This document shows, piece after piece, positions 1 through 64,000 of a stretch of DNA of 64,000 nt (within the stretch, counting starts at the first letter, position 1; each line of letters begins with the position of its first letter). The notes beneath the pieces are model-generated. The model worked only from the letters and a program-made list of their open reading frames with translations. It had not been told where the DNA came from and made no database searches. Source of the DNA: Candidatus Zambryskibacteria bacterium RIFOXYC1_FULL_39_10 (lineage in GTDB: Bacteria > Patescibacteriota > Minisyncoccia > Phycocordibacterales > WO2-35-19); contig MHWW01000003.1 in the NCBI GenBank assembly GCA_001824275.1, positions 19,325 to 83,324 of the forward strand. Direction: 5' to 3'. Both the position numbers and the translations under genes were made by a program.

Positions 1-1210
1 GTCTCCTCTTTTTTGTTTTATCCGAGATTTTCTTGACCACATGAAGCGGATAAAACTGATAATAATCTTTTTCATCAAACCAAGCGCAAACAAAATTGAA
101 TATTCGCAGTCCCGTGAGGCGTGACATAGCGAGTGCATACCATGTCAGCTGTTCAATTGGTTTTTCCTTACTAGCATTTGGTTTGTAATCAAGTAGATGT
201 ATTTGGCCGTTCCTGATTTGTACTATATCTATATGCCCGGTCAACAATTTCGGTAAATCAATCTCTTTACCACCTTTAAGCGTTATTTTTTTGTTATCGC
301 TTATTTTAAATTTTAATACATTTTCCATATGCTCCACATCTTCTCTCCTTATATACACCGGCACTTCGGTCGCGACTGTGCAAGAGTCGTTGGCAAGCAT
401 AAATCTTTGTAAATGTTCGTGACGCTCTTTGTTATCAGGAATTGATTGCAAGACGAACGCAGTCAAACGGTTGGCATAATTGAATTTTGAATTAACGATC
501 ATATCAGCCTTATCAAATTTACTGCGGATTTCTGACATTCTTTCACCATCTTGAAAATATTGATGGGGTGTTTCGCTAGAGACATTATCCAAATAACTTT
601 TGAGCGGTGATAAAACTCTATTTTTAAATTCATCCAACATCAAAATTGTTTTGGCTCGGTGGTAGCGGAAACGATAAAGCTGACGATGAGCCATAGTGGT
701 CACTTCAACGACATCTTTTGGGCCAAACATTTTAATCGCATAAGGCCGCAGTCTTTCATATCGGCAAAGTTCTTTGTATTCGTTTATCCAGTCTGATAGC
801 GTTGCTGGCTCCGGTGCTACGCCAAACTTTTGTTTTATAATTTTGCAAGTTTCTTCCAGTGTTAGCCCGAGATTATAATAACTCATTGATTCAATAATAA
901 TATGAAGTGGAAAATGTTTACCTTTTATATCCTGAGCTGTAAATGTCCTGCCACAACCAAAATTTCGGCAAAGATACAACTGCACTACCTGATTTTTATT
1001 TTTTCGGGTTCCTCTTTTAACAAAATTGGTTGACATACAATATGGACAAATTGAGGCATCACGAGCATTGCGAATTGTTTCTGTTTCTTCTCCTTTTTTA
1101 ACCTCACCCCCGTCCCCTCTCCTAGATGCAGGAGAGGGGGGAACAAAAATCCCCGTGATTTTGTCCCACATTTTTGTTATGCCGTTTTTTTGTGTTTTTT
1201 CGCTTGACAT
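1..1210 (-). CDS. Zn-ribbon + HTH protein with C-terminal PD-(D/E)xK-like nuclease motif; partial (3' end beyond window start); start uncertain (ATG at 1210, 1172 or 1036)
   Basis: A long open minus-strand frame runs off the window edge, which is why it is absent from the complete-ORF track. My translation contains a CPYC-x22-CRNFGC zinc ribbon resembling transposase-type Zn ribbons (IS1/IS1595-like), followed by an HTH-like segment. Further in is GHIDIV...IHLLDYK, which fits a PD...(D/E)xK core. The N-terminus MSSEKTQK is encoded by the 47-bp repeat shared with the next gene. Confidence 0.45.
   Translation of the reverse strand, partial: MSSEKTQKNGITKMWDKITGIFVPPSPASRRGDGGEVKKGEETETIRNARDASICPYCMSTNFVKRGTRKNKNQVVQLYLCRNFGCGRTFTAQDIKGKHFPLHIIIESMSYYNLGLTLEETCKIIKQKFGVAPEPATLSDWINEYKELCRYERLRPYAIKMFGPKDVVEVTTMAHRQLYRFRYHRAKTILMLDEFKNRVLSPLKSYLDNVSSETPHQYFQDGERMSEIRSKFDKADMIVNSKFNYANRLTAFVLQSIPDNKERHEHLQRFMLANDSCTVATEVPVYIRREDVEHMENVLKFKISDNKKITLKGGKEIDLPKLLTGHIDIVQIRNGQIHLLDYKPNASKEKPIEQLTWYALAMSRLTGLRIFNFVCAWFDEKDYYQFYPLHVVKKISDKTKKRR
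1104..1139. repeat. C-rich REP-like hairpin element (a): cacccccgt CCCCTCTCCT agatgc AGGAGAGGGG
   Basis: Perfect 10-bp inverted repeat preceded by a C5 tract. Same architecture as the elements at 2570-2606 and 24538-24573. Confidence 0.45.
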
Positions 1211-1231
1211 TGTGTTTTGATTTGCTATACT
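1184..1231 (+). repeat. 47-bp direct repeat, copy 1. Plus strand: TTGACA-16nt-TATACT sigma70-like promoter. Minus strand: encodes the MSSEKTQK N-terminal leader
   Basis: Identical to 1707-1753 (ttgtgttttttcgcttgacattgtgttttgatttgctatact). TTGACA is at 1204-1209 and TATACT at 1226-1231. Confidence 0.8.
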
Positions 1232-1292
1232 TAATTTATATTTGGGGTTACCCACGACTCCTGTCAGAAATGACAGGAGGTCTATTTTTTTC
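1204..1292 (+). promoter_or_regulatory. mini transcription unit 1: consensus promoter, then hairpin CCTGTCAgaaaTGACAGG, then T-run; antisense to the 3' end of the MazF-like gene
   Basis: -35 TTGACA and -10 TATACT with a 16-nt spacer. A 7-bp stem hairpin at 1261-1278 is followed by tctattttttt. Confidence 0.4.
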
Positions 1293-1757
1293 AGCAATAT
1301 TATGTAATTTAAAATACATATCTCTTATTATTTTTGAATCCTTCTCATCCAATTCTCCTATTTTTTCTTTGAATCTCCTATAGTCATAAACCCTTCCCTG
1401 AGATAAAACAACATTTTGATTAATCCCAATAAAAGTTATCGGAGCAAACCATGACCCAGTTTTTGGTTTAGTAGTAAGTGGTAATCCCAAAAAAGAATAT
1501 TTGTCATATTTTTTAAATACAAAAACCGGTCGAGTAAATTTTTGATCTTTACCATTTATTTCAACCCCAACATTTTCTCCAATATAAGACCACCATATTT
1601 CATTCTCTTTAAATAACGGCGGCAAAGATTCGTTGTTATGAATTTTCTCTTTCAAACCAATCCACGCCAAAAATCTTTTAATTATATTTTTTGGTTTTTG
1701 CATATTCTTTTGTGTTTTTTCGCTTGACATTGTGTTTTGATTTGCTATACTCATCAT
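1248..1757 (-). CDS. MazF/PemK-family toxin-like endoribonuclease with N-terminal extension (probable start at the in-frame ATG at 1730)
   Basis: Translation ENEIWW..GENVG.E..GK...RPVFVF...PLTTK......VVLSQGRVYDYRRF.EKIGELDEKD follows the Kid/PemK/MazF pattern (IWwv.lgp..G.E..k.RPvlV...v.PlTs.....q.R..D..Rl....g.l). The upstream GGAGGTG is 17 nt from ATGATG, so the SD and start choice are ambiguous. Confidence 0.6.
   Translation of the reverse strand: MMSIANQNTMSSEKTQKNMQKPKNIIKRFLAWIGLKEKIHNNESLPPLFKENEIWWSYIGENVGVEINGKDQKFTRPVFVFKKYDKYSFLGLPLTTKPKTGSWFAPITFIGINQNVVLSQGRVYDYRRFKEKIGELDEKDSKIIRDMYFKLHNIAEKNRPPVISDRSRG
1707..1753 (+). repeat. 47-bp direct repeat, copy 2 (same promoter-like motif; encodes the leader of the MazF-like gene)
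   Basis: Exact copy of 1184-1231. TTGACA is at 1724-1729 and TATACT at 1746-1751. Confidence 0.8.
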
Positions 1758-1810
1758 GTATCTTTAATGAATTACACCTCCTAAGGTTCTGTACTTAGGC
1801 GGTGTTTTTT
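1724..1810 (+). promoter_or_regulatory. mini transcription unit 2: same promoter, then hairpin CCTAAGgttctgtaCTTAGG, then T-run; antisense to the MazF-like 5' UTR/SD and the NYN 3' end
   Basis: Promoter at 1724-1751; hairpin at 1780-1799; cggtgttttttact follows. Confidence 0.4.
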
Positions 1811-2431
1811 ACTATTCACAGCCCCTCTTGACAAAGAATTTCTATCGTCTATAATGGATAGCACTGATATTCTCCCGGCCGCAAGGTCGGGAGTATTATT
1901 TTTCCTATTTAATTCGACAAATTCTCTTATCTTTTCAAGAATTAAATACTTTGTTTTCTTTAGTTCAAAAGCCAAATTACCCTTAAAACTAACGAAACGG
2001 ATATTTTTGTGCTGTTCTATAAAAACATATTTCCATAATTCAAAATAATCGCTATCTCCGCTGAAAACCATTACCTCATCCAAATTATTAAGACTTCTTA
2101 CAACATCTAAAGTTATTTCTATATCAACATTTCCTTTTTTCTGTCCATTTATATATTTAAGAGGCTTGGTTATCACTTTGGCAAATTTTTCTATAACATC
2201 AAGGTATTTCTTTGAATCGGCATAAGATGTATCGGTTTTTTCAGGTAAGGCGGCATAATAATTGAAAATCTTAACTTCAAAAATAGACCCAAAAAGTTTT
2301 TTCACTTTTTCTATGTCCAATTTCCAACCGGCTTTTTTAGACGCATAATATATATTGGCTCCATCAATAAATATTCCTATTTTCTTTTTTGCTCTATTGT
2401 TTTCCATTTTATTTTTGATGTCTCGTATCAC
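1781..2431 (-). CDS. NYN/LabA-like domain protein (PIN-like RNase fold)
   Basis: KKIGIFIDGANIYYA......VFSGDSDYFEL matches NYN (DUF88/LabA) signature residues. The ~50-aa C-terminal tail overlaps the plus-strand promoter/hairpin unit 3. Confidence 0.65.
   Translation of the reverse strand: MIRDIKNKMENNRAKKKIGIFIDGANIYYASKKAGWKLDIEKVKKLFGSIFEVKIFNYYAALPEKTDTSYADSKKYLDVIEKFAKVITKPLKYINGQKKGNVDIEITLDVVRSLNNLDEVMVFSGDSDYFELWKYVFIEQHKNIRFVSFKGNLAFELKKTKYLILEKIREFVELNRKNNTPDLAAGRISVLSIIDDRNSLSRGAVNSKKHRLSTEP
1828..1906 (+). promoter_or_regulatory. mini transcription unit 3: TTGACA-16nt-TATAAT, then hairpin CTCCCGGCCgcaagGGTCGGGAG, then T-run; antisense to the NYN gene 3' region
   Basis: TTGACA at 1828-1833 and TATAAT at 1850-1855. 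A 9-bp stem (one G-U pair) at 1872-1894 is followed by tattatttttcc. Confidence 0.4.
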
Positions 2432-2569
2432 GACTTGACCTACTCAAAATCTCACGCTTTTCGGATATTTTGGCACTTTCCGTGCTATTCGTGATATTTT
2501 ATTTGGCATTTTTGTTGACATTTGTCAAATAATTTTGCCCCAAAGGGTCATCCTCAAATTTCTTATTTC

Positions 2570-2606
2570 CTAACTCCCCCTGCCCCCTCTTAAATTAAGA
2601 GGGGGT
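2570..2606. repeat. C-rich REP-like hairpin element (b): ctccccctg CCCCCTCTTAA a TTAAGAGGGGG, overlapping the giant gene stop codon
   Basis: Perfect 11+1+11 palindrome at 2584-2606, preceded by a C-rich tract. Confidence 0.5.
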
Positions 2607-5600
2607 TTCAGATGTCCCAGTACCGATATTGACATCTGTTGAAACTGTTTCCGATGCCGAAATTATTTCTGCTGGCGGAGTTACAATTTCTACTACCGGT
2701 TCAGCTGGCGCAGAAATTATTTCTACAACTGGTGGAATTATTATTACACTTTCAGAAGTTGTGCTTGCTGTTATTATTTCTGGTGTTGAGCTCCCCACTG
2801 CCGACGTTGCCTCTCCGTTGAGTTCATTCCCCATTACCGAAATTGTTGTCGTTGTTGTCGTTGTTTCTGATGTCGAAGTGGCTTGCGTTGTAACCCCGGC
2901 AACTTCGGGAGCGGAACGAATCAATTCTTTAAACTGCTCTTTGGTCACACAGACATCATCTACACAAACTTCTCCTTCAATATGCAAACTGCCCACAAAC
3001 AATTTTGTAATCTTAGTGAACTCATCCCCTATTTCCACCCCGACACCCTTTAAATAGACCACAATTCGCCCTAGGAGCGTTTCTTTACCATCCACGGCAA
3101 TGGTAGTCGTAGCGGACACATCATTCTCCAAATCTGCCATTTTTGCATTCAAAATTTCAAATTTAATTTCGCTATTACTTAAAAATTCAGCGGTTGAAGA
3201 AGCATACATTTCCTGTACCGATTTCACTTCCGCGATTTGTTTTTGTTGCTCTTGAATGGCGTTTACTAAAATAGGTGTGAGCTTACCATAGTCCACATTT
3301 GATGGTCGACCCTGTGCATCAAAACTAACTATCTCTGGAATTATTTTTGCCACATCTTCCGCAATAAATCCGACCTGTGAAGTTTGGTTATTGGGCATAA
3401 AACTTTCTTGCCAGTTGTAGGAAACCGGCTGGAGCTGTGCAATTTCGACCAAACCATAATTTAATGGGTTAACATTTTTCTTGAAACGGAGCGATGAACC
3501 TCCGCATTGAGTAGTTGAAGTCGCCAAGTTTCCTGTGGTCGTATTTGCACAAACAAAGTAGCCAGTGGACTCGTTGACGAGTGCCGGAAACATCACAGAA
3601 CCATTTACGGCTAATTTTGCACCAGGACTCGTCGTCCCGATGCCGACGTTGCCACTTCCTAATAATGTCAACACTGACCTTTGCACCGTTTCGCCATAAT
3701 TAACACGAAAATCTATAGAGTTGTTTGCCACACCTGAAGCATGATTTGTATATATACTATGATAATAAGTATCTGGGAAAGATGTTCTCGATAATCGCAA
3801 TACTTCTGCAAACGTGGCGTCTGCCCCACCATTTTCAATCGTAGTTATACCTTTAACATGCAACTTACTCACCGGTCCCGTCGTCCCGATGCCGACGTTG
3901 CCTAGTAAATAATTATTTCCAGTCCCATCTGACTTTAGTAAACCGTCGATTTGCAAATTACCGGATAAATCAACATATCCTTTTTCTCCTCCTAAATTGA
4001 ATGTTATATAGCTATCGGCATATAATTTAAGTTTGTTTGCTTCAGTGCCAGCAATATACGTTCCCGCATCAGTTGTATAATCAGGGTAGAATATTCCTCC
4101 ACCCCTAATATTTCCCGCCACATCCAGTAATGCCCCCGGACTCGTCGTCCCGATGCCGACGTTGCCAGCACTTGTTATTCTCACCTTTTCCGTTGGGACA
4201 CCACTATTAGAAGTATTGAAGATTAAATCGCTGTAATTTCCTCCTCCAATACTTTGCAATGCTTGTATCGAAGCAACTTCCTGATTGGTTAATGTTGAAT
4301 ATGAATTTCTAAAGTGTATACCGCCAATCTCATAGCCGTTCCCTGCCGGAAAAGCACTGATTGTCAACTGAACCGGTGTTGAAGCCGCACTACTTGAAAG
4401 ATGCAATTTACTCTGCGGACTCGTCGTCCCGATGCCGACGTTGCCACTATCTGTTACTAACACATTTGCCGTGCTCCCCGCAGCATTTACAAAAGCCAGA
4501 CCAGTGCTTCCAAGAGTGGAATACCCGATATATCCCTTAGATGTTCCTGCGTTTTTAAACTGTATAAACGCAGAACTCGCAGCAGCTGTGTCTTCAACAA
4601 TAACAGGCGTATTAGCTGCACCAGAAATATGTAACAATGCCCCCGGACTCGTCGTCCCGATGCCGATATTACCGGCGCTTGCAATGAACATTCTATTATC
4701 AACTCCTCCAGAACGAAATCCGATAGCACCACCACTTTCATAGAATCCACCCGTATCAGCACCATTACCACCAAACACTCCGAAATTAGTTTTGAAACGA
4801 ATACCCCCATTCACATCCAACTTCGCTCCTGGACTGCTTGTCCCAATTCCCACATTCCCGGAATTTTGTTGGACGATGAATTGTGAAGTACCGACAGCGA
4901 AGCCACCGGTTGAGATGGTGGAGGTTGCTGTAGTTGAAGTCGCATTGAAATTACCAAATGTTGGAGTGGAGGTAGCAACAATGACACCTGATGCGTTAGT
5001 AGAAAGTAGTGAATTGATTGCAAGACCAGAGAAAGTGAGGGAACCACCTGTAGTGATGTTTCCATTGTAATCAATTGTGAATTTAGAAGTTGAAGCAACT
5101 TTGAGATCTAATAGATTACCAGTGAAGCCAGTGATTGCATCTGCTCCTATGAGTGTTCCGGTTGAACCTACCACTGATAGTTTTGCCCATGGGGATGTAG
5201 TGCCTATCCCGACGTTGCCGGTCTGTTTTACATACAACAAGCTATTACTCGACTCATTCTCAACATTAAAATAACCAGAGGCTCCTGAAATTGTAGATTT
5301 GACATATCTCGAGTCAGATTGCAATGCTCCAATTTCAAAAACTTGTTTCAAGGCATTCCCACTCATAACATCAAAAGTGAAGGCACTTTCCATACTGCCC
5401 GTATTGACATCATTGGCAACCCAACTCATTCTATTAGATTCTCTTACATCATTAGCGGAATCGAGGTAGAAAGAGACATATGCCTCATCACCAGCAGTTG
5501 GTGTGGCTCGTTCATTTCCCTGCAACACCACAACAAGATTACTCGCAGCATCAGTAGTCTTACTAATATCAAGCAAAGCTCTCGGACTCGTCGTCCCGAT

Positions 5601-8600
5601 GCCGACGTTGCCACCAAGAGTTGCGAAGTAGGCAGAACCTGTGGAGGTGATAGCAGTAGTAGAAGCATACCCAAGAGTTGTTAGACCTGATACTGACATT
5701 GTCCCTGTTGCCGTAATGTTCGCTGCTGTGAGATTGCCATTGAAAAATCCGCTACCTGCTACACTCAACAATGCGAAGGGAGAGGTGGTGCCTATGCCGA
5801 CGTTGCCACCGTTCATTATTCTCATTGCCTCTGTCCCAGCTGGTGAAAAAGCAAAGTGATTCGCAGAAGCAGCACTTGAAGCCCAAGTCCACACCGAGCC
5901 AGAATTACTGAATGTGACAGTTGAGACGCCTGTTCTTTCAACAGTAAAGGTTGGTGAGGCCGCTGCAATGTGCAAAATTGATGTCGGACTCGTCGTACCG
6001 ATGCCGACGTTGCCAGTTGCTGCGGCAATTGTTAATCTAGTAGCTCCTACTGGTGCTACGGTATTATCATAAAAAAGAAAATTGTTATTTACGTCATTAA
6101 GCCCAAACGACCAAGTCTGACCGGGTTTATTAACTGAAATTTGACTAAAGCCGGTGTCGGATGCTGTGCTTATTGCAATTTTGGAGTAAAGTGGCCCTGC
6201 TACTTGCAGTAATTCAATCGGCGTCGCCGTCCCAATACCAACTTTTCCTGTTGAGAAGTCATAAACAAACCCTGTACCTCCGATTGCAAATCCTCCAGCA
6301 ATAGTTGAAGTCGCTGCAGTTGAAGTAGCGTTGAAGTTACCAAATGTTGGAGTTGAAGTAGCAACGATGACACCTGATGCGTTAGTAGAAAGAAGAGAAT
6401 TGATTGCGGCACCGGAGAGAGTGAGAGAACCTCCTGTGGTGATTGCTCCAGTGTAATCAATAGTGAATTTAGAAGTTGAAGCGACTTTCAAATCCAAAAG
6501 ATTGCCTGTAAAACCGGTCAGAGCGTCCGTGCCTATGACTGTTCCCGTCGTACTCAAATGTTCCACTGAAAGTTTGGCGTATGGTGAAGTCGTCCCGATG
6601 CCGACGTTGCCGGAACTTAAAATTCTCATCTTTTCACTAAAGGTTCCTGCTAACGTAGTAATGAAAGTAAGGTCTGCACTAACTGCATTAGCTACGTGAG
6701 AAGTAATTGTTGTGCCAATTTGGGTCGCAGGTTTGATGGCACTATTAGCATCAAAAGTATTAAATCGCAAACCTAGCCCGGTATTATCTGTGGTATTTGT
6801 GTTCATTAAATCAAAAACTGGGAAGCTACCGAAAGCAGTCTGAGCACTATTTGTTTGGAACAATCCACCTAAAGTATATTGGCTTGTATCTACTACATTT
6901 AGTTTATAGCTGGGACTGGTCGTCCCGATGCCGACGTTGCCGGCAAAGTAGGAGTTGCCTGTGCCGAGGACACTTAAGTTTTGAGCAATAGTGGTTGAGG
7001 CGTTAATGGTTAAGGTTTGAAGGCTTGGTGTGGCATTAAACATTCCATAAAGTAAAGCTCCTGCTTTATCTCCGCTGGTGTTTTCGCGGTCTTGGTTGTC
7101 TATGTAAAAAGAATTGGAACCAAGTTCGTATGCACCCGCATACATTCCAAACATTACATTACTATTTCCAAATAGATTATATCCTGCTTTATATCCTACG
7201 ACTGTGTTGTATGAATATGGAGTAGACCCACCATAACCAACTTTTGAACCAATAAGAGTATTTTGTATAAAGACACCAGTACCACTAAAACCAGCACCCC
7301 TCCCAATCGCTGTGTTGTCAGAACCTGTGGTGTTCGCATAGAGAGAAGAATCTCCAATCGCTGTGTTGTCGTTTCCTGTGATGTTGGAGTAGAGAGAACC
7401 ATATCCAATCGCTATGTTGGAGTTTCCTGTGGTGTCGGAGTAGAGAGAAAAAGATCCATTCGCTGTGTTGTAGGCTCCTGTGGTGTTGGAGTAGAGAGAA
7501 TGAGATCCATTCGCTGTGTTGGAGTTTCCTGTGGTGTTGGAGAAGAGAGATTGATAGCCATTCGCTGTATTGTAGGAACCTTTCCAAGTAGCACCTACTT
7601 GACCCACACTACTTTGTCCTCCTCCACCAATAAAGAGATTATCACCCTCTGAATTAGCACCTTTGTAAGTAGAGAATAAAGCATTTGTACCATTAGTATT
7701 TATATTTATATTCCCCGCAACATCTAATTTCTGGCTGGGACTGGTCGTCCCGATGCCGACGTTGCCGGCAAAGTAGGAGTTGCCTGTGCCGAGGACACTT
7801 AAGTTTTGAGCAATGGTGGTTGAGGCGTTAATGGTTAAGGTTTGAAGGCTTGGTGTGGCATTAAACATTCCATAAAGTAAAGCTCCTGCTTTATCTCCGT
7901 TGGTGTTTTCGCGGTCTTGGTTGTCTATGTAAAAAGAATTGGAACCGAGTTCATACATTCCTGCACTAGTTCCAAGAGCGACATTGTTTGATCCAGTTTC
8001 GTTTAACATAAGAGATTGCGCACCAATTGCGACATTGCTATCACCCGTAGTATTTAACATGAGAGAAGCCACACCAAAAGCGCTATTGATACCGCCTGTA
8101 GTATTAGACATGAGAGATTTTTCACCATTTGCTGTATTAGAGAAACCTGTAGTGTTGTATTTAAGAGCTCGACTACCTATACCCGTGTTCCAATATCCCG
8201 CATCAACATTATCGGTTGGTTGACTAAAGCCGGCTTGTTTTCCAATATAAAGATTTCCAGCATTATAATTAGCATCATCCGGATCACTCGCAAAGATTCT
8301 CAACATCTCCGTACCCGCCGCATCTTTTATAAAAATGCCGGAATTAGCTGGGGTGTAGTTACCGGGTGAGCCGTTGGTAGTGATAGTTAAAGGTGAGGTA
8401 TTAGAATCTCGGTTATCTATAGTCAGTTTGGCTGAAGGCGTCGTCGTCCCGATGCCGACGTTGCCTGTCGCTCTCCAAACACTTGTACCATCAGTTGTCC
8501 AATTCCCCACACCCGCACCAGCAATCAAAGAACCGTTCCAATAAAGATCACTTGAAGTATTGTAGAGACGGGAATAAGTATCGGCAGGAGAAGACGATTC

Positions 8601-9845
8601 AATATACAAAGCCCCATCTAAAGTCAGAATATCTTGTCGAGTGGTGGTGCCAACGGCCAGCCATTCTGTGGCCGTAAGATCAGCAACTGTCGTTGAACCG
8701 GTGACAGTCAAATCACCAGTCGAAAATGAAAGGCCAATGGCAGTTTGAAAATCAGAAAGGTCATTACTTACATTTGATATGGAATTGCCAAAATTATTTA
8801 CGATCGTGTCATTCTGTCTGGTCACATAATATCTATTTACATTTGGCGCTAACGGATTGACTAGAAAATAATTTTTTAATTCTGCAATTTTAAAATCTAC
8901 ATATTCTCTGTCAGAATCCATCACTACAACTGTTCTAGCTTGCGATGGTGTTTTATTATTTTGATTTATAACTATTTCTTGATTATTTTCTTTGTTAACT
9001 AAAACTGATTCATCTTTCCTCAACCAAGGTTTAATTATTTTAAGAGCAACATTTTTTGTCCAATTAGTTACATCATTCCATCCATTAGCAGAAAAGATAG
9101 AAGCAAAATTATTTTCTCCTAAAGCTACTTTATTATTAATGTTACTAATACCAGATTCAAAAACAAGAGAAGTCTTAACTATTATTCTTTCTTTAAGAGA
9201 AGCTAGTTTTTTAATCTCGGAAAAATTAAAAGCAATGCTAAAAGTCAACAAAATTATGACAGAAATTGAAGCGGCTGAGATTGCAAACTTTTCGAAACCA
9301 GACTTCCTTTTTGATCTCTCAATTACTTCATCAATGTTGGCAGAAGCGTAATATCTAATTTTATCTATATCAAACTCCCTTTTAATAATTGGAAATAATT
9401 CCTTTTTATCGTTATAATATATAGGTTTTATTCCTCTTACATCTCGGATACTCGAGATACGAGGTTTAAGACCTTTTTTCTCTGAAAATATTACTTCATT
9501 TTTATCTATTCCAATTCCTAATTCAAGCTCAGATTTAGCTTTAGATTTTTTCAGTATCTTCGTCTCTTTTTCCTTATTTTTTAAATCTGGTTTTAATGTT
9601 TTTAAGATTGCAACTTCCCTTCTTGATTTACGAATTTTAAGAGTCTTCCTGTGGGTAAGTAAATTTTTATCCTTGTGATTCAAAATTTCACTCTCCAAAA
9701 CATACCAACTTCTACCAACCAAGCTTGCATGAATTTTTTTAGCTCTACAAAGTTGGCCAATGTAGTCACTAGCATAACCAGTAAGTTCAGCGGCACGACT
9801 TGCCGAGATGTATTTTTTACCCTTCAAATAGAGAGTCTTATTCAC
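2595..9845 (-). CDS. giant (2416 aa) tail-fibre-like surface protein. Domains: N-terminal excisionase-type HTH, single TM helix, Gly/Thr/Asn-rich beta-repeat region, C-terminal peptidase S74 intramolecular chaperone (tail-fibre autoprocessing) domain, Thr/Pro-rich tail
   Basis: N-terminus SASRAAELTGYASDYIGQLCRAKKI...GRSWYV is HTH_17-like. The TM helix is FAISAASISVIILLTFSIAFNF at ~aa 190-212. The decapeptide GNVGIGTTSP recurs more than 20 times. C-terminus SSLRFKKNVNPLNYGLVEIAQLQPVSYNWQ...VGFIAEDVAKIIPEIV...VDYGKLTPILVNAIQEQ matches the endosialidase-chaperone/tail-fibre C-terminal domain. Start-codon placement at the 5' end is uncertain. Confidence 0.8.
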   Translation of the reverse strand: MNKTLYLKGKKYISASRAAELTGYASDYIGQLCRAKKIHASLVGRSWYVLESEILNHKDKNLLTHRKTLKIRKSRREVAILKTLKPDLKNKEKETKILKKSKAKSELELGIGIDKNEVIFSEKKGLKPRISSIRDVRGIKPIYYNDKKELFPIIKREFDIDKIRYYASANIDEVIERSKRKSGFEKFAISAASISVIILLTFSIAFNFSEIKKLASLKERIIVKTSLVFESGISNINNKVALGENNFASIFSANGWNDVTNWTKNVALKIIKPWLRKDESVLVNKENNQEIVINQNNKTPSQARTVVVMDSDREYVDFKIAELKNYFLVNPLAPNVNRYYVTRQNDTIVNNFGNSISNVSNDLSDFQTAIGLSFSTGDLTVTGSTTVADLTATEWLAVGTTTRQDILTLDGALYIESSSPADTYSRLYNTSSDLYWNGSLIAGAGVGNWTTDGTSVWRATGNVGIGTTTPSAKLTIDNRDSNTSPLTITTNGSPGNYTPANSGIFIKDAAGTEMLRIFASDPDDANYNAGNLYIGKQAGFSQPTDNVDAGYWNTGIGSRALKYNTTGFSNTANGEKSLMSNTTGGINSAFGVASLMLNTTGDSNVAIGAQSLMLNETGSNNVALGTSAGMYELGSNSFYIDNQDRENTNGDKAGALLYGMFNATPSLQTLTINASTTIAQNLSVLGTGNSYFAGNVGIGTTSPSQKLDVAGNININTNGTNALFSTYKGANSEGDNLFIGGGGQSSVGQVGATWKGSYNTANGYQSLFSNTTGNSNTANGSHSLYSNTTGAYNTANGSFSLYSDTTGNSNIAIGYGSLYSNITGNDNTAIGDSSLYANTTGSDNTAIGRGAGFSGTGVFIQNTLIGSKVGYGGSTPYSYNTVVGYKAGYNLFGNSNVMFGMYAGAYELGSNSFYIDNQDRENTSGDKAGALLYGMFNATPSLQTLTINASTTIAQNLSVLGTGNSYFAGNVGIGTTSPSYKLNVVDTSQYTLGGLFQTNSAQTAFGSFPVFDLMNTNTTDNTGLGLRFNTFDANSAIKPATQIGTTITSHVANAVSADLTFITTLAGTFSEKMRILSSGNVGIGTTSPYAKLSVEHLSTTGTVIGTDALTGFTGNLLDLKVASTSKFTIDYTGAITTGGSLTLSGAAINSLLSTNASGVIVATSTPTFGNFNATSTAATSTIAGGFAIGGTGFVYDFSTGKVGIGTATPIELLQVAGPLYSKIAISTASDTGFSQISVNKPGQTWSFGLNDVNNNFLFYDNTVAPVGATRLTIAAATGNVGIGTTSPTSILHIAAASPTFTVERTGVSTVTFSNSGSVWTWASSAASANHFAFSPAGTEAMRIMNGGNVGIGTTSPFALLSVAGSGFFNGNLTAANITATGTMSVSGLTTLGYASTTAITSTGSAYFATLGGNVGIGTTSPRALLDISKTTDAASNLVVVLQGNERATPTAGDEAYVSFYLDSANDVRESNRMSWVANDVNTGSMESAFTFDVMSGNALKQVFEIGALQSDSRYVKSTISGASGYFNVENESSNSLLYVKQTGNVGIGTTSPWAKLSVVGSTGTLIGADAITGFTGNLLDLKVASTSKFTIDYNGNITTGGSLTFSGLAINSLLSTNASGVIVATSTPTFGNFNATSTTATSTISTGGFAVGTSQFIVQQNSGNVGIGTSSPGAKLDVNGGIRFKTNFGVFGGNGADTGGFYESGGAIGFRSGGVDNRMFIASAGNIGIGTTSPGALLHISGAANTPVIVEDTAAASSAFIQFKNAGTSKGYIGYSTLGSTGLAFVNAAGSTANVLVTDSGNVGIGTTSPQSKLHLSSSAASTPVQLTISAFPAGNGYEIGGIHFRNSYSTLTNQEVASIQALQSIGGGNYSDLIFNTSNSGVPTEKVRITSAGNVGIGTTSPGALLDVAGNIRGGGIFYPDYTTDAGTYIAGTEANKLKLYADSYITFNLGGEKGYVDLSGNLQIDGLLKSDGTGNNYLLGNVGIGTTGPVSKLHVKGITTIENGGADATFAEVLRLSRTSFPDTYYHSIYTNHASGVANNSIDFRVNYGETVQRSVLTLLGSGNVGIGTTSPGAKLAVNGSVMFPALVNESTGYFVCANTTTGNLATSTTQCGGSSLRFKKNVNPLNYGLVEIAQLQPVSYNWQESFMPNNQTSQVGFIAEDVAKIIPEIVSFDAQGRPSNVDYGKLTPILVNAIQEQQKQIAEVKSVQEMYASSTAEFLSNSEIKFEILNAKMADLENDVSATTTIAVDGKETLLGRIVVYLKGVGVEIGDEFTKITKLFVGSLHIEGEVCVDDVCVTKEQFKELIRSAPEVAGVTTQATSTSETTTTTTTISVMGNELNGEATSAVGSSTPEIITASTTSESVIIIPPVVEIISAPAEPVVEIVTPPAEIISASETVSTDVNIGTGTSETPS
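6911..7137. repeat. ~230-bp near-identical duplicate (copy A) within the giant gene
   Basis: About 98% identical to 7734-7960. Both encode ...YELGSNSFYIDNQDRENT.GDKAGALLYGMFNATPSLQTLTINASTTIAQNLSVLGTGNSYFAGNVGIGTTSPS. Confidence 0.8.
7303..7610. repeat. intragenic tandem repeat, 51-bp period x6 (17-aa units NTANGSxSLYSNTTGxx) inside the giant gene
   Basis: ccaatcgctgtgttg... recurs at 7303, 7354, 7405, 7456, 7507 and 7558. Confidence 0.8.
7734..7960. repeat. ~230-bp near-identical duplicate (copy B) within the giant gene
   Basis: See copy A at 6911-7137. A more diverged ~250-bp pair lies at ~4905-5160 and ~6290-6545. Confidence 0.8.
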
Positions 9846-9860
9846 AGGTATATTATACTA

Positions 9861-9878
9861 TCTCGGCTATCCGAGATG
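9861..9878. promoter_or_regulatory. inverted repeat ATCTCGG-ctat-CCGAGAT immediately upstream of the giant gene start; candidate operator
   Basis: 7-bp arms. A related palindrome atctcggatactcgagat sits at 9443-9460 inside the coding region. Confidence 0.3.
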
Positions 9879-9890
9879 AATAAAAAACCT

Positions 9891-9899
9891 GTGGATAAA
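9891..9899 (-). promoter_or_regulatory. perfect DnaA-box 9-mer (TTATCCACA on the minus strand)
   Basis: tgtggataa on the plus strand. Confidence 0.5.
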
Positions 9900-10097
9900 T
9901 CTCAAATTATTTTGTTATAAAAATTATTTAAAAATGTGAACATAATTGAATCCAATAAATAACCCAGAAGATCGCATAATCATCAGTGCTATGAAGGTTA
10001 AGTCCAGAAACCTCGGGTAACCTCAATAACTAGATTTATAACATCAACATGATATTATCTATATACATTATATCATCAATAATAATTTTAAAATCTA

Positions 10098-10106
10098 GTT
10101 ATCCAC
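10098..10106 (+). promoter_or_regulatory. perfect DnaA-box 9-mer TTATCCACA (context AGTTATCCACA)
   Basis: Exact match to the canonical consensus. Confidence 0.5.
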
Positions 10107-10196
10107 ATTATTAAAGTTACATAACTATTCATAATTATGTATACTTAAGTAGTAATGTTTATATATGTTTACTAATGTTAATAATTTAATTATACT

Positions 10197-10457
10197 ATGA
10201 ACAATAAAACTATCAGCTATATAACAATTAAAGACGCATCTGTTATATTAGGTGTATCCAAGATCACTCTTCGCAATTGGGACAAGTCCGGTAAGCTCAA
10301 AGCTCACCGACATCCCTTTAATAACTACCGAGTCTACAAACTTGAGGATATTGACAATGTCTTAAAAATGATTGAGAGTAACAATACTGTTATTTCTAAG
10401 AGGAAAAGTGAGATTCGTAGGTTGGCAGTCCGCCACCTCGAAGATGAGCGGGCTTAG
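10197..10457 (+). CDS. excisionase/MerR-type HTH_17 DNA-binding protein (86 aa)
   Basis: ITIKDASVILGVSKITLRNWDKSGKLKAHRHPFNNYRVYKLEDID fits the HTH_17 pattern. Confidence 0.65.
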   Translation: MNNKTISYITIKDASVILGVSKITLRNWDKSGKLKAHRHPFNNYRVYKLEDIDNVLKMIESNNTVISKRKSEIRRLAVRHLEDERA

Positions 10458-10894
10458 ATTAATATCTATATAGTATGATGTGAAAGCATTCTTTTGTTAA
10501 TTAATGAGCATTCATTTTATCAGATTCCACATTCTATTTTAGTTTCTATTTTATGATTTAGCACAATGTCTAGTGCCCCCCCAATTGTAGTGATTTTTTG
10601 ATTTATCAATAGACTTGGTCATCTCCATAATTTTTTATATTAATCTTTACTATCCCAATCTTTGCCCTTTACTGCAAATCAATACTGCACAATAAGACAC
10701 ACAATACCTTGAGCCGCCAACATTGTGACCTTCACAACAATTAAGTTTATTTATAATTTCATATTTCAGCATATTTTATTAATCAGTATTTTACTAAAAA
10801 TATGTCTCATGATCACCAAAAACATTCTAGAACCCACCTGCTCAATTTTAATATAATTCTTATATTACAACATGTTTTCACACAAAAAACTATA

Positions 10895-10934
10895 CTAAAC
10901 GCTCAGCGTCCAATATTAGACGCTGAGCGTTTAG
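10895..10934. repeat. perfect palindrome with 16-bp arms (CTAAACGCTCAGCGTC-caatatta-GACGCTGAGCGTTTAG), 55 bp upstream of the RAYT gene
   Basis: Perfect inverted repeat. Candidate transposase-recognised subterminal hairpin or REP, or an operator/terminator. Confidence 0.7.
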
Positions 10935-10937
10935 TAG

Positions 10938-10946
10938 TTATCCACA
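10938..10946 (+). promoter_or_regulatory. perfect DnaA-box 9-mer TTATCCACA (context AGTTATCCACA), abutting the 10895-10934 palindrome
   Basis: Exact match. Confidence 0.5.
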
Positions 10947-10989
10947 GTCCTCAAAACTCTCAATTCTCCACTAAGATATAATTAATATT

Positions 10990-11643
10990 ATGAGATACGA
11001 AAACTTTGCTGTACACGAACACTATCATGTCTTTGGTAGAGGCACTAACAAGGAAAAGATATTTATAGATGATCAAGATAAAGCGAGATTTGTTTTTCTT
11101 ATTACCCATTTTCAATCCCCTATTAAGGTCTACAATGTATCCTGGTATACAGACAGTTTTATTAAGAAAGGTTTTTTTGGTATTAAGGAGGGCAAGATTG
11201 ATGAAATACTTAAACATCGAAGCACCAAACTTGTCGCCTTTGCTTTAATGGAAAATCACTTTCATCTATTAATACAAAATCTTGAAGATGGAATACTCTC
11301 GGTTTATATGCACCGAGTTTTAACTGCTTATAGTAAATATTTTAACGCTAAATATAAAAAGAAGGGCCATGTTTTTGAAGGACCTTTCAAAGCCGTGCAC
11401 ACTAAAAATAATGACCAATTATTACACTTGGCTTCATATATCCACAAGAATCCAAGGGAGATTGAGGGTTGGGATTCTTCATACGACAAGTACCCCTATT
11501 CAAGCTATCAAGACTATATTGGTTTAAACAGGTGGGGAAACTTCCTTTCAACCGATATTATCTTAAAGCAATTTAAGGACCAAACTAAATATAAGGATTT
11601 TGTCTCAACTAGTACCGCAAAAGAAGGCTTAAATTACCTTTAG
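10990..11643 (+). CDS. REP-associated tyrosine transposase (RAYT; IS200/IS605-like Y1 HuH transposase)
   Basis: YHVFGRGTNKEKIF.DDQDK..F; HuH motif ENHFHLLIQ; ...GHVFEGPFKAV...; catalytic-Tyr region LLHLASYIHKNP. Together these match the RAYT/TnpA_REP pattern. The 3' end overlaps gatB convergently by 15 nt. Confidence 0.8.
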   Translation: MRYENFAVHEHYHVFGRGTNKEKIFIDDQDKARFVFLITHFQSPIKVYNVSWYTDSFIKKGFFGIKEGKIDEILKHRSTKLVAFALMENHFHLLIQNLEDGILSVYMHRVLTAYSKYFNAKYKKKGHVFEGPFKAVHTKNNDQLLHLASYIHKNPREIEGWDSSYDKYPYSSYQDYIGLNRWGNFLSTDIILKQFKDQTKYKDFVSTSTAKEGLNYL

Positions 11644-13056
11644 AAATAAGTCTTTTAGGACATTTGGGTTTGCCGAACCTTTGGTTTCTTTCATTCCTTG
11701 CCCGATTAAAAACTGGAGAGCTGAGAGCTTGCCATTTTTGTATTCTGCCACCGCCGCTTCGTTTTCTGACACTATTTTATTTACTATTTTTATTAGATCA
11801 TCTTCATTACTTTTCTGAAATAACCCTTCTCTTTCTGCAATTATTTTAGGCTCCTCGCCAGTTTCAAGCATTATTTTCAATACATCTTTGGCTCCTCGAG
11901 AAGATAGTTCCCCAGACACAATCATTTTAACCACAGTAGCAACTGACTCAGTTTTAACCATTGAGACATCAGGGTTTAGGCTTGCAATATCGCTCACAAT
12001 ATAATTTGAAAGCAGTTGTAGCTCACTCTTATCTAACAAAACCGCAGTCTCTTCAAACAAATCGCCAAGTCCAATATTTGTAATATAAAAATTAATATCA
12101 CTTTCTTTGATGCCATATTTGCTACCAAACCTTTCTCTCTTTTCTTTCGGTGTCTCCCTAAGCTCACTTCTTAATACATCTGCATCAAATTCAGGGACTT
12201 CACTTATTTTTAATTTGGGCAAATCAGGGTCTGGGAAATACCTGTAATCGTGAGAATCTTCTTTGGATCGCTGGGAAAATGTTACCTGTTTCTTGTCGTC
12301 CCAACCTCTGGTCTCTTGAGATATTTTGCCTCCCTCTTTTAGTATCTCCACCTGTCTAGTAATCTCAAATTCTATAGCTCTTTCTGCTGATCTAAATGAG
12401 TTTAAATTTTTAATCTCAACTTTAGTACCCAAGGTCAGACCTTTGGGGCCTTTTTCAAGGTCTGACCTTTGGACCGAAATATTAACCTCAAGCCTCATTT
12501 CTCCTTTCTCCATATTAGCTTCCGCTACGCCTAAGTATTGAAGTTGAAGTTGCAACTCTTCTCCAAATTTAACAACCTCAACAGACGAATGGATTACAGG
12601 TTCGGTCACCAATTCCATAAGTGGCACTCCTGCTCGGTTGAAATCAACAAGGCTATGGTCTCCTACCTCGTGAGAGGACCTTGCCGTATCCTCTTCAAGA
12701 TGGACCCGAGTAATGCTCACGCCCGACAGTTGTCCACCTGAGACTAGCGGATGCTTATACTGGCTTATCTGATAACCTTTTGGTATGTCAGGATAAAAGT
12801 AATTTTTTCGATCAAATTCGGTGAAATCAGCCAGTTTCGCCCCTATTGATAAACCGACTTTTAACACATTTCTTACCGCTTCTTTGTTGATTACTGGCAA
12901 GGTACCAGGGTGTCCTATACAAACCGGGCATACATTTATGTTTGGCCTTTTCTCGTCTGCATCATTTTTACATGAGCAAAACATCTTAGTTTTTGTCTTC
13001 AATTCCGCGTGAATTTCAAGACCTATGGTTGGTTTCCAATTTATATCTTTTGCCAT
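11629..13056 (-). CDS. gatB: aspartyl/glutamyl-tRNA(Asn/Gln) amidotransferase subunit B
   Basis: INWKPTIGLEIHAEL...CPVCIGHPGTLPV...RKNYFYPD is the characteristic GatB N-terminus; full length is 475 aa. Confidence 0.93.
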   Translation of the reverse strand: MAKDINWKPTIGLEIHAELKTKTKMFCSCKNDADEKRPNINVCPVCIGHPGTLPVINKEAVRNVLKVGLSIGAKLADFTEFDRKNYFYPDIPKGYQISQYKHPLVSGGQLSGVSITRVHLEEDTARSSHEVGDHSLVDFNRAGVPLMELVTEPVIHSSVEVVKFGEELQLQLQYLGVAEANMEKGEMRLEVNISVQRSDLEKGPKGLTLGTKVEIKNLNSFRSAERAIEFEITRQVEILKEGGKISQETRGWDDKKQVTFSQRSKEDSHDYRYFPDPDLPKLKISEVPEFDADVLRSELRETPKEKRERFGSKYGIKESDINFYITNIGLGDLFEETAVLLDKSELQLLSNYIVSDIASLNPDVSMVKTESVATVVKMIVSGELSSRGAKDVLKIMLETGEEPKIIAEREGLFQKSNEDDLIKIVNKIVSENEAAVAEYKNGKLSALQFLIGQGMKETKGSANPNVLKDLFLKVI

Positions 13057-13115
13057 ATTTATATAGAAAATATAAGCTAATTTATGAAATTATGCAAAGT
13101 ATTAAATGAAAATTA

Positions 13116-15071
13116 TTACACTTTTGGCTCTCCAAAAGATTTCATCTTTTTTTCATACTCAATAACTGTGCGTACAAACTCCGCATGACTCCAAGTGAGC
13201 GGGGTCGCCGAAATCTGTTCACCATTGTACGGATTGAGTTGCTCAGAAAGCATTCCTGATCTGGCAAATTTTGCTACCCATTCTATGTCTTTTGCCACCT
13301 CTTCCAAATCATTTACAGTATTAGCGATCGCAATTTTGTATTGAGCAAACCAGAGAGTAGTAATAAACCAAGGATTACCCGCAGAGTCCCCGCCCGCATG
13401 AGAATACTTATCCCCTTCATAACGCGCAATACCACCTATATTTATATTTTTGGTGAGTTTACTATTGAAAATTTTAAATGACTCTTTCATTCTTGGGTCA
13501 TCTGGCGCTAAAACTCCAAAACGAAAAGGCCCAAAAAAACTGCTAGCGTCTAGGCTTGTATCTTTATCTGAATTTTCTTCAATCAATTTACAAAAAGTTT
13601 TGTCTTTGTCATCCCACAAAAATGCCAATATCGCTTTCCGTAAAGATTCTGCTTCAGTATGAAATTTATCTGCATCCTCTTCCTTGCCTAAAGTCTTGGC
13701 AAAATTATATGCCGAGACAAGTCCCCCATAAACCACTGAAGAAGTGAAAGACGATACACCATATTTCTCCTCCCACAAGTCATAACTTGATAATGGCAGA
13801 CCGGTATGAATATCTTTATAATGAATTAAAAAGTCTGCCGCCTTTTTTACGAAACTGTTATAAATACTTTCTATAAATTCAAGATCTTTGGCCCTTACAT
13901 AGTGTTCCCATAGTCCAACTAGCAGTATTGCCGTCTCATCTTCTTGAATAGCCAATTGCCTCTTACCATCTTTTACCCATGGATGCCAAGAACTCCCGAG
14001 AGAATGGTCGGGCTGATATTTATGTAAAACAAAACCTTCTTCGGTCAACACATCATTTGCAAAGTTATAAAATCTTTTAGAAACATCATAAAACCCTGCC
14101 AAATCAAAAGTCCAAGCAATAAAACAAGCGTCCCTTGGCCAAATATACCCATACGTATCTCCACCATATTGAACATTACCAGAGTCTGCTGATGCCAAGA
14201 TACCGCCCCTATCATCAGAATGCGCCCTCATGACCAGAAGCGAATCATAGAAAAGATCTTTGACCTTACCCGATAAACCCGGAAACGAAATTGGAACCTG
14301 GTTAAGCCATGCCTGCCAAAAATCTTTGGTTGATTCCATCAGATGCTCTGGAGTCTTGTCAAAAATATATTGAAGCAATTGGCACACCCCTCGATAAGTC
14401 TCACCCACCGCCACCCAGTAATACAAAGTCACTGAGCCTCCGGCTGGCACCTCTCTATTCCAACTAATTACCGAGTCAACCACTCCATGTTCAATTGAAT
14501 TTTTGGACAAAACACCATCCTCTGCGTCTCTCCAAGTACCTTCTTTACCCTCAATGCCACAAAAACCAATGCTGTAATCATCAAAAGGTTTACTATCACA
14601 CATGCCGCCAACTAGAAAAACTCTTCTACCCTTATAATGAATTATAGATTCAATAGTGCTTGAAAAATATGCCGTGTCGGCGTGATTAGTATCGCCTATT
14701 TTAAATTGTTGGTCAAAAAATATTTTTAGATTGCGCGATTTTGAATCATTGTTCGTTAAGGTAATTTTCCTTAAAAAAATGTTATTTTCATTATAAACTG
14801 TGTCAACCATCTCCAGTGAAATTTTAGCCTTTTCGTTTCGGGCACTCGTGTGAGAGACCATAGAATTTTTTTCAAAACCCATTTCAATATTCCACTCTCC
14901 GTTGTCAATCCAATGCATTTTGTCATCAACAAAGACCCCTATTTTATGGACATGATTTGAACCTACGTGATTTTCTTGGCCAACATAGGGAAAATAAAAA
15001 TCTCTCACCTGCCCAAATTTATCTAGACAGACTAAAGTGTTGCCATTTCCCAAGACCATTGAGCGAGCCAT
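13116..15071 (-). CDS. glycoside hydrolase family 15 (glucoamylase/glucodextranase-like)
   Basis: N-terminus LGNGNTLVCLDKFGQVRDFYFPYVGQENH and a C-terminal (alpha/alpha)6 region are typical of bacterial/archaeal GH15. Confidence 0.75.
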   Translation of the reverse strand: MARSMVLGNGNTLVCLDKFGQVRDFYFPYVGQENHVGSNHVHKIGVFVDDKMHWIDNGEWNIEMGFEKNSMVSHTSARNEKAKISLEMVDTVYNENNIFLRKITLTNNDSKSRNLKIFFDQQFKIGDTNHADTAYFSSTIESIIHYKGRRVFLVGGMCDSKPFDDYSIGFCGIEGKEGTWRDAEDGVLSKNSIEHGVVDSVISWNREVPAGGSVTLYYWVAVGETYRGVCQLLQYIFDKTPEHLMESTKDFWQAWLNQVPISFPGLSGKVKDLFYDSLLVMRAHSDDRGGILASADSGNVQYGGDTYGYIWPRDACFIAWTFDLAGFYDVSKRFYNFANDVLTEEGFVLHKYQPDHSLGSSWHPWVKDGKRQLAIQEDETAILLVGLWEHYVRAKDLEFIESIYNSFVKKAADFLIHYKDIHTGLPLSSYDLWEEKYGVSSFTSSVVYGGLVSAYNFAKTLGKEEDADKFHTEAESLRKAILAFLWDDKDKTFCKLIEENSDKDTSLDASSFFGPFRFGVLAPDDPRMKESFKIFNSKLTKNINIGGIARYEGDKYSHAGGDSAGNPWFITTLWFAQYKIAIANTVNDLEEVAKDIEWVAKFARSGMLSEQLNPYNGEQISATPLTWSHAEFVRTVIEYEKKMKSFGEPKV

Positions 15072-15094
15072 ATAAATATTTTATCACAAATTAA

Positions 15095-16354
15095 TTACAC
15101 TTCACTAAATCGGAGTGGTTTAACACGATGCAAAGAAACACCGTGCTCTTGATTTTTCTTGGCTTCTTCCAAACGCAAACGCATATCATGCATTACATTC
15201 ATATAAGCGATGAAAGCTTCGTAAGGTGACTCGTATGGAGAAAAATATTTATGGACATCGCCATCATTCCACCACTTAGTACACATATAATAGAAGTGGT
15301 CTGAAGTCTGAAGTTTGCGCCAATCCTCAAGCAAAACCGGATCATCAATATGCACTATTTCACTGCCTAGTGCGTAAACCGTGTCTAGCGCTTCTCTTTG
15401 CAAATCGTTTGATATCCAAGCTGACAGATCTCTCTCGGTATCAGCCCAAGAGACATAATGAGGCACATCAAGTTCGCCCCGAGCATCGTAGCGATCAATT
15501 ATTTCAGACGGAGTCATGAAGTTGTTATCAGGATTTTTGAGTATTTCTTCTGGAAGATAACGCAGAAAATCAAAAATTCCAGTATCTTCCCATTGATGCT
15601 CTCCAAATGTCTCATAATCCATAAAAAGATTTATCGTATCAGCATTACCATTGTGAGATGCCACCCAATTGGCAAACTTTGGGGCAGTGAGTGGGAACTC
15701 CGCCCAATCTCGAGAACTAAAACGAAAGGCGATGTCGTCAGAAAGTCGATAATGCTTCAAAAGCAATTTAATGTTTTCGGTACCTACTGGTTTATAAACA
15801 AATGCTGGGCTTTTCCAACCCAAAATATGATCAGCTCCTTCAGCCAAAATACCTTTATAGCCCATTTTCTCAGCCATCTTAGCTATCTCATTTGAATAGA
15901 TGAGTTCGGTATTGCGAAAGACCGAAGGCGTAACTCCAAAAAGGTCCCGTAATTTTTTGCGATGCAGAATTACTTGGTTTATAAATTCTTCTTCAGAATA
16001 TATTGAGGCTAGAGAGTGATAATAAGTTTCTGAAAGCAATTCGATGTTGCCAGTATCAACCAAGGCTTTAAACGAATCTATCACTTCCGGAGCAAATTTC
16101 TCAAATTGTTCTAATGCTACACCAGAAATACTGAAACTTGCTTTAAAATCCGGATTATTTTTTATATTTTGAAGGAGAACTTGGTTGGCAGGCAAATAAC
16201 ATTTGCGAGCTACTTTTTCAACAATGGCTTTGTTGTCCAAACTAGTACCACTTTCATCGTTAAAATAAGAACTGTTTTGTCCAACATCAAAGACTCTGTA
16301 CTTTCGCACTCTCAAAGGCTGGTGGACTTGGAAATAAAAACATACTGAAGGCAT
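15095..16354 (-). CDS. glycoside hydrolase family 57 (alpha-amylase/alpha-glucanotransferase-like)
   Basis: N-terminus CFYFQVHQPLR is the hallmark of GH57. It overlaps the upstream GT ORF by 68 nt, so the start or frame is uncertain. Confidence 0.75.
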   Translation of the reverse strand: MPSVCFYFQVHQPLRVRKYRVFDVGQNSSYFNDESGTSLDNKAIVEKVARKCYLPANQVLLQNIKNNPDFKASFSISGVALEQFEKFAPEVIDSFKALVDTGNIELLSETYYHSLASIYSEEEFINQVILHRKKLRDLFGVTPSVFRNTELIYSNEIAKMAEKMGYKGILAEGADHILGWKSPAFVYKPVGTENIKLLLKHYRLSDDIAFRFSSRDWAEFPLTAPKFANWVASHNGNADTINLFMDYETFGEHQWEDTGIFDFLRYLPEEILKNPDNNFMTPSEIIDRYDARGELDVPHYVSWADTERDLSAWISNDLQREALDTVYALGSEIVHIDDPVLLEDWRKLQTSDHFYYMCTKWWNDGDVHKYFSPYESPYEAFIAYMNVMHDMRLRLEEAKKNQEHGVSLHRVKPLRFSEV

Positions 16355-17597
16355 TGTCTAAAGAATTATATAATGAAATTAAAGATTCTGCCGCCTTTTT
16401 CCAGTGGATAGTCTTCACTTCTTCTCTTCCGCTAACTGAAAGATGATTCCCCAACTTTTTGTGACGCAAAACCGAGATCACTTTGTCGGCCATATCATCG
16501 GTATCCCAAAAATGTGATTTAAGAGCCGCAGAAATAACTTCACTCACTCCAGATTCTTTGGAGACCAAGACTGGCACTTCTGATATCATAGCCTCCAGCG
16601 GTACCAAACCAAAGGGCTCCGAAACAGACGGCATAACGAAAATATCAGCGGCTTTATATACTTGATTTAACTCTTCTCCTCGGAGGAATCCACAGAAAAT
16701 AAATTTGGAAGAGAGGCCGCGATTTGCCACCATCCTAATCATTTCTCCTTCCATATCGCCACTACCAGAGACTACAAAAAATGTTTTCGGTGCGTGCGCA
16801 AGCACCTTTTCAGCCATTGCTACGAAATAGTCTGGCCCTTTTTGCATTGTGATTCGACCGACAAACAAAACTATCGCGTTACCGTATTTTTTTAAATTAT
16901 TTAAATTTCGTTCAACGAGAGAAAAATTATTTTTAAATTCAATTCCGTTGTGAACTACTTTAACTTTTTCTGGAGCAATACCGTATTTACTTACAACTTT
17001 CCGCTTAGTATGCTCAGAAACAGCTACAATTGCATCAGCCTCATTAAAACCTCTGAGTTCAATATTGAAAATATCTTTGTTAACATTATCGCCACTTCTA
17101 TCAAATTCGGTAGCATGAATATGCACCACGAGTGGTTTACCCGTAGCTTTTTTGGCTTCAATCCCTGCCGGGTAAGTGAGCCAGTCATGAGCGTGAATGA
17201 CGGAGTGTTTATTTTTTTTAGCAATTGCTCCAGCCTTAAGAGCGTAAGCCCTCACCCTCTCTATCAAATCTCCAGAGATGGCTTCGGGCAAACCGTTATC
17301 TTGAATTTTACAATTTTGCACATTAATCGAATGACTGTTATAGCCCGAAAATAGCCCCTTTATCTGGCTCTCAATCAATACATCAGTAGATTCATTAGCA
17401 AAAACAAATTTACACCATGGTGCCGAAACCGGAATTTTAAATGGCAAAACGAAAGTCAAATCAACCCCACTTGATGCCAGAGCTTTAGATAAACCTTCGC
17501 AAGCAACACCCAATCCCCCACTATTAAATGGAGGAAACTCCCATCCGAACATTAGAACACTTGGTGATTTTGCACTAGTCACTTTTTTATCCGTCAA
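16287..17597 (-). CDS. glycogen(alpha-glucan) synthase-like glycosyltransferase (GT4/GT5, GT-B fold)
   Basis: MFGWEFPPFNSGGLGVAC N-terminus and a C-terminal Glycos_transf_1-like region. It sits next to GH57 and GH15. Confidence 0.7.
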   Translation of the reverse strand: MTDKKVTSAKSPSVLMFGWEFPPFNSGGLGVACEGLSKALASSGVDLTFVLPFKIPVSAPWCKFVFANESTDVLIESQIKGLFSGYNSHSINVQNCKIQDNGLPEAISGDLIERVRAYALKAGAIAKKNKHSVIHAHDWLTYPAGIEAKKATGKPLVVHIHATEFDRSGDNVNKDIFNIELRGFNEADAIVAVSEHTKRKVVSKYGIAPEKVKVVHNGIEFKNNFSLVERNLNNLKKYGNAIVLFVGRITMQKGPDYFVAMAEKVLAHAPKTFFVVSGSGDMEGEMIRMVANRGLSSKFIFCGFLRGEELNQVYKAADIFVMPSVSEPFGLVPLEAMISEVPVLVSKESGVSEVISAALKSHFWDTDDMADKVISVLRHKKLGNHLSVSGREEVKTIHWKKAAESLISLYNSLDNAFSMFLFPSPPAFESAKVQSL

Positions 17598-18643
17598 CTT
17601 ACGGACTGATTTTTATTGGACATAACAAAAGGATAAATTTTCATAAGCGCGATAAACGCACTCACCACCACTGGCCCTACCAAAAAACCGATAAGCCCAA
17701 GCACCTCGACTCCTCCAAGTATTGAAAAAAGGACTACCAAAGGGTGCACCTTTATTTTGTCTTTCAAAAAAATAACTGACATGAAATTGTCTACCAAACC
17801 GACAGCCACGGCGGCCCAGACAAGAAGCCCAATGCCTGCCCCAATCTGGTTAGACAGGAAAAGATAAGCGATAGCGGGAACGGTCACCACCGATGTCCCC
17901 AAAATTGGCACCAAGGACGCTACACCACCGACGAAACCCCAAAGCACTGGCGAACCCACGCCAAAAATAACAAAACCAATACCTATGAAAACACCCTGTG
18001 CGATTGAAACCAAAATCCTGCCTTTGAGTACCGCATCTATTGAAGCCTTGAGAGTTTGGATGAAGTCCTCATCATATTTATCTGGCAAAGGGCTCCATAT
18101 TTTGAGGCCAGCTTTTATCTTGTCTCCATAAACAAACAAATAGTGGAGAGAAACGAGCATAAGTATAAAGTTTAAAATGCCTCCAAAAATAGCAGCAGAA
18201 ATAGAACCAAAATTGCCTATTATCCAATCTAAAATGCCTCGAGTGTACGATTCAAAATTAACCTCTGTGTCAATCACTCCCGGAGGAAGCACTGAGCTCA
18301 ATCTATTGAATAACGCATTGGCTTGAGAAATTAAATTTTGAGAATTACCTCCCAGAGCCATCGAATTATACAAATCCACCGCCTCTTTCAGTAGAAGGGT
18401 TGATATTACCGCAATAGGAATAATAACAAAAAACAAAATTATCGAAGTGGTGGTCAAAGCGGCCAAATTCTCTCTGTCACCAAACTTGCGCACCAACCTT
18501 TTGTATAAAGGATAAAAAGAGACCGCAAACACTCCCGCTATGAAAATCACTCCGAAATACGGTTTGAGTATAAAAAATAAAAGCACCAAAAGTAGAATGG
18601 TGAGTACCACGAAAAATGTCAGTTGTGTTGTTTTCTGAGACAT
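17594..18643 (-). CDS. AI-2E family transporter (PerM/UPF0118)
   Basis: 8-TM profile with a conserved AI-2E-like core. Confidence 0.65.
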   Translation of the reverse strand: MSQKTTQLTFFVVLTILLLVLLFFILKPYFGVIFIAGVFAVSFYPLYKRLVRKFGDRENLAALTTTSIILFFVIIPIAVISTLLLKEAVDLYNSMALGGNSQNLISQANALFNRLSSVLPPGVIDTEVNFESYTRGILDWIIGNFGSISAAIFGGILNFILMLVSLHYLFVYGDKIKAGLKIWSPLPDKYDEDFIQTLKASIDAVLKGRILVSIAQGVFIGIGFVIFGVGSPVLWGFVGGVASLVPILGTSVVTVPAIAYLFLSNQIGAGIGLLVWAAVAVGLVDNFMSVIFLKDKIKVHPLVVLFSILGGVEVLGLIGFLVGPVVVSAFIALMKIYPFVMSNKNQSVS

Positions 18644-18658
18644 AAAGACAGATAGGAT

Positions 18659-19306
18659 TTAATCCTTTAATCTGCTTCTATATTTTAACACAACAAACAC
18701 TGCTAAACCAAGAATAGTGGATAGTAAAATGACTTTTTCTATAGAATTTATAAGGTCAGCGTACTTTCCGTAAACATTTCCTACTTGCCACCCAATTGCA
18801 CCCAAAATAAGCCCTCTAAAAAATGTCCCAATCAGAGTAATGAAAAAGTATTTAACCAAACTCATTTCCATGATTCCACAAAAGGCTGAGATGGCGACCG
18901 AAGGGACGATTGGCAAAATTCTCGCAGAACCTATGAGTATTTCGTCTTTTTTTGTTCCGCTCAATTTATTTTGCAATTTTTCTATATCACTAGAGTAAAG
19001 GCCGATATACCTACCCCATTTTTCTATAGTGAATTTACCACCATAACGAGCAATAAAATAAATAAAATATGAACCAACTGTCACACCAAGGGCCGCGGGT
19101 ATTGCTACTTTGAAAATAAGAGCCAAAATGGCTTTAATTGAAACCGGTCCGGTGACAAAAATAAAACCAGACATTGTCATAATGAGAGCAGACGGAATAG
19201 GAGCAACCACTTCTTCCAAAACCGATGCTACGAAAACGCCGAGTGCCCCCCACGGCAAAATACTTACTTGCAAAAAATGTATTAATCCCTCAATCATACT
19301 TAACAA
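18659..19306 (-). CDS. DedA/VTT-domain membrane protein
   Basis: GVFVASVLEEVVAPIPSALIMTMSGF matches the DedA motif. Confidence 0.55.
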   Translation of the reverse strand: MLSMIEGLIHFLQVSILPWGALGVFVASVLEEVVAPIPSALIMTMSGFIFVTGPVSIKAILALIFKVAIPAALGVTVGSYFIYFIARYGGKFTIEKWGRYIGLYSSDIEKLQNKLSGTKKDEILIGSARILPIVPSVAISAFCGIMEMSLVKYFFITLIGTFFRGLILGAIGWQVGNVYGKYADLINSIEKVILLSTILGLAVFVVLKYRSRLKD

Positions 19307-19336
19307 GTCTAATCAAAATTATGCCAAAAAGAAAGC
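19305..19336. repeat. 32-bp element aagtctaatcaaaattatgCcaaaaagaaagc upstream of the DedA gene, copy 1
   Basis: 31/32 identical to 20673-20704. It contains a CATAAT -10-like hexamer on the minus strand. Confidence 0.6.
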
Positions 19337-19346
19337 GACGCTGAAC

Positions 19347-19862
19347 CTAATCAACGTCGCCCAGTTTTTCCACTATCCTTATTTCTGAAGGTTTAGCGAG
19401 ATGATTTTGATCCATGATGTACCAAACATCTCCTTCAATCTTCTCGCCACCCAAAACAAGAGGAAGCCAATCTATGTCTGACGCCATCATTTCTTCAAAT
19501 GGCAGCCCATTAATTGACCAAAAAGTTGGCTCTATCATTTCTGGATTTGGTTTAATTTCACCTGACCATTTCCAGAGTAGGAACATGTGTACCTCCACAT
19601 CAAACTTTCTACCATCTGCTTTTTGATTGTGGAAAGTGACCTTGCCAGAGTATTCCAAATCCTCTTTCTGTGCCGAAAGCCCTGATTCTTGGAGAAGCTC
19701 TCTTGTCGCCGCTTCCCGTATGGTTTCGCCCTCTTCTTGGCTTCCACCCCACCCATTCCATTTGCCAATCCCAATCTTTCGAGTTTTTTTGGCAAGCAAA
19801 ACCTTGCCCTCCTTTATAGGAAAGACCAGTGTTGCCACCATTTTTTTCCTTCTTAAGTCCAT
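19347..19862 (-). CDS. NUDIX hydrolase (MutT-like)
   Basis: Nudix box GKWNGWGGSQEEGETIREAATRELLQESGL. Confidence 0.8.
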   Translation of the reverse strand: MDLRRKKMVATLVFPIKEGKVLLAKKTRKIGIGKWNGWGGSQEEGETIREAATRELLQESGLSAQKEDLEYSGKVTFHNQKADGRKFDVEVHMFLLWKWSGEIKPNPEMIEPTFWSINGLPFEEMMASDIDWLPLVLGGEKIEGDVWYIMDQNHLAKPSEIRIVEKLGDVD

Positions 19863-19928
19863 AATTACTCTCCCGCTCTGATAATACCCCCACTCACCCC
19901 AAAAATAAAGCTCAATTTTATCTTAATA

Positions 19929-20267
19929 TTAAAGACTATTAATCACTCTCAAAGCAAAGGGGTTAAAATATGAAGATATTTGATTGCGGCTTATTGAATA
20001 TTCCATTTTTTCAAGAATAAGTTCATCAAAAAATTTTTGCAAAATATCCATCTCTGCGTTTGCACTTTCATTATTAAAACTTTTAATTTTATCAATTATT
20101 AAAGTTGCTCTTTTATAGGCGTTTTGCATTGTCTCTTTGTCCCCTTTTTCCTTCCAACTAAAAATTCTCTGGACTTCACTACCCAAATTTGCCATATAAA
20201 AACAAACTATTTTGAATTGTTCTTGTTCTTTTTTAGTTATTTTATTTTTTATTATTTTCCGTGGCAT
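19929..20267 (-). CDS. hypothetical protein
   Basis: ORF only; no recognisable motif. Confidence 0.35.
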   Translation of the reverse strand: MPRKIIKNKITKKEQEQFKIVCFYMANLGSEVQRIFSWKEKGDKETMQNAYKRATLIIDKIKSFNNESANAEMDILQKFFDELILEKMEYSISRNQISSYFNPFALRVINSL

Positions 20268-20292
20268 TTTCGTGCTTTTATTAAAATTTCAA

Positions 20293-20646
20293 TCATTTAT
20301 TTTCTGCATTTTTTTCTTTATCAAAAATCATTAATAGACTGGCCACCTGTCTGCGGTCATTTTCGGTCCCGCTGGTATATCTGTTTAATCCATCACTACC
20401 CAAATCTATATAGGGACTAAGATATGTTTTCAGTTTTTCTTCATTCTCTACTATGATTTCTCTTACTTCTTTATCATATTCAGCAGCCTTATCTAATTGG
20501 CCATCATGAACATAGGCAAAAGCATTTCTACGTGCAGTGGCACATCTAGAAACTATATCCTGTACTTCAGGATCTTCTAAAAAATTTGGGATTAATGGTT
20601 CTGGAACTTGTTCCGATTTGGGTTTATTAAAAAATTTTTCAAACAT
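20293..20646 (-). CDS. hypothetical protein
   Basis: ORF only; acidic, helical-looking. Confidence 0.35.
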   Translation of the reverse strand: MFEKFFNKPKSEQVPEPLIPNFLEDPEVQDIVSRCATARRNAFAYVHDGQLDKAAEYDKEVREIIVENEEKLKTYLSPYIDLGSDGLNRYTSGTENDRRQVASLLMIFDKEKNAENK

Positions 20647-20672
20647 AAATTTATTTAATTATTGTTATAAAT

Positions 20673-20704
20673 TAAGTCTAATCAAAATTATGTCAAAAAG
20701 AAAG
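20673..20704. repeat. 32-bp element, copy 2, upstream of hypothetical gene 20293-20646
   Basis: See 19305-19336. Confidence 0.6.
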
Positions 20705-20726
20705 CCCAAATTACACCACACCCCCA

Positions 20727-20749
20727 CGTGTCAAAGACCGTCTTTGACA
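20727..20749. promoter_or_regulatory. perfect 11+1+11 palindrome GTGTCAAAGAC-c-GTCTTTGACAC; candidate operator
   Basis: Read directly from the sequence. Confidence 0.4.
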
Positions 20750-20770
20750 CTTTACTTTTTCAAGATTTGT

Positions 20771-20950
20771 TTTATACAGATTTCCGCGGTCGCGGATTTT
20801 TGTATAATTGTTCACTGCCGCACCAAGGACAAAACCATTTCGTTTTTTGGACAAGAGCACCACTGACTGTCCACCACTTTTTACATTCCAAACAAGAAAA
20901 ATGATGCAATTTTTCCACTACTCTTTGAGTTTTATTATTCTTACTTCCCA
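20771..20950 (-). CDS. small (59 aa) CxxC...CxxC zinc-ribbon protein, below the ORF-track cutoff; possibly ribosomal protein L33-like
   Basis: MGSKNNKTQRVVEKLHHFSCLECKKWWTVSGALVQKTKWFCPWCGSEQLYKNPRPRKSV. The C.EC...K.K...CPWC pattern is reminiscent of Cys-containing L33 but lacks the conserved KNKRN block. Confidence 0.3.
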
Positions 20951-20969
20951 TGACACTTTTTGATAATTA

Positions 20970-21425
20970 TCAATACAGTTCTTTGAGTTCTAAAATATTA
21001 TTTATTGTAACTGACGGCATACCTGTTTCTGAATTTGGTAAGTCATTCTCAAACTCTCCATTCTTGAGCCAAACTGTCGTTGCGCCTTTAGAATTGCCCC
21101 ATTTTATACCGTACACAACTTGATTATCCACCACCACAACTTCTTCTGGTCTTACCTCAAAATCGACTAAAACTTTCTCGTACATTTGATCTTTTCCCTT
21201 ATCCCCCACAATAATTTGAGTGAAAAACTTTGCTATTTCACTGTTTTGTATTTTTACACTTCTTATTTGACTAGATTCACTTACAGCAAGTGACACCAAA
21301 ACTAATTTATAACGTTTTGATAAGTAAGAGAGAACCTCGTGGACATTTTTAAATATAATGTCAGTTTTTAAATCACAAAGTGTTCCTCCCCAATCAAAGA
21401 TAAAGAGTTTTATTTTATTTTCCAT
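20970..21425 (-). CDS. HAD-superfamily hydrolase (probable start MENKIKL; the ORF track extends to 21530)
   Basis: Motif I FIFDWGGTL and a motif IV-like VVVVDN. Confidence 0.6.
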   Translation of the reverse strand: MENKIKLFIFDWGGTLCDLKTDIIFKNVHEVLSYLSKRYKLVLVSLAVSESSQIRSVKIQNSEIAKFFTQIIVGDKGKDQMYEKVLVDFEVRPEEVVVVDNQVVYGIKWGNSKGATTVWLKNGEFENDLPNSETGMPSVTINNILELKELY

Positions 21426-23937
21426 GACAATTTTTATATTTAACAGGAGTTCCGTCTGACTTTTTAGCCCCACAAGGACATGGATCATTTCTGCCAATAT
21501 CCTTATGTTGAGAAGAAGTACTTGAAACATTTGCCGTATCAGTCACACTGGTTATTTTAAGCGCTTGGTTTTCTATTTCTTTTTGCGCCGAGAGATTTAC
21601 CGTTGATTCATCGACTTTAGTGATAGTGCCCAAAATAGAGTTTTCTATCGATTCCTCCATTTCTTTGAACAATTTCAGGCCCTCTTTTTTATATTCAACG
21701 AGTGGGTCTCTTTGACCATACGCTCTGAGATTCACAGAGCCTCGCAAATAATCCATCATTTCCAAATGATCAACCCAAAACATATCAAAAGTTTGTAAAC
21801 ATAATTCTCTGAATGCTTTGATGAAATTCTCTTCCCCCAAATCTGCTCTTTTTTTGGCCACCGCTTCCTGTATTTCCAGCAAAGCGTTTTCAAGTATTTT
21901 GGCTAAATAATTCAAAACCGCATCGGTGTCCCCAACCAAAACATTTCTTCTTCTTTCATAAAAAGTTTTTCTTTGGAAATTCAAAACATCATCATATTCA
22001 AGAATATGTTTACGAGCATCAAAATTTAAGCCTTCTATTTTTTCTTGAGCGTTTTCAAGTGAGCGGGTGATGAGTTTGTTTTGGATAGCCTCATCCTCAG
22101 GTATACCGAGCCGCCCCATCATATTTTTGACTGTGTCCGCCGCAAAAACTCTCATTATATGATCCTCCATCGAAACGAAAAATTGAGTCTCTCCAGAGTC
22201 TCCTTGCCTACCCGATCTGCCACGAAGCTGATTATCAATACGCCTTGCATCATGCCTTTCAGTACCTAAGACAAAAAGCCCGCCCACACTTTTAATTTTT
22301 TCATAAGCGTCCTTCTGGAAGGGTGCTCCCCCAAGCTTGATATCAACTCCGCGACCGGCCATGTTGGTCGCGACGGTGACCGCGCCCTCCCGGCCCGCTT
22401 GGGCCACTATTTCTCCTTCTCTCTCATGATTTTTGGCATTAAGCATTTCAAAAGAAACTCCTTCTCTTTTTAAATATTCAGAGAGTAGTTCATTTTTTTC
22501 AATCGAAATAGTACCAATGAGGACTGGTTGCCCCTTCTTTTGCAGTTCTTTAACTTTCCTCGCAATAGCCAAAAGTTTGCCGTTTTCAGTTTGGAAAATT
22601 AAGTCATCCCTATCTACGCGACCCGAGGGCTTGTTGGTAGGGATAGCAACAGTGTTGAGACCATAAACTTTATAAAACTCTTCACTAGATGTCGTAGCGG
22701 TACCTGTCATACCCGAAAGTTTGTCATACATTCTAAAATAATTTTGATATGTGATTGATGCGAAAGTCCGACTCTCTTTTTGAACTGAGACACCCTCTTT
22801 CGCTTCAATTGCCTGATGCAGGCCTTCTGACCACCTTCGGCCGGGCTGCATTCTGCCCGTGTAAGGGTCTACAATAATTATCTCATCTTCTTTAACCACA
22901 TAATCTTTATCTTTATGATAAAGCGCCTTGGCCTTTACCGCAGTTTCCAAATGGTGCACCATCTTTATTCCACCTTCAGTACTTCCAGTACCTCCGGCAC
23001 TTACAGTACCTCCGGCATAAATATTTTCTAGGCCTAAAATTTCCTCGGCCTTAGTAATACCTTCATCGTTTAAAAGAACCGAATGAAGTTTTTCATCAAT
23101 AGTATAGTGTTCATTTTCCTTGAGCTTTTGAGCCACGGTGGCAAATTTTTTGTATAAAATATCAGAGTCAGCCGCTGGCGCCGAAATTATAAGCGGAGTC
23201 CTCGCTTCATCGATAAGTATTGAGTCAATCTCGTCCACCACCGCAAAATGGTGTCTTTTTTGTCTGACACTTTCAAACTTATATTCCAAATTGTCTCGCA
23301 AATAATCAAAACCAAATTCGCTATTCGTTCCATAAGTGATATCGGCCTCATAAGCTTCTACCCGACTACAAGGTCTTAAAAATTCATTCAAGACTTTGAA
23401 AGATCCTTTTTCATCTCTCTCTTTGTCCTTATCAGAATGACTTGGGTCATATATAAAAGAGGAATCGTGTGCAATAACCGCCACAGTCAAACCGAGCGCT
23501 GAATAAACTTGACCCATCCAAACCGCATCTCTGCGAGAAAGATAGTCGTTGACTGTCACCACATGTACTCCTTTGTCCATCAAAGCATTCAAATATACGG
23601 GCAATGTCGCTACCAAAGTTTTTCCTTCTCCGGTTCGCATTTCGGCGATACCACCTTGATGCATCACGATGCCCCCCAAAAGTTGCACATCAAAATGCCG
23701 TTCACTCAAAGTTCTTTTAGCCACTTCCCTCACTGTTGCAAAAGCTTCTGGCAAAATATCGTCCAGTTTTTCCCCTTTTTTTATTCTTTCTTTAAATTCT
23801 AAAGTTTTATTTTTAAGAGCCTCGTCGGAAAGACTCGAAATAACTTCTTCAAAACTATTAACTTTGCCAACCAAAGGCATTATATCCTTAATATAACGAC
23901 TACTTTGATCTCCAAATATTTTGTTCAAAAATGACAT
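21415..23937 (-). CDS. secA: preprotein translocase ATPase SecA
   Basis: 840 aa with DEAD-motor motifs, and a C-terminal Zn-binding tail DPCPCGAKKSDGTPVKYKNCHGK. Confidence 0.95.
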   Translation of the reverse strand: MSFLNKIFGDQSSRYIKDIMPLVGKVNSFEEVISSLSDEALKNKTLEFKERIKKGEKLDDILPEAFATVREVAKRTLSERHFDVQLLGGIVMHQGGIAEMRTGEGKTLVATLPVYLNALMDKGVHVVTVNDYLSRRDAVWMGQVYSALGLTVAVIAHDSSFIYDPSHSDKDKERDEKGSFKVLNEFLRPCSRVEAYEADITYGTNSEFGFDYLRDNLEYKFESVRQKRHHFAVVDEIDSILIDEARTPLIISAPAADSDILYKKFATVAQKLKENEHYTIDEKLHSVLLNDEGITKAEEILGLENIYAGGTVSAGGTGSTEGGIKMVHHLETAVKAKALYHKDKDYVVKEDEIIIVDPYTGRMQPGRRWSEGLHQAIEAKEGVSVQKESRTFASITYQNYFRMYDKLSGMTGTATTSSEEFYKVYGLNTVAIPTNKPSGRVDRDDLIFQTENGKLLAIARKVKELQKKGQPVLIGTISIEKNELLSEYLKREGVSFEMLNAKNHEREGEIVAQAGREGAVTVATNMAGRGVDIKLGGAPFQKDAYEKIKSVGGLFVLGTERHDARRIDNQLRGRSGRQGDSGETQFFVSMEDHIMRVFAADTVKNMMGRLGIPEDEAIQNKLITRSLENAQEKIEGLNFDARKHILEYDDVLNFQRKTFYERRRNVLVGDTDAVLNYLAKILENALLEIQEAVAKKRADLGEENFIKAFRELCLQTFDMFWVDHLEMMDYLRGSVNLRAYGQRDPLVEYKKEGLKLFKEMEESIENSILGTITKVDESTVNLSAQKEIENQALKITSVTDTANVSSTSSQHKDIGRNDPCPCGAKKSDGTPVKYKNCHGK

Positions 23938-24251
23938 AACGGGCTTATACTAACATATTTTTCGACTTTTTTCTAAACAAAAATCCCGCTTGAGAGCGGA
24001 ATCTTTGTTAAGTGGGAAAAGTGCGATTAAGCTCTTTTCTTCTTTGTAGCAACTTTCTTCTTTGCTACTTTTTTCTTCTTTGCTGGCATTTTATTTTATT
24101 CCTTTCCTTTGTTAAAACTAGGGATTGGAATGAGATTATTTTTAAGCGCGCTTGTTCCGATGAAAATTTTTTTAAAATTTTTTCGGAGCGATCGACCTGT
24201 ATTAATTATCGCTCTAAAAAATATTTAAGTAAATATTTTTTTCATCAAATG

Positions 24252-24260
24252 TGTGGATAA
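24252..24260 (-). promoter_or_regulatory. perfect DnaA-box 9-mer (minus-strand context AGTTATCCACA) in the secA-upstream intergenic region
   Basis: tgtggataa on the plus strand. AT-rich ~30-bp direct repeats follow at 24281-24400. Confidence 0.5.
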
Positions 24261-24401
24261 CTGAAAAAACTTTTTTTGAAAAGTTTTTTAATTTTTAATT
24301 TACAATTTTTAATTTTTAATAAATGTCTAAATTTTAAATTAGGAAATTGAAACATTGAAAATTATTTGAAAATTTTAAATTAGAAATTGAAAATTAAAAA
24401 A

Positions 24402-24425
24402 TTCCGACATGTCGGAATTTTTTAT
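24402..24425. terminator. bidirectional rho-independent terminator: A-run, TTCCGACATGTCGGAA, T6
   Basis: A palindromic GC-containing stem flanked by A- and T-runs, downstream of the minus-strand gene 24709-26928. Confidence 0.55.
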
Positions 24426-24433
24426 GCGTTGTC

Positions 24434-24496
24434 GCGCGACCGGCGGAAGCTATCTCCAAAACAAATGTCTATGTGAGTGCGAACCGCCGGTCACGC
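24434..24496. other. GC-rich long hairpin (13-bp stem GCGCGACCGGCGG / CCGCCGGTCACGC with one mismatch, 37-nt loop) in AT-rich intergenic DNA; candidate structured RNA or regulatory element
   Basis: Its composition contrasts sharply with the flanks. It has no tRNA-like cloverleaf. Confidence 0.3.
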
Positions 24497-24537
24497 CGCA
24501 ACACATATTAATAATATATCATTTCGATAATTTTATC

Positions 24538-24573
24538 TAACCTCCCCTTTCCCCTCCTTACATTAAGGAGGGG
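24538..24573. repeat. C-rich REP-like hairpin element (c): aacctcccctttc CCCCTCCTTA cat TAAGGAGGGG
   Basis: Perfect 10-bp inverted repeat with a 3-nt loop in an intergenic region. Confidence 0.5.
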
Positions 24574-24708
24574 TAGGAAAAACATCAACGAAAATGCCAC
24601 CAGGGGGGTGGCGCTTTCGCAGACATTCATTTGTGCTGAAAATTGCTTTTCTGCACTCACATTACAAGTATAGCATACTTGACATATTTATGCAAGTGTA
24701 CCTGTGGA

Positions 24709-26928
24709 TTACGGATTTCTCCCCGCCTTTATCTCATTTATATAGTATTCCCCCTTCTCCTTGAAGGTAGGGTCAAGCCGAATGATTTCCTCCAAGCTCT
24801 GGATTGCCTCCTGCCTCCTACCCGCCTGCAAATAGGCGGCCGTCAGGGTGATCTGGTGCTGCAAGTTTGTCGGATCAAGCTCAATCCTCTTTTTCGCAAT
24901 GCTAATTATGTCGTCATATCTTTGGACAGCGAGCAAGATTGTGATATACCTGTCATCAAAAATTATTTTTGATTCTGGTATACCTTGCATAATTTCACTA
25001 GAGAGACTCACGTTGCCCGAAGCAAGCAGAGTCAAACCGTACACAAACTTTGCTTCTTCATACGAAGGCTCAAGCTCATAAGCAATTTTTGCCGCATCTA
25101 CCGCCTCAACCATTTTATTATCCATAAGGAAGTTACTGACGAGTTCAAAATATATTGACTGTTTTTTGGGAGAAAGCTTTTCCGCTTCTTTAAATTGCTC
25201 AATCGCTTTACCATACCAACCAAATCTGGAAAGGAAGGTGCCATAAAATATTCGATACCGAGCATCGTTAGGGACCCTCACAATATGTCTATTAAAAGCT
25301 TTATCAACCTCTTCATACAATTTCTGTTTTAATTCGACGGGAGCATTTTGGTTGCCGGCGACAGTGATAGCGGTTTGTGAAATATGCTCCAAGCTTTCTG
25401 CGAAACCCAGGCTTGAACCAGAAAAAGGTTTAGCATAATTCTCAATCGTGCCGACTTTACCTTGATTGTTTAAGACGAGGACTGCCATCAAACTTTTGTT
25501 TTGTTGCCAAGGCGAATAAATAATGAAATAAACAACTCCTGCCATAATTATCACTACCAAAGCTTCGATGATTGGTTTTGATTTTTCGTTTTCTAGCATC
25601 ACTCTCGTCTTGCTTGAAATCTTATCCCAGAGTCCAAATGAAGTCTCTGACGCGACTGAATGAATGTAAGCAAGCACGGTAAAAAATAAAATGTAGCTAC
25701 TAGTCTGGTCAAAAACAAAAAAATTGTTAAATAGGTAGGCAGATATTAGCCCAAGAATAATCGCCCTTTCTCTCTTTTCCAAATGCTCAGATTTAAATAT
25801 ATAGTATAAAAGCGATGCGATGATGAGCAGGTAGGAAATGAGTCCCAGAGCTCCGCCAGCAACTAGCCAGTCAAGGTAAGTGTTGTGCGCTCGGTCAAAC
25901 CATGGCTCTTGAGTATACATTCGAGGGTCGTAGTATTTGTTGAAAACAAAATTAAATCCTTCTTGACCCCAGCCCAAAATCGGTTTTTCAATGAAGCCTT
26001 TTACTGCCATCGGCCAGACGAAATATCGGCCCTGAGTTTTTATTTCAGAGAATGAGATTGTGGCAAATCGTCTGAGTACCGGACTCGTATTCACATAAGA
26101 AGTGTCTTTGACTGACCAAAATATTCCAGCCAAAATTATAAGCACAGCAATCCCAATACCAGCAATTTTTCTTATTTTCTTCACCTCTTGGGCCTCCGAC
26201 TGGGCGAGTTCGCCTTTTTCGGTTTTCAACGCCAAATAGATGAAAGTGACCAAAATGCCTCCCAAAAGCCCCAAAACTGCCCCTCTGGTTGCGGTATTGT
26301 AAAGAACTATGATATTCATCAATGTGACCAATACGAGTACCCCTCTCTGCCACAACACCTTATATCTCATCACAAGTAGCCCCGCAAAAAAGATGTGGAA
26401 GACCATATAAATACCCAAATATCCTGCATTACCAAGCGTACCATCTACTCGCACCCCTCCTTGATTGATCGTCACCTTGCCAGCAATTTGAAAAAAGGAA
26501 TAAATCGCCATCATAGCTGACGCTCCGACGCTAGTAGCAAATAACCTGTCCCAAATTCCTCGGGTTTTCAAAACTGAACCCAAAACCAAAAAGTAAGCGC
26601 CGAGGTGAAGGAGAGTGACGTACCCTTCCATTCTTTCAAAATTACTCCAAAATGCTTTGAGTGGGTTTTGAGCGAAAATATCAGCGACTCCCATAACTAC
26701 CAAAAAAGTTATTATCGCTCCCAAAATCCAAGAAAACTTGGGCCGGTAGTTAGGGTCCCTAACTGCTAGTATTAAATAGCAGGCCAATATAATTTCCACA
26801 ATGAGCCTAAATATAAAAGCCTTGCCTGTGATAAAAGGGAAAAAAAGCGATGAAGCCACAATAAAAGGCACGAACGGCACGGCAAAAAGCCCAGCTAAAA
26901 TAACGTAACGCAATTGATTGTTTGACAT
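24709..26928 (-). CDS. O-antigen ligase/polymerase-like (Wzy_C) membrane protein with C-terminal TPR repeats
   Basis: Multi-TM N-terminal region with RAHNTYLDWLVAGGALGL (Wzy_C/WaaL motif). The C-terminal ~250 aa are TPR-like. Confidence 0.65.
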   Translation of the reverse strand: MSNNQLRYVILAGLFAVPFVPFIVASSLFFPFITGKAFIFRLIVEIILACYLILAVRDPNYRPKFSWILGAIITFLVVMGVADIFAQNPLKAFWSNFERMEGYVTLLHLGAYFLVLGSVLKTRGIWDRLFATSVGASAMMAIYSFFQIAGKVTINQGGVRVDGTLGNAGYLGIYMVFHIFFAGLLVMRYKVLWQRGVLVLVTLMNIIVLYNTATRGAVLGLLGGILVTFIYLALKTEKGELAQSEAQEVKKIRKIAGIGIAVLIILAGIFWSVKDTSYVNTSPVLRRFATISFSEIKTQGRYFVWPMAVKGFIEKPILGWGQEGFNFVFNKYYDPRMYTQEPWFDRAHNTYLDWLVAGGALGLISYLLIIASLLYYIFKSEHLEKRERAIILGLISAYLFNNFFVFDQTSSYILFFTVLAYIHSVASETSFGLWDKISSKTRVMLENEKSKPIIEALVVIIMAGVVYFIIYSPWQQNKSLMAVLVLNNQGKVGTIENYAKPFSGSSLGFAESLEHISQTAITVAGNQNAPVELKQKLYEEVDKAFNRHIVRVPNDARYRIFYGTFLSRFGWYGKAIEQFKEAEKLSPKKQSIYFELVSNFLMDNKMVEAVDAAKIAYELEPSYEEAKFVYGLTLLASGNVSLSSEIMQGIPESKIIFDDRYITILLAVQRYDDIISIAKKRIELDPTNLQHQITLTAAYLQAGRRQEAIQSLEEIIRLDPTFKEKGEYYINEIKAGRNP

Positions 26929-26993
26929 ATACTATATATTACTAAACCTGTGCAAAATATCAAAGTCCTTTAAAAAAAGGTTTTTTTCTGTTA

Positions 26994-27779
26994 TTGTTTT
27001 GGTGTCTAAAAAATAAAATGAAAAATATCAGGATAATACCCAGATTAGATATAAAAGGGCCTAATGTGGTAAAACCAGTCCAAACAGAAGCCTTGAGAGT
27101 GGTTGGTGATCCAAAAAAGTTAGCCTTACATTATTACGAAGGTGGAGCTGATGAACTTATTTATTTAGATATTGTTGCTAGTCTGTATGGGCGCAACATA
27201 GATTTTGATTTATTGAAATCAGTCACTGAAAATATTTTTATTCCTATAACCGTTGGAGGAGGTATTAGAAGTATTCATGACATAAATAATGTTCTGCGCT
27301 CAGGAGCAGACAAAATTGCCATTAATACATACGCAGTAAGACATCCAGAATTCTTGAGTGAGGCTGTTCGTGAATTTGGTTCTCAGTGTATAGTTTTATA
27401 TGTCGAAGCAAAAAAACAACCAAATGGAGACTACGAAGCTTACACCGACGGTGGCCGTGAAAGAAGCGGATTTGAAGTAGTCAATTGGATAAAAAGAGCT
27501 ATCGATTTGGGTATTGGTGAAATATTGCTCACATCAGTCGATCAAGATGGCACAAGACGAGGCTTTGATATTGAATTATTAAAAAAAGTTTTAGCCTTCT
27601 CCCCTATTCCAGTGATTGCTCACGGCGGAGCTGGCAAACCGGAAACTTTAAAAGAAGCGGTGCTTGATGCAAAAGTTGACGCTTTAGGTATTTCTTCTAT
27701 TTTCCATTACAATGAATTCCCAATAAAAGAAATGAAGAAATATTTGTATAAAAATAAAATCAATATAAGAAATGTATGA
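26994..27779 (+). CDS. HisF-like cyclase subunit (WbuZ-type; imidazole glycerol phosphate synthase family) for amidino-sugar synthesis
   Basis: IIPRLDIKG...GGADELIYLDI...ITVGGGIRS is the HisA/HisF TIM-barrel pattern. It is not in a his operon; it sits next to HisH-like and WbpG-like genes. Confidence 0.8.
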   Translation: MFWCLKNKMKNIRIIPRLDIKGPNVVKPVQTEALRVVGDPKKLALHYYEGGADELIYLDIVASLYGRNIDFDLLKSVTENIFIPITVGGGIRSIHDINNVLRSGADKIAINTYAVRHPEFLSEAVREFGSQCIVLYVEAKKQPNGDYEAYTDGGRERSGFEVVNWIKRAIDLGIGEILLTSVDQDGTRRGFDIELLKKVLAFSPIPVIAHGGAGKPETLKEAVLDAKVDALGISSIFHYNEFPIKEMKKYLYKNKINIRNV

Positions 27780-28432
27780 AAAATGATTTGAAAATAGCAA
27801 TCGTAGATTATGGTGTTGGCAACTTATATAGTTTAATCAAAGCTTTTGAATTTTGGGGTGTACAAGCAATCGTGAGTGAAGATCCAAAAGTTTTAAAAGA
27901 AGCGAGCGCTATTGTTTTACCCGGAGTGGGCTCTTTCGAAGCTGGAATGAGGGGTTTGGAAATAAGAGAATTGGTTGAAACAATTCAGGAAATTGCCAAG
28001 AGTGGCAAACCAATACTCGGTATATGTTTAGGTGCTCAATTAATGCTTTCTCTAGGACATGAATTTGGTATTTTTAAAGGATTAGACATTATCAGAGGAA
28101 AGGTTGTACGATTTCCAAATTTAGATAATAATGAAAAAGTTCCTCACATTGGTTGGAATACAATTTCCCCACCCAAGAATATAGACTGGAAAGATACGAT
28201 CCTGGATTCATCTGACCCTAAAAACAGTTTCTACTTTGTTCATTCCTATATATTAGAACCAGAATCAAAGGAAAATATTTTTGCCTTAACGGAGTACGGC
28301 GGATACACTTTTTGTTCAATAGTTAAAAAAGGAAATATTTATGGTTGTCAGTTCCATCCTGAAAAAAGTGGCGAAGTAGGATTAAAATTAATTAATAATT
28401 TTATAAATTTAATAAAATATGGAAAAAATTGA
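27776..28432 (+). CDS. HisH-like glutamine amidotransferase subunit (WbuY-type)
   Basis: IAIVDYGVGNLYSL...GVGSF...GICLGAQLM...H.GWN is class-I GATase. Confidence 0.8.
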   Translation: MKNDLKIAIVDYGVGNLYSLIKAFEFWGVQAIVSEDPKVLKEASAIVLPGVGSFEAGMRGLEIRELVETIQEIAKSGKPILGICLGAQLMLSLGHEFGIFKGLDIIRGKVVRFPNLDNNEKVPHIGWNTISPPKNIDWKDTILDSSDPKNSFYFVHSYILEPESKENIFALTEYGGYTFCSIVKKGNIYGCQFHPEKSGEVGLKLINNFINLIKYGKN

Positions 28433-29678
28433 AACAAAATATGGTTTACCTTCTGAGGTAAAATTTTGTAAAAAGTGTGTGATCTCAAATCAGCGACCAA
28501 ATTCTGCAATTGAATTTACTCATACCAAGGATTCCTTAAAAAAAACCATATTTTTTGACGAGCATGATGTGTGCGACGCATGTAATTTCGCAAAAATAAA
28601 AACTCAAATCGACTGGAAAGAAAGAGAAAAAGAATTAATTGAACTTTGCAACCGTCATAGAAAAGATAATGGAGAATACGACTGCCTCGTTCCAGGTTCC
28701 GGAGGAAAAGATAGTTTTTACGCAGCTCACATTCTTAAATATAAATACAATATGCATCCACTAACTGTTACTTGGGCACCGCATATTTACACAGATTGGG
28801 GATGGAGAAACTTTGAATCGTGGATTCATGCTGGATTTGATAATTATCTTTGTACCCCAAATGGAAAAGTTCACCGCTTATTGACCCGCCTGGCGGTTGA
28901 AAATATTTTTCACCCTTTTCAAGCATTTATGTTAGGACAAAAATCGTTGGCCCCCAAAATGGCCATTCTTTTCAACATTCCTCTAGTCTTTTTTGGAGAA
29001 AACGAGGTTGAATACGGCAACCCAGTTGCAGATGCTACATCACCAAAAAGAGATCAAAAATATTTTAGTGCCACCGATATTTCCAAGATTCATCTTGGTG
29101 GAGTATCGGCTACAGATTTAATAAAAGATTATGGATTAACAAATAACGATCTCCAACCATACCTTCCGGCAGATCCTTCTAAAATAGAGAAGCTTGGAAT
29201 GGAAGTTCATTATTTAGGTTACTATTTAAAATGGCACCCACAAAGTTGTTACTATTACACAACCGAGCATAGTAATTTTGAAGCGTCTCCTGAAAGAACT
29301 CCTGGCACATACAGTAAATACAATAGTATTGATGACAAAATTGACGATCTTCATTACTATACGACGTTTATAAAATTTGGAATTGGCCGAGCCACCTATG
29401 ATGCTGCTCAAGAAATCCGATCAGGAGATATTACTAGAGAGGAAGGAGTGTCTTTGGTAAAAAGATTTGACGGAGAGTACCCTGAAAGATTTGAGGAAGA
29501 ACTTTTTCGTTATCTCACTATAACAAAAAAGGAATTTCCCGATGCTTATAAAATGTTTTCACATCCAAAAATGGACCACGAATATTTTGCTCATTTAGCT
29601 GATAAATTTCGTTCTCCTCATCTCTGGGAAAAATTACCAAATAGTGAGTGGAGATTAAGACATACAGTTTGGGAATAA
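28419..29678 (+). CDS. N-acetyl sugar amidotransferase (WbpG/WbuX/PseA family, PP-loop ATPase)
   Basis: PP-loop SGGKDS plus an N-terminal Cys cluster. Confidence 0.75.
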   Translation: MEKIETKYGLPSEVKFCKKCVISNQRPNSAIEFTHTKDSLKKTIFFDEHDVCDACNFAKIKTQIDWKEREKELIELCNRHRKDNGEYDCLVPGSGGKDSFYAAHILKYKYNMHPLTVTWAPHIYTDWGWRNFESWIHAGFDNYLCTPNGKVHRLLTRLAVENIFHPFQAFMLGQKSLAPKMAILFNIPLVFFGENEVEYGNPVADATSPKRDQKYFSATDISKIHLGGVSATDLIKDYGLTNNDLQPYLPADPSKIEKLGMEVHYLGYYLKWHPQSCYYYTTEHSNFEASPERTPGTYSKYNSIDDKIDDLHYYTTFIKFGIGRATYDAAQEIRSGDITREEGVSLVKRFDGEYPERFEEELFRYLTITKKEFPDAYKMFSHPKMDHEYFAHLADKFRSPHLWEKLPNSEWRLRHTVWE

Positions 29679-29693
29679 TATAATATACTAAAC

Positions 29694-30428
29694 ATGAAAA
29701 ATTTTTTAGGATTAATTCTTGCGCGAGGGGGATCTAAGAGAATTCCAAGAAAAAACATAAAGGAATTTTTAGATAAACCATTGATAGCCTGGTCTATCGA
29801 AGCTGGACTTAAGAGTGGAATATTTGATCGTATAGTTCTTTCTACAGACGACGAAGAAATCGCTTCTGTAGGTAAAAATTGGGGTGCAGAAGTTCCTTTT
29901 ATGAGACCTTCAAAATTGGCTAGTGACACCGCTACCTCTGACGATGCCATAAGGCACGCAATTCAGTGGCTTCGTAATAAAGAAAAATATAATCCTGAAT
30001 GGGTATTTTTATTTGAACCCACTGCTCCTGCAAAACAACCTTTTCATTTTTGTGATGTTGCAAAAATTATACAAGGAAACAATAATTTTGATTCAGTCGT
30101 AGGTATTTCAGAATTTCCAGATCAATACACCCATGTTATGCAAATTAAATTAGATAATAATAATTTTATTTCTAGAGCGTGGGATAATGAACTTTTAAAA
30201 AATATGCCAAAAAGTTCAAGAGAGATACCTAAATCATATCTACTAAACCCACAAGTATACGCTTTTAAAGCTGAAAATCTTTTCAAGGGTAATGGTAGTA
30301 TGTGGGGCGACAGCACATATGGTTATTTAATGGACAACAAATATAATATCGACATTGATACACCGGATGATTGGAAAGTGGCAGAAGCCAAAATGAAAAA
30401 AATATTGGATGACCTAAATAAAGAATAA
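29694..30428 (+). CDS. acylneuraminate (CMP-nonulosonic acid) cytidylyltransferase, copy 1
   Basis: LILARGGSKRIPRKNI...KPLI is the CMP-NeuAc/CMP-Kdo synthetase N-terminus. Confidence 0.8.
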   Translation: MKNFLGLILARGGSKRIPRKNIKEFLDKPLIAWSIEAGLKSGIFDRIVLSTDDEEIASVGKNWGAEVPFMRPSKLASDTATSDDAIRHAIQWLRNKEKYNPEWVFLFEPTAPAKQPFHFCDVAKIIQGNNNFDSVVGISEFPDQYTHVMQIKLDNNNFISRAWDNELLKNMPKSSREIPKSYLLNPQVYAFKAENLFKGNGSMWGDSTYGYLMDNKYNIDIDTPDDWKVAEAKMKKILDDLNKE

Positions 30429-30435
30429 AAAGAAA

Positions 30436-30461
30436 GGGCATCGAGTATACTCTCGACGCCC
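30436..30461. terminator. hairpin GGGCATCGAG-tatact-CTCGACGCCC between convergent genes (A-run upstream)
   Basis: 9/10-bp stem. Confidence 0.35.
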
Positions 30462-30476
30462 CAGAAAAACTCAACG

Positions 30477-31532
30477 TTAAACTAGACTCTCTATCGCTTT
30501 GAGGGCGATGGCCGGATCGAATGGCTTCAATTTAGCCAGACTGATCTCATCCGCTGACCGGATAAAAGGACCCAAGTCGCACGGTTCTTTCAAGGATTGC
30601 GCGCAGCCCAGCTTCACAATCGGAACCTCAGTTAATCCTCCAGACTGAAACAGCAATTGTTTCCCAATTTCTGTCTCCAAAGAAATGGCGGCTCTTCGAG
30701 CGTACGCTGCTGTGTTCAGCATCAAACTGAACCCAGAAATGGTCGCATCACAGAGGACAGCCAGAGCATCTCCCAACTTGCAATCAACTGAAACAATGTG
30801 CTCGCCAAATTGACTAAGCATACCGTTCCAGTAGTCTGCCCACTTCAAGCCTGGCTCCTTATCGCTCTTAGCGATTGTTGGGTGAGGTCGTGAGATCAGA
30901 CACCAATCTTCGGTAAGTTTCAGGCACTCGATGAGCAACTGAAGCTCAACCGTCATCTCTTGTGGATTGCCTCCGGCAAAGACGATGACCCTGCCAAATT
31001 GAGAACGAAGTTCTTCAACCCTTCTCTCAACTTCATCAGGAATGCTCATTTTTTCAATCACTGTTGGGTTGCCAGCAATTATGACGCGCATGTTGGGATA
31101 TGACATCTCTGCCAATTCCCTGGCATATTCGTCAAGTGTGACGACAACATCAGGCCTTGCCTTGTACAACTGACAACAGCCCCAGTAATCCTCCATGAGA
31201 ACCAGAGGTATTCCGAGAGTATTCGCGGCTTCCCCAAAAATAGATTCTAGACTATCCGGCACACTTCTGGTTGCCACCACCACATCCGGTCTAAACTTCA
31301 CCAAGACCGAATGAGCCTCCACGGAAAAACTTATTTCCTTTTGGTTTTCCGGCCCTTTAAAGACAAGCTTTGCTTTTGAATCGTAGTTGAAAAACCCCGC
31401 TTCTTGGAACCGATCAGCGGCAAGTCCTTCAACGACAATTAGGATTTCGTGACCCCTATCTAGGGCCAATTTTGCAGTAGGAACGGACATTTTAGCCCCA
31501 CCGTTGTCTCGAGAAACAAACAATATTTTCAA
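30477..31532 (-). CDS. GT-B/Rossmann-like protein of unknown function (possibly a PseG-type UDP-sugar hydrolase or glycosyltransferase); ~50% GC
   Basis: N-terminus MKILFVSRDNGGAKMSVPTAKLALDRGHEILIV and C-terminal region RVIVFAGGNP suggest a two-Rossmann GT-B fold. GC is markedly above the flanks. Confidence 0.4.
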   Translation of the reverse strand: MKILFVSRDNGGAKMSVPTAKLALDRGHEILIVVEGLAADRFQEAGFFNYDSKAKLVFKGPENQKEISFSVEAHSVLVKFRPDVVVATRSVPDSLESIFGEAANTLGIPLVLMEDYWGCCQLYKARPDVVVTLDEYARELAEMSYPNMRVIIAGNPTVIEKMSIPDEVERRVEELRSQFGRVIVFAGGNPQEMTVELQLLIECLKLTEDWCLISRPHPTIAKSDKEPGLKWADYWNGMLSQFGEHIVSVDCKLGDALAVLCDATISGFSLMLNTAAYARRAAISLETEIGKQLLFQSGGLTEVPIVKLGCAQSLKEPCDLGPFIRSADEISLAKLKPFDPAIALKAIESLV

Positions 31533-31648
31533 AATACACCTCTACTTTAAAGTATAGCGTATTTTTTATAATTTGTCAATCAGAAGTTGACCTTTTACTC
31601 TTTTATTGATAATATTTATGCGGACATAAAGTTCAAAAAAGGAGAAAT

Positions 31649-32602
31649 ATGAGATCTATCTACCGCATGGAAGCTGGTCATGTGATTGTCACTAACGCAT
31701 GCAATCTAGAGTGCTCCAACTGCACCCAGATGGTTGGCCACTACAAGAAACCCTACTTCATGGACACAGAGACAGTTCGTCGGGCGATTCTGTCACTCGT
31801 AACCCCATACACGACGATTAGCCAGGAATTCCCTGAGGGATTCCCTGGAGTCATCGGCATTTTTGGTGGCGAGCCGACCGTCCATCCCCAGTTTGCCGAA
31901 ATCTGCAAGCTGGTTCAGGAACTGATCCCTAACCGTCGCAAGAGAGGGCTCTGGACGGATGGATATCGTCTTGAACGATATCGGTCTATCATAGACGATA
32001 CATGGGATCCGGATCTCGTCCTCCTCAACCGACACGAAGACGAAACGGGGCGACATCAACCGCTCCTGATCGCTTCCGACGAGGTAGTGGATGACAAAGT
32101 TCTCATGTGGAAGTTAATTCACAATTGCTGGATCCAGGAACGATGGTCCTTCGGATGCACTCCCAAAGGCGGATTCTTTTGTGAACATGCGGCCGCTATG
32201 GACATGCTCTTTGATGGACCAGGTGGTTATCCACTTGAACCAGGCTGGTGGGCAAAAGAAGCCAACCAATTCCTAGATCAAGTCGAGCGATCATGCACCC
32301 GTTGTAGTGCCGCGATTCCGATGCCTGCAGTAAGAGCTTCGGAACAATTCGACATCGTCTCTGCCGGCAACTTAGAATTGCTACGAAAAGCCGGGTCTCC
32401 GAGAGTTCGAGATGGCAAAGTGGTTGTATTCAACCAAAAGATCTCTCGAGAAGAAATAGAGAAGATGCTCCGAACCGGCTGGTCACCGTGGAGACACGAC
32501 CCCCAAACCAACCTTCTGGACAAAGATGAGGATTTTAACACCTACAACCCCCCTCTCTTTGAAAAGGTCGGGGATTTGGTTCAGATCACTTTGACTGAGT
32601 AA
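31649..32602 (+). CDS. radical SAM domain protein (CxxxCxxC), unknown function; ~50% GC
   Basis: ACNLECSNC is the canonical radical SAM cluster motif. Confidence 0.7.
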   Translation: MRSIYRMEAGHVIVTNACNLECSNCTQMVGHYKKPYFMDTETVRRAILSLVTPYTTISQEFPEGFPGVIGIFGGEPTVHPQFAEICKLVQELIPNRRKRGLWTDGYRLERYRSIIDDTWDPDLVLLNRHEDETGRHQPLLIASDEVVDDKVLMWKLIHNCWIQERWSFGCTPKGGFFCEHAAAMDMLFDGPGGYPLEPGWWAKEANQFLDQVERSCTRCSAAIPMPAVRASEQFDIVSAGNLELLRKAGSPRVRDGKVVVFNQKISREEIEKMLRTGWSPWRHDPQTNLLDKDEDFNTYNPPLFEKVGDLVQITLTE

Positions 32603-32613
32603 ATGTCTTTAAC

Positions 32614-32656
32614 GGCTCGTGTTTCATTCTTTGGAGCACGAGCCTCGCTTTTTTAA
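32614..32656 (+). terminator. rho-independent terminator: GGCTCGTG...CACGAGCC then tcgctttttt
   Basis: 8-bp GC stem with a T-run, directly after the radical SAM gene. Confidence 0.6.
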
Positions 32657-32682
32657 AAATAAGAATTTGTTAGTATAGAGAG

Positions 32683-33546
32683 ATGAATCATTTAATTAGC
32701 GGTTTTAATGCCTTGCGATACGCGCTTACCGAACCATTCTTGCTTCAATTAGAGCGCTTTAAACATGAAAAAGAATATAGTGACAAAGACCAACAACCAC
32801 TTATAAGTATTTGCTTACCAACATATAATAGATCCAAACTTTTGATTGAACGCTCTGTGCCTAGTGTTTTAAATCAAACTTATAAAAATTTTGAATTAAT
32901 CATTATTGGTGATCATTGCACCGATGACACTGAAAAAAATATATCAAAAATAACCGACAAAAGAATTCGTTTTTATAATATTCCAAAAAGAAGTTATCGT
33001 TATCCGCCAACAACTGAAAATCATTGGTTTGCTGGGCCCGTAATAGCAAACAATGAAGCTTTAAAAATGGTCAAAGGAGAATGGATTACTCGAATAGATG
33101 ATGACGATATTTGGACCCCTGATCATCTGGAAGTACTTTTGGAATTTGCCGAAAAAGGAGATTACGAATTTATTTCAGCTCAATATATTGAAGAACGACA
33201 CGGTCAAAGACGAGTTGTAGACGGTGAGATGGCTGATGGACCCTATTTTAATCCAAAAAATCATGCCAAGATAAATATCGGTCCAAAACTCGGAGGAGTT
33301 CAAACATGGTTTTATCGATCCTACCTAAAATTTTTTAAATACAATATAAACTGCTGGCGAAAAAGTTGGAATAGAGTTAATGATATAGATTTAGAATACA
33401 GAATTTATAAAGCCGGTACCAGAATTGGTTTTTTAAATAAAGTAGTCGGTTATATTTTGCCTCGTCCAGGAGAAGAGACTGTTGGACTAGAAGCATACAA
33501 ATCAACTTCAAAAGAAAAACTAGAACATTTTGAATTTAAAAAGTAG
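32683..33546 (+). CDS. glycosyltransferase family 2
   Basis: ISICLPTYNRS..L...............IIGDHCTDDT and DDDD.W show the GT2 DxD pattern. Confidence 0.8.
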   Translation: MNHLISGFNALRYALTEPFLLQLERFKHEKEYSDKDQQPLISICLPTYNRSKLLIERSVPSVLNQTYKNFELIIIGDHCTDDTEKNISKITDKRIRFYNIPKRSYRYPPTTENHWFAGPVIANNEALKMVKGEWITRIDDDDIWTPDHLEVLLEFAEKGDYEFISAQYIEERHGQRRVVDGEMADGPYFNPKNHAKINIGPKLGGVQTWFYRSYLKFFKYNINCWRKSWNRVNDIDLEYRIYKAGTRIGFLNKVVGYILPRPGEETVGLEAYKSTSKEKLEHFEFKK

Positions 33547-34579
33547 TAGATTCAAATATTTTATTTTCTCTTAAAAAAGAAGTAATTTGTTTTCTAGACA
33601 TCACCCTTTTATCCGAAGAATAGGAATTTGGATTTATTTTTTTGGCTTGAACCATAAGTGGATTCTTTCTGTCTCCATAACGAGGCTCCATTGATGGCAA
33701 AATAACGAGCATGTCTTCAAACTCCACTACTCGTCCGCTTTCTTCTTCAGCTAAAAGTTTTTCGTGCATTTTTTCCCCAGCTCTTTTATCCATTTTTAGA
33801 ATTTGAATTTTATTTTTACCACCGCTTATCAGGAGATGCTCATCAATAATACATTGAGCTAAATCTTTTATATTTACAGACTTCATTTTTAAAACAAAAA
33901 CTTCCCCTCCTTGCATTTTTTCGGTAGCTTTAAATATAAGTTCAACAGCCTTCCCCATCGGCATCAGAAATCTAGTCATTTTTGAAGAAGTAACACTTAG
34001 GGGCAGATTTGCCTTTAATTGTTTAATAAAATGAGGAATTACTGACCCATTAGACATTGTCACATTACCAAATCTAACACATGAAAAAATAGTTGGTGAA
34101 TCACCCTTATAATAATTTGCCGCAGTAGTTATTTTTTCCCCCAAAAGTTTTGAGGCCCCCAATGTGCCAATTGGATGAACTGCTTTATCGGTACTTATGA
34201 AAATAAATTTCTTTATATCATTATGTAAAGCTGCGTCAATAACATTTTGAGTACCAATAACATTAGTTTTAATGGCTTCAAGCGGATTATATTCACAAAG
34301 ATGAACGTGTTTATATGCTGCTGCATGATAAACAATATCTACCCCATTCATCGCCCTCAAAATACGGTCTTTATCAGTAACATCGCCCAATAGAAACCTA
34401 ATTCTTTTTGATTCCTCTTCAGATAACAATCCCTGAAGCTTATGGAGCGAAAATTCATGATTGTCTAAAATTCTTACAGCTTTAGGTTCAAATTTCAAAA
34501 TTTCCCGCACTAAAGCACTGCCAATAGAACCGGCGCCACCGGTAACTAAAATAATTTTGTTTTTAAATTCGTTTATCAT
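33536..34579 (-). CDS. UDP-GlcNAc 4,6-dehydratase (PseB/LegB/CapD family SDR)
   Basis: TGGAGSIGS...YHAAAYKHV...NVIGT.NV..AA......KF..ISTDKAV.P....G.SK. Confidence 0.8.
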   Translation of the reverse strand: MINEFKNKIILVTGGAGSIGSALVREILKFEPKAVRILDNHEFSLHKLQGLLSEEESKRIRFLLGDVTDKDRILRAMNGVDIVYHAAAYKHVHLCEYNPLEAIKTNVIGTQNVIDAALHNDIKKFIFISTDKAVHPIGTLGASKLLGEKITTAANYYKGDSPTIFSCVRFGNVTMSNGSVIPHFIKQLKANLPLSVTSSKMTRFLMPMGKAVELIFKATEKMQGGEVFVLKMKSVNIKDLAQCIIDEHLLISGGKNKIQILKMDKRAGEKMHEKLLAEEESGRVVEFEDMLVILPSMEPRYGDRKNPLMVQAKKINPNSYSSDKRVMSRKQITSFLRENKIFESTTF

Positions 34580-35690
34580 GTTTTTTAATCACTTCAATAA
34601 CTTTTTTTGCTATTTCCATTATGTCGCCCTCTTTAAGGCCAATATATAGAGGCAGAGCAATGGCCGAATCACTTACGGATTCAGAAACTGGAAAATCACC
34701 CCGCTTATACTTAAATATTTTCTTATAAAAGTCAAACAGATGTATTGATGGTAAATAAGGTTTAGTCGCCACTTCAATCTTATATAAATCTTTTATAACC
34801 TCATCCCTTTTTATCTTTTTATTCTTTATAAGCAAAACGTACACAAACCAGGTATGAATGTTGTCTTCGCTCACTTGTGGAATTTGCACCAAATCAGAAT
34901 ATTTACCAAAATATTTATTATAAGTAATACATATTTTTTGTCTTTCTTTTATCATAAAGTCCAACTTTTCAAGTTGGGCAATACCAAGTGCCGCACTCAT
35001 CTCGTCCATCCGATAATTGTATCCCAAATACTTATGATCGAGCCATTGCATATTTGGCGAGCGTCCTTGATTTTTTAAACTGCAGCAAATTTCATAAATT
35101 TTTTTATTGTTTGTTACTATCATTCCCCCTTCTCCTGTTGTCATTTGTTTGTTTGGATAAAAGGCAAAAACAGCTGATTCCCCAAAAGTACCGACGTTTT
35201 TACTATCATATTTAGCCATTATTGATTCGCAAGCATCTTCAATAATTTTTAATTTATACTTTTTGGCAATCTTTAAAACTGAGTCCATGTCTGTCGCTTG
35301 GCCAAAAATATGAACTACTAATATGGCTTTTGTCTTTTTAGTTATTTTCTTTTCTATTTTTGTAACATCAATGTTATAGGTTGTTGGATCTATATCAACA
35401 AAAACTGGTTTGGCTCCCACATATAAGACTGCATTAGACGATGCAATAAATGAAAACGGAGAAGTAATGACTTCGTCACCTTCTTTGATTCCAGCAGCAA
35501 TCATAGCCAAGTGAAGTCCTGCCGTACCGCTAGAAACTGAGCAGGCATATTTGGTGCCTATTTTTTGAGCAAACTTTTCCTCAAATTCCTTGTGTTTTGG
35601 GCCCAAACTTAAATTGCCAGAGTCTAAAACCTCCAAAACTAGTTGTTTTTCTCTCTTATTTATATATGGTTTGGCTATTGGATATTTCAT
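34563..35690 (-). CDS. DegT/DnrJ/EryC1-family PLP aminotransferase (PseC/LegC-like)
   Basis: Fold-type I aminotransferase pattern with a conserved Lys region. Confidence 0.8.
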   Translation of the reverse strand: MKYPIAKPYINKREKQLVLEVLDSGNLSLGPKHKEFEEKFAQKIGTKYACSVSSGTAGLHLAMIAAGIKEGDEVITSPFSFIASSNAVLYVGAKPVFVDIDPTTYNIDVTKIEKKITKKTKAILVVHIFGQATDMDSVLKIAKKYKLKIIEDACESIMAKYDSKNVGTFGESAVFAFYPNKQMTTGEGGMIVTNNKKIYEICCSLKNQGRSPNMQWLDHKYLGYNYRMDEMSAALGIAQLEKLDFMIKERQKICITYNKYFGKYSDLVQIPQVSEDNIHTWFVYVLLIKNKKIKRDEVIKDLYKIEVATKPYLPSIHLFDFYKKIFKYKRGDFPVSESVSDSAIALPLYIGLKEGDIMEIAKKVIEVIKKHDKRI

Positions 35691-35750
35691 AAAAATGTGG
35701 CCTCAGAATAGCAGATTCTGAGGCCATTTGCACGCCTTGTGCATCTCTCA

Positions 35751-36368
35751 TTATTTCTTCCTGGCAACCTTTGCTGGATTGCCGTAAACCGTAATATTGT
35801 CCTCCACCGGCCCAACAACAGCACTTGCCATACCTATTATGGCCCCTTCTCCAATTTTGACATGGTCACGAATTGCGCTGTTTAAGCCGATAAATGTCCC
35901 ATCACCCACTATCACCCCACCACCGGTCACAACTCTGGGAGCTAGATGACAAAAATCCCCTATTTGATTGTCATGCTCAACGGTACAGCCGTTGTTGATA
36001 AACGTACCATTACCGATCGTACTTCTCACATTCACGTAAGAAAGCGCTCCGATCATCACATTATTTCCAAGGATCAAATCTGACTCAACAAAGGCAGAGG
36101 GGTGAATCGCATTAACAAACCTGGCTCCAGCCTCCTTAAGTTTCAAAAACACGTCACGACGAGCGCCATTACCACCGATCGCCACAAAAAAATAATCACC
36201 AGCTTCTTGAAATTTATGGAAATCAGAGACCTTGCCAAGTATCTCTGGGCCCACTTTTACATCATCAAGAAAACCGATAAACTTGTTTTCAAAATTTTGG
36301 TGATCAAAAATGTTTCTGATCACATATCCATTCTCTCCCGCACCAACGATAATTATATTTTTTGTCAT
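35751..36368 (-). CDS. hexapeptide-repeat sugar N-acetyltransferase (NeuD/PglD/PseH family)
   Basis: Left-handed beta-helix hexapeptide repeats after an N-terminal Rossmann-like segment. Confidence 0.8.
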   Translation of the reverse strand: MTKNIIIVGAGENGYVIRNIFDHQNFENKFIGFLDDVKVGPEILGKVSDFHKFQEAGDYFFVAIGGNGARRDVFLKLKEAGARFVNAIHPSAFVESDLILGNNVMIGALSYVNVRSTIGNGTFINNGCTVEHDNQIGDFCHLAPRVVTGGGVIVGDGTFIGLNSAIRDHVKIGEGAIIGMASAVVGPVEDNITVYGNPAKVARKK

Positions 36369-36412
36369 GTTTTTCCTCTTCTCGCCTCAGAATATCCTAT
36401 TTTTATAAATAA

Positions 36413-37576
36413 TCAATAACATATCTGCTTATTTAATATCTTGGGGGAAAGTTCTATTTTTTCTAAAATTTTAGCGATTTTTATTCCTGTCCTTCCATCA
36501 CCCCAAGGATTTTTAATTTTTTTAAGTTTATTTAAATATTTTTTATCATTTAAAGATTTGTGAATAGCTTTATATATTTTATTTCTATCATAATCCGCAT
36601 CCAAAACATTGTGACCTCTCTCTCGGCCAATTTGGCGATTACCAACATTAACTACCGGAGTTTTAAACGAGGATGATTCAATCAGTGCCGCGCTTGAATT
36701 ACCCACCCAGACCGATGCCTCTCTTTCAAGAGCCAAAAACTTTTTGTATTCCAAACTTGGGAAAATTTTAAATAAAGGATTATTTTTTTCTTTTTGTATC
36801 TCGTCAATAATTCTTCTGCCTCCAGCATCAGCATGCGGATAAATAAAAACTGCTGGCATATCAAACTTTTTAACCGCTTCTATTGTTTCTTTCATTTGAT
36901 TACCTGCATTCATTACCTCGTCACTTACTGGATGTTGCAACACTAGAATAAATTTATCTTTTATATTCATTCCCAAATCTGATAGGAGCTCACCTCTGGT
37001 TGGCAATTTTTCATTTAGTATCGTGTCCAAAGCCGGCGCTCCCACTATGTTTATTCGCCAACTATCCTCACCCATCCTTTTTATTCTTGAAGCAGCATCT
37101 TTAGTAGCCGGAAAATGGATGTTTGAGATTTTAGTAATTGCGTGACGTGACACTTCATCTACCGTGCCTGTTTTTTCGCCTCCATGAATATGAGCAATGG
37201 GAATACCTAAATATAGGCAGGCAACCGCAGTCAAAAGCATCTCTGATCTATCCCCCAATACAAGCACTAAATCTGGTTTCTCTTCTTTTAACTTAATCGT
37301 AATTTTTTTAAAGAAATTTGCATTGAACTCAGCTACTCCAGTTTTTTCATCACTTTTAGAACTTGTCTTGATTGTGTGAACTTCTGGAAAATGTTTTTTT
37401 ATATCATTTATGGTTTTACCAAACTGAAACATCAAATGCTCTCCTGCTGCACACAATATTAAATCTAAAGACTTGCTTGCTTTTATTGCTCTTAATACCG
37501 GTAGCATTAAACCAAAATCAGCCCTCGTCCCAGAAACATAAAAAATTTTTTTATTTTTTTGTCTAGATGAAATCAT
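36413..37576 (-). CDS. UDP-N-acetylglucosamine 2-epimerase (hydrolysing), NeuC/LegG-like
   Basis: VSGTRADFGLM...LGDRSEML...HIHGGE.TG..DE..RHAITK.S.IHF. Confidence 0.8.
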   Translation of the reverse strand: MISSRQKNKKIFYVSGTRADFGLMLPVLRAIKASKSLDLILCAAGEHLMFQFGKTINDIKKHFPEVHTIKTSSKSDEKTGVAEFNANFFKKITIKLKEEKPDLVLVLGDRSEMLLTAVACLYLGIPIAHIHGGEKTGTVDEVSRHAITKISNIHFPATKDAASRIKRMGEDSWRINIVGAPALDTILNEKLPTRGELLSDLGMNIKDKFILVLQHPVSDEVMNAGNQMKETIEAVKKFDMPAVFIYPHADAGGRRIIDEIQKEKNNPLFKIFPSLEYKKFLALEREASVWVGNSSAALIESSSFKTPVVNVGNRQIGRERGHNVLDADYDRNKIYKAIHKSLNDKKYLNKLKKIKNPWGDGRTGIKIAKILEKIELSPKILNKQICY

Positions 37577-38627
37577 TTTTTTTAATTAAATTATCGGCCT
37601 TTATAGCCATCTTTGAAATCTTACCTAAAATTTTAAAATAATATTTGGGAGGCAAACCAGTGCCGGGACGTTTGATGTTAATATTTTCTTTAGTAAACTT
37701 TTCACCCTTTTTGATACCACGGATTGCAACTAAACTTTTTCTAACTATATTTATATTTTTTATTTCTCCTTTAGTTGGCTTTTTTTCTTTAGAACCCAAA
37801 ATTATTTCTGCTTGACGAATTTCATCTACCATTTTTTTGAAAACTTCCGGATTAGCCGATGCTTTATGATCTGGGCCTTTCATTTTATTGTCCAGAGTAA
37901 AATGTTTTTCAATTATTTGAGCCCCTAGTGCCACCGCCATGACCGGCACTTGAGTACCAATTGTGTGATCAGAATATCCGATCATCACATCCAAATCCTT
38001 CATCATTGTCTGCATGGCCCTTAAATTGACCTTTTCAGCTGCACATGGGTAATTAGTAGTGCAATGAAGCACTATTATTTTATTGTTTCCGACAGATTTT
38101 ATTATATTTATTGCTTTTCTAATCTCATCTATCGTAGCCATTCCTGTCCCAAGAATCATAGGTTTTTTAAATTTAGCGGCATATTTTAATAGTGGTAAGT
38201 TGGTCAAGTCTCCAGAGCCAAATTTAAATGCTGGCACTCCAATTTTTTGAAGCAAATCAACTGATTCAAAACCACCATGAGGAGTAGAAAGAAAAATTAT
38301 ATTTTTCTCCTTGCATCGTTTAATTATTTTAGGATACCAATCCTCTTTAAACTCCAGTTTTTTAAGCATCTCAATTTGACTTTCTTTTTTACCAACATTT
38401 CCTTTTTGATAATCAGCCATTCTGACATTTTTAGTTACTACTTGATTTGCTTTAAATGTCTGAAATTTTATCGCATCTGCTCCAACCTCCTTTGCCTTAT
38501 CAACCAATTTTAAAGCTAAATCAAGAGAGCCATTATGATTGACACCCGCCTCAGCAATAATAAATGTTGAGTGTCCTTCCCCCACACTTTTGTTTCCTAT
38601 TGCTATTTTTAATAATCTTTTATTCAT
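37563..38627 (-). CDS. nonulosonic acid synthase (NeuB/LegI/PseI family) with C-terminal SAF domain
   Basis: FIIAEAGVNHNGSLDLA..L...K..GADA.KFQT and DHT.G pattern. Confidence 0.88.
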   Translation of the reverse strand: MNKRLLKIAIGNKSVGEGHSTFIIAEAGVNHNGSLDLALKLVDKAKEVGADAIKFQTFKANQVVTKNVRMADYQKGNVGKKESQIEMLKKLEFKEDWYPKIIKRCKEKNIIFLSTPHGGFESVDLLQKIGVPAFKFGSGDLTNLPLLKYAAKFKKPMILGTGMATIDEIRKAINIIKSVGNNKIIVLHCTTNYPCAAEKVNLRAMQTMMKDLDVMIGYSDHTIGTQVPVMAVALGAQIIEKHFTLDNKMKGPDHKASANPEVFKKMVDEIRQAEIILGSKEKKPTKGEIKNINIVRKSLVAIRGIKKGEKFTKENINIKRPGTGLPPKYYFKILGKISKMAIKADNLIKKNDFI

Positions 38628-39670
38628 TTTAATAAAACAAATTTTTTTGTTTTTGCGCTTTCTTCTAGTGCAAAAAGAACTTTAAGATGCTTAAGACTTT
38701 CTTTAAAAGAAAAGGGATACTTTGATTTCTTTTGAATCGCATTCAAAAAATGCCCTATCTCTTCTTCATACATATCTTCAGTGGTTATATAGTTCTTTTC
38801 GCTTTTTCCTTTTTTTAAATCTATTACTCGCCAATTGTGGCCAGAATTATTGTCTATCTTTTTTTGTTTAAATATTTTTATCTTATTTTCTTGCCATTCC
38901 CATTCCAAAACTCCTTCTGATCCAATAACTCTCAAAGTTCTGAAAGGTTTTTTTGAAATTAAATCAATAACTATATTGCCAGATATTTTGTTTTTGAACC
39001 CAAGCATTGCTGAATATCTGTCATCAGCCTTCATATCCAAGTCAGAAAGTTTCTCGGAAAATCCAGCAATTTTTGATACATCTCCTAGACCCAAAGCAAA
39101 ATCAAGCCAGACCAACTCAAAACCAAACATTTCTCGACAAGCTCCAGTATTTTTCTTGGCAAAATATACATCTCTAAAATCCTCCCAAGGATGCCAGCTT
39201 GGCAAGTACTGACCGAGGTGGTATTGGAATGATAGAATTTTACCTATTGCTTTTTTATCTAGTATTTTTTTAATTTCTTTAACTGCGGGGTGAAATCTTA
39301 ATGTGCACGAAGGCGCGGCCACTAAATTTTCATCTTTCAAATTTAGAATCCTATCATACCCCTTATCCGTCACCGGATGTTCCACAAAAAAATGTTTTCT
39401 GTTTTTAATAGCGTTAAGGAAATAAATATAATGCTTGTCAGCTGGGGTTGATATAATATAGGCATTCGGATTCGCCTTGAGTGCTGTGTTAAAACTTTTA
39501 AAGGTTACGATGCCATGTTTTGTTTCCGATTCCTTTCGTCTATCTTCTCTTGGGTCAAACCCAAATATTTTTTCTGCCTTAATACCATGGTAAAGAAGAT
39601 TCCTTATTCTCCTTTTACCCATTGACCCCAAACCTATTACCAAAAATTTAAAATCTTTTAAGTCTTTCAT
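38624..39670 (-). CDS. Gfo/Idh/MocA-family NAD(P)-dependent oxidoreductase
   Basis: FLVIGLGSMGKRR N-terminal Rossmann. Confidence 0.6.
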   Translation of the reverse strand: MKDLKDFKFLVIGLGSMGKRRIRNLLYHGIKAEKIFGFDPREDRRKESETKHGIVTFKSFNTALKANPNAYIISTPADKHYIYFLNAIKNRKHFFVEHPVTDKGYDRILNLKDENLVAAPSCTLRFHPAVKEIKKILDKKAIGKILSFQYHLGQYLPSWHPWEDFRDVYFAKKNTGACREMFGFELVWLDFALGLGDVSKIAGFSEKLSDLDMKADDRYSAMLGFKNKISGNIVIDLISKKPFRTLRVIGSEGVLEWEWQENKIKIFKQKKIDNNSGHNWRVIDLKKGKSEKNYITTEDMYEEEIGHFLNAIQKKSKYPFSFKESLKHLKVLFALEESAKTKKFVLLK

Positions 39671-40370
39671 CTATTTTATCTTTATGTTTATGTAAAAATT
39701 CTGCCAGCACCCAATCTTCCGGATGATCTAAATCGACCGATCGCCATTTAGGGGTGATGACTCCGACGGTATGTTCATCAACAAATTTTTTAGTCTGAAG
39801 AAATACATTTGTTTTAATCATATATACCATGCATCCATTTAATATATAACCTTTCTGCATTTCTGTGGTATTGGTTGTTTTGTCAGTTTCTTTGTTCACC
39901 AAAATTAACTGGCTATTTTTATTGAGCTGATAAAATCGAGGATGTGTTTCGGTAATTGTGCATACAGATTTTATTTTTGGTTTTGATATTAGTTCATAAC
40001 AAGCGTTTATATCTTCTAACTCTCGCAAAGGAGAAGTGGTTTGTAAAAGAGTTATAATGTGGGGCTGATACTTATGTTCTTCCTTTAATTTTCTTAATAA
40101 AAATTCTATAACATCCCCTATTTTTGCCTGACTTGTTGCTAAATGCTCTGGTCTTAAAAAAGGAACTTCCGCGCCATATCTAATCGCCACTTTTGCAATT
40201 TCTAGACTATCAGTATCAACTATAATTTTATCAAAAATCCCACTTTGGATAGCTTGAATTATGGGGTAGTAAATTAATGGTTTTCCATTAAATATCTTTA
40301 TGTTTTTATTAGGAATTCTTTGAGATCCTCCTCTTGCAGGGATAATGGCTAAAGACTTTTTCATAGCCAA
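39648..40370 (-). CDS. acylneuraminate (CMP-nonulosonic acid) cytidylyltransferase, copy 2
   Basis: LAIIPARGGSQRIPNKNI...KPLI. Confidence 0.82.
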   Translation of the reverse strand: MAMKKSLAIIPARGGSQRIPNKNIKIFNGKPLIYYPIIQAIQSGIFDKIIVDTDSLEIAKVAIRYGAEVPFLRPEHLATSQAKIGDVIEFLLRKLKEEHKYQPHIITLLQTTSPLRELEDINACYELISKPKIKSVCTITETHPRFYQLNKNSQLILVNKETDKTTNTTEMQKGYILNGCMVYMIKTNVFLQTKKFVDEHTVGVITPKWRSVDLDHPEDWVLAEFLHKHKDKIDERLKRF

Positions 40371-40405
40371 TTTCTAACATAAAATATAGATTTTTGCAAT
40401 GAATT

Positions 40406-41218
40406 TTAGGAAGAATAATTATACGGAATCCAACCATCTTTAGTTTTTTGAATAGACCAAATAGAGTGCCTCATACCTACTTTGTTATTCCACACATCTT
40501 TAACGGCTAGAGTTACACCAGCATGATATGTTCTACCTTCTTTATCTGTTACGAAGTCTTTTTCTCTGTTTTCTTTAGCCAAATTTTCATCAATTTGGTC
40601 TGAGAAGTAATCTAGATCATCTCCGCACATTATTCCCCCTATTTCCAAAATATTAAAATAATTTATAAAATCTTTTTTAGCTTGAGTATATTTGTGGTCT
40701 CCATCTATATAAATGAAATCAAATTGAGTATCTTTTTCTTTCTCAGCGAATTCATCACTAGTCATTTGTATAGGAATTATGTAATTCTCTACCCCTGAAT
40801 ATTTTACATTGTGTTTAAATAAATTAAATATGGCGGATGCACTTACTTTTCCTTTAGTTATCTTTATATTCTCATCAGTACCTCGCCAAACATCAATACA
40901 ATAAAGCATTCCACCTTTACCAGATTTTTTTATAGTTTCAGCTATTGTTACAGCCGAACACCCTGCCCAAGAACCAATCTCTAAACATTTAATATTTTCT
41001 TTTAAATTCTGAACCTGTTTTACTAATCTTCTCAATATCTCTCTCTCTTTCTTGCTTTGTATATTTGCTCCATATTTTTTACCAAAATATGGTTTTTTTA
41101 GGACCAGGCATATAAAATAATGTATGTTTGTAAATATTATTTCTATCTTAAAATGCCTAATCTTATTTAAGATAAAATATAATGGTTTTATTTTTTTTAT
41201 TATATTTTTCATATTCAC
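40406..41218 (-). CDS. class I SAM-dependent methyltransferase (Methyltransf_24-like)
   Basis: LEIGSWAGCSA...IDGDH. Confidence 0.65.
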   Translation of the reverse strand: MNMKNIIKKIKPLYFILNKIRHFKIEIIFTNIHYFICLVLKKPYFGKKYGANIQSKKEREILRRLVKQVQNLKENIKCLEIGSWAGCSAVTIAETIKKSGKGGMLYCIDVWRGTDENIKITKGKVSASAIFNLFKHNVKYSGVENYIIPIQMTSDEFAEKEKDTQFDFIYIDGDHKYTQAKKDFINYFNILEIGGIMCGDDLDYFSDQIDENLAKENREKDFVTDKEGRTYHAGVTLAVKDVWNNKVGMRHSIWSIQKTKDGWIPYNYSS

Positions 41219-41233
41219 CCACTATCTTACAAA

Positions 41234-42739
41234 TCAAAAATGATTTTTTAGATATTTAACAAGATTGTCAGCAATTATTTTAATATCAGGATTTTGTTTG
41301 ATTTTTTCAACATCATGTTCAAAAATTAGTTTAGTAATATCAATCTTAAAAGAATCTTCAAAAAGCGCAGACACAAAATCAACAAGTTCGGTATCATCGG
41401 GATTGTGATTTTCCAAAGCATTTTTTACTATCCCTGGGAGATTTTCTGGAGTTCTACACTTATTTACCATAGGCATTATATTGTAGGTAACCGAACCGAA
41501 CGTAATAACTGGTTTTTTGAAAAACAGAGATTCAAAACCAACGGTACCGGTAATAGTCACAACCAGTTTAGCGTTTTTAATAAGCTCCATCGAATCAACT
41601 TTTGTATCGATAAGTTTTATGTTTGGAAACTTTCTTATTTCTTTATAAAACTTAGAACTACGATAGCCTGGCATTTGCGGGTGGTCTTTGACATAGAGCT
41701 TCATAGTGAGAGGCAAAGATTGGGCGATCATTTTGGCCACCCATACTTGGTCTGCAAAATATGGCGCCTGCATTAGTAGGGTCGCTTCCGGTTCGGAAGT
41801 CAGAGCAAAAAAAGTGTAATCTTCCTTATAATCAGGGGCATCAAATTTGGGTATTCTGTGAGAATTAAACCAGAACAATAAATTATGTTTTACAAAGTCT
41901 AAAGGAGAATAACCGTAAACCTTCGGGAAAGAATTGTCGAAAGAATCAAGGCATTTTCTAACCAAATTTTTGGAAAACAAAATAAACTTCTTCATTCCAC
42001 TTTGTTTGGACTTATTCCAGACATCGGATAGTACATAATCTGGTTTAGTTGGTTTGTTTCTGAATTTTTCAATAAATTCTATAGCCTCTTTCTTTTTTGA
42101 ACTTATATGTCTGCCAGAGCGAATATCTTCAAATATCTTTTCGACATTGCTAAAAATCCCAAACAGATTGTCTGAAAAACCTGAAAGGTCTGAAAACCTT
42201 GATATACTCAAGACCAATGTTGGAATTCCTTTCTTTTTGGCCATATGATAAAGAATATTTACCCCCATAGCTCCAGCATCACAAAGAAATATAAAATCAG
42301 GCTTCTCCTCATCAAGCATTTTTTCTATTTCTCTTATCCTGATCTGAAATTGCTGTTTTATCTGATAATGGTTTAAAATCGGATTAAAATCGTTATAAAA
42401 CTGCCTCGGCCAATTAACTGATGTCTGTCTATCACTTGTAAATTCCTGCCACCAATAGGGATGGCCATATTCTTTTTCTTTTTGATTTAAATATTCTTCA
42501 TCTACCACCTCATTTTTAGCTTCTATAAATAAAAATTCATCTATTAGAAGATGCTCATAGTTTATATCTTTTTGAGTTTTGTTTATTTCATATGCTCCTT
42601 TACCATACCCATAAGCACACCATTCATCCACCCCATAGCGTTCTTTTAAATCAAGCGCTAATGCATGTTGCCACCTTACATAAGAACGATTTAAAAATAT
42701 GCAACCTTTAAGCTTTTTTTTATCTTTTGAATTTGTCAT
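41234..42739 (-). CDS. capsule-polysaccharide-biosynthesis (KpsS/KpsC Capsule_synth-like) domain protein; putative glycosyl/nonulosonate transferase
   Basis: C-terminal KDHPQ...KLVVTITGTVGFESLFFKKPVITFG resembles the Capsule_synth family. Weak call. Confidence 0.4.
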   Translation of the reverse strand: MTNSKDKKKLKGCIFLNRSYVRWQHALALDLKERYGVDEWCAYGYGKGAYEINKTQKDINYEHLLIDEFLFIEAKNEVVDEEYLNQKEKEYGHPYWWQEFTSDRQTSVNWPRQFYNDFNPILNHYQIKQQFQIRIREIEKMLDEEKPDFIFLCDAGAMGVNILYHMAKKKGIPTLVLSISRFSDLSGFSDNLFGIFSNVEKIFEDIRSGRHISSKKKEAIEFIEKFRNKPTKPDYVLSDVWNKSKQSGMKKFILFSKNLVRKCLDSFDNSFPKVYGYSPLDFVKHNLLFWFNSHRIPKFDAPDYKEDYTFFALTSEPEATLLMQAPYFADQVWVAKMIAQSLPLTMKLYVKDHPQMPGYRSSKFYKEIRKFPNIKLIDTKVDSMELIKNAKLVVTITGTVGFESLFFKKPVITFGSVTYNIMPMVNKCRTPENLPGIVKNALENHNPDDTELVDFVSALFEDSFKIDITKLIFEHDVEKIKQNPDIKIIADNLVKYLKNHF

Positions 42740-43650
42740 TAATTATTTCTTCTTAAGTTTACAAACGTTCTATAAAAATATGGTCCTAAAAGTGAAAAAC
42801 AAAGATTCACATAACTTCTCCAATTCAGAGGATTAACTAAGATTGATTTTAGAAAAAATTTTATACCTTTTTTCTTTGCACCAGCAATATAACATATGCG
42901 CCCCATTGCAAGCAAACGATTACTAAATTGTTTTGGATGAATTTTATATAAATCAAAATGCTTTAATAAACCATATTCATAATCACGAATTTTTATGTCG
43001 TTTTTGGTCTTACTCGTCATAGTTAATGGATGACGATAAAAATTATAAAGAGGCTCATAAATAAAACTGAAGCTAAAATTTTTGGAAATTCTAACCCACA
43101 TATCCCAATCATCACCAAATCTAAAATTTTCATCAAAAAAACCAACATAAAAAAATACTTCTTTTTTAACCATTACTCCGCTGGAACAAAATATATAATT
43201 CCTTTCTAAGAGAGCCAAAATATGATTAGAGACATTAGGTATTTTGTATTCTTTTCTGGAACCATCAATTTCAGAAACAATCATCGCCTCTGAGACGACC
43301 AAACCCAAATTTTTATTGTCTGTTTTTTCAAAAACGGACATCTGCTTTTCAAGTTTTTTCGGGGCCCACTCATCGTCATGGTCAAGAAAGGCAATATATT
43401 CTCCCATAGCATTTAAAATACCAACATTTTTGGGTTTTGCCGGCGCTCCGGAGTTATTTTGGAAAAAATATTTTATTCTGGAATCTTTCTTTTGAAAAGA
43501 TAGGACCACTTCCTTAGTTTTATCTGTTGAGCCATCATCGACAATAATTAACTCCCAATCCTTAAACGTCTGGTTACAAACACTTAAAATCGTTCTTTCT
43601 ATAAGGTTGCCACAATTATAGGCAGGAATAATAACTGAAACTTTTGGCAT
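42739..43650 (-). CDS. glycosyltransferase family 2
   Basis: VSVIIPAYN....L...............IIVDDGSTD...DHDD. Confidence 0.85.
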   Translation of the reverse strand: MPKVSVIIPAYNCGNLIERTILSVCNQTFKDWELIIVDDGSTDKTKEVVLSFQKKDSRIKYFFQNNSGAPAKPKNVGILNAMGEYIAFLDHDDEWAPKKLEKQMSVFEKTDNKNLGLVVSEAMIVSEIDGSRKEYKIPNVSNHILALLERNYIFCSSGVMVKKEVFFYVGFFDENFRFGDDWDMWVRISKNFSFSFIYEPLYNFYRHPLTMTSKTKNDIKIRDYEYGLLKHFDLYKIHPKQFSNRLLAMGRICYIAGAKKKGIKFFLKSILVNPLNWRSYVNLCFSLLGPYFYRTFVNLRRNN

Positions 43651-43654
43651 AATT

Positions 43655-44629
43655 TTATTTTCTAGCGATCATATACAAGCCTTGACCTTTTTTACCTAAA
43701 ATAAATAAAATAGTAGCAATTGGTAAAAGAATAAGATGTAGTATTTTATCTTTAAGCGAGCCCAGTTTGGCTACAGTATCCTTATATTCTGTTTTTTTGT
43801 TCTGATTAAACTTTTCTTTATCTTTATTTGTAAAATATTTTCTTACAAATACACCTAACCCAACTCTAAATTTAGGAATCAAATAATTTACAGGTATCTC
43901 TTCTTTTATTTTTATTGACTTAAAATTTTCCATTTGAACAATATTTTTTAAAGACTTTTTTGTCCAACGACTCAAATGATGATAAGGAAAATCCCAAAAT
44001 TCATCTCTTGGACCAATTCTCGAGTTGTTTGGAGTGCTGAGACAAATAAATCCGCCTGACTTCAAGGCACCATAAATAGCCTTCAAAAAATCGCGCGGTT
44101 TATCGACATGTTCAATTATTTCAAAACCAGTGATAACGTCGAATTCCCCTTTGTGTCTATTTAAAAAATCAACCACATCATCTTCATAAGTTTCTTTTAG
44201 CCCAAAGCTTTGAGCAACTTTAATTTGTTCACCATCAAAATCAACACCATTGACATCATAACCAAATTTTTGAGCTTCAATTAAAAAACCACCAGTTCCA
44301 CAGCCCACATCTAATAATTTTAGTCCCTTGGGATTTTGATGGGGTGGGTTTCTAAAAAAATGTTTTGTTATACCTCTATTTTCAGCTAGCCAAAAAAAAT
44401 ACTCCTTATCAGGAAAATCTCGATGCATTAAATTTTGCTGACAATTTTTGTACCATTCTGATCCAGGATTTTTAAATGGATACCAAAACTTAACCAAACA
44501 TAATGGGCATTCAAACAAAGAAAATTCTTCATTTTCCAAATTATATTTTTCAAGATACTTGAATTTTTGATCTTTATATATCTTACCAAGACACACTGGG
44601 CATTGGTTTAAATTAGAGATATTACTCAT
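43655..44629 (-). CDS. class I SAM-dependent methyltransferase with N-terminal CxxC..CxxC zinc ribbon
   Basis: LLDVGCGTGGFLIEAQKFGYDVNGVDFD. Confidence 0.75.
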   Translation of the reverse strand: MSNISNLNQCPVCLGKIYKDQKFKYLEKYNLENEEFSLFECPLCLVKFWYPFKNPGSEWYKNCQQNLMHRDFPDKEYFFWLAENRGITKHFFRNPPHQNPKGLKLLDVGCGTGGFLIEAQKFGYDVNGVDFDGEQIKVAQSFGLKETYEDDVVDFLNRHKGEFDVITGFEIIEHVDKPRDFLKAIYGALKSGGFICLSTPNNSRIGPRDEFWDFPYHHLSRWTKKSLKNIVQMENFKSIKIKEEIPVNYLIPKFRVGLGVFVRKYFTNKDKEKFNQNKKTEYKDTVAKLGSLKDKILHLILLPIATILFILGKKGQGLYMIARK

Positions 44630-44632
44630 AAT

Positions 44633-45919
44633 ATGTTATACAATATACTAAATTATCTTTTTTACAACATGTTTAAAAAATTAAAATACAAGCTAGAATT
44701 AATCCTGCTCAAAATAGGAGATTTTCTAAAAACTGACATCAGATACATAGCCAAACAGGGTTCCTGGTTGGCCGGAGGTTCTATAATAAACAATGTGCTT
44801 AGTTTAGTGTTAATAGTCGTTTTTGCTAACCTTCTCCCCGTTTCCACTTACGGGACATATAAATACATACTTTCCATTTACAGTATATTTGCTCTTTTTG
44901 GACTCACTGGCGCTGGTCCAGCCATTATAAAAACTGTGGCCGAAGGTAATGAAAATATTTTTAAACCTGCCTTAAAAGTGCAAATGAAATGGGGTCTTTT
45001 GGGCTCTCTTTGCCTTATTTTTACATCGCTCTATTATTTTGCCCAGGATAATTATGTTTTTGGCTATGGTTTTATTATTGCCACTGTTGCTCTACCATTT
45101 TTTGAGTCACTCAACACATACCAACAAATTCTAGCTGGTAAAAAGAGGTTTGATTTGCAAACAAAATATTATTCTGCTACTCGTACGGTATCGGCAGTAA
45201 GTTTAATAATTGTTTTGTTTTTTTCAAAAAATGTTTTAGTTGTTTTAGCTGCTTACTTTTTGCCATATATTCTTGCAAATATTATATTTGGAGCCTTGGC
45301 TCTTAAAAAAATAGAGCTCAATGATAAGTTTGATCCCAAATCAATTACTTACATAAAACATTTGAGCTTAATTAATGCTATATCTTATGGAGTTAGTTAT
45401 TTGAATGGAATAATTATCTTCCATTTTCTCGGCCCTATCCAACTTGCTATTTACAGCATTGCTTTGGCTCCATCAGCCCAACTGCAATCATTTTTTGGTA
45501 TTATTCCCGAACTTTCTTTACCTAAATATACAGAAACTCCAATAGAAGAAATCAAGGCAACCATATTCAAAAAAATTAGAAAAGCTATGGTAGTTTGCAC
45601 TTTGATTATGCTGGTGCTTATTGTCATAGTGCCTTTCTTTTTTAGGTGGTTTTTGCCAAAATATATTGATGCTATAATCTATGCCCAACTTCTTGCCATA
45701 CCTCTTGTTTGGTATCCTATTGCCCTTCTTTCCAGAGTCTTGCAAGCCAAAGGGGCTACTAGATTTATTTATGAAAGTTGTATCATTGGCTCAATCATCC
45801 AATTATTCGTCATGTTTACATCAATCTATTTCTTCGGGCTTATGGGCGCTGTTATGGGAACTATAATTTATTCTATAATCTCATTCCCTATCCTCTACTA
45901 TTATTTCCAAAAACTTTAA
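44633..45919 (+). CDS. oligosaccharide flippase (Wzx/MOP superfamily); start probably at 44663
   Basis: About 12 TM segments with a polysaccharide-biosynthesis-protein-like profile. Confidence 0.7.
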   Translation: MLYNILNYLFYNMFKKLKYKLELILLKIGDFLKTDIRYIAKQGSWLAGGSIINNVLSLVLIVVFANLLPVSTYGTYKYILSIYSIFALFGLTGAGPAIIKTVAEGNENIFKPALKVQMKWGLLGSLCLIFTSLYYFAQDNYVFGYGFIIATVALPFFESLNTYQQILAGKKRFDLQTKYYSATRTVSAVSLIIVLFFSKNVLVVLAAYFLPYILANIIFGALALKKIELNDKFDPKSITYIKHLSLINAISYGVSYLNGIIIFHFLGPIQLAIYSIALAPSAQLQSFFGIIPELSLPKYTETPIEEIKATIFKKIRKAMVVCTLIMLVLIVIVPFFFRWFLPKYIDAIIYAQLLAIPLVWYPIALLSRVLQAKGATRFIYESCIIGSIIQLFVMFTSIYFFGLMGAVMGTIIYSIISFPILYYYFQKL

Positions 45920-45920
45920 T

Positions 45921-47747
45921 TTAACTTTTCCAATACTTACTCACCACTTTATAATTTGTGATAAGTGAAAAAACAAATCTAGGGTATTTATCAAGCAAAA
46001 GCTGAGCTTTATCTTTTTTAACTAAGTCACAAATATTAGAATCCTTAAGGCCCAGTTCTTCAGAATATTTTTGGTGATACGTAATGGCTTCGTCTAAATC
46101 AGAAAGGACTTTTTCCTTTGCATATTTTCTTATATCTATACCAAAGCCAGATTTTTTTCTATATATCAATTCTTTAGGCAAATATTTCTTCATACTTTCT
46201 TTCATTATTTTCTTACTCAAGGCGCTAGTCGAAAATCTAATGTCTGGAGAAACAGAATTGCAGGTATTGAAAAACTCTTTATCTAAAAATGGCACTCTAG
46301 ACTCAATCCCATAAGCCATACTAGACATATCACCTTTGTACATCAGGTTGTATGGCAAATACATAAATAAATCAAAAAATAGATTAGGTTGAATTAAATT
46401 TTTATATGGGTGATTTTCATAATAATTTTGCATATATAAAAGTGTCTCTTTTTGCTTTATGGGTAAATCAGCAACTCTTGCAGTATACAAATATTCATTT
46501 CCTAGAGTTTCAAAAGAACTAAGAAAATTTCTAGCCCTTGATAAAACGGGGTTAGCAAATTTCATATAGTTTTCAGATTTTAAGGAAAATAATGATTCGG
46601 GGAAAAAACTTTCAAACTTCATTTGATCAAACCCGGCAAAATTTTTGTGTCTTTGATATCCTCCAAAAAGCTCATCTCCTCCTTCGCCCGAGAGTACTAC
46701 TTTTGATCTATTTTTTATGGTTGAAAAAATTAGTGATGTAGGAATAAAAGAAACATCGCCAGTTGGCTGGTCGATTATGTCCCACAACAAATCATATTGA
46801 TTTCTAAAATTTTCTATTGATATTTTTTCTTCAACAAATGGCAAATTTAGATGTCGAGCTACTTTTTTTGCATAACCTTTGTCCCCGCTTCCCTCGATAG
46901 AGACACTGAAGCAGGTGGGATTTTGTCCTGCCTCTTTAGATAAGGCTGCCAAAAATGAAGAGTCATTACCGCCCGACAGTAACAAGCCAACTGGCACATC
47001 AGAGATATAATGCTTTTCCACACTTTCTAAAAGACTTTTGTTAATTAATTGAGATGCTTCATTTTCATCTGTGATTAGAGTGCGGTTATTTTCATTTTTT
47101 ATTTTAGCAAAAGATCTTTTTATTTCTCCACTCCTCAGGTTAAAATTGATAATTTCACCTGGCAAAACTTTTTTAATTTCTTTAAACGAAGTCAGGTCCC
47201 CCGGAAAATAACCAAAATTATAATAAAGAAAATATGCAGAGGTATTTGGAGTTAATTTATTTAATTGTGGTAGGAGTGCCTTGACTTCGGAGGCAAAAAC
47301 AATTTCCTTACCTGAAATAGCATAATAGAGCGGCTTTATGCCAAATTGATCTCTGGATAGTGTTAGCTCTCCTTTCTTAACATCATATAAAACTGTCGCC
47401 CACATGCCTCTTAATTTTGAAAATATTTCAGATCCATACTCTTCAAAACCCTTTAATAAAACTTCAGTATCACTATTGCTTTTGAAGCTATAACCAAGAT
47501 TCACCAAATCTTTTTTTATATCTTTAAAATTATATATTTCACCATTAAATATTATGGACAGATTACTTGAATCATTAAACATCGGCTGATGACCATTTTC
47601 CGATAAATCTATTATTGAAAGTCTGGCTTGGTATAGAGAAATATTTACATCTCTAAATTTACCATCGTCATCGGGACCGCGATGTTTTATAGCGTCGGCT
47701 GATGAAGAAAAATCTTTTTTAAGTGTTGTGCCAAATATGCCACACAT
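45921..47747 (-). CDS. asnB: asparagine synthase (glutamine-hydrolysing)-family amidotransferase
   Basis: N-terminal MCGIFG nucleophile and PP-loop SGGNDSS. Confidence 0.88.
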   Translation of the reverse strand: MCGIFGTTLKKDFSSSADAIKHRGPDDDGKFRDVNISLYQARLSIIDLSENGHQPMFNDSSNLSIIFNGEIYNFKDIKKDLVNLGYSFKSNSDTEVLLKGFEEYGSEIFSKLRGMWATVLYDVKKGELTLSRDQFGIKPLYYAISGKEIVFASEVKALLPQLNKLTPNTSAYFLYYNFGYFPGDLTSFKEIKKVLPGEIINFNLRSGEIKRSFAKIKNENNRTLITDENEASQLINKSLLESVEKHYISDVPVGLLLSGGNDSSFLAALSKEAGQNPTCFSVSIEGSGDKGYAKKVARHLNLPFVEEKISIENFRNQYDLLWDIIDQPTGDVSFIPTSLIFSTIKNRSKVVLSGEGGDELFGGYQRHKNFAGFDQMKFESFFPESLFSLKSENYMKFANPVLSRARNFLSSFETLGNEYLYTARVADLPIKQKETLLYMQNYYENHPYKNLIQPNLFFDLFMYLPYNLMYKGDMSSMAYGIESRVPFLDKEFFNTCNSVSPDIRFSTSALSKKIMKESMKKYLPKELIYRKKSGFGIDIRKYAKEKVLSDLDEAITYHQKYSEELGLKDSNICDLVKKDKAQLLLDKYPRFVFSLITNYKVVSKYWKS

Positions 47748-47748
47748 A

Positions 47749-48540
47749 TTATTTTTTTATAAATAAAAACTGATTACATCCGATATAATTGGTAGTTTTT
47801 ATATTTTGTAATTCAAAACTTCTTTGTTTATAAAAATCAAAAATCTCTCTGACAGAGGCATACTCATAAGGGTAACCCCCAAGCCAATCAACCAGATCAG
47901 TGCTCCATGCCATTCCTCTTTTTGTCTTATAGGAGGACATAACATTAAAAGGATTTTTAAGGTGTAATAATAAAATCACAAAATTATAACTTATATACAT
48001 ATACTCCATAATTTTTTTAACAATAAATGGGGACTTGTTATAAAAATGTTTAATTTGCCACCACATTCTAGAACCCAATTTCCCTTCAACATTATTATAA
48101 ATAGCCACAAAAATAACGCCCCCCTTTTTTATATTTTTTGAAATATTTTCCAGTGCTTGCCACATATTCCCTGTGTGATGCGCCACACCCCAACAATAGA
48201 CAATATCAAATTGGCCTAGGCCAGAAATAAAACTTGAATCAAGCAAAGAACCTTGGTGTACTTGCCAATTTTCTTTATATGGAGAATTGGCCTTAAGTCG
48301 CTCAGCGCATTCTACCGCCACTTTGTCATAATCCACACTCATCACTACTTTAGCTCCAAGCTCTAATGCTGCCAGCGAATGAAGCCCGCTTCCTGAGCCA
48401 AAATCAACAAAGGTTTTATCTGCCAGTGTATCTACCTTCAAAAAATCAGCCAATTTGAGCTTACTAGCCTCTAACACCTCATTAGAAAAATGATTATTTA
48501 GGAAGCTTTGCCAATTTTTGCCAAATTCAAATCTGTTCAT
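47749..48540 (-). CDS. class I SAM-dependent methyltransferase
   Basis: FVDFGSGSGLHSLAALELGA.VVMSVDYD. Confidence 0.72.
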   Translation of the reverse strand: MNRFEFGKNWQSFLNNHFSNEVLEASKLKLADFLKVDTLADKTFVDFGSGSGLHSLAALELGAKVVMSVDYDKVAVECAERLKANSPYKENWQVHQGSLLDSSFISGLGQFDIVYCWGVAHHTGNMWQALENISKNIKKGGVIFVAIYNNVEGKLGSRMWWQIKHFYNKSPFIVKKIMEYMYISYNFVILLLHLKNPFNVMSSYKTKRGMAWSTDLVDWLGGYPYEYASVREIFDFYKQRSFELQNIKTTNYIGCNQFLFIKK

Positions 48541-49571
48541 ATTTCTAATTCAAGCATGTTTAACAGTTTTTTTAAATGCATATCAAATGAAAATCTATCC
48601 TTTACTCTCTCTTTTGCTCCCTTTCCCATCTGAATTATTTTTTGGGGATTATTTAAAAGACTAGTTAACGCTTCGCCAAATGATTTTTTGTCCCCCGGAG
48701 CAATTACAATACCCGAGAGTCCATTTTCTATAATTTCTGGCACTGCCCCAACCGAAAAACATATAGGGGCTAAGCCAAATGACATTGCCTCAAGAAGCAC
48801 ATTTGGACACCCTTCTTTTTTAGAAGTGAGAACAAAAATATCAGAATTTGTATAATGATTTTTTAATAAACCTTTATCCATCGCCCCCAAACATTTTATT
48901 TTATCTTCCATTTCAGATTCCTTTATTTTTGCCGAAATTTTATCAAAAAGAATACCATTCCCTATAATTTCCAGAACAAAATTTTTATTTTTTACATAAT
49001 CTTTAAATATAGTTATTAAATCTTCAAAACCTTTCTTGGGAGTAAAACTACCTACTGCTATAATTTTAATAGGATTATTTGGCTCTTTTTTGTTATCAGT
49101 ATTTTCTTGTATTTCAACGCCATTATATAAAACTACCATTTTACTTTTGTGAAATGGGTCATATGAAGCATAAGAATTTTTAACCGCCCCAGCAACCATT
49201 ACCAATTTGTAAACCAAAAAATTTAAAACGACATCAGCAATTTTAAATTTAAGTGGTTTATCAAAGGTTTCATTTGCTTCTCGGCAAAATAATTTGAAAG
49301 GAGTAAAAATTCTAGCAATTTTAGCTACAAAATTTGCATCATCAAGAGTTGAATAAACATGAGTAATTTTGTCTTTTTTTATTTTTTTTATTAAATTAAA
49401 ATAACCTTTGGTATCATAGAGGTTTTTAAAATTACTTGGATAGAGAGTGTATATTTCACATATGTAACCCAAATTTGAAAGTTCCTCTGCTTCCTTTATA
49501 AAAACACCTTCAGCACCTCCCCTAGACAGCTTATTTATAACAAATAGTATTTTTGTATTATTTTTATTCAT
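48537..49571 (-). CDS. glycosyltransferase family 4
   Basis: ILFVINKLSRGGAEGV plus a C-terminal Glycos_transf_1 E...E pattern. Confidence 0.78.
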   Translation of the reverse strand: MNKNNTKILFVINKLSRGGAEGVFIKEAEELSNLGYICEIYTLYPSNFKNLYDTKGYFNLIKKIKKDKITHVYSTLDDANFVAKIARIFTPFKLFCREANETFDKPLKFKIADVVLNFLVYKLVMVAGAVKNSYASYDPFHKSKMVVLYNGVEIQENTDNKKEPNNPIKIIAVGSFTPKKGFEDLITIFKDYVKNKNFVLEIIGNGILFDKISAKIKESEMEDKIKCLGAMDKGLLKNHYTNSDIFVLTSKKEGCPNVLLEAMSFGLAPICFSVGAVPEIIENGLSGIVIAPGDKKSFGEALTSLLNNPQKIIQMGKGAKERVKDRFSFDMHLKKLLNMLELEI

Positions 49572-49572
49572 A

Positions 49573-50181
49573 TTATTTAATGCAAAAAACCCTATATGAA
49601 CTCGTCTGATTACTATTTTGTTTTTTAAACAAAATGTCTAACAAATCAAAAAATTTGGTTTTTTTTGAAAATAATGGAAACAAATTCATGACAGTAGAAA
49701 TTGCCCCTTTAACACTTTTGATCTCAATTTCTTTAAAATCCCTGCACATATACTCCCAGGCGTCTTTGGTAAATCTATAAAAATCTTTGTAATAGCCATT
49801 CATCGGGTGATAATAAAAAATAAAAGGAGCATCAAAGTAAGCGTACCCACCCGGTTTTAGAACTCTATAAATTTCTTTCACCGCCTTCTGGGGTTCTTCA
49901 ACGTGCTCTAAAACATTCATGCAAATAACGGCGTCCACACTATTATCTTCAAACGGGAGGTCGTGAACATCACCGACTATATCTGGATTATAATCTGAGA
50001 CCTTATCCAGAATCACATATTTAACTTTTGGTAGATATTGGTCAATAAAATAATGCTGTTTGTTTCTATTGTTTTTAGACGGGTCTATTCTGAGTCCACC
50101 CCCAATATCCAATATATAATATTTTTCTTTAAATATTTTTTCTATTTTCAATTTGAAGAAAGAGTCCCAGGGTTTTATCAT
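49573..50181 (-). CDS. class I SAM-dependent methyltransferase
   Basis: ILDIGGG...DAVICMNVLEHVEEP...LKPGG. Confidence 0.72.
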   Translation of the reverse strand: MIKPWDSFFKLKIEKIFKEKYYILDIGGGLRIDPSKNNRNKQHYFIDQYLPKVKYVILDKVSDYNPDIVGDVHDLPFEDNSVDAVICMNVLEHVEEPQKAVKEIYRVLKPGGYAYFDAPFIFYYHPMNGYYKDFYRFTKDAWEYMCRDFKEIEIKSVKGAISTVMNLFPLFSKKTKFFDLLDILFKKQNSNQTSSYRVFCIK

Positions 50182-51518
50182 TTTTTACGATTTAAAATAT
50201 TAAAAAAAGCATTTGAAAACAAAATCAAAACAAATGGCAAGCCTTGAATAGCGTATCTAGCATTAGCGGCTGGGCCTGCCAAAATCATAAGATAAATGGG
50301 TATGAATATAAAGGCCCAAGTCATTTTCCTTTTTCTCTCTTTCCAAACCGTCCCCATTGCCACAACATAGACAATGAGCCAAAACATTCTTTCAGTAATT
50401 TTCCACCAAACAGAAGTCACACTTTCAAAAAACAATCTCCACTCACGAGAAACCAGGTAACTTATAGCGCCTGTCTTTTTAAACTGATTTTCGATATGCA
50501 TGGCCTCCTTGTAAGTAATTATTGTGTCCTGAATTGAAGAAGAAAAAATAAAAGGTAACGAAGAAGAAATATGATATTTAAAGTAAGTAAATGGATGCTC
50601 TAAAATAATTTTTTGAGCTACACTAGAAACTTGTTTAGAATAACGCAAATCACTCCACTGCCCTCTTTTTAGCCCGATTTTATTTTCCAGGTTTGTTCTC
50701 TCTTCAGCAAGAGTAGTATGATTTTGATTAGACAAAAAAAGTGGTGCAGCGTAATCAGCAAGATTAATTGCTTTGAAAGATGTGAAATCAGCTACTCCTA
50801 TGGATTTATAATTTCTATAGACCCAGGGTGAGACTGCCATTAAGACAACGAAAATCATAATAGTTAAGGATTTTATTTTTTCTTTTACAGACAACTTCGA
50901 AGCCAAAAAAGGCACAGCAAATATTGGTAATGCAAATACCCCCATTGGTCTCACATATATAGCTAATGCAAAAATTATTGAAATAAAAATTATTCTTTTG
51001 ATATTGTAGTGACCAGAAATAGCAAGATAAAAACCAAGTAAAAATAGAAATAGAAACAAAATATCAGTCAAAATAATAAGTGATAAAGTCAAGACAAGAG
51101 GATTCAAAATAAATATAGCCCCAGCTATTTCGCCTACCTTATGTGAATGAAATAGCGCTCCCAGCCTTCTGATTATTATCACGGAGCCAAACGCCAAAAA
51201 TATTTGAATTAATGAGATCAAAAAATAAGATCTCCCAACTGTTTTTAGTGTAGCTACAAAAAATGGATAGCCGGGTGCTCGCAAAGTATTGATTTCACCA
51301 TTACTAGAAAAAGTGTAATTTTGTATTATTGAATCGGCCAAACCTTTGTACTCCTCGCTGTCCTGTGGCACCACGGGCAAAACCGGCTCTAGATTGGTCA
51401 CCTTTTGAATATTGGCAAGATGGATAGTAAAGACCCAAACTATAATATAGATAATAAAAATAGAAAAAAATATAACCTTAAACCATTTAGAAAAACTGTT
51501 TATTTCTTTAATTATCAT
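50178..51518 (-). CDS. polytopic membrane protein, GT-C-fold glycosyltransferase-like (ArnT/PMT_2 family)
   Basis: More than 10 TM helices with a periplasmic loop pattern. Confidence 0.5.
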   Translation of the reverse strand: MIIKEINSFSKWFKVIFFSIFIIYIIVWVFTIHLANIQKVTNLEPVLPVVPQDSEEYKGLADSIIQNYTFSSNGEINTLRAPGYPFFVATLKTVGRSYFLISLIQIFLAFGSVIIIRRLGALFHSHKVGEIAGAIFILNPLVLTLSLIILTDILFLFLFLLGFYLAISGHYNIKRIIFISIIFALAIYVRPMGVFALPIFAVPFLASKLSVKEKIKSLTIMIFVVLMAVSPWVYRNYKSIGVADFTSFKAINLADYAAPLFLSNQNHTTLAEERTNLENKIGLKRGQWSDLRYSKQVSSVAQKIILEHPFTYFKYHISSSLPFIFSSSIQDTIITYKEAMHIENQFKKTGAISYLVSREWRLFFESVTSVWWKITERMFWLIVYVVAMGTVWKERKRKMTWAFIFIPIYLMILAGPAANARYAIQGLPFVLILFSNAFFNILNRKK

Positions 51519-51533
51519 TACATTAAATATAGA

Positions 51534-52298
51534 CTATTTCTTTTCCAAAACAACCATCATTCTGGTAGCAAAAATAAGTGGTAATAAATCCAAAACTTTT
51601 TCTATTTTTTTAATAATTGGCAATACCTCGATTGAATAAAAAGAAGGCTTACTAAAACCGCCTGACAAAACATATGAAAGTGCTGACATTTTTTTTATTT
51701 CTAAGATATTCCAATCTTTAAATCTTTCAATCTTTAAATCTTTAAATACTCTCGTCGCATTGCCTTGAGCCGCGTAGTATTGTTCATCAGGATTTTCACC
51801 ATTTTTATAAAACCAATTTATTTTTTTAAACAAACTCACTGGTTCGTGATGAAAAATCCCGTAAATAATTAAACCCAGGAGTGAGATGTACGGTTCAAAA
51901 ATAATCACTCGTCCATCTTTTGCAAGCACCCTATTAAATTCTTTCAAAGCTGAACCAGGAAAAGCTAAGTGATGAAAAACATCAAACAAAACTAAATTTG
52001 AAACAGAGTTATTTTGAAACGAAAGATTATAGGCACTCTCAACTTGGTCAATCCAAGGATTAGGGAAAATATCGGTCGCGATACACTTTGGGTATACACT
52101 TTTGAAATTACCGATTCCAGAACCAAGTTCCACCACTTCCCCTTTTAAATCACTCCTGACCCATTTTAAGATCAAGTCGTAAAATCCTCTATAGATTTCC
52201 CTTAAAAGCGGCTTCTTATTCCAAGCTTCCAAATTCTTCTGAATCTCTAGATTATGCTGGTCTATATTAATTCCTGTCATAGGTTTATGGCTTAACAT
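51534..52298 (-). CDS. class I SAM-dependent methyltransferase
   Basis: VVELGSGIGNF...LKEFNRVLAKDGRVIIFEP. Confidence 0.7.
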   Translation of the reverse strand: MLSHKPMTGINIDQHNLEIQKNLEAWNKKPLLREIYRGFYDLILKWVRSDLKGEVVELGSGIGNFKSVYPKCIATDIFPNPWIDQVESAYNLSFQNNSVSNLVLFDVFHHLAFPGSALKEFNRVLAKDGRVIIFEPYISLLGLIIYGIFHHEPVSLFKKINWFYKNGENPDEQYYAAQGNATRVFKDLKIERFKDWNILEIKKMSALSYVLSGGFSKPSFYSIEVLPIIKKIEKVLDLLPLIFATRMMVVLEKK

Positions 52299-52312
52299 AA
52301 AAACATTTTAGA

Positions 52313-53023
52313 TCAACTTGTTTGTTTTACTCGTCCACACACAATGATACTTGTTCCAAAGGGAAAAGTGATTGAAGGAATGCAGGAAGTTTCAAGAGAC
52401 ATGTACCACATAAGTATTTTATTTAGAATCTCCGGTAACCGCAAAGCTGAACCGCCACTTTTTCCTGTCAGTCTAACAAGGGCGGCTGGAAAAAATAGCA
52501 GGCAGTTCCAGTAACTTGCGTAATCTATCTCCAAACCACACCCATCGAAGAGTTCCTTAATTTGCCTTTTGTTGTAACGGCGAAAATGTTGATGTTCTAC
52601 ATCATGAACGCCCCATAAAAACTGAAATGCCGGTACCGTTGCCACTACCAATCCTCCGGGCGCAAGCGTAGACACTATCATCGAAAGGAATTTCTTATCG
52701 TCTTCAATATGTTCAAGAACATCAAATGCCCCAACTACGGAAAATCGACCCTTCATGTTTGCCAATATTTCCTCTGTGTAGACAACCTCGGAATAACCCC
52801 GAGCCTCACAGACTTTTCCTATTTCTCGATTTGGTTCGTATGCGACAATTCTAGTTGCTTTATTAAAAACTTCTTTCATTCCGCCGTAACCTGCGCCCAC
52901 ATCGCAAGCTTCACCATTTTCCTTTGAAAATTTTATTAGTACACGTTTCGCGGCGTTTTTGCGGCCCCAGTACCACCAGGACTTTTCTGCATCTAAAAGT
53001 AACTCAAAAGCTTTATTGATCAT
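52313..53023 (-). CDS. class I SAM-dependent methyltransferase
   Basis: CDVGAGYGG...FDVLEHIEDD...LAPGG. Confidence 0.7.
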   Translation of the reverse strand: MINKAFELLLDAEKSWWYWGRKNAAKRVLIKFSKENGEACDVGAGYGGMKEVFNKATRIVAYEPNREIGKVCEARGYSEVVYTEEILANMKGRFSVVGAFDVLEHIEDDKKFLSMIVSTLAPGGLVVATVPAFQFLWGVHDVEHQHFRRYNKRQIKELFDGCGLEIDYASYWNCLLFFPAALVRLTGKSGGSALRLPEILNKILMWYMSLETSCIPSITFPFGTSIIVCGRVKQTS

Positions 53024-53724
53024 ATTTTTAATGCTTGTCGAATTCGCATCATTGCAATAAGAGCTTGAAGACCATCACGAACAACACGAAGCTTACTTGC
53101 TCGGTGCACGTAGTAAAATTCTTCCCATTCAATTGGCAATTCTTCAACCACCAGACGAGCTGATGTTGCTTGAGCGATTAGTTCAAGATCAAGAAACCAA
53201 GTTGTTTCCTTGCAGGCTATAAGTACCTCTTTACCTTTTATATTCATACACTTCAAACCACACTGGGCGTCCTTAACTCGAATGGGTAAGATTATGCGAG
53301 CAACAAAGTTGAATAATTTAGATGAGACCGTCCTTAAGTAGCTACGTTTGACTTTTGTTTCGTCAAGAAACCTCGAACCAATAACAATATCTTTTCCTGT
53401 CGATAGGTGGTCAACGAACACGGCAATATTTTTTGGAGAAACAGAAAGATCGGCATCAATAAAACAAAAAAAATCAGCTAACGAATACTCTGCCGCTCTC
53501 CGAATTGCAATTCCTTTACCTTTTTCTGAAATAGAAAGAAGGATTGTATTTTTTAATCCGGCGGTAATTACCTTTTGCCTCGTATCATCAGTAGAGCCAT
53601 TGTCAGCAACAATAATACGCCACTCTATATCTGGCCTCTTCTTTACCTCTTCTTGAATCGTTCGAATAGTATTGATAATAATCGAGGATTCATTCAAAAC
53701 CGGAATACATATGTCACATTTCAT
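53020..53724 (-). CDS. glycosyltransferase family 2 (polyprenyl-phosphate sugar transferase-like)
   Basis: ICIPVLNES....................IIVADNGSTDDT and IDADL. Confidence 0.8.
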   Translation of the reverse strand: MKCDICIPVLNESSIIINTIRTIQEEVKKRPDIEWRIIVADNGSTDDTRQKVITAGLKNTILLSISEKGKGIAIRRAAEYSLADFFCFIDADLSVSPKNIAVFVDHLSTGKDIVIGSRFLDETKVKRSYLRTVSSKLFNFVARIILPIRVKDAQCGLKCMNIKGKEVLIACKETTWFLDLELIAQATSARLVVEELPIEWEEFYYVHRASKLRVVRDGLQALIAMMRIRQALKI

Positions 53725-53785
53725 AAAGTTTTTTTAAAGTTTTGTGGTGTAAAATTATGTGATATTATACTAAGGAAAGTCTACC

Positions 53786-55471
53786 ATGATTTCTAAAAAA
53801 ACAGGAGTTATTCTTTTCTTAATAATATTGATTTTATTTGTAGGTACACGCGTTGCCGGTCTTCATATTTCCTATCAACAAGACGAATCAAAGTTGCCTT
53901 ATTTCGCCGATAAAACACAACATCTTCCTGGTGGCATTCCACATCCACCGCTAATGGAACTTCTTTTTAATAATGCCGGCACCGTGCTTGGGGCAGATAA
54001 TTACCGAATTATACCTTTTACTCTTGGTTTCATCAATATCTTTTTGCTTTTTTATCTAGCTAAAATAATGTTTAACACCCGCACCGCTCTATGGGCAATA
54101 TTTTTGTTTACAGTTGTTTATTTTTCCCTTATTTCATCACTTATGCTTGGTGTGGACGGAGAGTTTATGCCATTATTTTTTCTTATTGCAGGGATTGCGT
54201 ATTACAAGCTTCGATTAAAAAACTTTGCTTTAAAAGAAACTTGGCCGTATCTTATTATTTTTATTTTTGGAATAGTTGGAGGAGTGTTGACTAAAGTGAG
54301 CGCGGTTCTACCTATTGGCGCCTTTGCATTAGATTTCGGGATAGAAAAAAATATATTTAAAGATATAAGAAAAACAATGAAATACCTGTTGTTTGGATTG
54401 ATTACTTTGATTGTACTCGGTGGTATACTTTATCTGTCTAAATTTGTCTTTACTTTTTTCGATATAGATAAAGCCCTTACTTATTGGAAACATTTTTCTA
54501 ATTCATCAAGTTTTCTAGATCGTGGTTGGCTTCAGACATTTATACAGTTTTGGAAATGTATATTATACGCTTCACCACTTCTTATTCTCACACCGTTTTT
54601 TATAAACAAAGAAATATGGGAGAAGACTAAACCTCTTTTTTTCTTTTTGGGTATCGGTGTTATTTTTTATCTTTTCGTTTTCGACTTCTCTCTTGGGGCA
54701 ATTGATATGTACTTGCAATTCTCTGTTGTACCACTTTGTATTATATCTGCTGCAGTGTTTGCCAAACACATCGGAAACAAAGGTGACGAAAGTGACAAAC
54801 AAAAAAACAAAATAACATTCCAAATAATCGGGGCTATACTAATTTTCTTTTTGCAATTTCTGCCTCATATAGTTCCGCCTCTTTATCCGAAGATTTTGTG
54901 GTTATCTAGAGTGATTTCTCTTAAATGGAACTTTCTGTTCCCTTTCACTGGTGGCTCTGGACCTGTACCTTTTTATGTTTCTTTCCTTTTTATAGCAATG
55001 TCTTGGATGATTTGTGTATTATTTGTCCTCTACTCTTTAAAGAGACCCGCTGTTAAAAAAATTGCAATAATATCCATTTTGATTTTTGGTCTAACCTACA
55101 ATGTCATTTTCATGGAAGAATACTTGTTTGGACGTATAAACGGTAGCACCCAGACACTCATAGACAACGCTGTTGTTCACATTAAATCAAACAATAAAAT
55201 TAAAGAAGTTTTGGTCTATAACGACAACGGTGGATTCGAAATACGGCAGACTGAGAAATATAAGAGAAGGATATACGCTGTCCCAGCTTACGAGAAATAT
55301 TACAAAGAAATATTTGAGGGTTTTAGGGGCAATATTCTTTTTATAGACATCCCAAAACTCTCTGAGGATAGCTTTTATAAAAAATTCTTTGACACTTGCA
55401 CTGTTGTATATGATGAATCAAGTGGAAAAATATTATCTAAAATCTACGATTGCTCTATAAAGAAACTATAG
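53786..55471 (+). CDS. polytopic membrane protein, GT-C-fold glycosyltransferase-like
   Basis: About 13 TM helices; the only large plus-strand gene in this part of the locus. Confidence 0.5.
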   Translation: MISKKTGVILFLIILILFVGTRVAGLHISYQQDESKLPYFADKTQHLPGGIPHPPLMELLFNNAGTVLGADNYRIIPFTLGFINIFLLFYLAKIMFNTRTALWAIFLFTVVYFSLISSLMLGVDGEFMPLFFLIAGIAYYKLRLKNFALKETWPYLIIFIFGIVGGVLTKVSAVLPIGAFALDFGIEKNIFKDIRKTMKYLLFGLITLIVLGGILYLSKFVFTFFDIDKALTYWKHFSNSSSFLDRGWLQTFIQFWKCILYASPLLILTPFFINKEIWEKTKPLFFFLGIGVIFYLFVFDFSLGAIDMYLQFSVVPLCIISAAVFAKHIGNKGDESDKQKNKITFQIIGAILIFFLQFLPHIVPPLYPKILWLSRVISLKWNFLFPFTGGSGPVPFYVSFLFIAMSWMICVLFVLYSLKRPAVKKIAIISILIFGLTYNVIFMEEYLFGRINGSTQTLIDNAVVHIKSNNKIKEVLVYNDNGGFEIRQTEKYKRRIYAVPAYEKYYKEIFEGFRGNILFIDIPKLSEDSFYKKFFDTCTVVYDESSGKILSKIYDCSIKKL

Positions 55472-56716
55472 TAACTTAATTTTGCGGGCGGCAAAAATAG
55501 TCATTTGCAGGAGTAGCCAGCCGTGTCTAAAACGGCTGATATTGGTAGTGCCATAAGTTCTCTCTTGATAATGAATCGGTAAATCAATAATTTTAAGATT
55601 GAGTTTGGCGGCACCAAAAAGCAAATCGAAATCGCCAAACGGATCAAAGTCACCAAAAAACTTTCGATTAGCTTTGACATCTTCATAATCCTTTTTCCAA
55701 ATTACTTTGGTGCCACAAAGGGTGTCTTTGAGTCTCTGATCCAAAATAGCACTGAACGCAAGACTGAAAAACTTATTGCCCAAAATATTGAGAACTCGCA
55801 TAGACTCTTTTTGAAGTGGATAAATTAAACGACAGCCGTTTATAAACTCTCCCTTATTTTGGACGATGGCATCATAAAATTTCTTCATTTCTGGTGCAGG
55901 CACTGTCATATCAGCATCATAAATGGTTAGTATATCCCCTGTTGCCATTTCAAACCCCTTTCTTACTGCATCACCCTTTCCTTTGTCTTCTTGTTTTCCA
56001 TATAATATTTTTTTAGTATTTTTATATTTTTCTGCAACCCGCACTATTTCATCGTAAGTATTATCAGTAGAATTCCCCTCAATAAATATTATTTCAGTAA
56101 ACGAGCCGAGATCTGGCAAATCTTTGGCAATCTTCTCTATCGTACCCGCTTCGTTTCTAGCCGGTACTACTATAGAAATAGACGGCAAACTTTTTTCATC
56201 AGAATAAGTTTTTGTTATATGCTTTCTTAAAACTACATAATGGAAAAGTCCCATTCTAGAGAAAGGAAAAATATTGGCGATATATTTGTTGAGGAATGAG
56301 GATACAACAGGAATGTAAATCGGCATTATCATTTTCGTACCAAACTTAATTACTTCCAAGTTGGCTAGGTGAGCAAAATTTTTGATATCGTTTATTGAAA
56401 GCCAATTTTGCTCTATTTTTAATGTAGATCTTAATCTAAATATTGAAGCCAATCGCAGCACCGGCTCCCACAATGAACTATATTGAGTAATCACTATTCG
56501 TCCATCATCATTTAAATACTTTTGTATCTCGGTAAAATATTTTTGAATATCATAAACATAACCAAGAGCATCAGAAACTACCAGGTAGTCATAATCACCC
56601 TTGGACTCTTCTTTTATTTCAAATTTGAGAGTTAAGGTCTTTTTATTACTTGGAACAAGAAAATTTAAGAAAGAATCTAAGTAATTATGGTAATAGTTTG
56701 CAAACAATTTGTTCAT
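55466..56716 (-). CDS. bifunctional methyltransferase-like / glycosyltransferase family 2 protein
   Basis: The C-terminal half SISIVVPARNE......IIFIEGNSTDNT...YDADM is GT2. The N-terminal half is MTase-like. Confidence 0.7.
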   Translation of the reverse strand: MNKLFANYYHNYLDSFLNFLVPSNKKTLTLKFEIKEESKGDYDYLVVSDALGYVYDIQKYFTEIQKYLNDDGRIVITQYSSLWEPVLRLASIFRLRSTLKIEQNWLSINDIKNFAHLANLEVIKFGTKMIMPIYIPVVSSFLNKYIANIFPFSRMGLFHYVVLRKHITKTYSDEKSLPSISIVVPARNEAGTIEKIAKDLPDLGSFTEIIFIEGNSTDNTYDEIVRVAEKYKNTKKILYGKQEDKGKGDAVRKGFEMATGDILTIYDADMTVPAPEMKKFYDAIVQNKGEFINGCRLIYPLQKESMRVLNILGNKFFSLAFSAILDQRLKDTLCGTKVIWKKDYEDVKANRKFFGDFDPFGDFDLLFGAAKLNLKIIDLPIHYQERTYGTTNISRFRHGWLLLQMTIFAARKIKLL

Positions 56717-57746
56717 ATAGTTTATCAGTTAAGGCCTTCAGGCTATGATTGTTTATAACATAATCTGTGAGTTTTTGACAGACTTCCTTTTTTAATACAG
56801 GAGGGGCGTTAAGCCAAAAATCTATCCTGCTAGCGACATCTTCCGGGTTAGGTTCTGCAATCATTCCCTCATCAATCTCCCCCGACAAAGACTTATTAGT
56901 GACGACAAGCAAACAACCACAAGCGGCTGCTTCTAAAATTGTTTTATCAAAACTGCCAGACGGAGTGAGGTTTACATAAATATTGTGCTCCCTATAAATT
57001 TTAGGAGTTTCGTAATTTGGTACACTTTTATAAAAATTAATTTTATTTTTTAAATTTAATTTCTCTACTTTATTTTTAAGAGATTCAAAATAATCTCCCG
57101 TATCTGGCGTTGGATTCCCATAAAAATCACAGACAAAATCAATTCCCTTTTTATCTAAAATATTTAAAGCCTCAACCAGCAAATCTGGTTTTTTAATCGT
57201 ATCCATCCTCCCCAAAAACAATATTTTATTCCTTATTTCGGATTTCGGATTTCGGATTTCGGATTTAAACACATTTGTGTTTATACCAACTGGCATCAAT
57301 ATAGTCTTCTTATATTTTGCCACAAAAGCAAATTTTGAAGTGCAAAAAACTTTATCTGCAAACCAGACTGCTATTCTGGTAAAAGTATTGCCAAATTGGT
57401 GATTTCGCCAAAAATATATTTTTTTTCTAAGAATTTTCCAAATAAATCCACCTAATAAAATGTATTCCTGATTCATGTGCACAAAAACAGAATCATATTC
57501 TTTGTGTAATCCTAAAATCAAATTTAGAAAATTTTTAACATATTTTATTTTGCTCTTACCAGACTCCTTACCTAAAGAATATACCTTCACATTGCTCGGC
57601 AGATTATATTCACCCTTTTCAAGGCAAATAACTGTTACTTTTTCAAACTTTTTAGAAAATTCTTCAATCCATCGATGGAAAAAACCAAGTATTGGGTCAT
57701 TTTTGTTCACTTTTTGAGTCAATATTAGTAAATTCATGACGGTCAA
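56685..57746 (-). CDS. glycosyltransferase family 4, containing an in-frame heptanucleotide repeat
   Basis: GT4 C-terminal pattern. The (GATTTCG)n tract at 57234-57266 encodes NPKSEIRNPKSEIRN. Confidence 0.75.
   Translation of the reverse strand: MTVMNLLILTQKVNKNDPILGFFHRWIEEFSKKFEKVTVICLEKGEYNLPSNVKVYSLGKESGKSKIKYVKNFLNLILGLHKEYDSVFVHMNQEYILLGGFIWKILRKKIYFWRNHQFGNTFTRIAVWFADKVFCTSKFAFVAKYKKTILMPVGINTNVFKSEIRNPKSEIRNKILFLGRMDTIKKPDLLVEALNILDKKGIDFVCDFYGNPTPDTGDYFESLKNKVEKLNLKNKINFYKSVPNYETPKIYREHNIYVNLTPSGSFDKTILEAAACGCLLVVTNKSLSGEIDEGMIAEPNPEDVASRIDFWLNAPPVLKKEVCQKLTDYVINNHSLKALTDKLYEQIVCKLLP
57234..57266. repeat. heptanucleotide tandem repeat (TATTTCG)(GATTTCG)x3 GATTT inside a GT4 gene
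   Basis: 7-bp unit, about 4.7 copies. A change of one unit shifts the frame. Confidence 0.85.
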
Positions 57747-57748
57747 GA

Positions 57749-58402
57749 TTATTCTTTCTTATTTTTAGAAATCCAAAATAAATCGAAAGCAAACAAAGAT
57801 GGAAAAATTTTTGATAATTTTCTGTATCGACCCAATCCAATTATTTTCACATCATTAAATTGTTTCTTTAGTATATCGTTAAGCTCACCATAACTGAATT
57901 GATTTATATGGGTTGGATCTGATAACGGAGTCCATTTTTTTGATCCGAATAAATATCTAATTCTGTTTTTCAAACTAAAAGCATTAGGTACCGAACCAAT
58001 AAAAATACCCTCGCTATTCATATGTCTTAATATAGATTTTAATATTTTTTCTGGATAATATAAATGTTCCAACACTTCACCCGCCACTACCACATCAAAT
58101 TTTTTGTCCCCCAGCTCATTCCAGTCACCATTCAAATCCATATGGATTGTTTTAATACCAAAATTCATTTCCGCTTCATGTAAAGCTTTTATATCTATAT
58201 CCACCCCAAGAATATCATTGTCATCTATAAAATGCTTCGTTAATGTGCCATCTCTACATCCTATATCAATAATCTTTTTACCTTTACCTATATATTTTTT
58301 TAACAAATCACCTCTCTCTTTCTCTAAAATACTAAAATTTTGCGGTCTATTATTTAGATGATGATCTTGATAAATTTTTTGAATTGAGTTTTTCATGTTC
58401 AT
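57749..58402 (-). CDS. class I SAM-dependent methyltransferase
   Basis: IIDIGCRDGTLT...VVVAGEVLEHLYYP. Confidence 0.72.
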   Translation of the reverse strand: MNMKNSIQKIYQDHHLNNRPQNFSILEKERGDLLKKYIGKGKKIIDIGCRDGTLTKHFIDDNDILGVDIDIKALHEAEMNFGIKTIHMDLNGDWNELGDKKFDVVVAGEVLEHLYYPEKILKSILRHMNSEGIFIGSVPNAFSLKNRIRYLFGSKKWTPLSDPTHINQFSYGELNDILKKQFNDVKIIGLGRYRKLSKIFPSLFAFDLFWISKNKKE

Positions 58403-58442
58403 GATATAAATATACCATCAAAAGATAATCTAGAAATACATT

Positions 58443-59993
58443 TTATTTCTCATTAAAGATAAAAAACTTATACAAGACAAAATTTTGAATCATTACAAAA
58501 AAGCCGGCAATGAGTTGAGCTAGAATATACCAGATTCCCAATATTTCCACACATAATGATATAAATATTGTATTAGTTATTACTCCTAAAACAGCCGCTA
58601 TAAAAAATCTAGAAAACTGATGGTGTATTTTATCTGTATTTTTATCCTCAAATACAACAAATTTTTGTAAAACAAAACTTACTATCAAAGAAATCAGAAA
58701 AGCGATAACTGAAGAGTATAAATACCAAATACCTAAAGTATCTGTAAAAATATATAGAGAAATAATATTTATAGCTGCAGATGTAATACCACATATAAAA
58801 TACCTGATAAGCATAATGGAATTAAAAACAGTTTTATTAAATTCAAAAACTCTAGATATAAAATTTCTCTTTTTATAATTATCTGCAGTTCTTATTACAG
58901 AGTCAGTATATTTTTTATAATAATCATCTAGCAAAGCTAAGTGTTTTTGCGCTTCCATTTTTGCCATCTCTCCCATTTTTTGGGCCAAGTTTTTATCCTG
59001 ATAAATTTTTAAAATATTATGGTTAAAAGATTCTGAGTCCTTAGCATCACAAACAAAAGCTGAATCTTTATTAAATACATCTCCAGCTATCCCAGTATCA
59101 GACAAAATCAGGGGTAATCCAAAATAAGCCGCTTCAACCGTAGAGACGCCGTAACCTTCGTAAAGTGATGCCGACACAAAAGCATCTGCCATTTTGTAAT
59201 ATGGCTTCAAATCATTCTCCCAACCTGTAAAATAAATTTGTTCCAAAATGCCCATATTTTGAGCCATTTTTTGAATATTAATTTTCTCTGATCCGTCCCC
59301 TACCAAACAAAGTCCAATATTTTTATTATCTAAATTTTTTATTGCCCTCAAAACTGTTTCAATATTCTTCTCTTTCTCTAAACGACAGACCATAATCAAA
59401 GTAAACGGAAAAGGCTTTTTAAAAGGTCTCCCCTTTGGCCCCTCATTTCCTAAGGGGAGACCTTGGGAAATTTCCATTTTTATAGGCAACACATCAATAT
59501 TTTTAGAAAATGCACCTATTGAATTTTTGATTCTTTCTGACACTACCCTCACCCTATCAGAATATTTCAAGGTAAATTCTGACATCATAAACCTAATTTT
59601 ATTTAGGAGTGACGATTCTCTAAAATATTTGTGTGCTAAATCAGTATGAATCTGAATATGGAGTGGCAAACCGTAAAACAATTTTACTAATGTTCCCACC
59701 ATACCGATCTCAAAAGGGTCTTGGCATGAAATTACATAGTTATTTGGTGAATTTTTGAATAATTTTCTAATGATCCTAAAATAATCAAAAAAATAAAATA
59801 TTCTTATATTAGATCTACTTGGATATAAAAATATGTTATCTGAAAGTTTTTGCTCTTGAAATTTTGAGTCATTTGGGGTAAAGACGATTATATGGATTTC
59901 TTCAAAATATTTACCGTATTCTATTTGCCTTTGCCTGACTGCAGAGTCTAACTCAAATATTTTTTGACCCATTCCTAAAGATATTAATTTCAT
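58443..59993 (-). CDS. GT4 glycosyltransferase fused to a C-terminal GtrA-like membrane domain
   Basis: The N-terminal ~380 aa are GT4-like. The C-terminal ~130 aa have 4 TM helices with a GtrA-like pattern. Confidence 0.65.
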   Translation of the reverse strand: MKLISLGMGQKIFELDSAVRQRQIEYGKYFEEIHIIVFTPNDSKFQEQKLSDNIFLYPSRSNIRIFYFFDYFRIIRKLFKNSPNNYVISCQDPFEIGMVGTLVKLFYGLPLHIQIHTDLAHKYFRESSLLNKIRFMMSEFTLKYSDRVRVVSERIKNSIGAFSKNIDVLPIKMEISQGLPLGNEGPKGRPFKKPFPFTLIMVCRLEKEKNIETVLRAIKNLDNKNIGLCLVGDGSEKINIQKMAQNMGILEQIYFTGWENDLKPYYKMADAFVSASLYEGYGVSTVEAAYFGLPLILSDTGIAGDVFNKDSAFVCDAKDSESFNHNILKIYQDKNLAQKMGEMAKMEAQKHLALLDDYYKKYTDSVIRTADNYKKRNFISRVFEFNKTVFNSIMLIRYFICGITSAAINIISLYIFTDTLGIWYLYSSVIAFLISLIVSFVLQKFVVFEDKNTDKIHHQFSRFFIAAVLGVITNTIFISLCVEILGIWYILAQLIAGFFVMIQNFVLYKFFIFNEK

Positions 59994-60994
59994 ATTTTTT
60001 TATATACTTCAATAAATTCCTCCGCTATTTGATCCCAAGTATGCACAAAGTTAAAGTTTTTTACTTTCTCTTTTGCTTTTTTATAACCATCTTCTGTTAA
60101 AAGATAAGAAATAGCTTCTTCTATTTCTTTTTCATTTAATGGATCAACAAAGGTCCCAGCCTCTCTTATCCTCTCATATATACCCACTTCCTTGGTACAT
60201 ATAAAGGGCCTGTTGAGCTTTATGGCGTCCAGTATCATATTTGGGCTTATATCACCAAGAGAAACCAAAATAACCGCATAAGCACCCTTCATCTTGTCTA
60301 TAAACTCCTGGTATGGCAGATTTTGAGTAAAAAGAGAAACCTCGCTGTTTTCTTTTTCTATTTTTTTAAAAACCTTTTCCAATACATCAAAATTTTTCCA
60401 TGTTAGATTTCTAGCAGAAGCTATAAATATTTTTGATCTAAAGTTTTCGTCAGATTCTTTGGGTCCATAATAATTTTCTACAATGCAAGTATTTTCCTCT
60501 TTCAGTCCATACTCTTTTACAAAGATATCTTTTTGCCACTTGGTTGAAAAGATAATGCGTCGAGTATTTTTAAGCGTCCATTTAGTAACTATGAAGATGA
60601 TTTTCTCTTTAAAAGTAAGCTTCCTTTTCTCTGTATTATAAAAATTTCTAAACAAAACTTTTTTATTGTGTCTCTCACAATATTGTTCCCAAAGAAAATC
60701 ACCTCCGGTTCTTATAATATTTTTTTTAAAAAATAGTCTGGATGCAAGGGCTGTCGGAAATCCTACTCCATATGTATCTAGCGCAAATACCATATCCGCT
60801 CTTAAAATAGAGGGTATTATTTTTAAAAAAAAGAAAATGTGTCTTATTCCTGTCGGAATTTTATTCTCTATAGTAAATGTTTTTACTGAAACGGAATGAC
60901 CTAGTTTTTCAAAAGCTTCCTTCAGATTTTTAGCGTATTGGGCTGGGCCCCCTATTTTGGGCGGATATATTCCTGTAGTGATAAGAATTTTCAT
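59990..60994 (-). CDS. glycosyltransferase family 4
   Basis: MKILITTGIYPPKIGGPAQY N-terminus. Confidence 0.72.
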   Translation of the reverse strand: MKILITTGIYPPKIGGPAQYAKNLKEAFEKLGHSVSVKTFTIENKIPTGIRHIFFFLKIIPSILRADMVFALDTYGVGFPTALASRLFFKKNIIRTGGDFLWEQYCERHNKKVLFRNFYNTEKRKLTFKEKIIFIVTKWTLKNTRRIIFSTKWQKDIFVKEYGLKEENTCIVENYYGPKESDENFRSKIFIASARNLTWKNFDVLEKVFKKIEKENSEVSLFTQNLPYQEFIDKMKGAYAVILVSLGDISPNMILDAIKLNRPFICTKEVGIYERIREAGTFVDPLNEKEIEEAISYLLTEDGYKKAKEKVKNFNFVHTWDQIAEEFIEVYKKI

Positions 60995-62193
60995 TTTATG
61001 TTAAATACCGCACTCATCTGCTTAGCTATTAAATCCCAATCGTATTTTTCTTTCACCATCTTATATGCATTTTCTATTATTTGATTTTTGTTTGGATCAG
61101 AAATTACTTTTTGAACTGTACTCACAATACTTTCTGGATTTTCGGGTTCACAAAAATAACCAGTTGCTATGGCATCAATCCCACTACACATAAGCTTCGC
61201 GGGACTAAAGAGAAAGTCAGTAATTCCGCCAACGGGGGTAGCAATGACTGGCAACTTAGCCGCCATCGCTTCTATAAAGGAAACTCCGAAGCCTTCAGAG
61301 AGTGAGGCTCTGATAAAAATATCACAAGCCTTCAAATATTTTGGAAGACTCTGGTGCGAAACCAAGCCCATAAAAATTACTCTGTCTGAAACCTTTAAGC
61401 TTTTAGCTTTAAGCTTTAAGCTTTCTTCTAAATAACCCTCTCCCAAAATTAAAAACTTAATATTCTCTGAAAGTTTTGTTAAAGCGTGAATCACATCCCC
61501 TACCCCATTTTTCTTTACCAACCTTGATGATGTGACCAAAACAATATCACCTTCTTTTAATTCTAATTCCTGTCTTATTTTTTTCCTTTCTTCTATTTCG
61601 GATTTCGAATTTCGGATTTCGAATTTATTGATGTCTACTCCGTTTGGAATTAGTTCAATCGGAACGTCCACGCCATTCTTTCGCATTCTTTCAATCAAAT
61701 AATTGCTTATTGCAGTTCCAAAATCTGCTTTTTGGAAAACAAGTAAGTGTAAGGGTTTAATTAGCCAGCGGTATAAAAAATTTACACCCAAAACATACCG
61801 CTTAAGATGCTCTTCTTCATCACCTTCTTGCATTGTCAAAATCAATTTAGGTTTTGATTCCTTAATTTTAAATTTAGCCGCCGCAATACTGGCTTGACTG
61901 GCCATCATAGACCAAACGACATCATATTTTTTTTCTTTATAGAGTTTAGCCGCTTTTCTGTGGCCAAAAAGTGCCAACCAAAGTTTATCTAAAGTTTTAA
62001 AACCAAAACCAACTCTGTAAACATTTATATTCCCGATTTTTTCAATACTAGGTAATTTCCGGTCCAGTTTGGCTGTAATCAAATCAAATTGAGTATCAAC
62101 AATTCTGTCAGTAATTTCTTTGACAGCCACCTCTGCCCCACCCACAAACGGGCAATAAGCAGTCGAAAATATGAGTATTTTTTGAGGATTCAT
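60991..62193 (-). CDS. glycosyltransferase family 4, containing an in-frame heptanucleotide repeat
   Basis: ILIFSTAYCPFVGGAEVAV N-terminus and a C-terminal GT4 pattern. The (RATTTCG)n tract at 61594-61626 encodes NSKSEIEE. Confidence 0.78.
   Translation of the reverse strand: MNPQKILIFSTAYCPFVGGAEVAVKEITDRIVDTQFDLITAKLDRKLPSIEKIGNINVYRVGFGFKTLDKLWLALFGHRKAAKLYKEKKYDVVWSMMASQASIAAAKFKIKESKPKLILTMQEGDEEEHLKRYVLGVNFLYRWLIKPLHLLVFQKADFGTAISNYLIERMRKNGVDVPIELIPNGVDINKFEIRNSKSEIEERKKIRQELELKEGDIVLVTSSRLVKKNGVGDVIHALTKLSENIKFLILGEGYLEESLKLKAKSLKVSDRVIFMGLVSHQSLPKYLKACDIFIRASLSEGFGVSFIEAMAAKLPVIATPVGGITDFLFSPAKLMCSGIDAIATGYFCEPENPESIVSTVQKVISDPNKNQIIENAYKMVKEKYDWDLIAKQMSAVFNIK
61594..61626. repeat. 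heptanucleotide tandem repeat TATTTCG GATTTCG AATTTCG GATTTCG AATTT inside a GT4 gene
   Basis: Same unit family as 57234-57266. Confidence 0.85.
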
Positions 62194-62222
62194 TAACTAA
62201 ATTATACCAGAAATCCTTATTT

Positions 62223-64000
62223 TTAGCCATTTAAAATTTTTCTGAGAGTATCTTCCGCAACCTCCTTTGGTTTACCGGCTTGCCCCGCCATAGCATTTTG
62301 CGAAGGCTGGGAGACTTTAATTAAATCAGGTTTCTTTTCTTCCCTTGCTACTCCCTGCTCGCTACTGACTACTTTCTGACTTTTAGCTTTCTCTATCGCC
62401 TCTTTCAGAGCATTCACTTTCTCAGGTGTCGCTTCTTTATTTTTATTTTTCTCCCCATGATTTAATTCATGCAGTGATACAACTTCTTTTTTAGGTTCCC
62501 CGCCCGCAACGCTCTCGCTTGCGAGGCGGGCGGGTATTTTTATTTCTTCCCCTTTTTTTCCAATTTCTAAACTCTTATTTCTAATCTCTTTTCCATTTAC
62601 TGCCTCCGCTATCGCTCCTGCTAAAATAGAATTTTTTTGTACCTGCTCTACCTGAGGTTTTGGTTGCTCATATTTTGGACGAGGTTCTTCAAACTTTTTT
62701 TCTACCGGTTTTGATTCGTATTTTGTTTCTCTTCTGGGTTCTTCCTTGTTCATTGGGATTTTGACATAATCTGGTTTTTTTTCTTCCCTTACTACTTGCT
62801 GCTTACTACTTACTACTGGTCTCTGCTCCGGCGCATGCCACTCCTCTATTGCCTTCTCTACATCAACCTTTGTCTGAGAATAAGTTTTGCGAGATAAATT
62901 TAGTGCCTCATCTCTAAACGAAGCCTCGGGTTTTGGGAATGGAGCTAAGGTGGTAGCTGAAAATGGTTGCGAGGCTACCCCATCTATCATTAGTTTTAAA
63001 TAAATTTGAACGAAACCAAGATTTACGATATCTTCAGCGGTGAAAACGGGAGCAAACTCCTTTTCCAAGACCTCAGCATCATAAGAACCGACTCTAAAAG
63101 TGACCATGGTCCCCACGTTACCAAAGACAGCCGCCCTCACTTCTTCAGCCATTTGTTCAATATATTGGTGAGTAATATTTAGACTAAGTTTATATTTCCT
63201 TGCTTCAGAGAGAATATCGGCAAAACTTTTGTTGGCAAAAGACTGAAACTCGTCCACATAAAGATAAAAGTTGGGCAACTTCTTAAGCTTAGTTGGATCA
63301 ACATCAGCGCGAGACATGGCGGCTAAATATATTTTGGTGACAAGCATCGCCCCCAAAAGGTTCGCGTTGTTTTCACCCACCAGCCCTTTTGAAAGGTTTA
63401 CTATCAAAATTTTCTTTTCATCCATTATCTTCCTCACATCAAAAGAAGATTTGGATTGCCCAACAATGTTTCGGATAAGCGGATTAGACACAAATTGACC
63501 GACTTTGTTTTGAATGGCTGGAGTAGCTTCAGCAGCATATTTGTCAGTATATTTGGCAAACTCATCAACCCAAAATGACTTGGTGGTTGGGTCTTTGACA
63601 TTATCAACCACTTTTTTTCGATATTCTTTATCAATAAGCATGCGGTTTATACCTAGCATTGTCGCTCCTGGATACTCCAAAAGAGCTGCCAAAGTATTTT
63701 GCAAAATGTAGGCCATACGAGCTGACCATTGATCCTCCCATATTTTTTCAAAGGCACTCATAAGACCTGAGACCACGAGGTGCCTCCTATCCGGACCGAC
63801 ATCTTCCATCACATTAAAAGAAATAGGAAATTCAGTATCAAAAGGAGCAAAATAAATAACATCTTTGATACGATGTTCTGGAATATAATCAAGCAAAAGG
63901 TCTGCGGTTTTGCCGTGCGGATCTAAGAAGGCCATCCCTTCGCCGTTTTGAATATCTTGAATAGCCATATTCTCAAGCATAGTAGATTTACCCATACCGG
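62223..64000 (-). CDS. TraD/VirD4-like type IV coupling protein family P-loop ATPase (partial; N-terminus beyond window end) with a Lys/Glu/Pro-rich C-terminal tail
   Basis: Walker A GKST, then DPHG, then YLYVDEFQSFA...ARKYKLSLNITHQYIEQ, which matches the T4CP TraG-D_C-like pattern. Confidence 0.6.
   Translation of the reverse strand, partial: GMGKSTMLENMAIQDIQNGEGMAFLDPHGKTADLLLDYIPEHRIKDVIYFAPFDTEFPISFNVMEDVGPDRRHLVVSGLMSAFEKIWEDQWSARMAYILQNTLAALLEYPGATMLGINRMLIDKEYRKKVVDNVKDPTTKSFWVDEFAKYTDKYAAEATPAIQNKVGQFVSNPLIRNIVGQSKSSFDVRKIMDEKKILIVNLSKGLVGENNANLLGAMLVTKIYLAAMSRADVDPTKLKKLPNFYLYVDEFQSFANKSFADILSEARKYKLSLNITHQYIEQMAEEVRAAVFGNVGTMVTFRVGSYDAEVLEKEFAPVFTAEDIVNLGFVQIYLKLMIDGVASQPFSATTLAPFPKPEASFRDEALNLSRKTYSQTKVDVEKAIEEWHAPEQRPVVSSKQQVVREEKKPDYVKIPMNKEEPRRETKYESKPVEKKFEEPRPKYEQPKPQVEQVQKNSILAGAIAEAVNGKEIRNKSLEIGKKGEEIKIPARLASESVAGGEPKKEVVSLHELNHGEKNKNKEATPEKVNALKEAIEKAKSQKVVSSEQGVAREEKKPDLIKVSQPSQNAMAGQAGKPKEVAEDTLRKILNG

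Follow-up and report, generated by a model that had tools for sequence, protein, structure and literature searches.

A predicted legionaminic-type nonulosonate locus with an unexplained accessory module in a groundwater member of Candidatus Zambryskibacteria

In a groundwater CPR bacterium, Candidatus Zambryskibacteria bacterium RIFOXYC1_FULL_39_10 (Patescibacteria; public MAG), we find a known kind of pathway joined to an unexplained accessory module. Judging from its genes, the locus is likely to make a CMP-activated 5,7-diamino-3,5,7,9-tetradeoxy-nonulosonic acid, most likely 5-acetamidino-7-acetamido legionaminic acid (Leg5Am7Ac). Leg5Am7Ac is the product in Legionella pneumophila. The nonulosonate is probably used to decorate the surface glycan of this organism. 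Two uncharacterised partner enzymes and a conserved second activating enzyme accompany the known pathway.

The window is the whole stretch of DNA analysed, 64,000 nucleotides, to which all positions refer. Proteins identical to those of this organism, SecA and GatB among them, established where it comes from. ORF calls and profile scans place every gene that the original prediction listed between 26994 and 40370 in an intact ORF with a strong family match. All eleven listed enzymes are present, and HisH, NASAT, NeuD, NeuC and NeuB pass the curated cut-offs of their models. Neighbouring genes are spaced from -23 to +60 bp, which indicates operons. In hisF-hisH-NASAT-CT2 neighbours overlap or lie 15 bp apart, and the eleven genes from MT23 through the dehydratase DH46 form a single co-directional block. 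The E-values, together with synteny conserved in other genomes, exclude chance. The surrounding glycan island, about 35 kb, includes a flippase, glycosyltransferases and a Wzy_C/TPR protein.

The forward-strand operon begins with a HisF-like cyclase subunit of the WbuZ/HisF2 type (26994-27779; PF00977, E 1e-63). Its gene overlaps by 4 bp that of a HisH-like class-I glutamine amidotransferase of the WbuY type (27776-28432, forward; PF00117, E 4e-23; TIGR01855, 204 bits, cut-off 105), which overlaps by 14 bp the gene of an N-acetyl sugar amidotransferase, NASAT, of the WbuX/WbpG/PtmG family (28419-29678, forward; TIGR03573, 381 bits, cut-off 203). NASAT carries the PP-loop SGGKDS and the CxxC...CxxC cysteines, and it matches the L. 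pneumophila NASAT (PDB 8wex) at 711 bits, with 71.3% identity over 415 residues. The gene of 8wex is ORF 28 in the operon making the Leg5Am7Ac O-antigen, and its product is homologous to C. jejuni PtmG (PMC10607449, PMC3766260), which is stated to act on CMP-Leg5Ac7Ac (PMC3766260). We propose that NASAT turns the 5-acetamido group into a 5-acetamidino group, with HisH as the ammonia donor and HisF as the HisH partner that channels ammonia to the amidotransferase. The acetamidino-forming trio of the original prediction is supported.

We asked whether HisF and HisH could simply be the imidazole glycerol phosphate synthase of histidine biosynthesis, encoded beside a glycan locus by coincidence. 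HisH passes the hisH equivalog cut-off, and HisF falls narrowly below both curated cut-offs (hisF, 293.3 vs 294.55; WbuZ, 264.5 vs 299.7). This reading is nonetheless exceedingly improbable: the two genes overlap within one operon with NASAT, no further his gene occurs among the scanned window ORFs, and the same pair accompanies NASAT across many phyla. In a reference set of 48 loci that contain this NASAT with 8 kb or more of flanking sequence on each side, a HisF homologue adjoins NASAT in 46 and HisH is found in 43. Pairs of the WbuY/WbuZ type are also known to partner amidotransferases of the WbuX type (PMC10607449; NCBIfam TIGR03572 description). The same 48 loci contain NeuB in 42 cases, NeuC in 44 and a cytidylyltransferase in 45, with all three together in 40.

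The core enzymes are encoded on the reverse strand: a soluble UDP-HexNAc 4,6-dehydratase, DH46, of the Polysacc_synt_2 (PglF/PseB/CapD) family (33536-34579; PF02719, E 1e-97), a DegT-family sugar 4-aminotransferase (34563-35690; PF01041, E 5e-123; 72% identical to a homologue in locus L006), a NeuD/PglD-type left-handed beta-helix N-acetyltransferase (35751-36368; PF17836 (PglD_N), hexapeptide repeats; TIGR03570, 193 bits, cut-off 161), a hydrolysing nucleotide-sugar 2-epimerase of the NeuC/LegG type (36413-37576), a NeuB/LegI-type nonulosonate synthase with a SAF domain (37563-38627), a Gfo/Idh/MocA oxidoreductase (38624-39670; PF01408, PF22725, PF02894) and the cytidylyltransferase CT1. This gene set supports the predicted 5,7-diamino nonulosonate pathway. 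The 2-epimerase scores 391 bits on the NeuC model TIGR03568 (cut-off 236) and 119 on WecB; its closest structures are GNE (186 bits) and the diNAcBac hydrolysing 2-epimerase (5zlr/5xvs, 181 bits), and non-hydrolysing epimerases reach at most 78 bits. By score it is a NeuC and not a non-hydrolysing WecB. Likewise by score, the synthase is a NeuB and not a Kdo8P/DAHP synthase (TIGR03569, 455 bits, cut-off 400; DAHP synthase, 28), and no second NeuB or NeuB paralogue is present among the window ORFs of at least 150 aa. The oxidoreductase gene adjoins CT1, the position that PtmF has beside LegF in the characterised Leg cluster of Plesiomonas; PtmF homologues are also named in Vibrio fischeri, E. 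coli and Campylobacter coli (PMC4481668). The same adjacency of oxidoreductase and cytidylyltransferase occurs in about 15 of the tabulated loci.

Family membership suggests the following route. The dehydratase would convert UDP-GlcNAc to a 4-keto-6-deoxy sugar; UDP is assumed, as the PtmE-like nucleotidyltransferase and PtmA-like SDR of the related clusters L093 and L094 are absent here. The aminotransferase would add the 4-amino group, and acetylation by the NeuD/PglD-type enzyme would give a UDP-2,4-diacetamido-2,4,6-trideoxyhexose of the diNAcBac type. After removal of UDP and 2-epimerisation by the NeuC-type enzyme, NeuB would condense the free sugar with PEP to Leg5Ac7Ac, which the LegF-like CT1, paired with the oxidoreductase as LegF is with PtmF, would convert to CMP-Leg5Ac7Ac. 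The PP-loop amidotransferase would then change the 5-N-acetyl group into acetamidino at the expense of ATP, with the HisH/HisF-like pair delivering ammonia from glutamine. Transfer of the sugar may be carried out by a KpsC-like 501-aa protein, by the GT-B protein unk351, or by both, and the flippase, glycosyltransferases and Wzy_C/TPR protein of the island would build and attach the glycan. The predicted product would be a positively charged, Legionella-like "bacterial sialic acid".

The legionaminic-type assignment is the most likely one, stereochemistry not being readable from sequence. The product could instead be a different stereoisomer of the 5,7-diamino nonulosonate (pseudaminic-like, acinetaminic-like, 4-epi- or 8-epi-legionaminic), which would result from inversion at C5 by the dehydratase or from epimerisation of a centre by the Gfo/Idh/MocA or radical-SAM enzyme. 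The dehydratase is closer to 6bwc (256 bits) and PseB (2gn4, 222 bits) than to PglF (5bju, 181 bits), so that an inverting enzyme is possible. In addition, the aminotransferase scores slightly higher on PseC than on LegC (321 and 300 bits), PseF is the best NCBIfam match of both cytidylyltransferases, and a twitch-type radical-SAM enzyme with a Gfo/Idh/MocA protein could between them oxidise a carbinol centre and reduce it again. The model scores all lie below cut-off, however. The dehydratase fails the three relevant models (PseB, 299 vs 408; FnlA, 226 vs 730; LegB, 67 vs 475), the aminotransferase fails both of its own (cut-offs 424 for PseC and 420 for LegC), and across the locus proteins no PseB, PseC, PseI or PseF model is passed; profile searches found neither PseG nor a GNAT-type PseH. 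The synthase passes NeuB but fails PseI (322 bits, cut-off 340), a NeuC-type 2-epimerising hydrolase is present above cut-off, and NASAT is a close orthologue of the enzyme of a Leg5Am7Ac producer. Among PDB structures, the aminotransferase matches perosamine synthases best (262 bits, followed by PglE at 185 and PseC at 175); perosamine synthases place an equatorial amine at C4 of a D-hexose. We therefore consider another stereoisomer unlikely. The passing NeuC and NeuB scores and the failing Pse models agree with the earlier proposal that a NeuC-type epimerase favours a legionaminic-type product.

Two cytidylyltransferases are present. CT1 (39648-40370, reverse; PF02348, 88 bits) is LegF/NeuA-like, and CT2 (29694-30428, forward; PF02348, 81 bits), the final gene of the hisF-hisH-NASAT operon, resembles a second CMP-nonulosonate synthetase. 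The two are 35% identical. On PseF they score 170 and 171 bits (cut-off 206), and the top PDB match of both is the NeuA structure 9ftb (123 bits for CT1, 142 for CT2); KdsB scores are at most 40 bits for CT1 and, with KdsB models, at most 44 for CT2. By these matches both are NeuA-like, not KdsB-like. The suggestion that the second synthetase serves a Kdo-like sugar was not borne out: NeuA structures match the pair at 123-142 bits and KdsB at no more than 40, and the scanned ORFs contain no second synthase. Homologues of CT1 are 48-58% identical in Patescibacteria loci, and CT2 has orthologues of 68-73% identity in L085, L087 and L090 (68% for P0010 on the L090 contig), beside unk351 homologues. 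L087 holds both orthologues (CT1 63%, CT2 73%), and L090 also holds both gene types. Sister CPR loci retain both, so CT1 and CT2 are probably non-redundant. We tentatively suggest that the substrate of CT2 is the same nonulosonate with a different modification, either the amidino form or one altered by the twitch-type radical-SAM enzyme. If NASAT acts on CMP-Leg5Ac7Ac, as is stated for PtmG, the amidino form would need no synthetase of its own.

It is less likely that the two synthetases are redundant, a relic of the fusion of a CT-NASAT-HisF-HisH cassette with a LegF-PtmF-NeuB block. Most reference loci do have a single cytidylyltransferase, beside either NASAT (about 40) or the oxidoreductase (about 15), and the window has both arrangements; gene content around NASAT is modular. 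The window NASAT, of Legionella type, is also unlike the 396-397-aa NASATs of the sister loci (the L085 and L087 copies are 44-46% identical), indicating that cassette exchange occurs. However, CT2 stays in place in L085, with the other NASAT subtype, and in L087, where NASAT is paired with CT1, which argues that it is no passenger of the NASAT cassette. Diverged genomes keep orthologues of both synthetases, 63-73% identical and with P-loop and DxD motifs intact, and CPR genomes are small and tend to shed redundant genes. Two CTP_transf_3 genes are also found together in nonulosonate clusters unrelated to this one (L093, L096 and Ca. Kuenenia). Still more doubtful is that CT2 activates something other than a nonulosonate, such as a Kdo-like octulosonate or a hexosamine-type precursor for the radical-SAM/GT2/GT-B module. 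Only residues 6-87 give a strong Pfam match, suggesting a divergent sugar-binding half. A CMP-linked HexNAc-like species without an alpha-keto acid is reported in Magnetospirillum, and in Ca. Kuenenia a legF homologue lies between legB and legC (bioRxiv 10.64898/2026.04.20.719630), an order of dehydratase, cytidylyltransferase and aminotransferase also seen in L063. Against this stand the KdsB scores of at most 44 bits vs 142 for NeuA, the lack of KdsA and of a second NeuB among the scanned window ORFs, and a CT2-family member (55%) in L089 that lies near NeuB-NeuC, one unannotated gene from NeuB. The L089 protein sits where the pathway's own synthetase would be expected.

The GT-B-fold protein unk351 (30477-31532, reverse) has no match in Pfam, NCBIfam or PDB sequences. 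Its AlphaFold model (pLDDT 80, pTM 0.81) has a GT-B fold, as had been predicted, and Foldseek matches it to UDP-sugar 2-epimerases, MurG, GT1 enzymes and the polysialyltransferase 5wc6. A profile search gives a family of about 950 representatives that lacks a Pfam model, in which residue D115 never varies and E35-G36 and H217-P218 hardly do. Homologues adjoin NeuB, NeuC and cytidylyltransferase genes in L085, L087, L090, L091 and L092, and unk351 is a candidate nonulosonate transferase. A PseG-type hydrolase, the alternative role suggested for this gene, found no support: no PseG model matches it, NeuC is always alongside, and the family adjoins NeuB/NeuC/cytidylyltransferase clusters.

Two genes within the listed range were absent from the original list. 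One encodes a radical-SAM enzyme (31649-32602, forward) with CxxxCxxC at C18/C22/C25, a weak PF04055 match and further invariant cysteines at C86, C160, C178, C216 and C219. Its predicted fold (pLDDT 86) resembles the twitch dehydrogenases SpeY (7wzx, E 1e-8) and BtrN (4m7t), the top Foldseek matches. The family recurs across phyla in nonulosonate clusters (L014, L085, L087, L090, L093-L096). The other, co-transcribed gene encodes a GT2 glycosyltransferase, GT2a (32683-33546, forward; PF00535, E 2.5e-24), with homologues beside Leg genes in L006 (64%) and in L051 and L071 (Curvibacter; 57%). The radical-SAM gene directly neighbours the GT2 gene in L085, L087, L090 and L093, and the two share a block in L094-L096.

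Upstream of CT1 and co-directional with it is a class I SAM methyltransferase (Methyltransf_24/TylF-like; 40406-41218, reverse; PF13578, E 7e-19). Such methyltransferases adjoin NASAT or radical-SAM genes in L014, L095 and L096, and this one is a candidate sugar modifier, possibly an analogue of PtmH (PMC3766260). The adjacent 501-aa KpsC/KpsS-like (Capsule_synth) protein (41234-42739, reverse; PF05159, E 5e-11, residues 339-422) is matched by KpsC structures (E 4e-5, residues 346-420) and weakly by NF046086 (BFO_1060 family GT), and has an HP motif at residue 353. With homologues in L087 (67%), L008 and L047 (31-33%) and a Capsule_synth protein in L095, it is a second candidate CMP-ulosonate-dependent transferase. 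On the other side of the locus, a Wzy_C-domain membrane protein with C-terminal TPR repeats (24709-26928, reverse; PF04932, E 6e-20) is a candidate glycan ligase or O-oligosaccharyltransferase; the sister locus L085 is flanked by the same protein type.

The original prediction regarded amidino-modified, sialic-acid-like sugars as normally a feature of host-associated bacteria. This proved wrong. Here the locus is carried by a groundwater CPR bacterium. Searches yielded more than 550 relatives, and the 80 loci examined, in which NASAT identity is 70-75%, come almost all from environmental MAGs of more than 10 phyla, and NASAT occurs there together with the Leg gene set.

The genes named in the original prediction are all present, as seen in the ORF listing and in Pfam and NCBIfam searches, and they form two blocks on opposite strands. 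On the forward strand, the genes for a HisF-like protein (26994–27779), a HisH-like protein (27776–28432), a WbuX-type N-acetyl sugar amidotransferase (NASAT, 28419–29678; TIGR03573, 381 bits against a cut-off of 203) and a cytidylyltransferase, CT2 (29694–30428), overlap or are separated by at most 15 bp. The reverse-strand block is co-directional from 44629 to 33536. It begins with a methyltransferase, a GT2 glycosyltransferase, a Capsule_synth-like protein of 501 residues (41234–42739) and a second methyltransferase, and continues with the pathway genes: a second cytidylyltransferase, CT1 (39648–40370), a Gfo/Idh/MocA oxidoreductase (38624–39670), NeuB with a SAF domain (37563–38627), a NeuC-type epimerase (36413–37576), a NeuD/PglD acetyltransferase (35751–36368), a DegT aminotransferase (34563–35690) and a 4,6-dehydratase (33536–34579). 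Between the two blocks lie an unannotated gene that we call unk351 (30477–31532, reverse strand), a radical-SAM gene absent from the original prediction (rSAM; 31649–32602, forward) and a GT2 gene (GT2a; 32683–33546, forward). By exact sequence, SecA, GatB and every cluster protein looked up match GenBank OHB162xx entries of Candidatus Zambryskibacteria bacterium RIFOXYC1_FULL_39_10, a Patescibacteria/CPR metagenome-assembled genome; several of these entries are only "hypothetical". The contig is also found in JGI and ENA metagenomes.

The pathway was assigned from relatives in the PDB and from the curated cut-offs of equivalog models. On the NeuB model (TIGR03569) the synthase scores 455 bits, above the cut-off of 400; it fails the PseI model (322 against 340) and reaches 28 bits as a DAHP synthase; the epimerase reaches 391 bits on the NeuC model (TIGR03568, cut-off 236) and only 119 on WecB. 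These scores speak against both outcomes that would have contradicted the original prediction, a synthase grouping with Kdo8P/DAHP synthases and an epimerase grouping with WecB. Its matches among solved structures are human GNE at 186 bits and, at 181 bits, the GDP/UDP-diNAcBac 2-epimerase (5zlr/5xvs), which is a hydrolysing enzyme; non-hydrolysing epimerases reach 78 bits at most. The dehydratase belongs to Polysacc_synt_2 (E 1e-97) and falls under the PseB, FnlA and LegB equivalog cut-offs, with 67 bits against 475 on the LegB model TIGR04180; its PDB relatives are 6bwc (256 bits), PseB (222) and PglF (181). Its motif at residues about 130–150 is STDKAVHPIGTLGASK, with Leu at the position that we take to be Tyr in PseB (YGATK) and Met in PglF and CapE (MGATK). 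The aminotransferase (E 5e-123) is below the cut-offs for both LegC (300 against 420) and PseC (321 against 424), and perosamine synthases are its best solved relatives. The acetyltransferase is of the left-handed beta-helix NeuD type and exceeds the cut-off of the NeuD/PglB/VioB family (TIGR03570, 193 bits against 161). Both enzyme families for the C4 aminotransferase and N-acetyltransferase step towards a 2,4-diacetamido-2,4,6-trideoxyhexose are present.

In a NeuABC(D) pathway to plain Neu5Ac, NeuC acts directly on UDP-GlcNAc and neither a dehydratase nor an aminotransferase is needed; the block contains both. Their genes overlap by 17 bp, gaps of 44–60 bp surround NeuD, and all are co-directional with the downstream genes; this tight spacing with NeuD, NeuC and NeuB favours a 5,7-diamino sugar over Neu5Ac. 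The NeuC-like protein is also nearer to the diNAcBac epimerase than to the meningococcal SiaA (6vlb), which it matches with only 58 bits. For a pseudaminic-type product, every Pse equivalog lies under its cut-off (PseB 299 against 408, PseF 171 and 170 against 206, and PseC and PseI as given), and no ORF in the scanned range matches the models for PseG or the GNAT-type PseH. With NeuC and NeuB both passing theirs, the original argument that a NeuC-like epimerase favours a legionaminic-type sugar holds. Since 6bwc and PseB are closer to the dehydratase than PglF is, and the aminotransferase is under both the LegC and PseC cut-offs, the stereochemistry expected of legionaminic acid, with retention at C5 and a D-glycero-D-galacto product, is one that we infer. 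Read from its sequence, the core belongs to a known kind of system, a putative legionaminic-type pathway joined to an amidino module of the PtmG/WbuX type, and lies in a public genome.

The sugar type is indicated most directly by the amidotransferase. NASAT is 71.3% identical over 415 residues to the L. pneumophila NASAT (PDB 8wex), and both the PP-loop SGGKDS and the tetracysteine motif CxxC...CxxC are present. In L. pneumophila the gene is ORF 28, PtmG-like, in the neuA/neuB/neuC/neuD operon that makes the Leg5Am7Ac O-antigen (PMC10607449, PMC3766260). This apparent orthology is the strongest single piece of evidence on the sugar type. Together with the presence of NeuB in 42 and of NeuC in 44 of 48 reference loci, it suggests that the substrate would be a (CMP-)nonulosonate receiving its amidino group at N5. 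The HisF-like protein scores just below both the hisF and WbuZ cut-offs; the HisF and HisH ORFs overlap in the NASAT operon, and the pair is found alongside NASAT in 43–46 of the 48 loci.

To place NASAT in a wider context, one genome per GTDB species was scanned, yielding 556 relatives. The best 80 of these, which include no Legionella or Campylobacter, are 70–75% identical to the window protein and were used as reference loci. They come from Burkholderiales and other Proteobacteria, Patescibacteria, Omnitrophota, Melainabacteria and Cyanobacteria, Nitrospira and Nitrospinota, Leptospira, Geotalea, Gemmatimonadota, Acidobacteriota, Planctomycetes and Actinomycetes. Neighbours were counted by tblastn with the window proteins in the 48 loci that have at least 8 kb of flank on each side. 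HisF is encoded near NASAT in 46 of them and HisH in 43, any cytidylyltransferase in 45, NeuB in 42 and NeuC in 44; NeuB, NeuC and a cytidylyltransferase occur jointly in 40. These counts indicate that this NASAT subtype marks nonulosonate clusters. The clusters so marked are overwhelmingly environmental, which contradicts the earlier remark that such sugars are normally a feature of host-associated bacteria. The usual proteobacterial order is aminotransferase-NeuC-NeuB-NeuD-cytidylyltransferase-NASAT-HisF-HisH. The window genes have their closest relatives in Patescibacteria (L006, L008, L013, L021, L047 and L069), where the order is HisF-HisH-NASAT, followed further on by a CT1-like gene, the oxidoreductase, NeuB and NeuC.

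Across the more than 10 phyla represented in these loci (L005–L084), NASAT is 70–75% identical, whereas the neighbouring pathway enzymes there are only about 30–45% identical to those of the window. The difference points to an unusually strong constraint on NASAT, repeated horizontal spread of this one gene, or both. Because CPR, Legionella, Leptospira, Melainabacteria and Actinomycetes share it at about 70–75% identity, NASAT is a useful metagenome marker for Leg5Am-type glycans. The clusters are modular: L006 has a formyltransferase (9172–9975) where the window has NeuD, L008 contains a sulfotransferase (12005–13213), and L091 carries a full sulfate-activation set of ATP sulfurylase, APS kinase and sulfotransferase (11141–14887) beside an unk351 homologue. 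These exchanges suggest that nonulosonate glycans of related organisms carry formyl and sulfate groups.

Comparison with characterized systems shows which parts of the locus are familiar. Like the window, ORFs 21–28 of the L. pneumophila LPS locus, responsible for the poly-Leg5Am7Ac O-antigen, encode a DegT aminotransferase, NeuD, a hydrolysing NeuC, NeuB, a NeuA-type synthetase and NASAT. Legionella is a diderm that displays the sugar in its LPS, as a homopolymer; the dehydratase gene (lpg0966) lies outside the locus, for which only one neuA is described. The window locus differs in its CPR host and in having the dehydratase inside the operon. It also has a Gfo/Idh/MocA gene, a radical-SAM enzyme, a GT-B protein that lacks a Pfam family and not one but two cytidylyltransferases. 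In proteobacterial loci of Legionella-like design, the non-NASAT neighbours are about 30–45% identical to those of the window, a figure that does not derive from Legionella's own proteins. The Leg clusters of Campylobacter, Plesiomonas, Vibrio fischeri and E. coli O108 and O161 share with the window a LegF gene beside an oxidoreductase (PtmF), the LegB-C-H-G-I core and an amidotransferase of the PtmG type. In C. jejuni, PtmG leads to Leg5Am7Ac and a methyltransferase, PtmH, modifies the amidino group further. The window has neither PtmE (CBS and NTP_transferase domains) nor PtmA (SDR), and its dehydratase is not of the TIGR04180 LegB type. Moreover, the E. coli Leg clusters combine one sugar-phosphate nucleotidyltransferase (Elg6/Lea6) with one cytidylyltransferase, whereas both enzymes of the window are CTP_transf_3 proteins. 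WbuX-WbuY-WbuZ of E. coli O145 and WbpG-HisH2-HisF2 of P. aeruginosa O5 likewise combine a PP-loop, zinc-tetracysteine amidotransferase with HisH-like and HisF-like proteins. Those systems amidate hexosamine derivatives (L-FucNAc and ManNAc3NAcA), whereas the NASAT subtype of the window is nearly always linked to NeuB and NeuC.

The presence of two cytidylyltransferases was originally taken to suggest either two activated nonulosonates or a Kdo-like second sugar. CT1 and CT2 are 35% identical, and the best PDB match of both is 9ftb, a 'NeuA' (123 bits for CT1 and 142 for CT2); a LegF-specific model was not among the hits. KdsB structures give at most 40 bits for the pair (at most 35 for CT2), KdsB models give CT2 29–44 bits against cut-offs of 155–255, and no KdsA-like Kdo-8-P synthase is found among the window ORFs scanned. 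With NeuA as the best match and KdsB so distant, a Kdo-like role is unlikely. CT1 stands next to the Gfo/Idh/MocA gene in the same arrangement as LegF-PtmF, an adjacency described in Plesiomonas, with named homologues of the oxidoreductase PtmF in Vibrio fischeri, E. coli and Campylobacter coli (PMC4481668).

CT2 forms a family of its own. Only one of the 80 NASAT loci has two cytidylyltransferases (L043, which also has a second NeuB), and both types are retained in sister CPR loci. One of these, L090, mirrors the window gene for gene. In L087 a CT2 orthologue (73%) follows HisH and a CT1 orthologue (63%) follows NASAT, with no NASAT adjoining CT2; in L085 the CT2 orthologue (70%) follows a NASAT only 44% identical to that of the window. 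We considered whether CT2 travels as a passenger of the Legionella-type NASAT cassette. Its persistence with other NASAT subtypes, and in L087 away from NASAT, excludes this explanation, and from their conservation both CT1 and CT2 appear to be under selection. An Omnitrophota MAG (L093) and L096 likewise have two CTP_transf_3 genes within one nonulosonate cluster, and the same has been described for Ca. Kuenenia stuttgartiensis (bioRxiv 10.64898/2026.04.20.719630). By its description in that SugarBase preprint of 2026, the Kuenenia Leg-like cluster resembles the window locus in being the single nonulosonate cluster of an environmental bacterium and in combining two LegF-like cytidylyltransferases with modification enzymes that act at the nucleotide-sugar level. 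It differs in having a deacetylase and a formyltransferase, giving free-amine or formylated nonulosonates, and no amidino trio is described for it.

The radical-SAM protein contains a CxxxCxxC motif and belongs to a well-conserved family, whose members from Patescibacteria, Omnitrophota, SAR324, Alphaproteobacteria and Nanoarchaeota share about 50% identity. Every member whose context was examined is in a nonulosonate cluster. It directly abuts the amidino-trio genes in L014 and L094, and is separated from them by one GT2 gene in L093; it is often joined by a GT2, by a TylF/MT24 methyltransferase and by radical-SAM enzymes of the B12-dependent and SPASM kinds. The best Foldseek matches of its model (pLDDT 86) are the twitch dehydrogenases SpeY (E 1e-8) and BtrN (E 6e-4), with about 16% identity, TM-scores of about 0.5 and a large rmsd. 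SpeY and BtrN both act on aminocyclitol or sugar carbinols, and the invariant extra cysteines of the family would fit an auxiliary cluster. Our best guess from the model is that the reaction would be the oxidation of a sugar carbinol, possibly within an epimerisation. We also considered whether the enzyme is PtmH, the N-methylase of the amidino group. PtmH and Legionella ORF 8 are described as ordinary methyltransferases (PMC3766260), and the fold of rSAM matches dehydrogenases, not methylases; it is therefore probably not PtmH. In L093–L096, which include Omnitrophota and a marine Tara contig, several B12-dependent and SPASM radical-SAM enzymes stand in a row beside NeuB, a cytidylyltransferase and NASAT. 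These rows hint at extensive uncharacterised radical chemistry on nonulosonates.

For unk351, no NCBIfam match was obtained even at E 0.1, no sequence match in the PDB, and no Pfam match beyond a faint N-terminal one to Glyco_transf_4 (E 0.026). An AlphaFold model built with 11 homologues (pLDDT 80, pTM 0.81) has a GT-B fold, and its Foldseek matches are generic for that fold: UDP-sugar 2-epimerases, MurG, GT1 enzymes and a polysialyltransferase. A word-indexed search returned 12 clusters and gave the impression of a tiny CPR-only family; an exhaustive profile search found about 950 representatives, and that claim was withdrawn. A 41-member sample of the family lacks a Pfam family. D115 does not vary and E35-G36 and H217-P218 hardly do; H217-P218 is an HP motif like those described for bacterial sialyltransferases (PMC5420450). 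Homologues adjoin NeuB, NeuC and cytidylyltransferase genes even where neither NASAT nor CT2 is in view (L091 and L092). The GT-B assignment in the original prediction is thus borne out by the model, but its alternative of a PseG-type hydrolase is not. The predicted fold alone would be compatible with hydrolase chemistry; no PseG match was found, and NeuC is always present alongside, so we reject PseG as the leading reading. We suggest unk351 as a candidate nonulosonate transferase. The 501-residue protein encoded at 41234–42739 is a second candidate: its residues 346–420 match KpsC, an enzyme that uses CMP-Kdo, an HP motif is present, and the protein recurs in L087, L008, L047 and L095.

The genes for unk351 and rSAM also stand out in composition. 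GC3 is about 0.34 in housekeeping genes and 0.22–0.30 in most genes of the surrounding glycan island (about 0.24 in their neighbours), compared with 0.49 for unk351 and 0.54 for rSAM. Recent horizontal transfer would be one explanation, but the contrast is repeated in the homologues of L085, L090 and L091. The contrast is thus conserved among these loci and does not stem from a single event in the window genome.

A speculative reading, which we regard as rather improbable, is that CT2, rSAM, GT2a and unk351 form a conserved accessory branch. This branch would derive from the one NeuB product a chemically different CMP-nonulosonate, such as an oxidised, epimerised or otherwise radical-modified Leg, and install it. 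If so, the CPR cell would display two nonulosonates from one synthase. The same logic, a second LegF-like enzyme in a block rich in radical-SAM genes, would then hold for environmental clusters of Omnitrophota and others (L093 and L096). It might also provide a link to unassigned CMP-ulosonates lately seen by mass spectrometry.

In open-access papers we found none that links CPR, Patescibacteria or Parcubacteria with nonulosonic, legionaminic or pseudaminic acid. What is new is the CPR host, the conserved second CMP-synthetase and two uncharacterised enzyme families tied to nonulosonate clusters. Elsewhere, amidino-modified legionaminic acid occurs in the Legionella O-antigen and in Campylobacter flagellin. 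CPR organisms have reduced metabolism and are probably attached to other cells. If the prediction holds, a member of this group spends a large part of a very small genome on a coat of amidino-modified legionaminic acid. This would extend the "bacterial sialic acids" to an episymbiotic, non-LPS lineage and would point to functions in attachment between cells, in the control of charge or in escape from phages instead of mimicry of an animal host. The locus also exposes three tractable questions that return in nonulosonate clusters across many uncultured phyla: the reason for keeping a second CMP-synthetase, how conserved twitch-type radical-SAM enzymes act on nonulosonates, and whether a GT-B family lacking a Pfam entry is a missing legionaminic acid transferase.

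The nonulosonate genes come first in a glycan island that begins directly after secA and a Wzy_C/TPR membrane protein and ends at about 62 kb. Its glycosyltransferases number at least nine and its SAM methyltransferases at least eight. It also encodes a flippase, an AsnB-like amidotransferase (45921–47747), a GT4-GtrA fusion (58443–59993) and PMT_2-like GT-C proteins, one a PMT_2 membrane protein (53786–55471) and another a candidate with a weak PMT_2 match (50178–51518). The methyltransferases and glycosyltransferases are unusually numerous within 40406–62193. The flanking protein (24709–26928, reverse strand) combines a Wzy_C domain, as in O-antigen ligases and O-oligosaccharyltransferases, with C-terminal TPR repeats, and the same type flanks the sister locus L085 (2433–4622). 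CPR bacteria are expected to lack LPS, and this protein may attach the glycan to protein or another acceptor.

Several other features of the window were recorded; tRNA and Rfam scans of it gave no match. A reverse-strand ORF of 2416 residues (2595–9845) has a Peptidase_S74 domain at residues 2117–2173 (E 1e-11) and a weak N-terminal HTH_17 match. Peptidase_S74 is the intramolecular chaperone of endosialidase tail spikes, and the ORF looks like a giant fibre-like or tail-spike-like protein, about 17 kb from the locus for a sialic-acid-like sugar. An IS200-like Y1 transposase (10990–11643, forward; E 1.5e-8) lies upstream, and a 590-residue protein with a weak match to the coupling-protein domain TraG-D_C (62223–63995, reverse) lies at the far end of the island. 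Finally, GH15 glucoamylase-like, GH57 and GT4/GT5 starch-synthase-like genes are found together at 13116–17597 on the reverse strand, in what looks like a small alpha-glucan (glycogen-type) module in a reduced genome.

Follow-up and report, generated by a model that had tools for sequence, protein, structure and literature searches.

Do seven-base repeats that lie in frame within glycosyltransferase genes act as switches, or do they belong to a more general class of bacterial repeat that is here translated? The question is raised by a 64,000-nucleotide stretch of DNA (the window) from a groundwater Zambryskibacteria bacterium of the candidate phyla radiation (CPR), in which two GT4 glycosyltransferase genes each carry such a tract. 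The original prediction, made from the sequence, saw candidate phase-variation switches of surface glycans. The intact, unchanged run of the repeats, as described below, fits the widespread heptanucleotide class better than a demonstrated phase-variation switch. Our main reading, to which we assign a probability of roughly one half, is that both tracts belong to this over-represented class of bacterial simple sequence repeats (SSRs), here in coding form, and that they are kept by slippage together with selection against frameshift nulls, and not by switching.

The genes and tracts are collected in Table 1. The Pfam domain Glycos_transf_1 was recognized in both products (E = 6e-19 for gene 1 and 1.6e-36 for gene 2), and the AF2 model of gene 1 (mean pLDDT 93.2) matched HepE, MshA, BshA and PimA in Foldseek (TM 0.73-0.79); both the C-terminal Glycos_transf_1 domain and the two-Rossmann fold of the GT4 / GT-B enzymes are present. 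Both genes lie on the minus strand. The limits first given for gene 1 put its start at the TTG at 57746; the public annotation (OHB16231.1) uses the ATG at 57737. An identical gene 1 protein occurs on 20 contigs, and an identical gene 2 protein on 19. The term paralogs, as originally applied to the pair, holds only loosely: the proteins can be matched just over the C-domain, at 25% identity, and at the DNA level the genes agree in nothing but the tract (31/33 nt), which rules out paralogy as the origin of the common motif.

Table 1. Glycosyltransferase genes and short-period repeat tracts, by position in the window
Feature	Position	Strand	Basis
Gene 1, GT4 glycosyltransferase, GT-B fold, 350 aa, OHB16231.1	56685..57737	-	Pfam, Foldseek
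Gene 2, GT4 glycosyltransferase, 400 aa, OHB16235.1	60991..62193	-	Pfam
Heptanucleotide tract, gene 1	57234..57266	-	Codons 158-168; TRF, pattern match, AF2 low-confidence segment
Heptanucleotide tract, gene 2	61594..61626	-	Codons 190-200; TRF, pattern match, sequence comparison
Second period-7 tract of gene 2, plus-strand unit CTTTAAG, 4.6 copies, 92% match	61393..61424	-	TRF
Period-7 tract, TrwB-like ATPase gene adjoining gene 2, plus-strand unit CTTACTA, 4.3 copies, 82%	62788..62817	-	TRF
Period-8 tract AATCTTTA, 4.4 copies, methyltransferase gene 51534-52298, encodes FKDLKIERFKD	51713..51747	-	TRF

The two tract positions had been predicted exactly, and both tracts are in frame within their genes. 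On the coding strand, that of gene 1 reads (AAATCCG)4AAATA, 33 bases, and that of gene 2 AAATTCG AAATCCG AAATTCG AAATCCG AAATA. TRF described the former (57235-57266) as period 7 with 4.6 copies and 100% match; for the latter (61595-61626) it gave either period 7, with 88% match, or period 14, with 100%. With at most one mismatch, RATTTCGRATTTCG was matched six times in the window, always inside the two tracts, against 0.14 matches expected; none of 100 shuffles reached six. Both tracts start in codon phase 0 and are read in the same frame, as AAA TCC GAA ATC CGA AAT CCG AAA TCC GAA ATA (KSEIRNPKSEI) in gene 1 and AAA TTC GAA ATC CGA AAT TCG AAA TCC GAA ATA (KFEIRNSKSEI) in gene 2. Each encodes a disordered interdomain linker downstream of a GV(D/N)xxxF motif; residues 158-170 are the only low-confidence, structure-free segment of the gene 1 model, and the gene 2 tract occupies the equal structural position. 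The AAATYCG unit has zero stop codons across all six frames, so that read-through is possible in both orientations. An assembly artefact is ruled out by the presence of the tract in MEGAHIT, SPAdes, IDBA, JGI and Logan assemblies, as is an RNA element, for which Rfam gave no match and the fold was not significant. A literature search for the exact unit or the peptides returned only one match, which was unrelated.

Period 7 was dominant in each set examined, in agreement with the excess of heptanucleotide repeats that is known from bacterial genomes. It accounted for 16 of the 23 perfect tandem repeats with at least three copies in 1.17 Mb of Patescibacteria loci, and for 42 non-query tracts in the metagenome loci, where no other period had more than 4; a TRF census counted 43 tracts of period 7, seven of period 8 and four of period 9. 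Long SSRs of the same heptanucleotide kind, termed STRR, were reportedly described in cyanobacteria by Mazel and colleagues in 1990. Heptanucleotide repeats are the most abundant class of long SSRs, with polymerase slippage in a 7-nt register proposed as their origin (Mrazek 2007, as cited in PMC4679880 and PMC4692102). The tracts resemble this LSSR5-11 class, as those two papers present it, in their period, in the many loci per genome, in low copy number and in a function that is unexplained. Here, too, period 7 exceeds chance, the loci are dispersed and units are common to unrelated genomes. A mainly intergenic location was not found: the Patescibacteria loci contain 50 tracts of period 7 or 8, and 44 of these are within ORFs of at least 120 aa. 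The LSSR5-11 and STRR cases described so far are mainly intergenic and come from large genomes, whereas the present tracts are almost all genic and in frame, belong to a tiny CPR genome and sit in structurally equivalent loops with positions conserved across species. The repeat class is known and its coding form is new, as are its conserved positions across Paceibacteria, its enrichment in glycosyltransferase (GT) genes and a unit that changes in concert between species.

The AAATYCG unit itself was detected in more than 120 metagenome contigs (32-70% GC) and in 36 viral contigs, which makes it at least about five times commoner than three control units of the same composition (1-8 contigs). 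Its tracts elsewhere have about 4.5 copies each, start at phase A1 in 40 of 54 cases and, in other bacteria, lie inside trmD, amidase, P-type ATPase and aminotransferase genes and a T9SS sorting domain. The recurrence of one motif in two genes was rightly taken as no coincidence; it is no pointer to GT-specific switching, since the unit is also intergenic nearby and occurs in housekeeping genes of unrelated bacteria. Copy number concentrates at 4.x for periods 7, 8 and 14. A reading-frame rule (1.x copies plus three units) was rejected as the sole cause, because AATTCCT tracts, which cannot be coding, likewise have 4.6-4.7 copies and because bearing a tract does not lengthen the linker by 7 aa. 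Insertion of a fixed oligonucleotide of about 33 nt was also ruled out, as period-8 and period-14 tracts have 4.x copies at 36-62 nt.

In terms of stability, about 20-24 independent assemblies were compared, reached via neighbouring genes. In look-ups through three such genes, with 24 contigs read for each, the product of gene 1 never departed from 350 aa, nor that of gene 2 from 400 aa, where covered; direct look-ups of the genes gave constant lengths as well, and the 90% protein clusters held no variants differing by 7 aa. Among 80 related loci, selected by tblastn score, none of the 80 gene-1 orthologs and none of the 34 tract-bearing GT ORFs was out of frame; the 95% upper bound for OFF-majority populations is about 8%. 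In the gene-1 linker of the species of P0002, the AAATCCG tract is identical to that of the window at 32/32 nt, against a flank and gene-wide DNA identity of about 79% (62.5% at third positions; P=0.0006). When related contigs were compared, 11 of 12 orthologous tract pairs were of equal length. In related viral contigs, one octamer array shows a difference of a single unit. Elsewhere the gene-1 linker carries AATCYAG (P0001, L021), AATTAWG (L016), ATTTTCA (L026) or the octamer AAAGATTK (L018-L020), with a purity of 83-100% throughout; where the identity of an ortholog drops below about 52%, its linker is ordinary, and heptamer-bearing linkers are just 2-3 aa longer than those without a tract. 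The tract at the gene-1 site is thereby shown to be older than the split of several species, constant in length, near-pure and species-variable in its unit. The copy-number variation expected of a switch, and with it the orthologs of different repeat count that were to be looked for, did not appear: counts were invariant in the assemblies and the related genomes, including the 78%-identical ortholog. At these two levels this is the invariance that the original prediction had named as its own refutation.

A scan of metagenomes with the two flanks and a gap between them, aimed at alternative unit counts in the gene-1 tract, gave zero matches; the pattern does match the fetched loci, so the scanned collection is without this population. 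A protein search for truncated alleles, in which the N-terminal half of the gene-1 product was the query, returned only six unrelated fragments and missed the parent protein itself. The tracts of L036 between GT4 and GtrA ORFs were ruled out as an OFF allele by a stop codon upstream of the tract. In P0128, a truncation is located elsewhere than at the linker.

True contingency loci, in which slipped-strand mispairing would toggle individual glycosyltransferases at low frequency and so vary the surface glycan of a CPR episymbiont, e.g., against phage or for host attachment, appear unlikely. The 7-bp unit is not a multiple of three and lies inside both ORFs, and the frameshift proposed for unit gain or loss was borne out in silico: altering the count by 1 or 2 units leaves products of 165-172 aa (gene 1) and 197-217 aa (gene 2), with the whole C-terminal domain lost, and altering it by 3 units keeps both in frame. 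In these respects, and in that several genes of one glycan cluster are affected, the tracts resemble the SSR contingency loci of LOS and capsule glycosyltransferases in Haemophilus, Neisseria and Campylobacter. Switching would also agree with the share of coding period-7/8 tracts that fall in GT genes in related Patescibacteria loci (34 of 44, GT genes being 41% of the coding DNA; p=1.6e-6), with a purity across speciation that implies ongoing slippage or conversion, and with the one-unit octamer difference. One k=31 Logan contig terminates within the gene-1 tract, although no 30-mer repeats there, and may hint at heterogeneity; if ON alleles dominate, an OFF subpopulation would be hidden in consensus assemblies.

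Against switching stand the absence of any frameshifted ortholog, the constant length across assemblies and across 21% DNA divergence, and the like tracts elsewhere in essential genes (trmD, for example), which cannot be there for switching. Nor does the 'classic contingency-locus design' of the original prediction hold. Phase-variable heptamers of H. influenzae at hmw1A/hmw2A have 13-38 copies, e.g., (AATTTTG)14 within an hmw1A ORF (PMC2651432), and phase-variable SSRs are enriched towards N-termini (PMC3315296). Known contingency loci are strain-polymorphic, occur both ON and OFF, and tend to lie near 5' ends or in promoters of host-adapted pathogens; in contrast, the present tracts have 4.6 units, short of the length that hypermutability would call for, lie mid-gene (residues 158-168 of 350 and 190-200 of 400) and not where truncation would come early, are invariant and always ON, and belong to a free-environment CPR bacterium. 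We found no evidence of switching in use, and unit length alone is insufficient ground for annotating such tracts as phase-variable. Should they nevertheless switch, they would form the first contingency-locus system described in CPR bacteria (our literature search found no paper linking the two), and surface-glycan variation of uncultured episymbionts would become directly testable from reads.

Each tract of about 4.6 units takes up nearly the whole disordered hinge that joins the N-terminal Rossmann domain to the C-terminal one. In the slippage-and-purging reading that we prefer, the repeat would be generated, and its units kept homogeneous, as replicating strands slip and misalign by steps of 7 nt, the mechanism that the literature proposes for the class; single-unit gains and losses would arise but, as frameshift nulls, would be purged by selection, leaving the unit count effectively frozen. 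The encoded peptide would be a tolerated by-product serving as linker, and on/off switching, conceivable in principle, would not be the force that maintains the tract. The locus would then provide a clean natural case of non-triplet repeats lasting long inside genes, and a new handle on why bacteria have so many seven-base repeats, a question on which units recurring across phyla, copies near 4.5 and whole tracts changing unit in concert all bear. Slippage alone leaves unexplained the 4.x clustering, the preference for AAATYCG, the A1 start and the recurrence of one unit in several genes of a genome.

The GT enrichment could alternatively reflect selection on the DNA itself, and so could the fact that a tract coding for a disordered peptide is perfectly conserved. 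That Paceibacteria glycan loci generally hold position-conserved, concertedly evolving non-triplet tracts at GT hinges and loops, selected as DNA in the form of low-frequency switches, operator-like arrays or recombination joints, is doubtful. If DNA-level selection does act, the (AAATYCG)~4.5 tract found across bacteria would have a function of its own and not be slippage debris.

Between 51.7 and 62.8 kb the window contains four period-7 tracts and one of period 8, with one more just outside. The second tract of gene 2 encodes SLKLKAKSLKV, in a C-domain helix between G.G and V.F.G, and 12 further GT4 genes of related loci have period-7 tracts of other units at this site. TrwB-like orthologs carry tracts of different units at the equivalent site after EEWH.PE (L018, L020) or further downstream in the same C-terminal region (L017, L025), and the methyltransferase octamer is also the gene-1 linker unit in L018, L019, L020 and L024. 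A third copy of the AAATYCG unit is intergenic, just beyond the window and 130 nt upstream of the TrwB-like gene.

It is rather improbable that the tracts are, as has been proposed for TAACTGA repeats, arrays of sites for a putative DNA- or RNA-binding factor, each of whose subunits would contact one unit; the factor would act on the long glycan operon, with coding copies placed where the protein tolerates them. Such arrays would account for the three AAATYCG copies sharing one orientation along a single co-directional gene run, for a tract that L030 has in the orthologous intergenic region and whose unit is met again elsewhere in that locus, and for unit sharing being higher within than between contigs (27% vs 11%, 19% vs 5%, 57% vs 3%). 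The preferred copy number with defined start and end phase, the favoured status of AAATYCG across phyla, the nucleotide-level conservation in the species of P0002 and the inverted tract pairs in other genomes (cf. GGGAATC in Xanthomonas, PMC4692102) would also fit. However, no candidate factor, RNA structure or Rfam family was identified, most tracts of one genome differ in unit, the unit series at each site looks inherited by descent and not set genome-wide, and pan-bacterial spread would need a specificity conserved in some lineages and fast-changing in others.

Very improbable is a role as short recombination homology, by which the same-frame 33-bp hinge tracts would yield in-frame chimeras (gene 2 N-domain with gene 1 C-domain), shuffle acceptor and donor domains and delete or duplicate the three intervening genes: the tracts share phase, orientation and 31/33 nt at a distance of 4.3 kb with no further DNA similarity, and the interval between the two genes is a frequent break point in contigs of this population and has alternative gene content, but 33 bp with two mismatches is marginal for RecA-dependent exchange, all fetched assemblies lack a chimeric or deleted arrangement, and in other species (e.g., L017, L018) the two linkers carry different units.

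Further close parallels are the TAACTGA repeats of Beggiatoaceae, cyanobacteria and Bacteroidetes (PMC4679880) and the GGGAATC repeats of Xanthomonas (PMC4692102), each with one favoured heptamer in sets of 2-6 copies. There, as here, distant phyla share a unit although no mechanism is known that would transfer it, permutations related to the unit are rare, some tracts form inverted pairs, and positions are conserved between related species while the sequence varies. TAACTGA contains stop codons and lies just upstream of start codons, whereas AAATYCG is stop-free and mostly translated; the copy-number distribution there falls from 2, in contrast to the peak near 4.5 seen here.

The two heptanucleotide tracts were confirmed by sequence check at the coordinates given for them in the original prediction, in two GT4 glycosyltransferase (GT) genes of this groundwater Candidatus Zambryskibacteria bacterium from the Rifle site. 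Six matches to the tract motif were found in the window versus 0.14 expected, which is far above chance, and TRF scores were 64 for the gene-1 tract and 50-64 for the gene-2 tract. Both tracts start in codon phase 0. The two encoded proteins share 25% identity, in the C-domain only, and the DNA similarity of the genes is confined to the tract (31/33 nt); common descent of the two genes therefore does not explain the common motif. The AlphaFold model of gene 1 (mean pLDDT 93.2) displays a GT-B fold matching HepE, MshA, BshA and PimA, in which the tract (residues 158-170) forms the sole low-confidence, structure-free segment. In both genes, the tract follows the conserved GV(D/N)xxxF motif and precedes the first C-domain strand.

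Coordinates of the tracts and associated features (window positions unless a fetched locus is named)
Feature	Position	Strand	Details
Gene 1 (OHB16231.1)	56685-57737	minus	GT4
Gene-1 tract	57234-57266	minus	coding strand (AAATCCG)4AAATA; residues 158-168, KSEIRNPKSEI
Gene 2 (OHB16235.1)	60991-62193	minus	GT4
Gene-2 tract	61594-61626	minus	coding strand AAATTCG AAATCCG AAATTCG AAATCCG AAATA; residues 190-200, KFEIRNSKSEI
Second gene-2 tract	61393-61424		period 7; plus-strand unit CTTTAAG, 4.6 copies
TrwB-like ATPase gene tract	62788-62817		period 7
Methyltransferase gene tract	51713-51747		period 8; AATCTTTA, 4.4 copies
Third AAATCCG tract	L001:931-954 (~64245-64263 by extrapolation)	plus in L001	3.4 units
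Logan contig end in gene-1 tract	L292:5260-5286		SRR2177986_98258
Assembly breaks	57749-60994; L002-L015, L274-L279		between gene 2 and gene 1
Sugar pathway	33536-49571		nonulosonic-acid type
Repeat-bearing ORF and AT-rich intergenic stretch	2595-9845, 7303-7576, 24285-24400

Among relatives of more than ~55% identity, the gene-1 linker is likewise a short tandem repeat, composed of different units: AGAATTA, AATCCAG, AATCAAG and ATTTTCA in loci L016, L021, L025 and L026, respectively, and the octamer AAAGATTK in L018-L020. More distant orthologs carry ordinary, tract-less linkers. In the DNA alignment of the closest species, the tract behaved in an all-or-none manner. The related-species ortholog P0002, 79% identical to gene 1 in DNA and 62.5% at third positions, contains a 32-nt tract identical to that of gene 1 (P=0.0006 at the flank rate); in P0001, from another related species, and in L016, the entire tract has been rewritten, as AATCYAG or AATTAWG. 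The tract is thus old, retains its length and undergoes concerted evolution. Linkers measure mostly 12 aa when tract-less, 14-15 aa when heptamer-bearing and 11 aa when octamer-bearing, and hence the repeat replaces the linker and is not a 7-aa insertion.

The occurrence of such tracts was analyzed further by a TRF census of 1.17 Mb of Patescibacteria GT loci, which yielded 43 period-7 and 7 period-8 tracts and few of any other period. Tract length was 21-39 nt (mostly ~30-34 nt), and 44 of the 50 were located inside ORFs. GT genes, which represent 41% of the coding DNA, contained 34 tracts (p=1.6e-6, in a test normalised to coding length, the loci having been picked around a GT gene). In related loci, the tracts recur at equivalent sites, all in frame. 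These sites comprise interdomain linkers (in gene 1, gene 2 and a GT4-GtrA gene), a loop in the N-domain of gene 1, the C-domain helix lying between G.G and V.F.G, where 13 cases were counted with the second gene-2 tract among them, and the C-terminal region of the TrwB-like ATPase encoded alongside, as in the window. The second gene-2 tract specifies the C-domain helix SLKLKAKSLKV, whose length is unaffected by it, and at this position 12 other GT4 genes carry period-7 tracts of related units (AGAGCTT, AAGCTAC, AAACTAC, TCAAATC and others). The TrwB-like site, following EEWH.PE, bears different units in L018 and L020, while in L017 and L025 tracts are found elsewhere in the C-terminal region. 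A repeat unit may be common to several sites of one genome, and the gene-1 linkers of L018-L020 and L024 are built from the unit of the methyltransferase tract.

The AAATCCG motif is not GT-specific. A third tract, oriented like the two genic ones, occupies the spacer separating the DUF4015 gene from the TrwB-like gene, ~250 bp past the window end; 66 nt downstream of it lies an inverted partner, weak and degenerate, with 34-nt arms of 71% complementarity. In L030, the orthologous spacer contains a tract built from CTTAATT instead (4.3 copies). A metagenome scan for (AAATYCG)3, the degenerate form, matched more than 120 contigs (a lower bound), of 32-70% GC among the matches listed, and in IMG/VR the pattern was present in 36 contigs versus 6, 8 and 1 for three control units of the same composition. 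Pfam-confirmed tracts were detected in intact ORFs for trmD, amidase, P-type ATPase, class-III aminotransferase, YggS-like, xanthine-dehydrogenase and T9SS sorting-domain proteins. The metagenome contigs contained 42 further period-7 tracts of other units, whereas no other period accounted for more than 4. In the sets sampled here, copy number clusters at 4.x for periods 7, 8 and 14, also in DNA that cannot be coding. Unique AAATCCG tracts start at A1 in 40 of 54 cases, and the last unit usually breaks off after AAA or AAAT. Orthologous tract pairs from related contigs were of equal length in 11 of 12 cases, the remaining one being a long octamer array that differed by one unit.

The reading that fits both tracts best is that they belong, as coding members, to the heptanucleotide repeat class. 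As summarised in two later papers (PMC4679880, PMC4692102), a 2007 report described heptanucleotide repeats as the most abundant class of long SSRs in most bacterial genomes and proposed a 7-nt polymerase-slippage register. Specific heptamers on record remain unexplained, including TAACTGA, in 2-6 copies across phyla (PMC4679880), and GGGAATC in Xanthomonas, in inverted pairs at conserved positions (PMC4692102). Our literature search found no paper on SSRs in candidate phyla radiation bacteria and none containing the unit AAATCCG. The tracts occupy a hinge in which any peptide is tolerated as long as it is stop-free. They would be kept pure by misalignment-driven homogenisation, and their copy number would be held, presumably by selection, because single-unit changes produce null alleles in silico. 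A functional reading is also possible, since the 4.x copies, favoured unit, fixed phase and within-genome unit sharing lack explanation.

The original prediction, that the tracts are phase-variation switches, is kept alive as a minority hypothesis by the enrichment in GT genes and the sustained purity of the tracts, but all of the tests run here came out against it. Known phase-variable heptamers of H. influenzae comprise 13-38 units (PMC2651432), and phase-variable SSRs favour N-termini (PMC3315296). The proposed frameshift holds in silico: adding or removing one or two units leaves a product of 165-217 aa that lacks the C-terminal domain, and a three-unit change at either tract keeps the frame, so that a switch mechanism is possible; the variation itself, however, was not found. 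Exact-protein look-ups of three neighbouring genes (GT4c, GT4-GtrA and GT2; 24 contigs examined each, from many samples and assemblers) are blind to the ON/OFF state of the tract genes. Wherever covered, gene 1 encoded 350 aa and gene 2 400 aa, the sole exceptions being contig-end truncations and one N-gapped scaffold. The tracts were identical across all fetched loci of this population, no variants differing by 7 aa appeared in 90% protein clusters, and all 80 fetched gene-1 orthologs were intact. The only hint of heterogeneity is a k=31 Logan contig, recorded in two samples, that breaks off within the gene-1 tract after 27 nt of it, although no 30-mer is repeated there; a coverage drop or tract heterogeneity could be the cause.

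Many assemblies of the population are interrupted in the interval from gene 2 to gene 1, with the break falling in the GT4-GtrA gene or the methyltransferase gene. The exact methyltransferase allele of the window was found on only one other contig and the neighbour genes on at least 24, which together suggest strain-level heterogeneity in the cluster. The upstream sugar pathway includes a PseB-like dehydratase, DegT aminotransferase, UDP-GlcNAc 2-epimerase, NeuB and GFO oxidoreductase, together with Capsule_synth, GT2, methyltransferase, asparagine synthase and another GT4; none of these genes carries a period-7 tract. Elsewhere in the window, tandem repeats of 51/102 nt (5.4 copies, 83% match) lie within a 2416-aa ORF, and an AT-rich intergenic stretch contains two low-complexity period-7 arrays, TTTTTAA (5.1 copies) and AAAATTA (4.6 copies).

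Among the metagenome and viral contigs L096-L251, ~4.5-copy AAATYCG tracts of bounded length (28-34 nt) were observed in very diverse bacteria, in housekeeping-gene loops and near gene starts. Inverted pairs 26-90 nt apart occurred in L097, L103, L106, L147, L178 and L241, and L242 (65% GC) carried more than 13 heptamer and octamer tracts in 14 kb.
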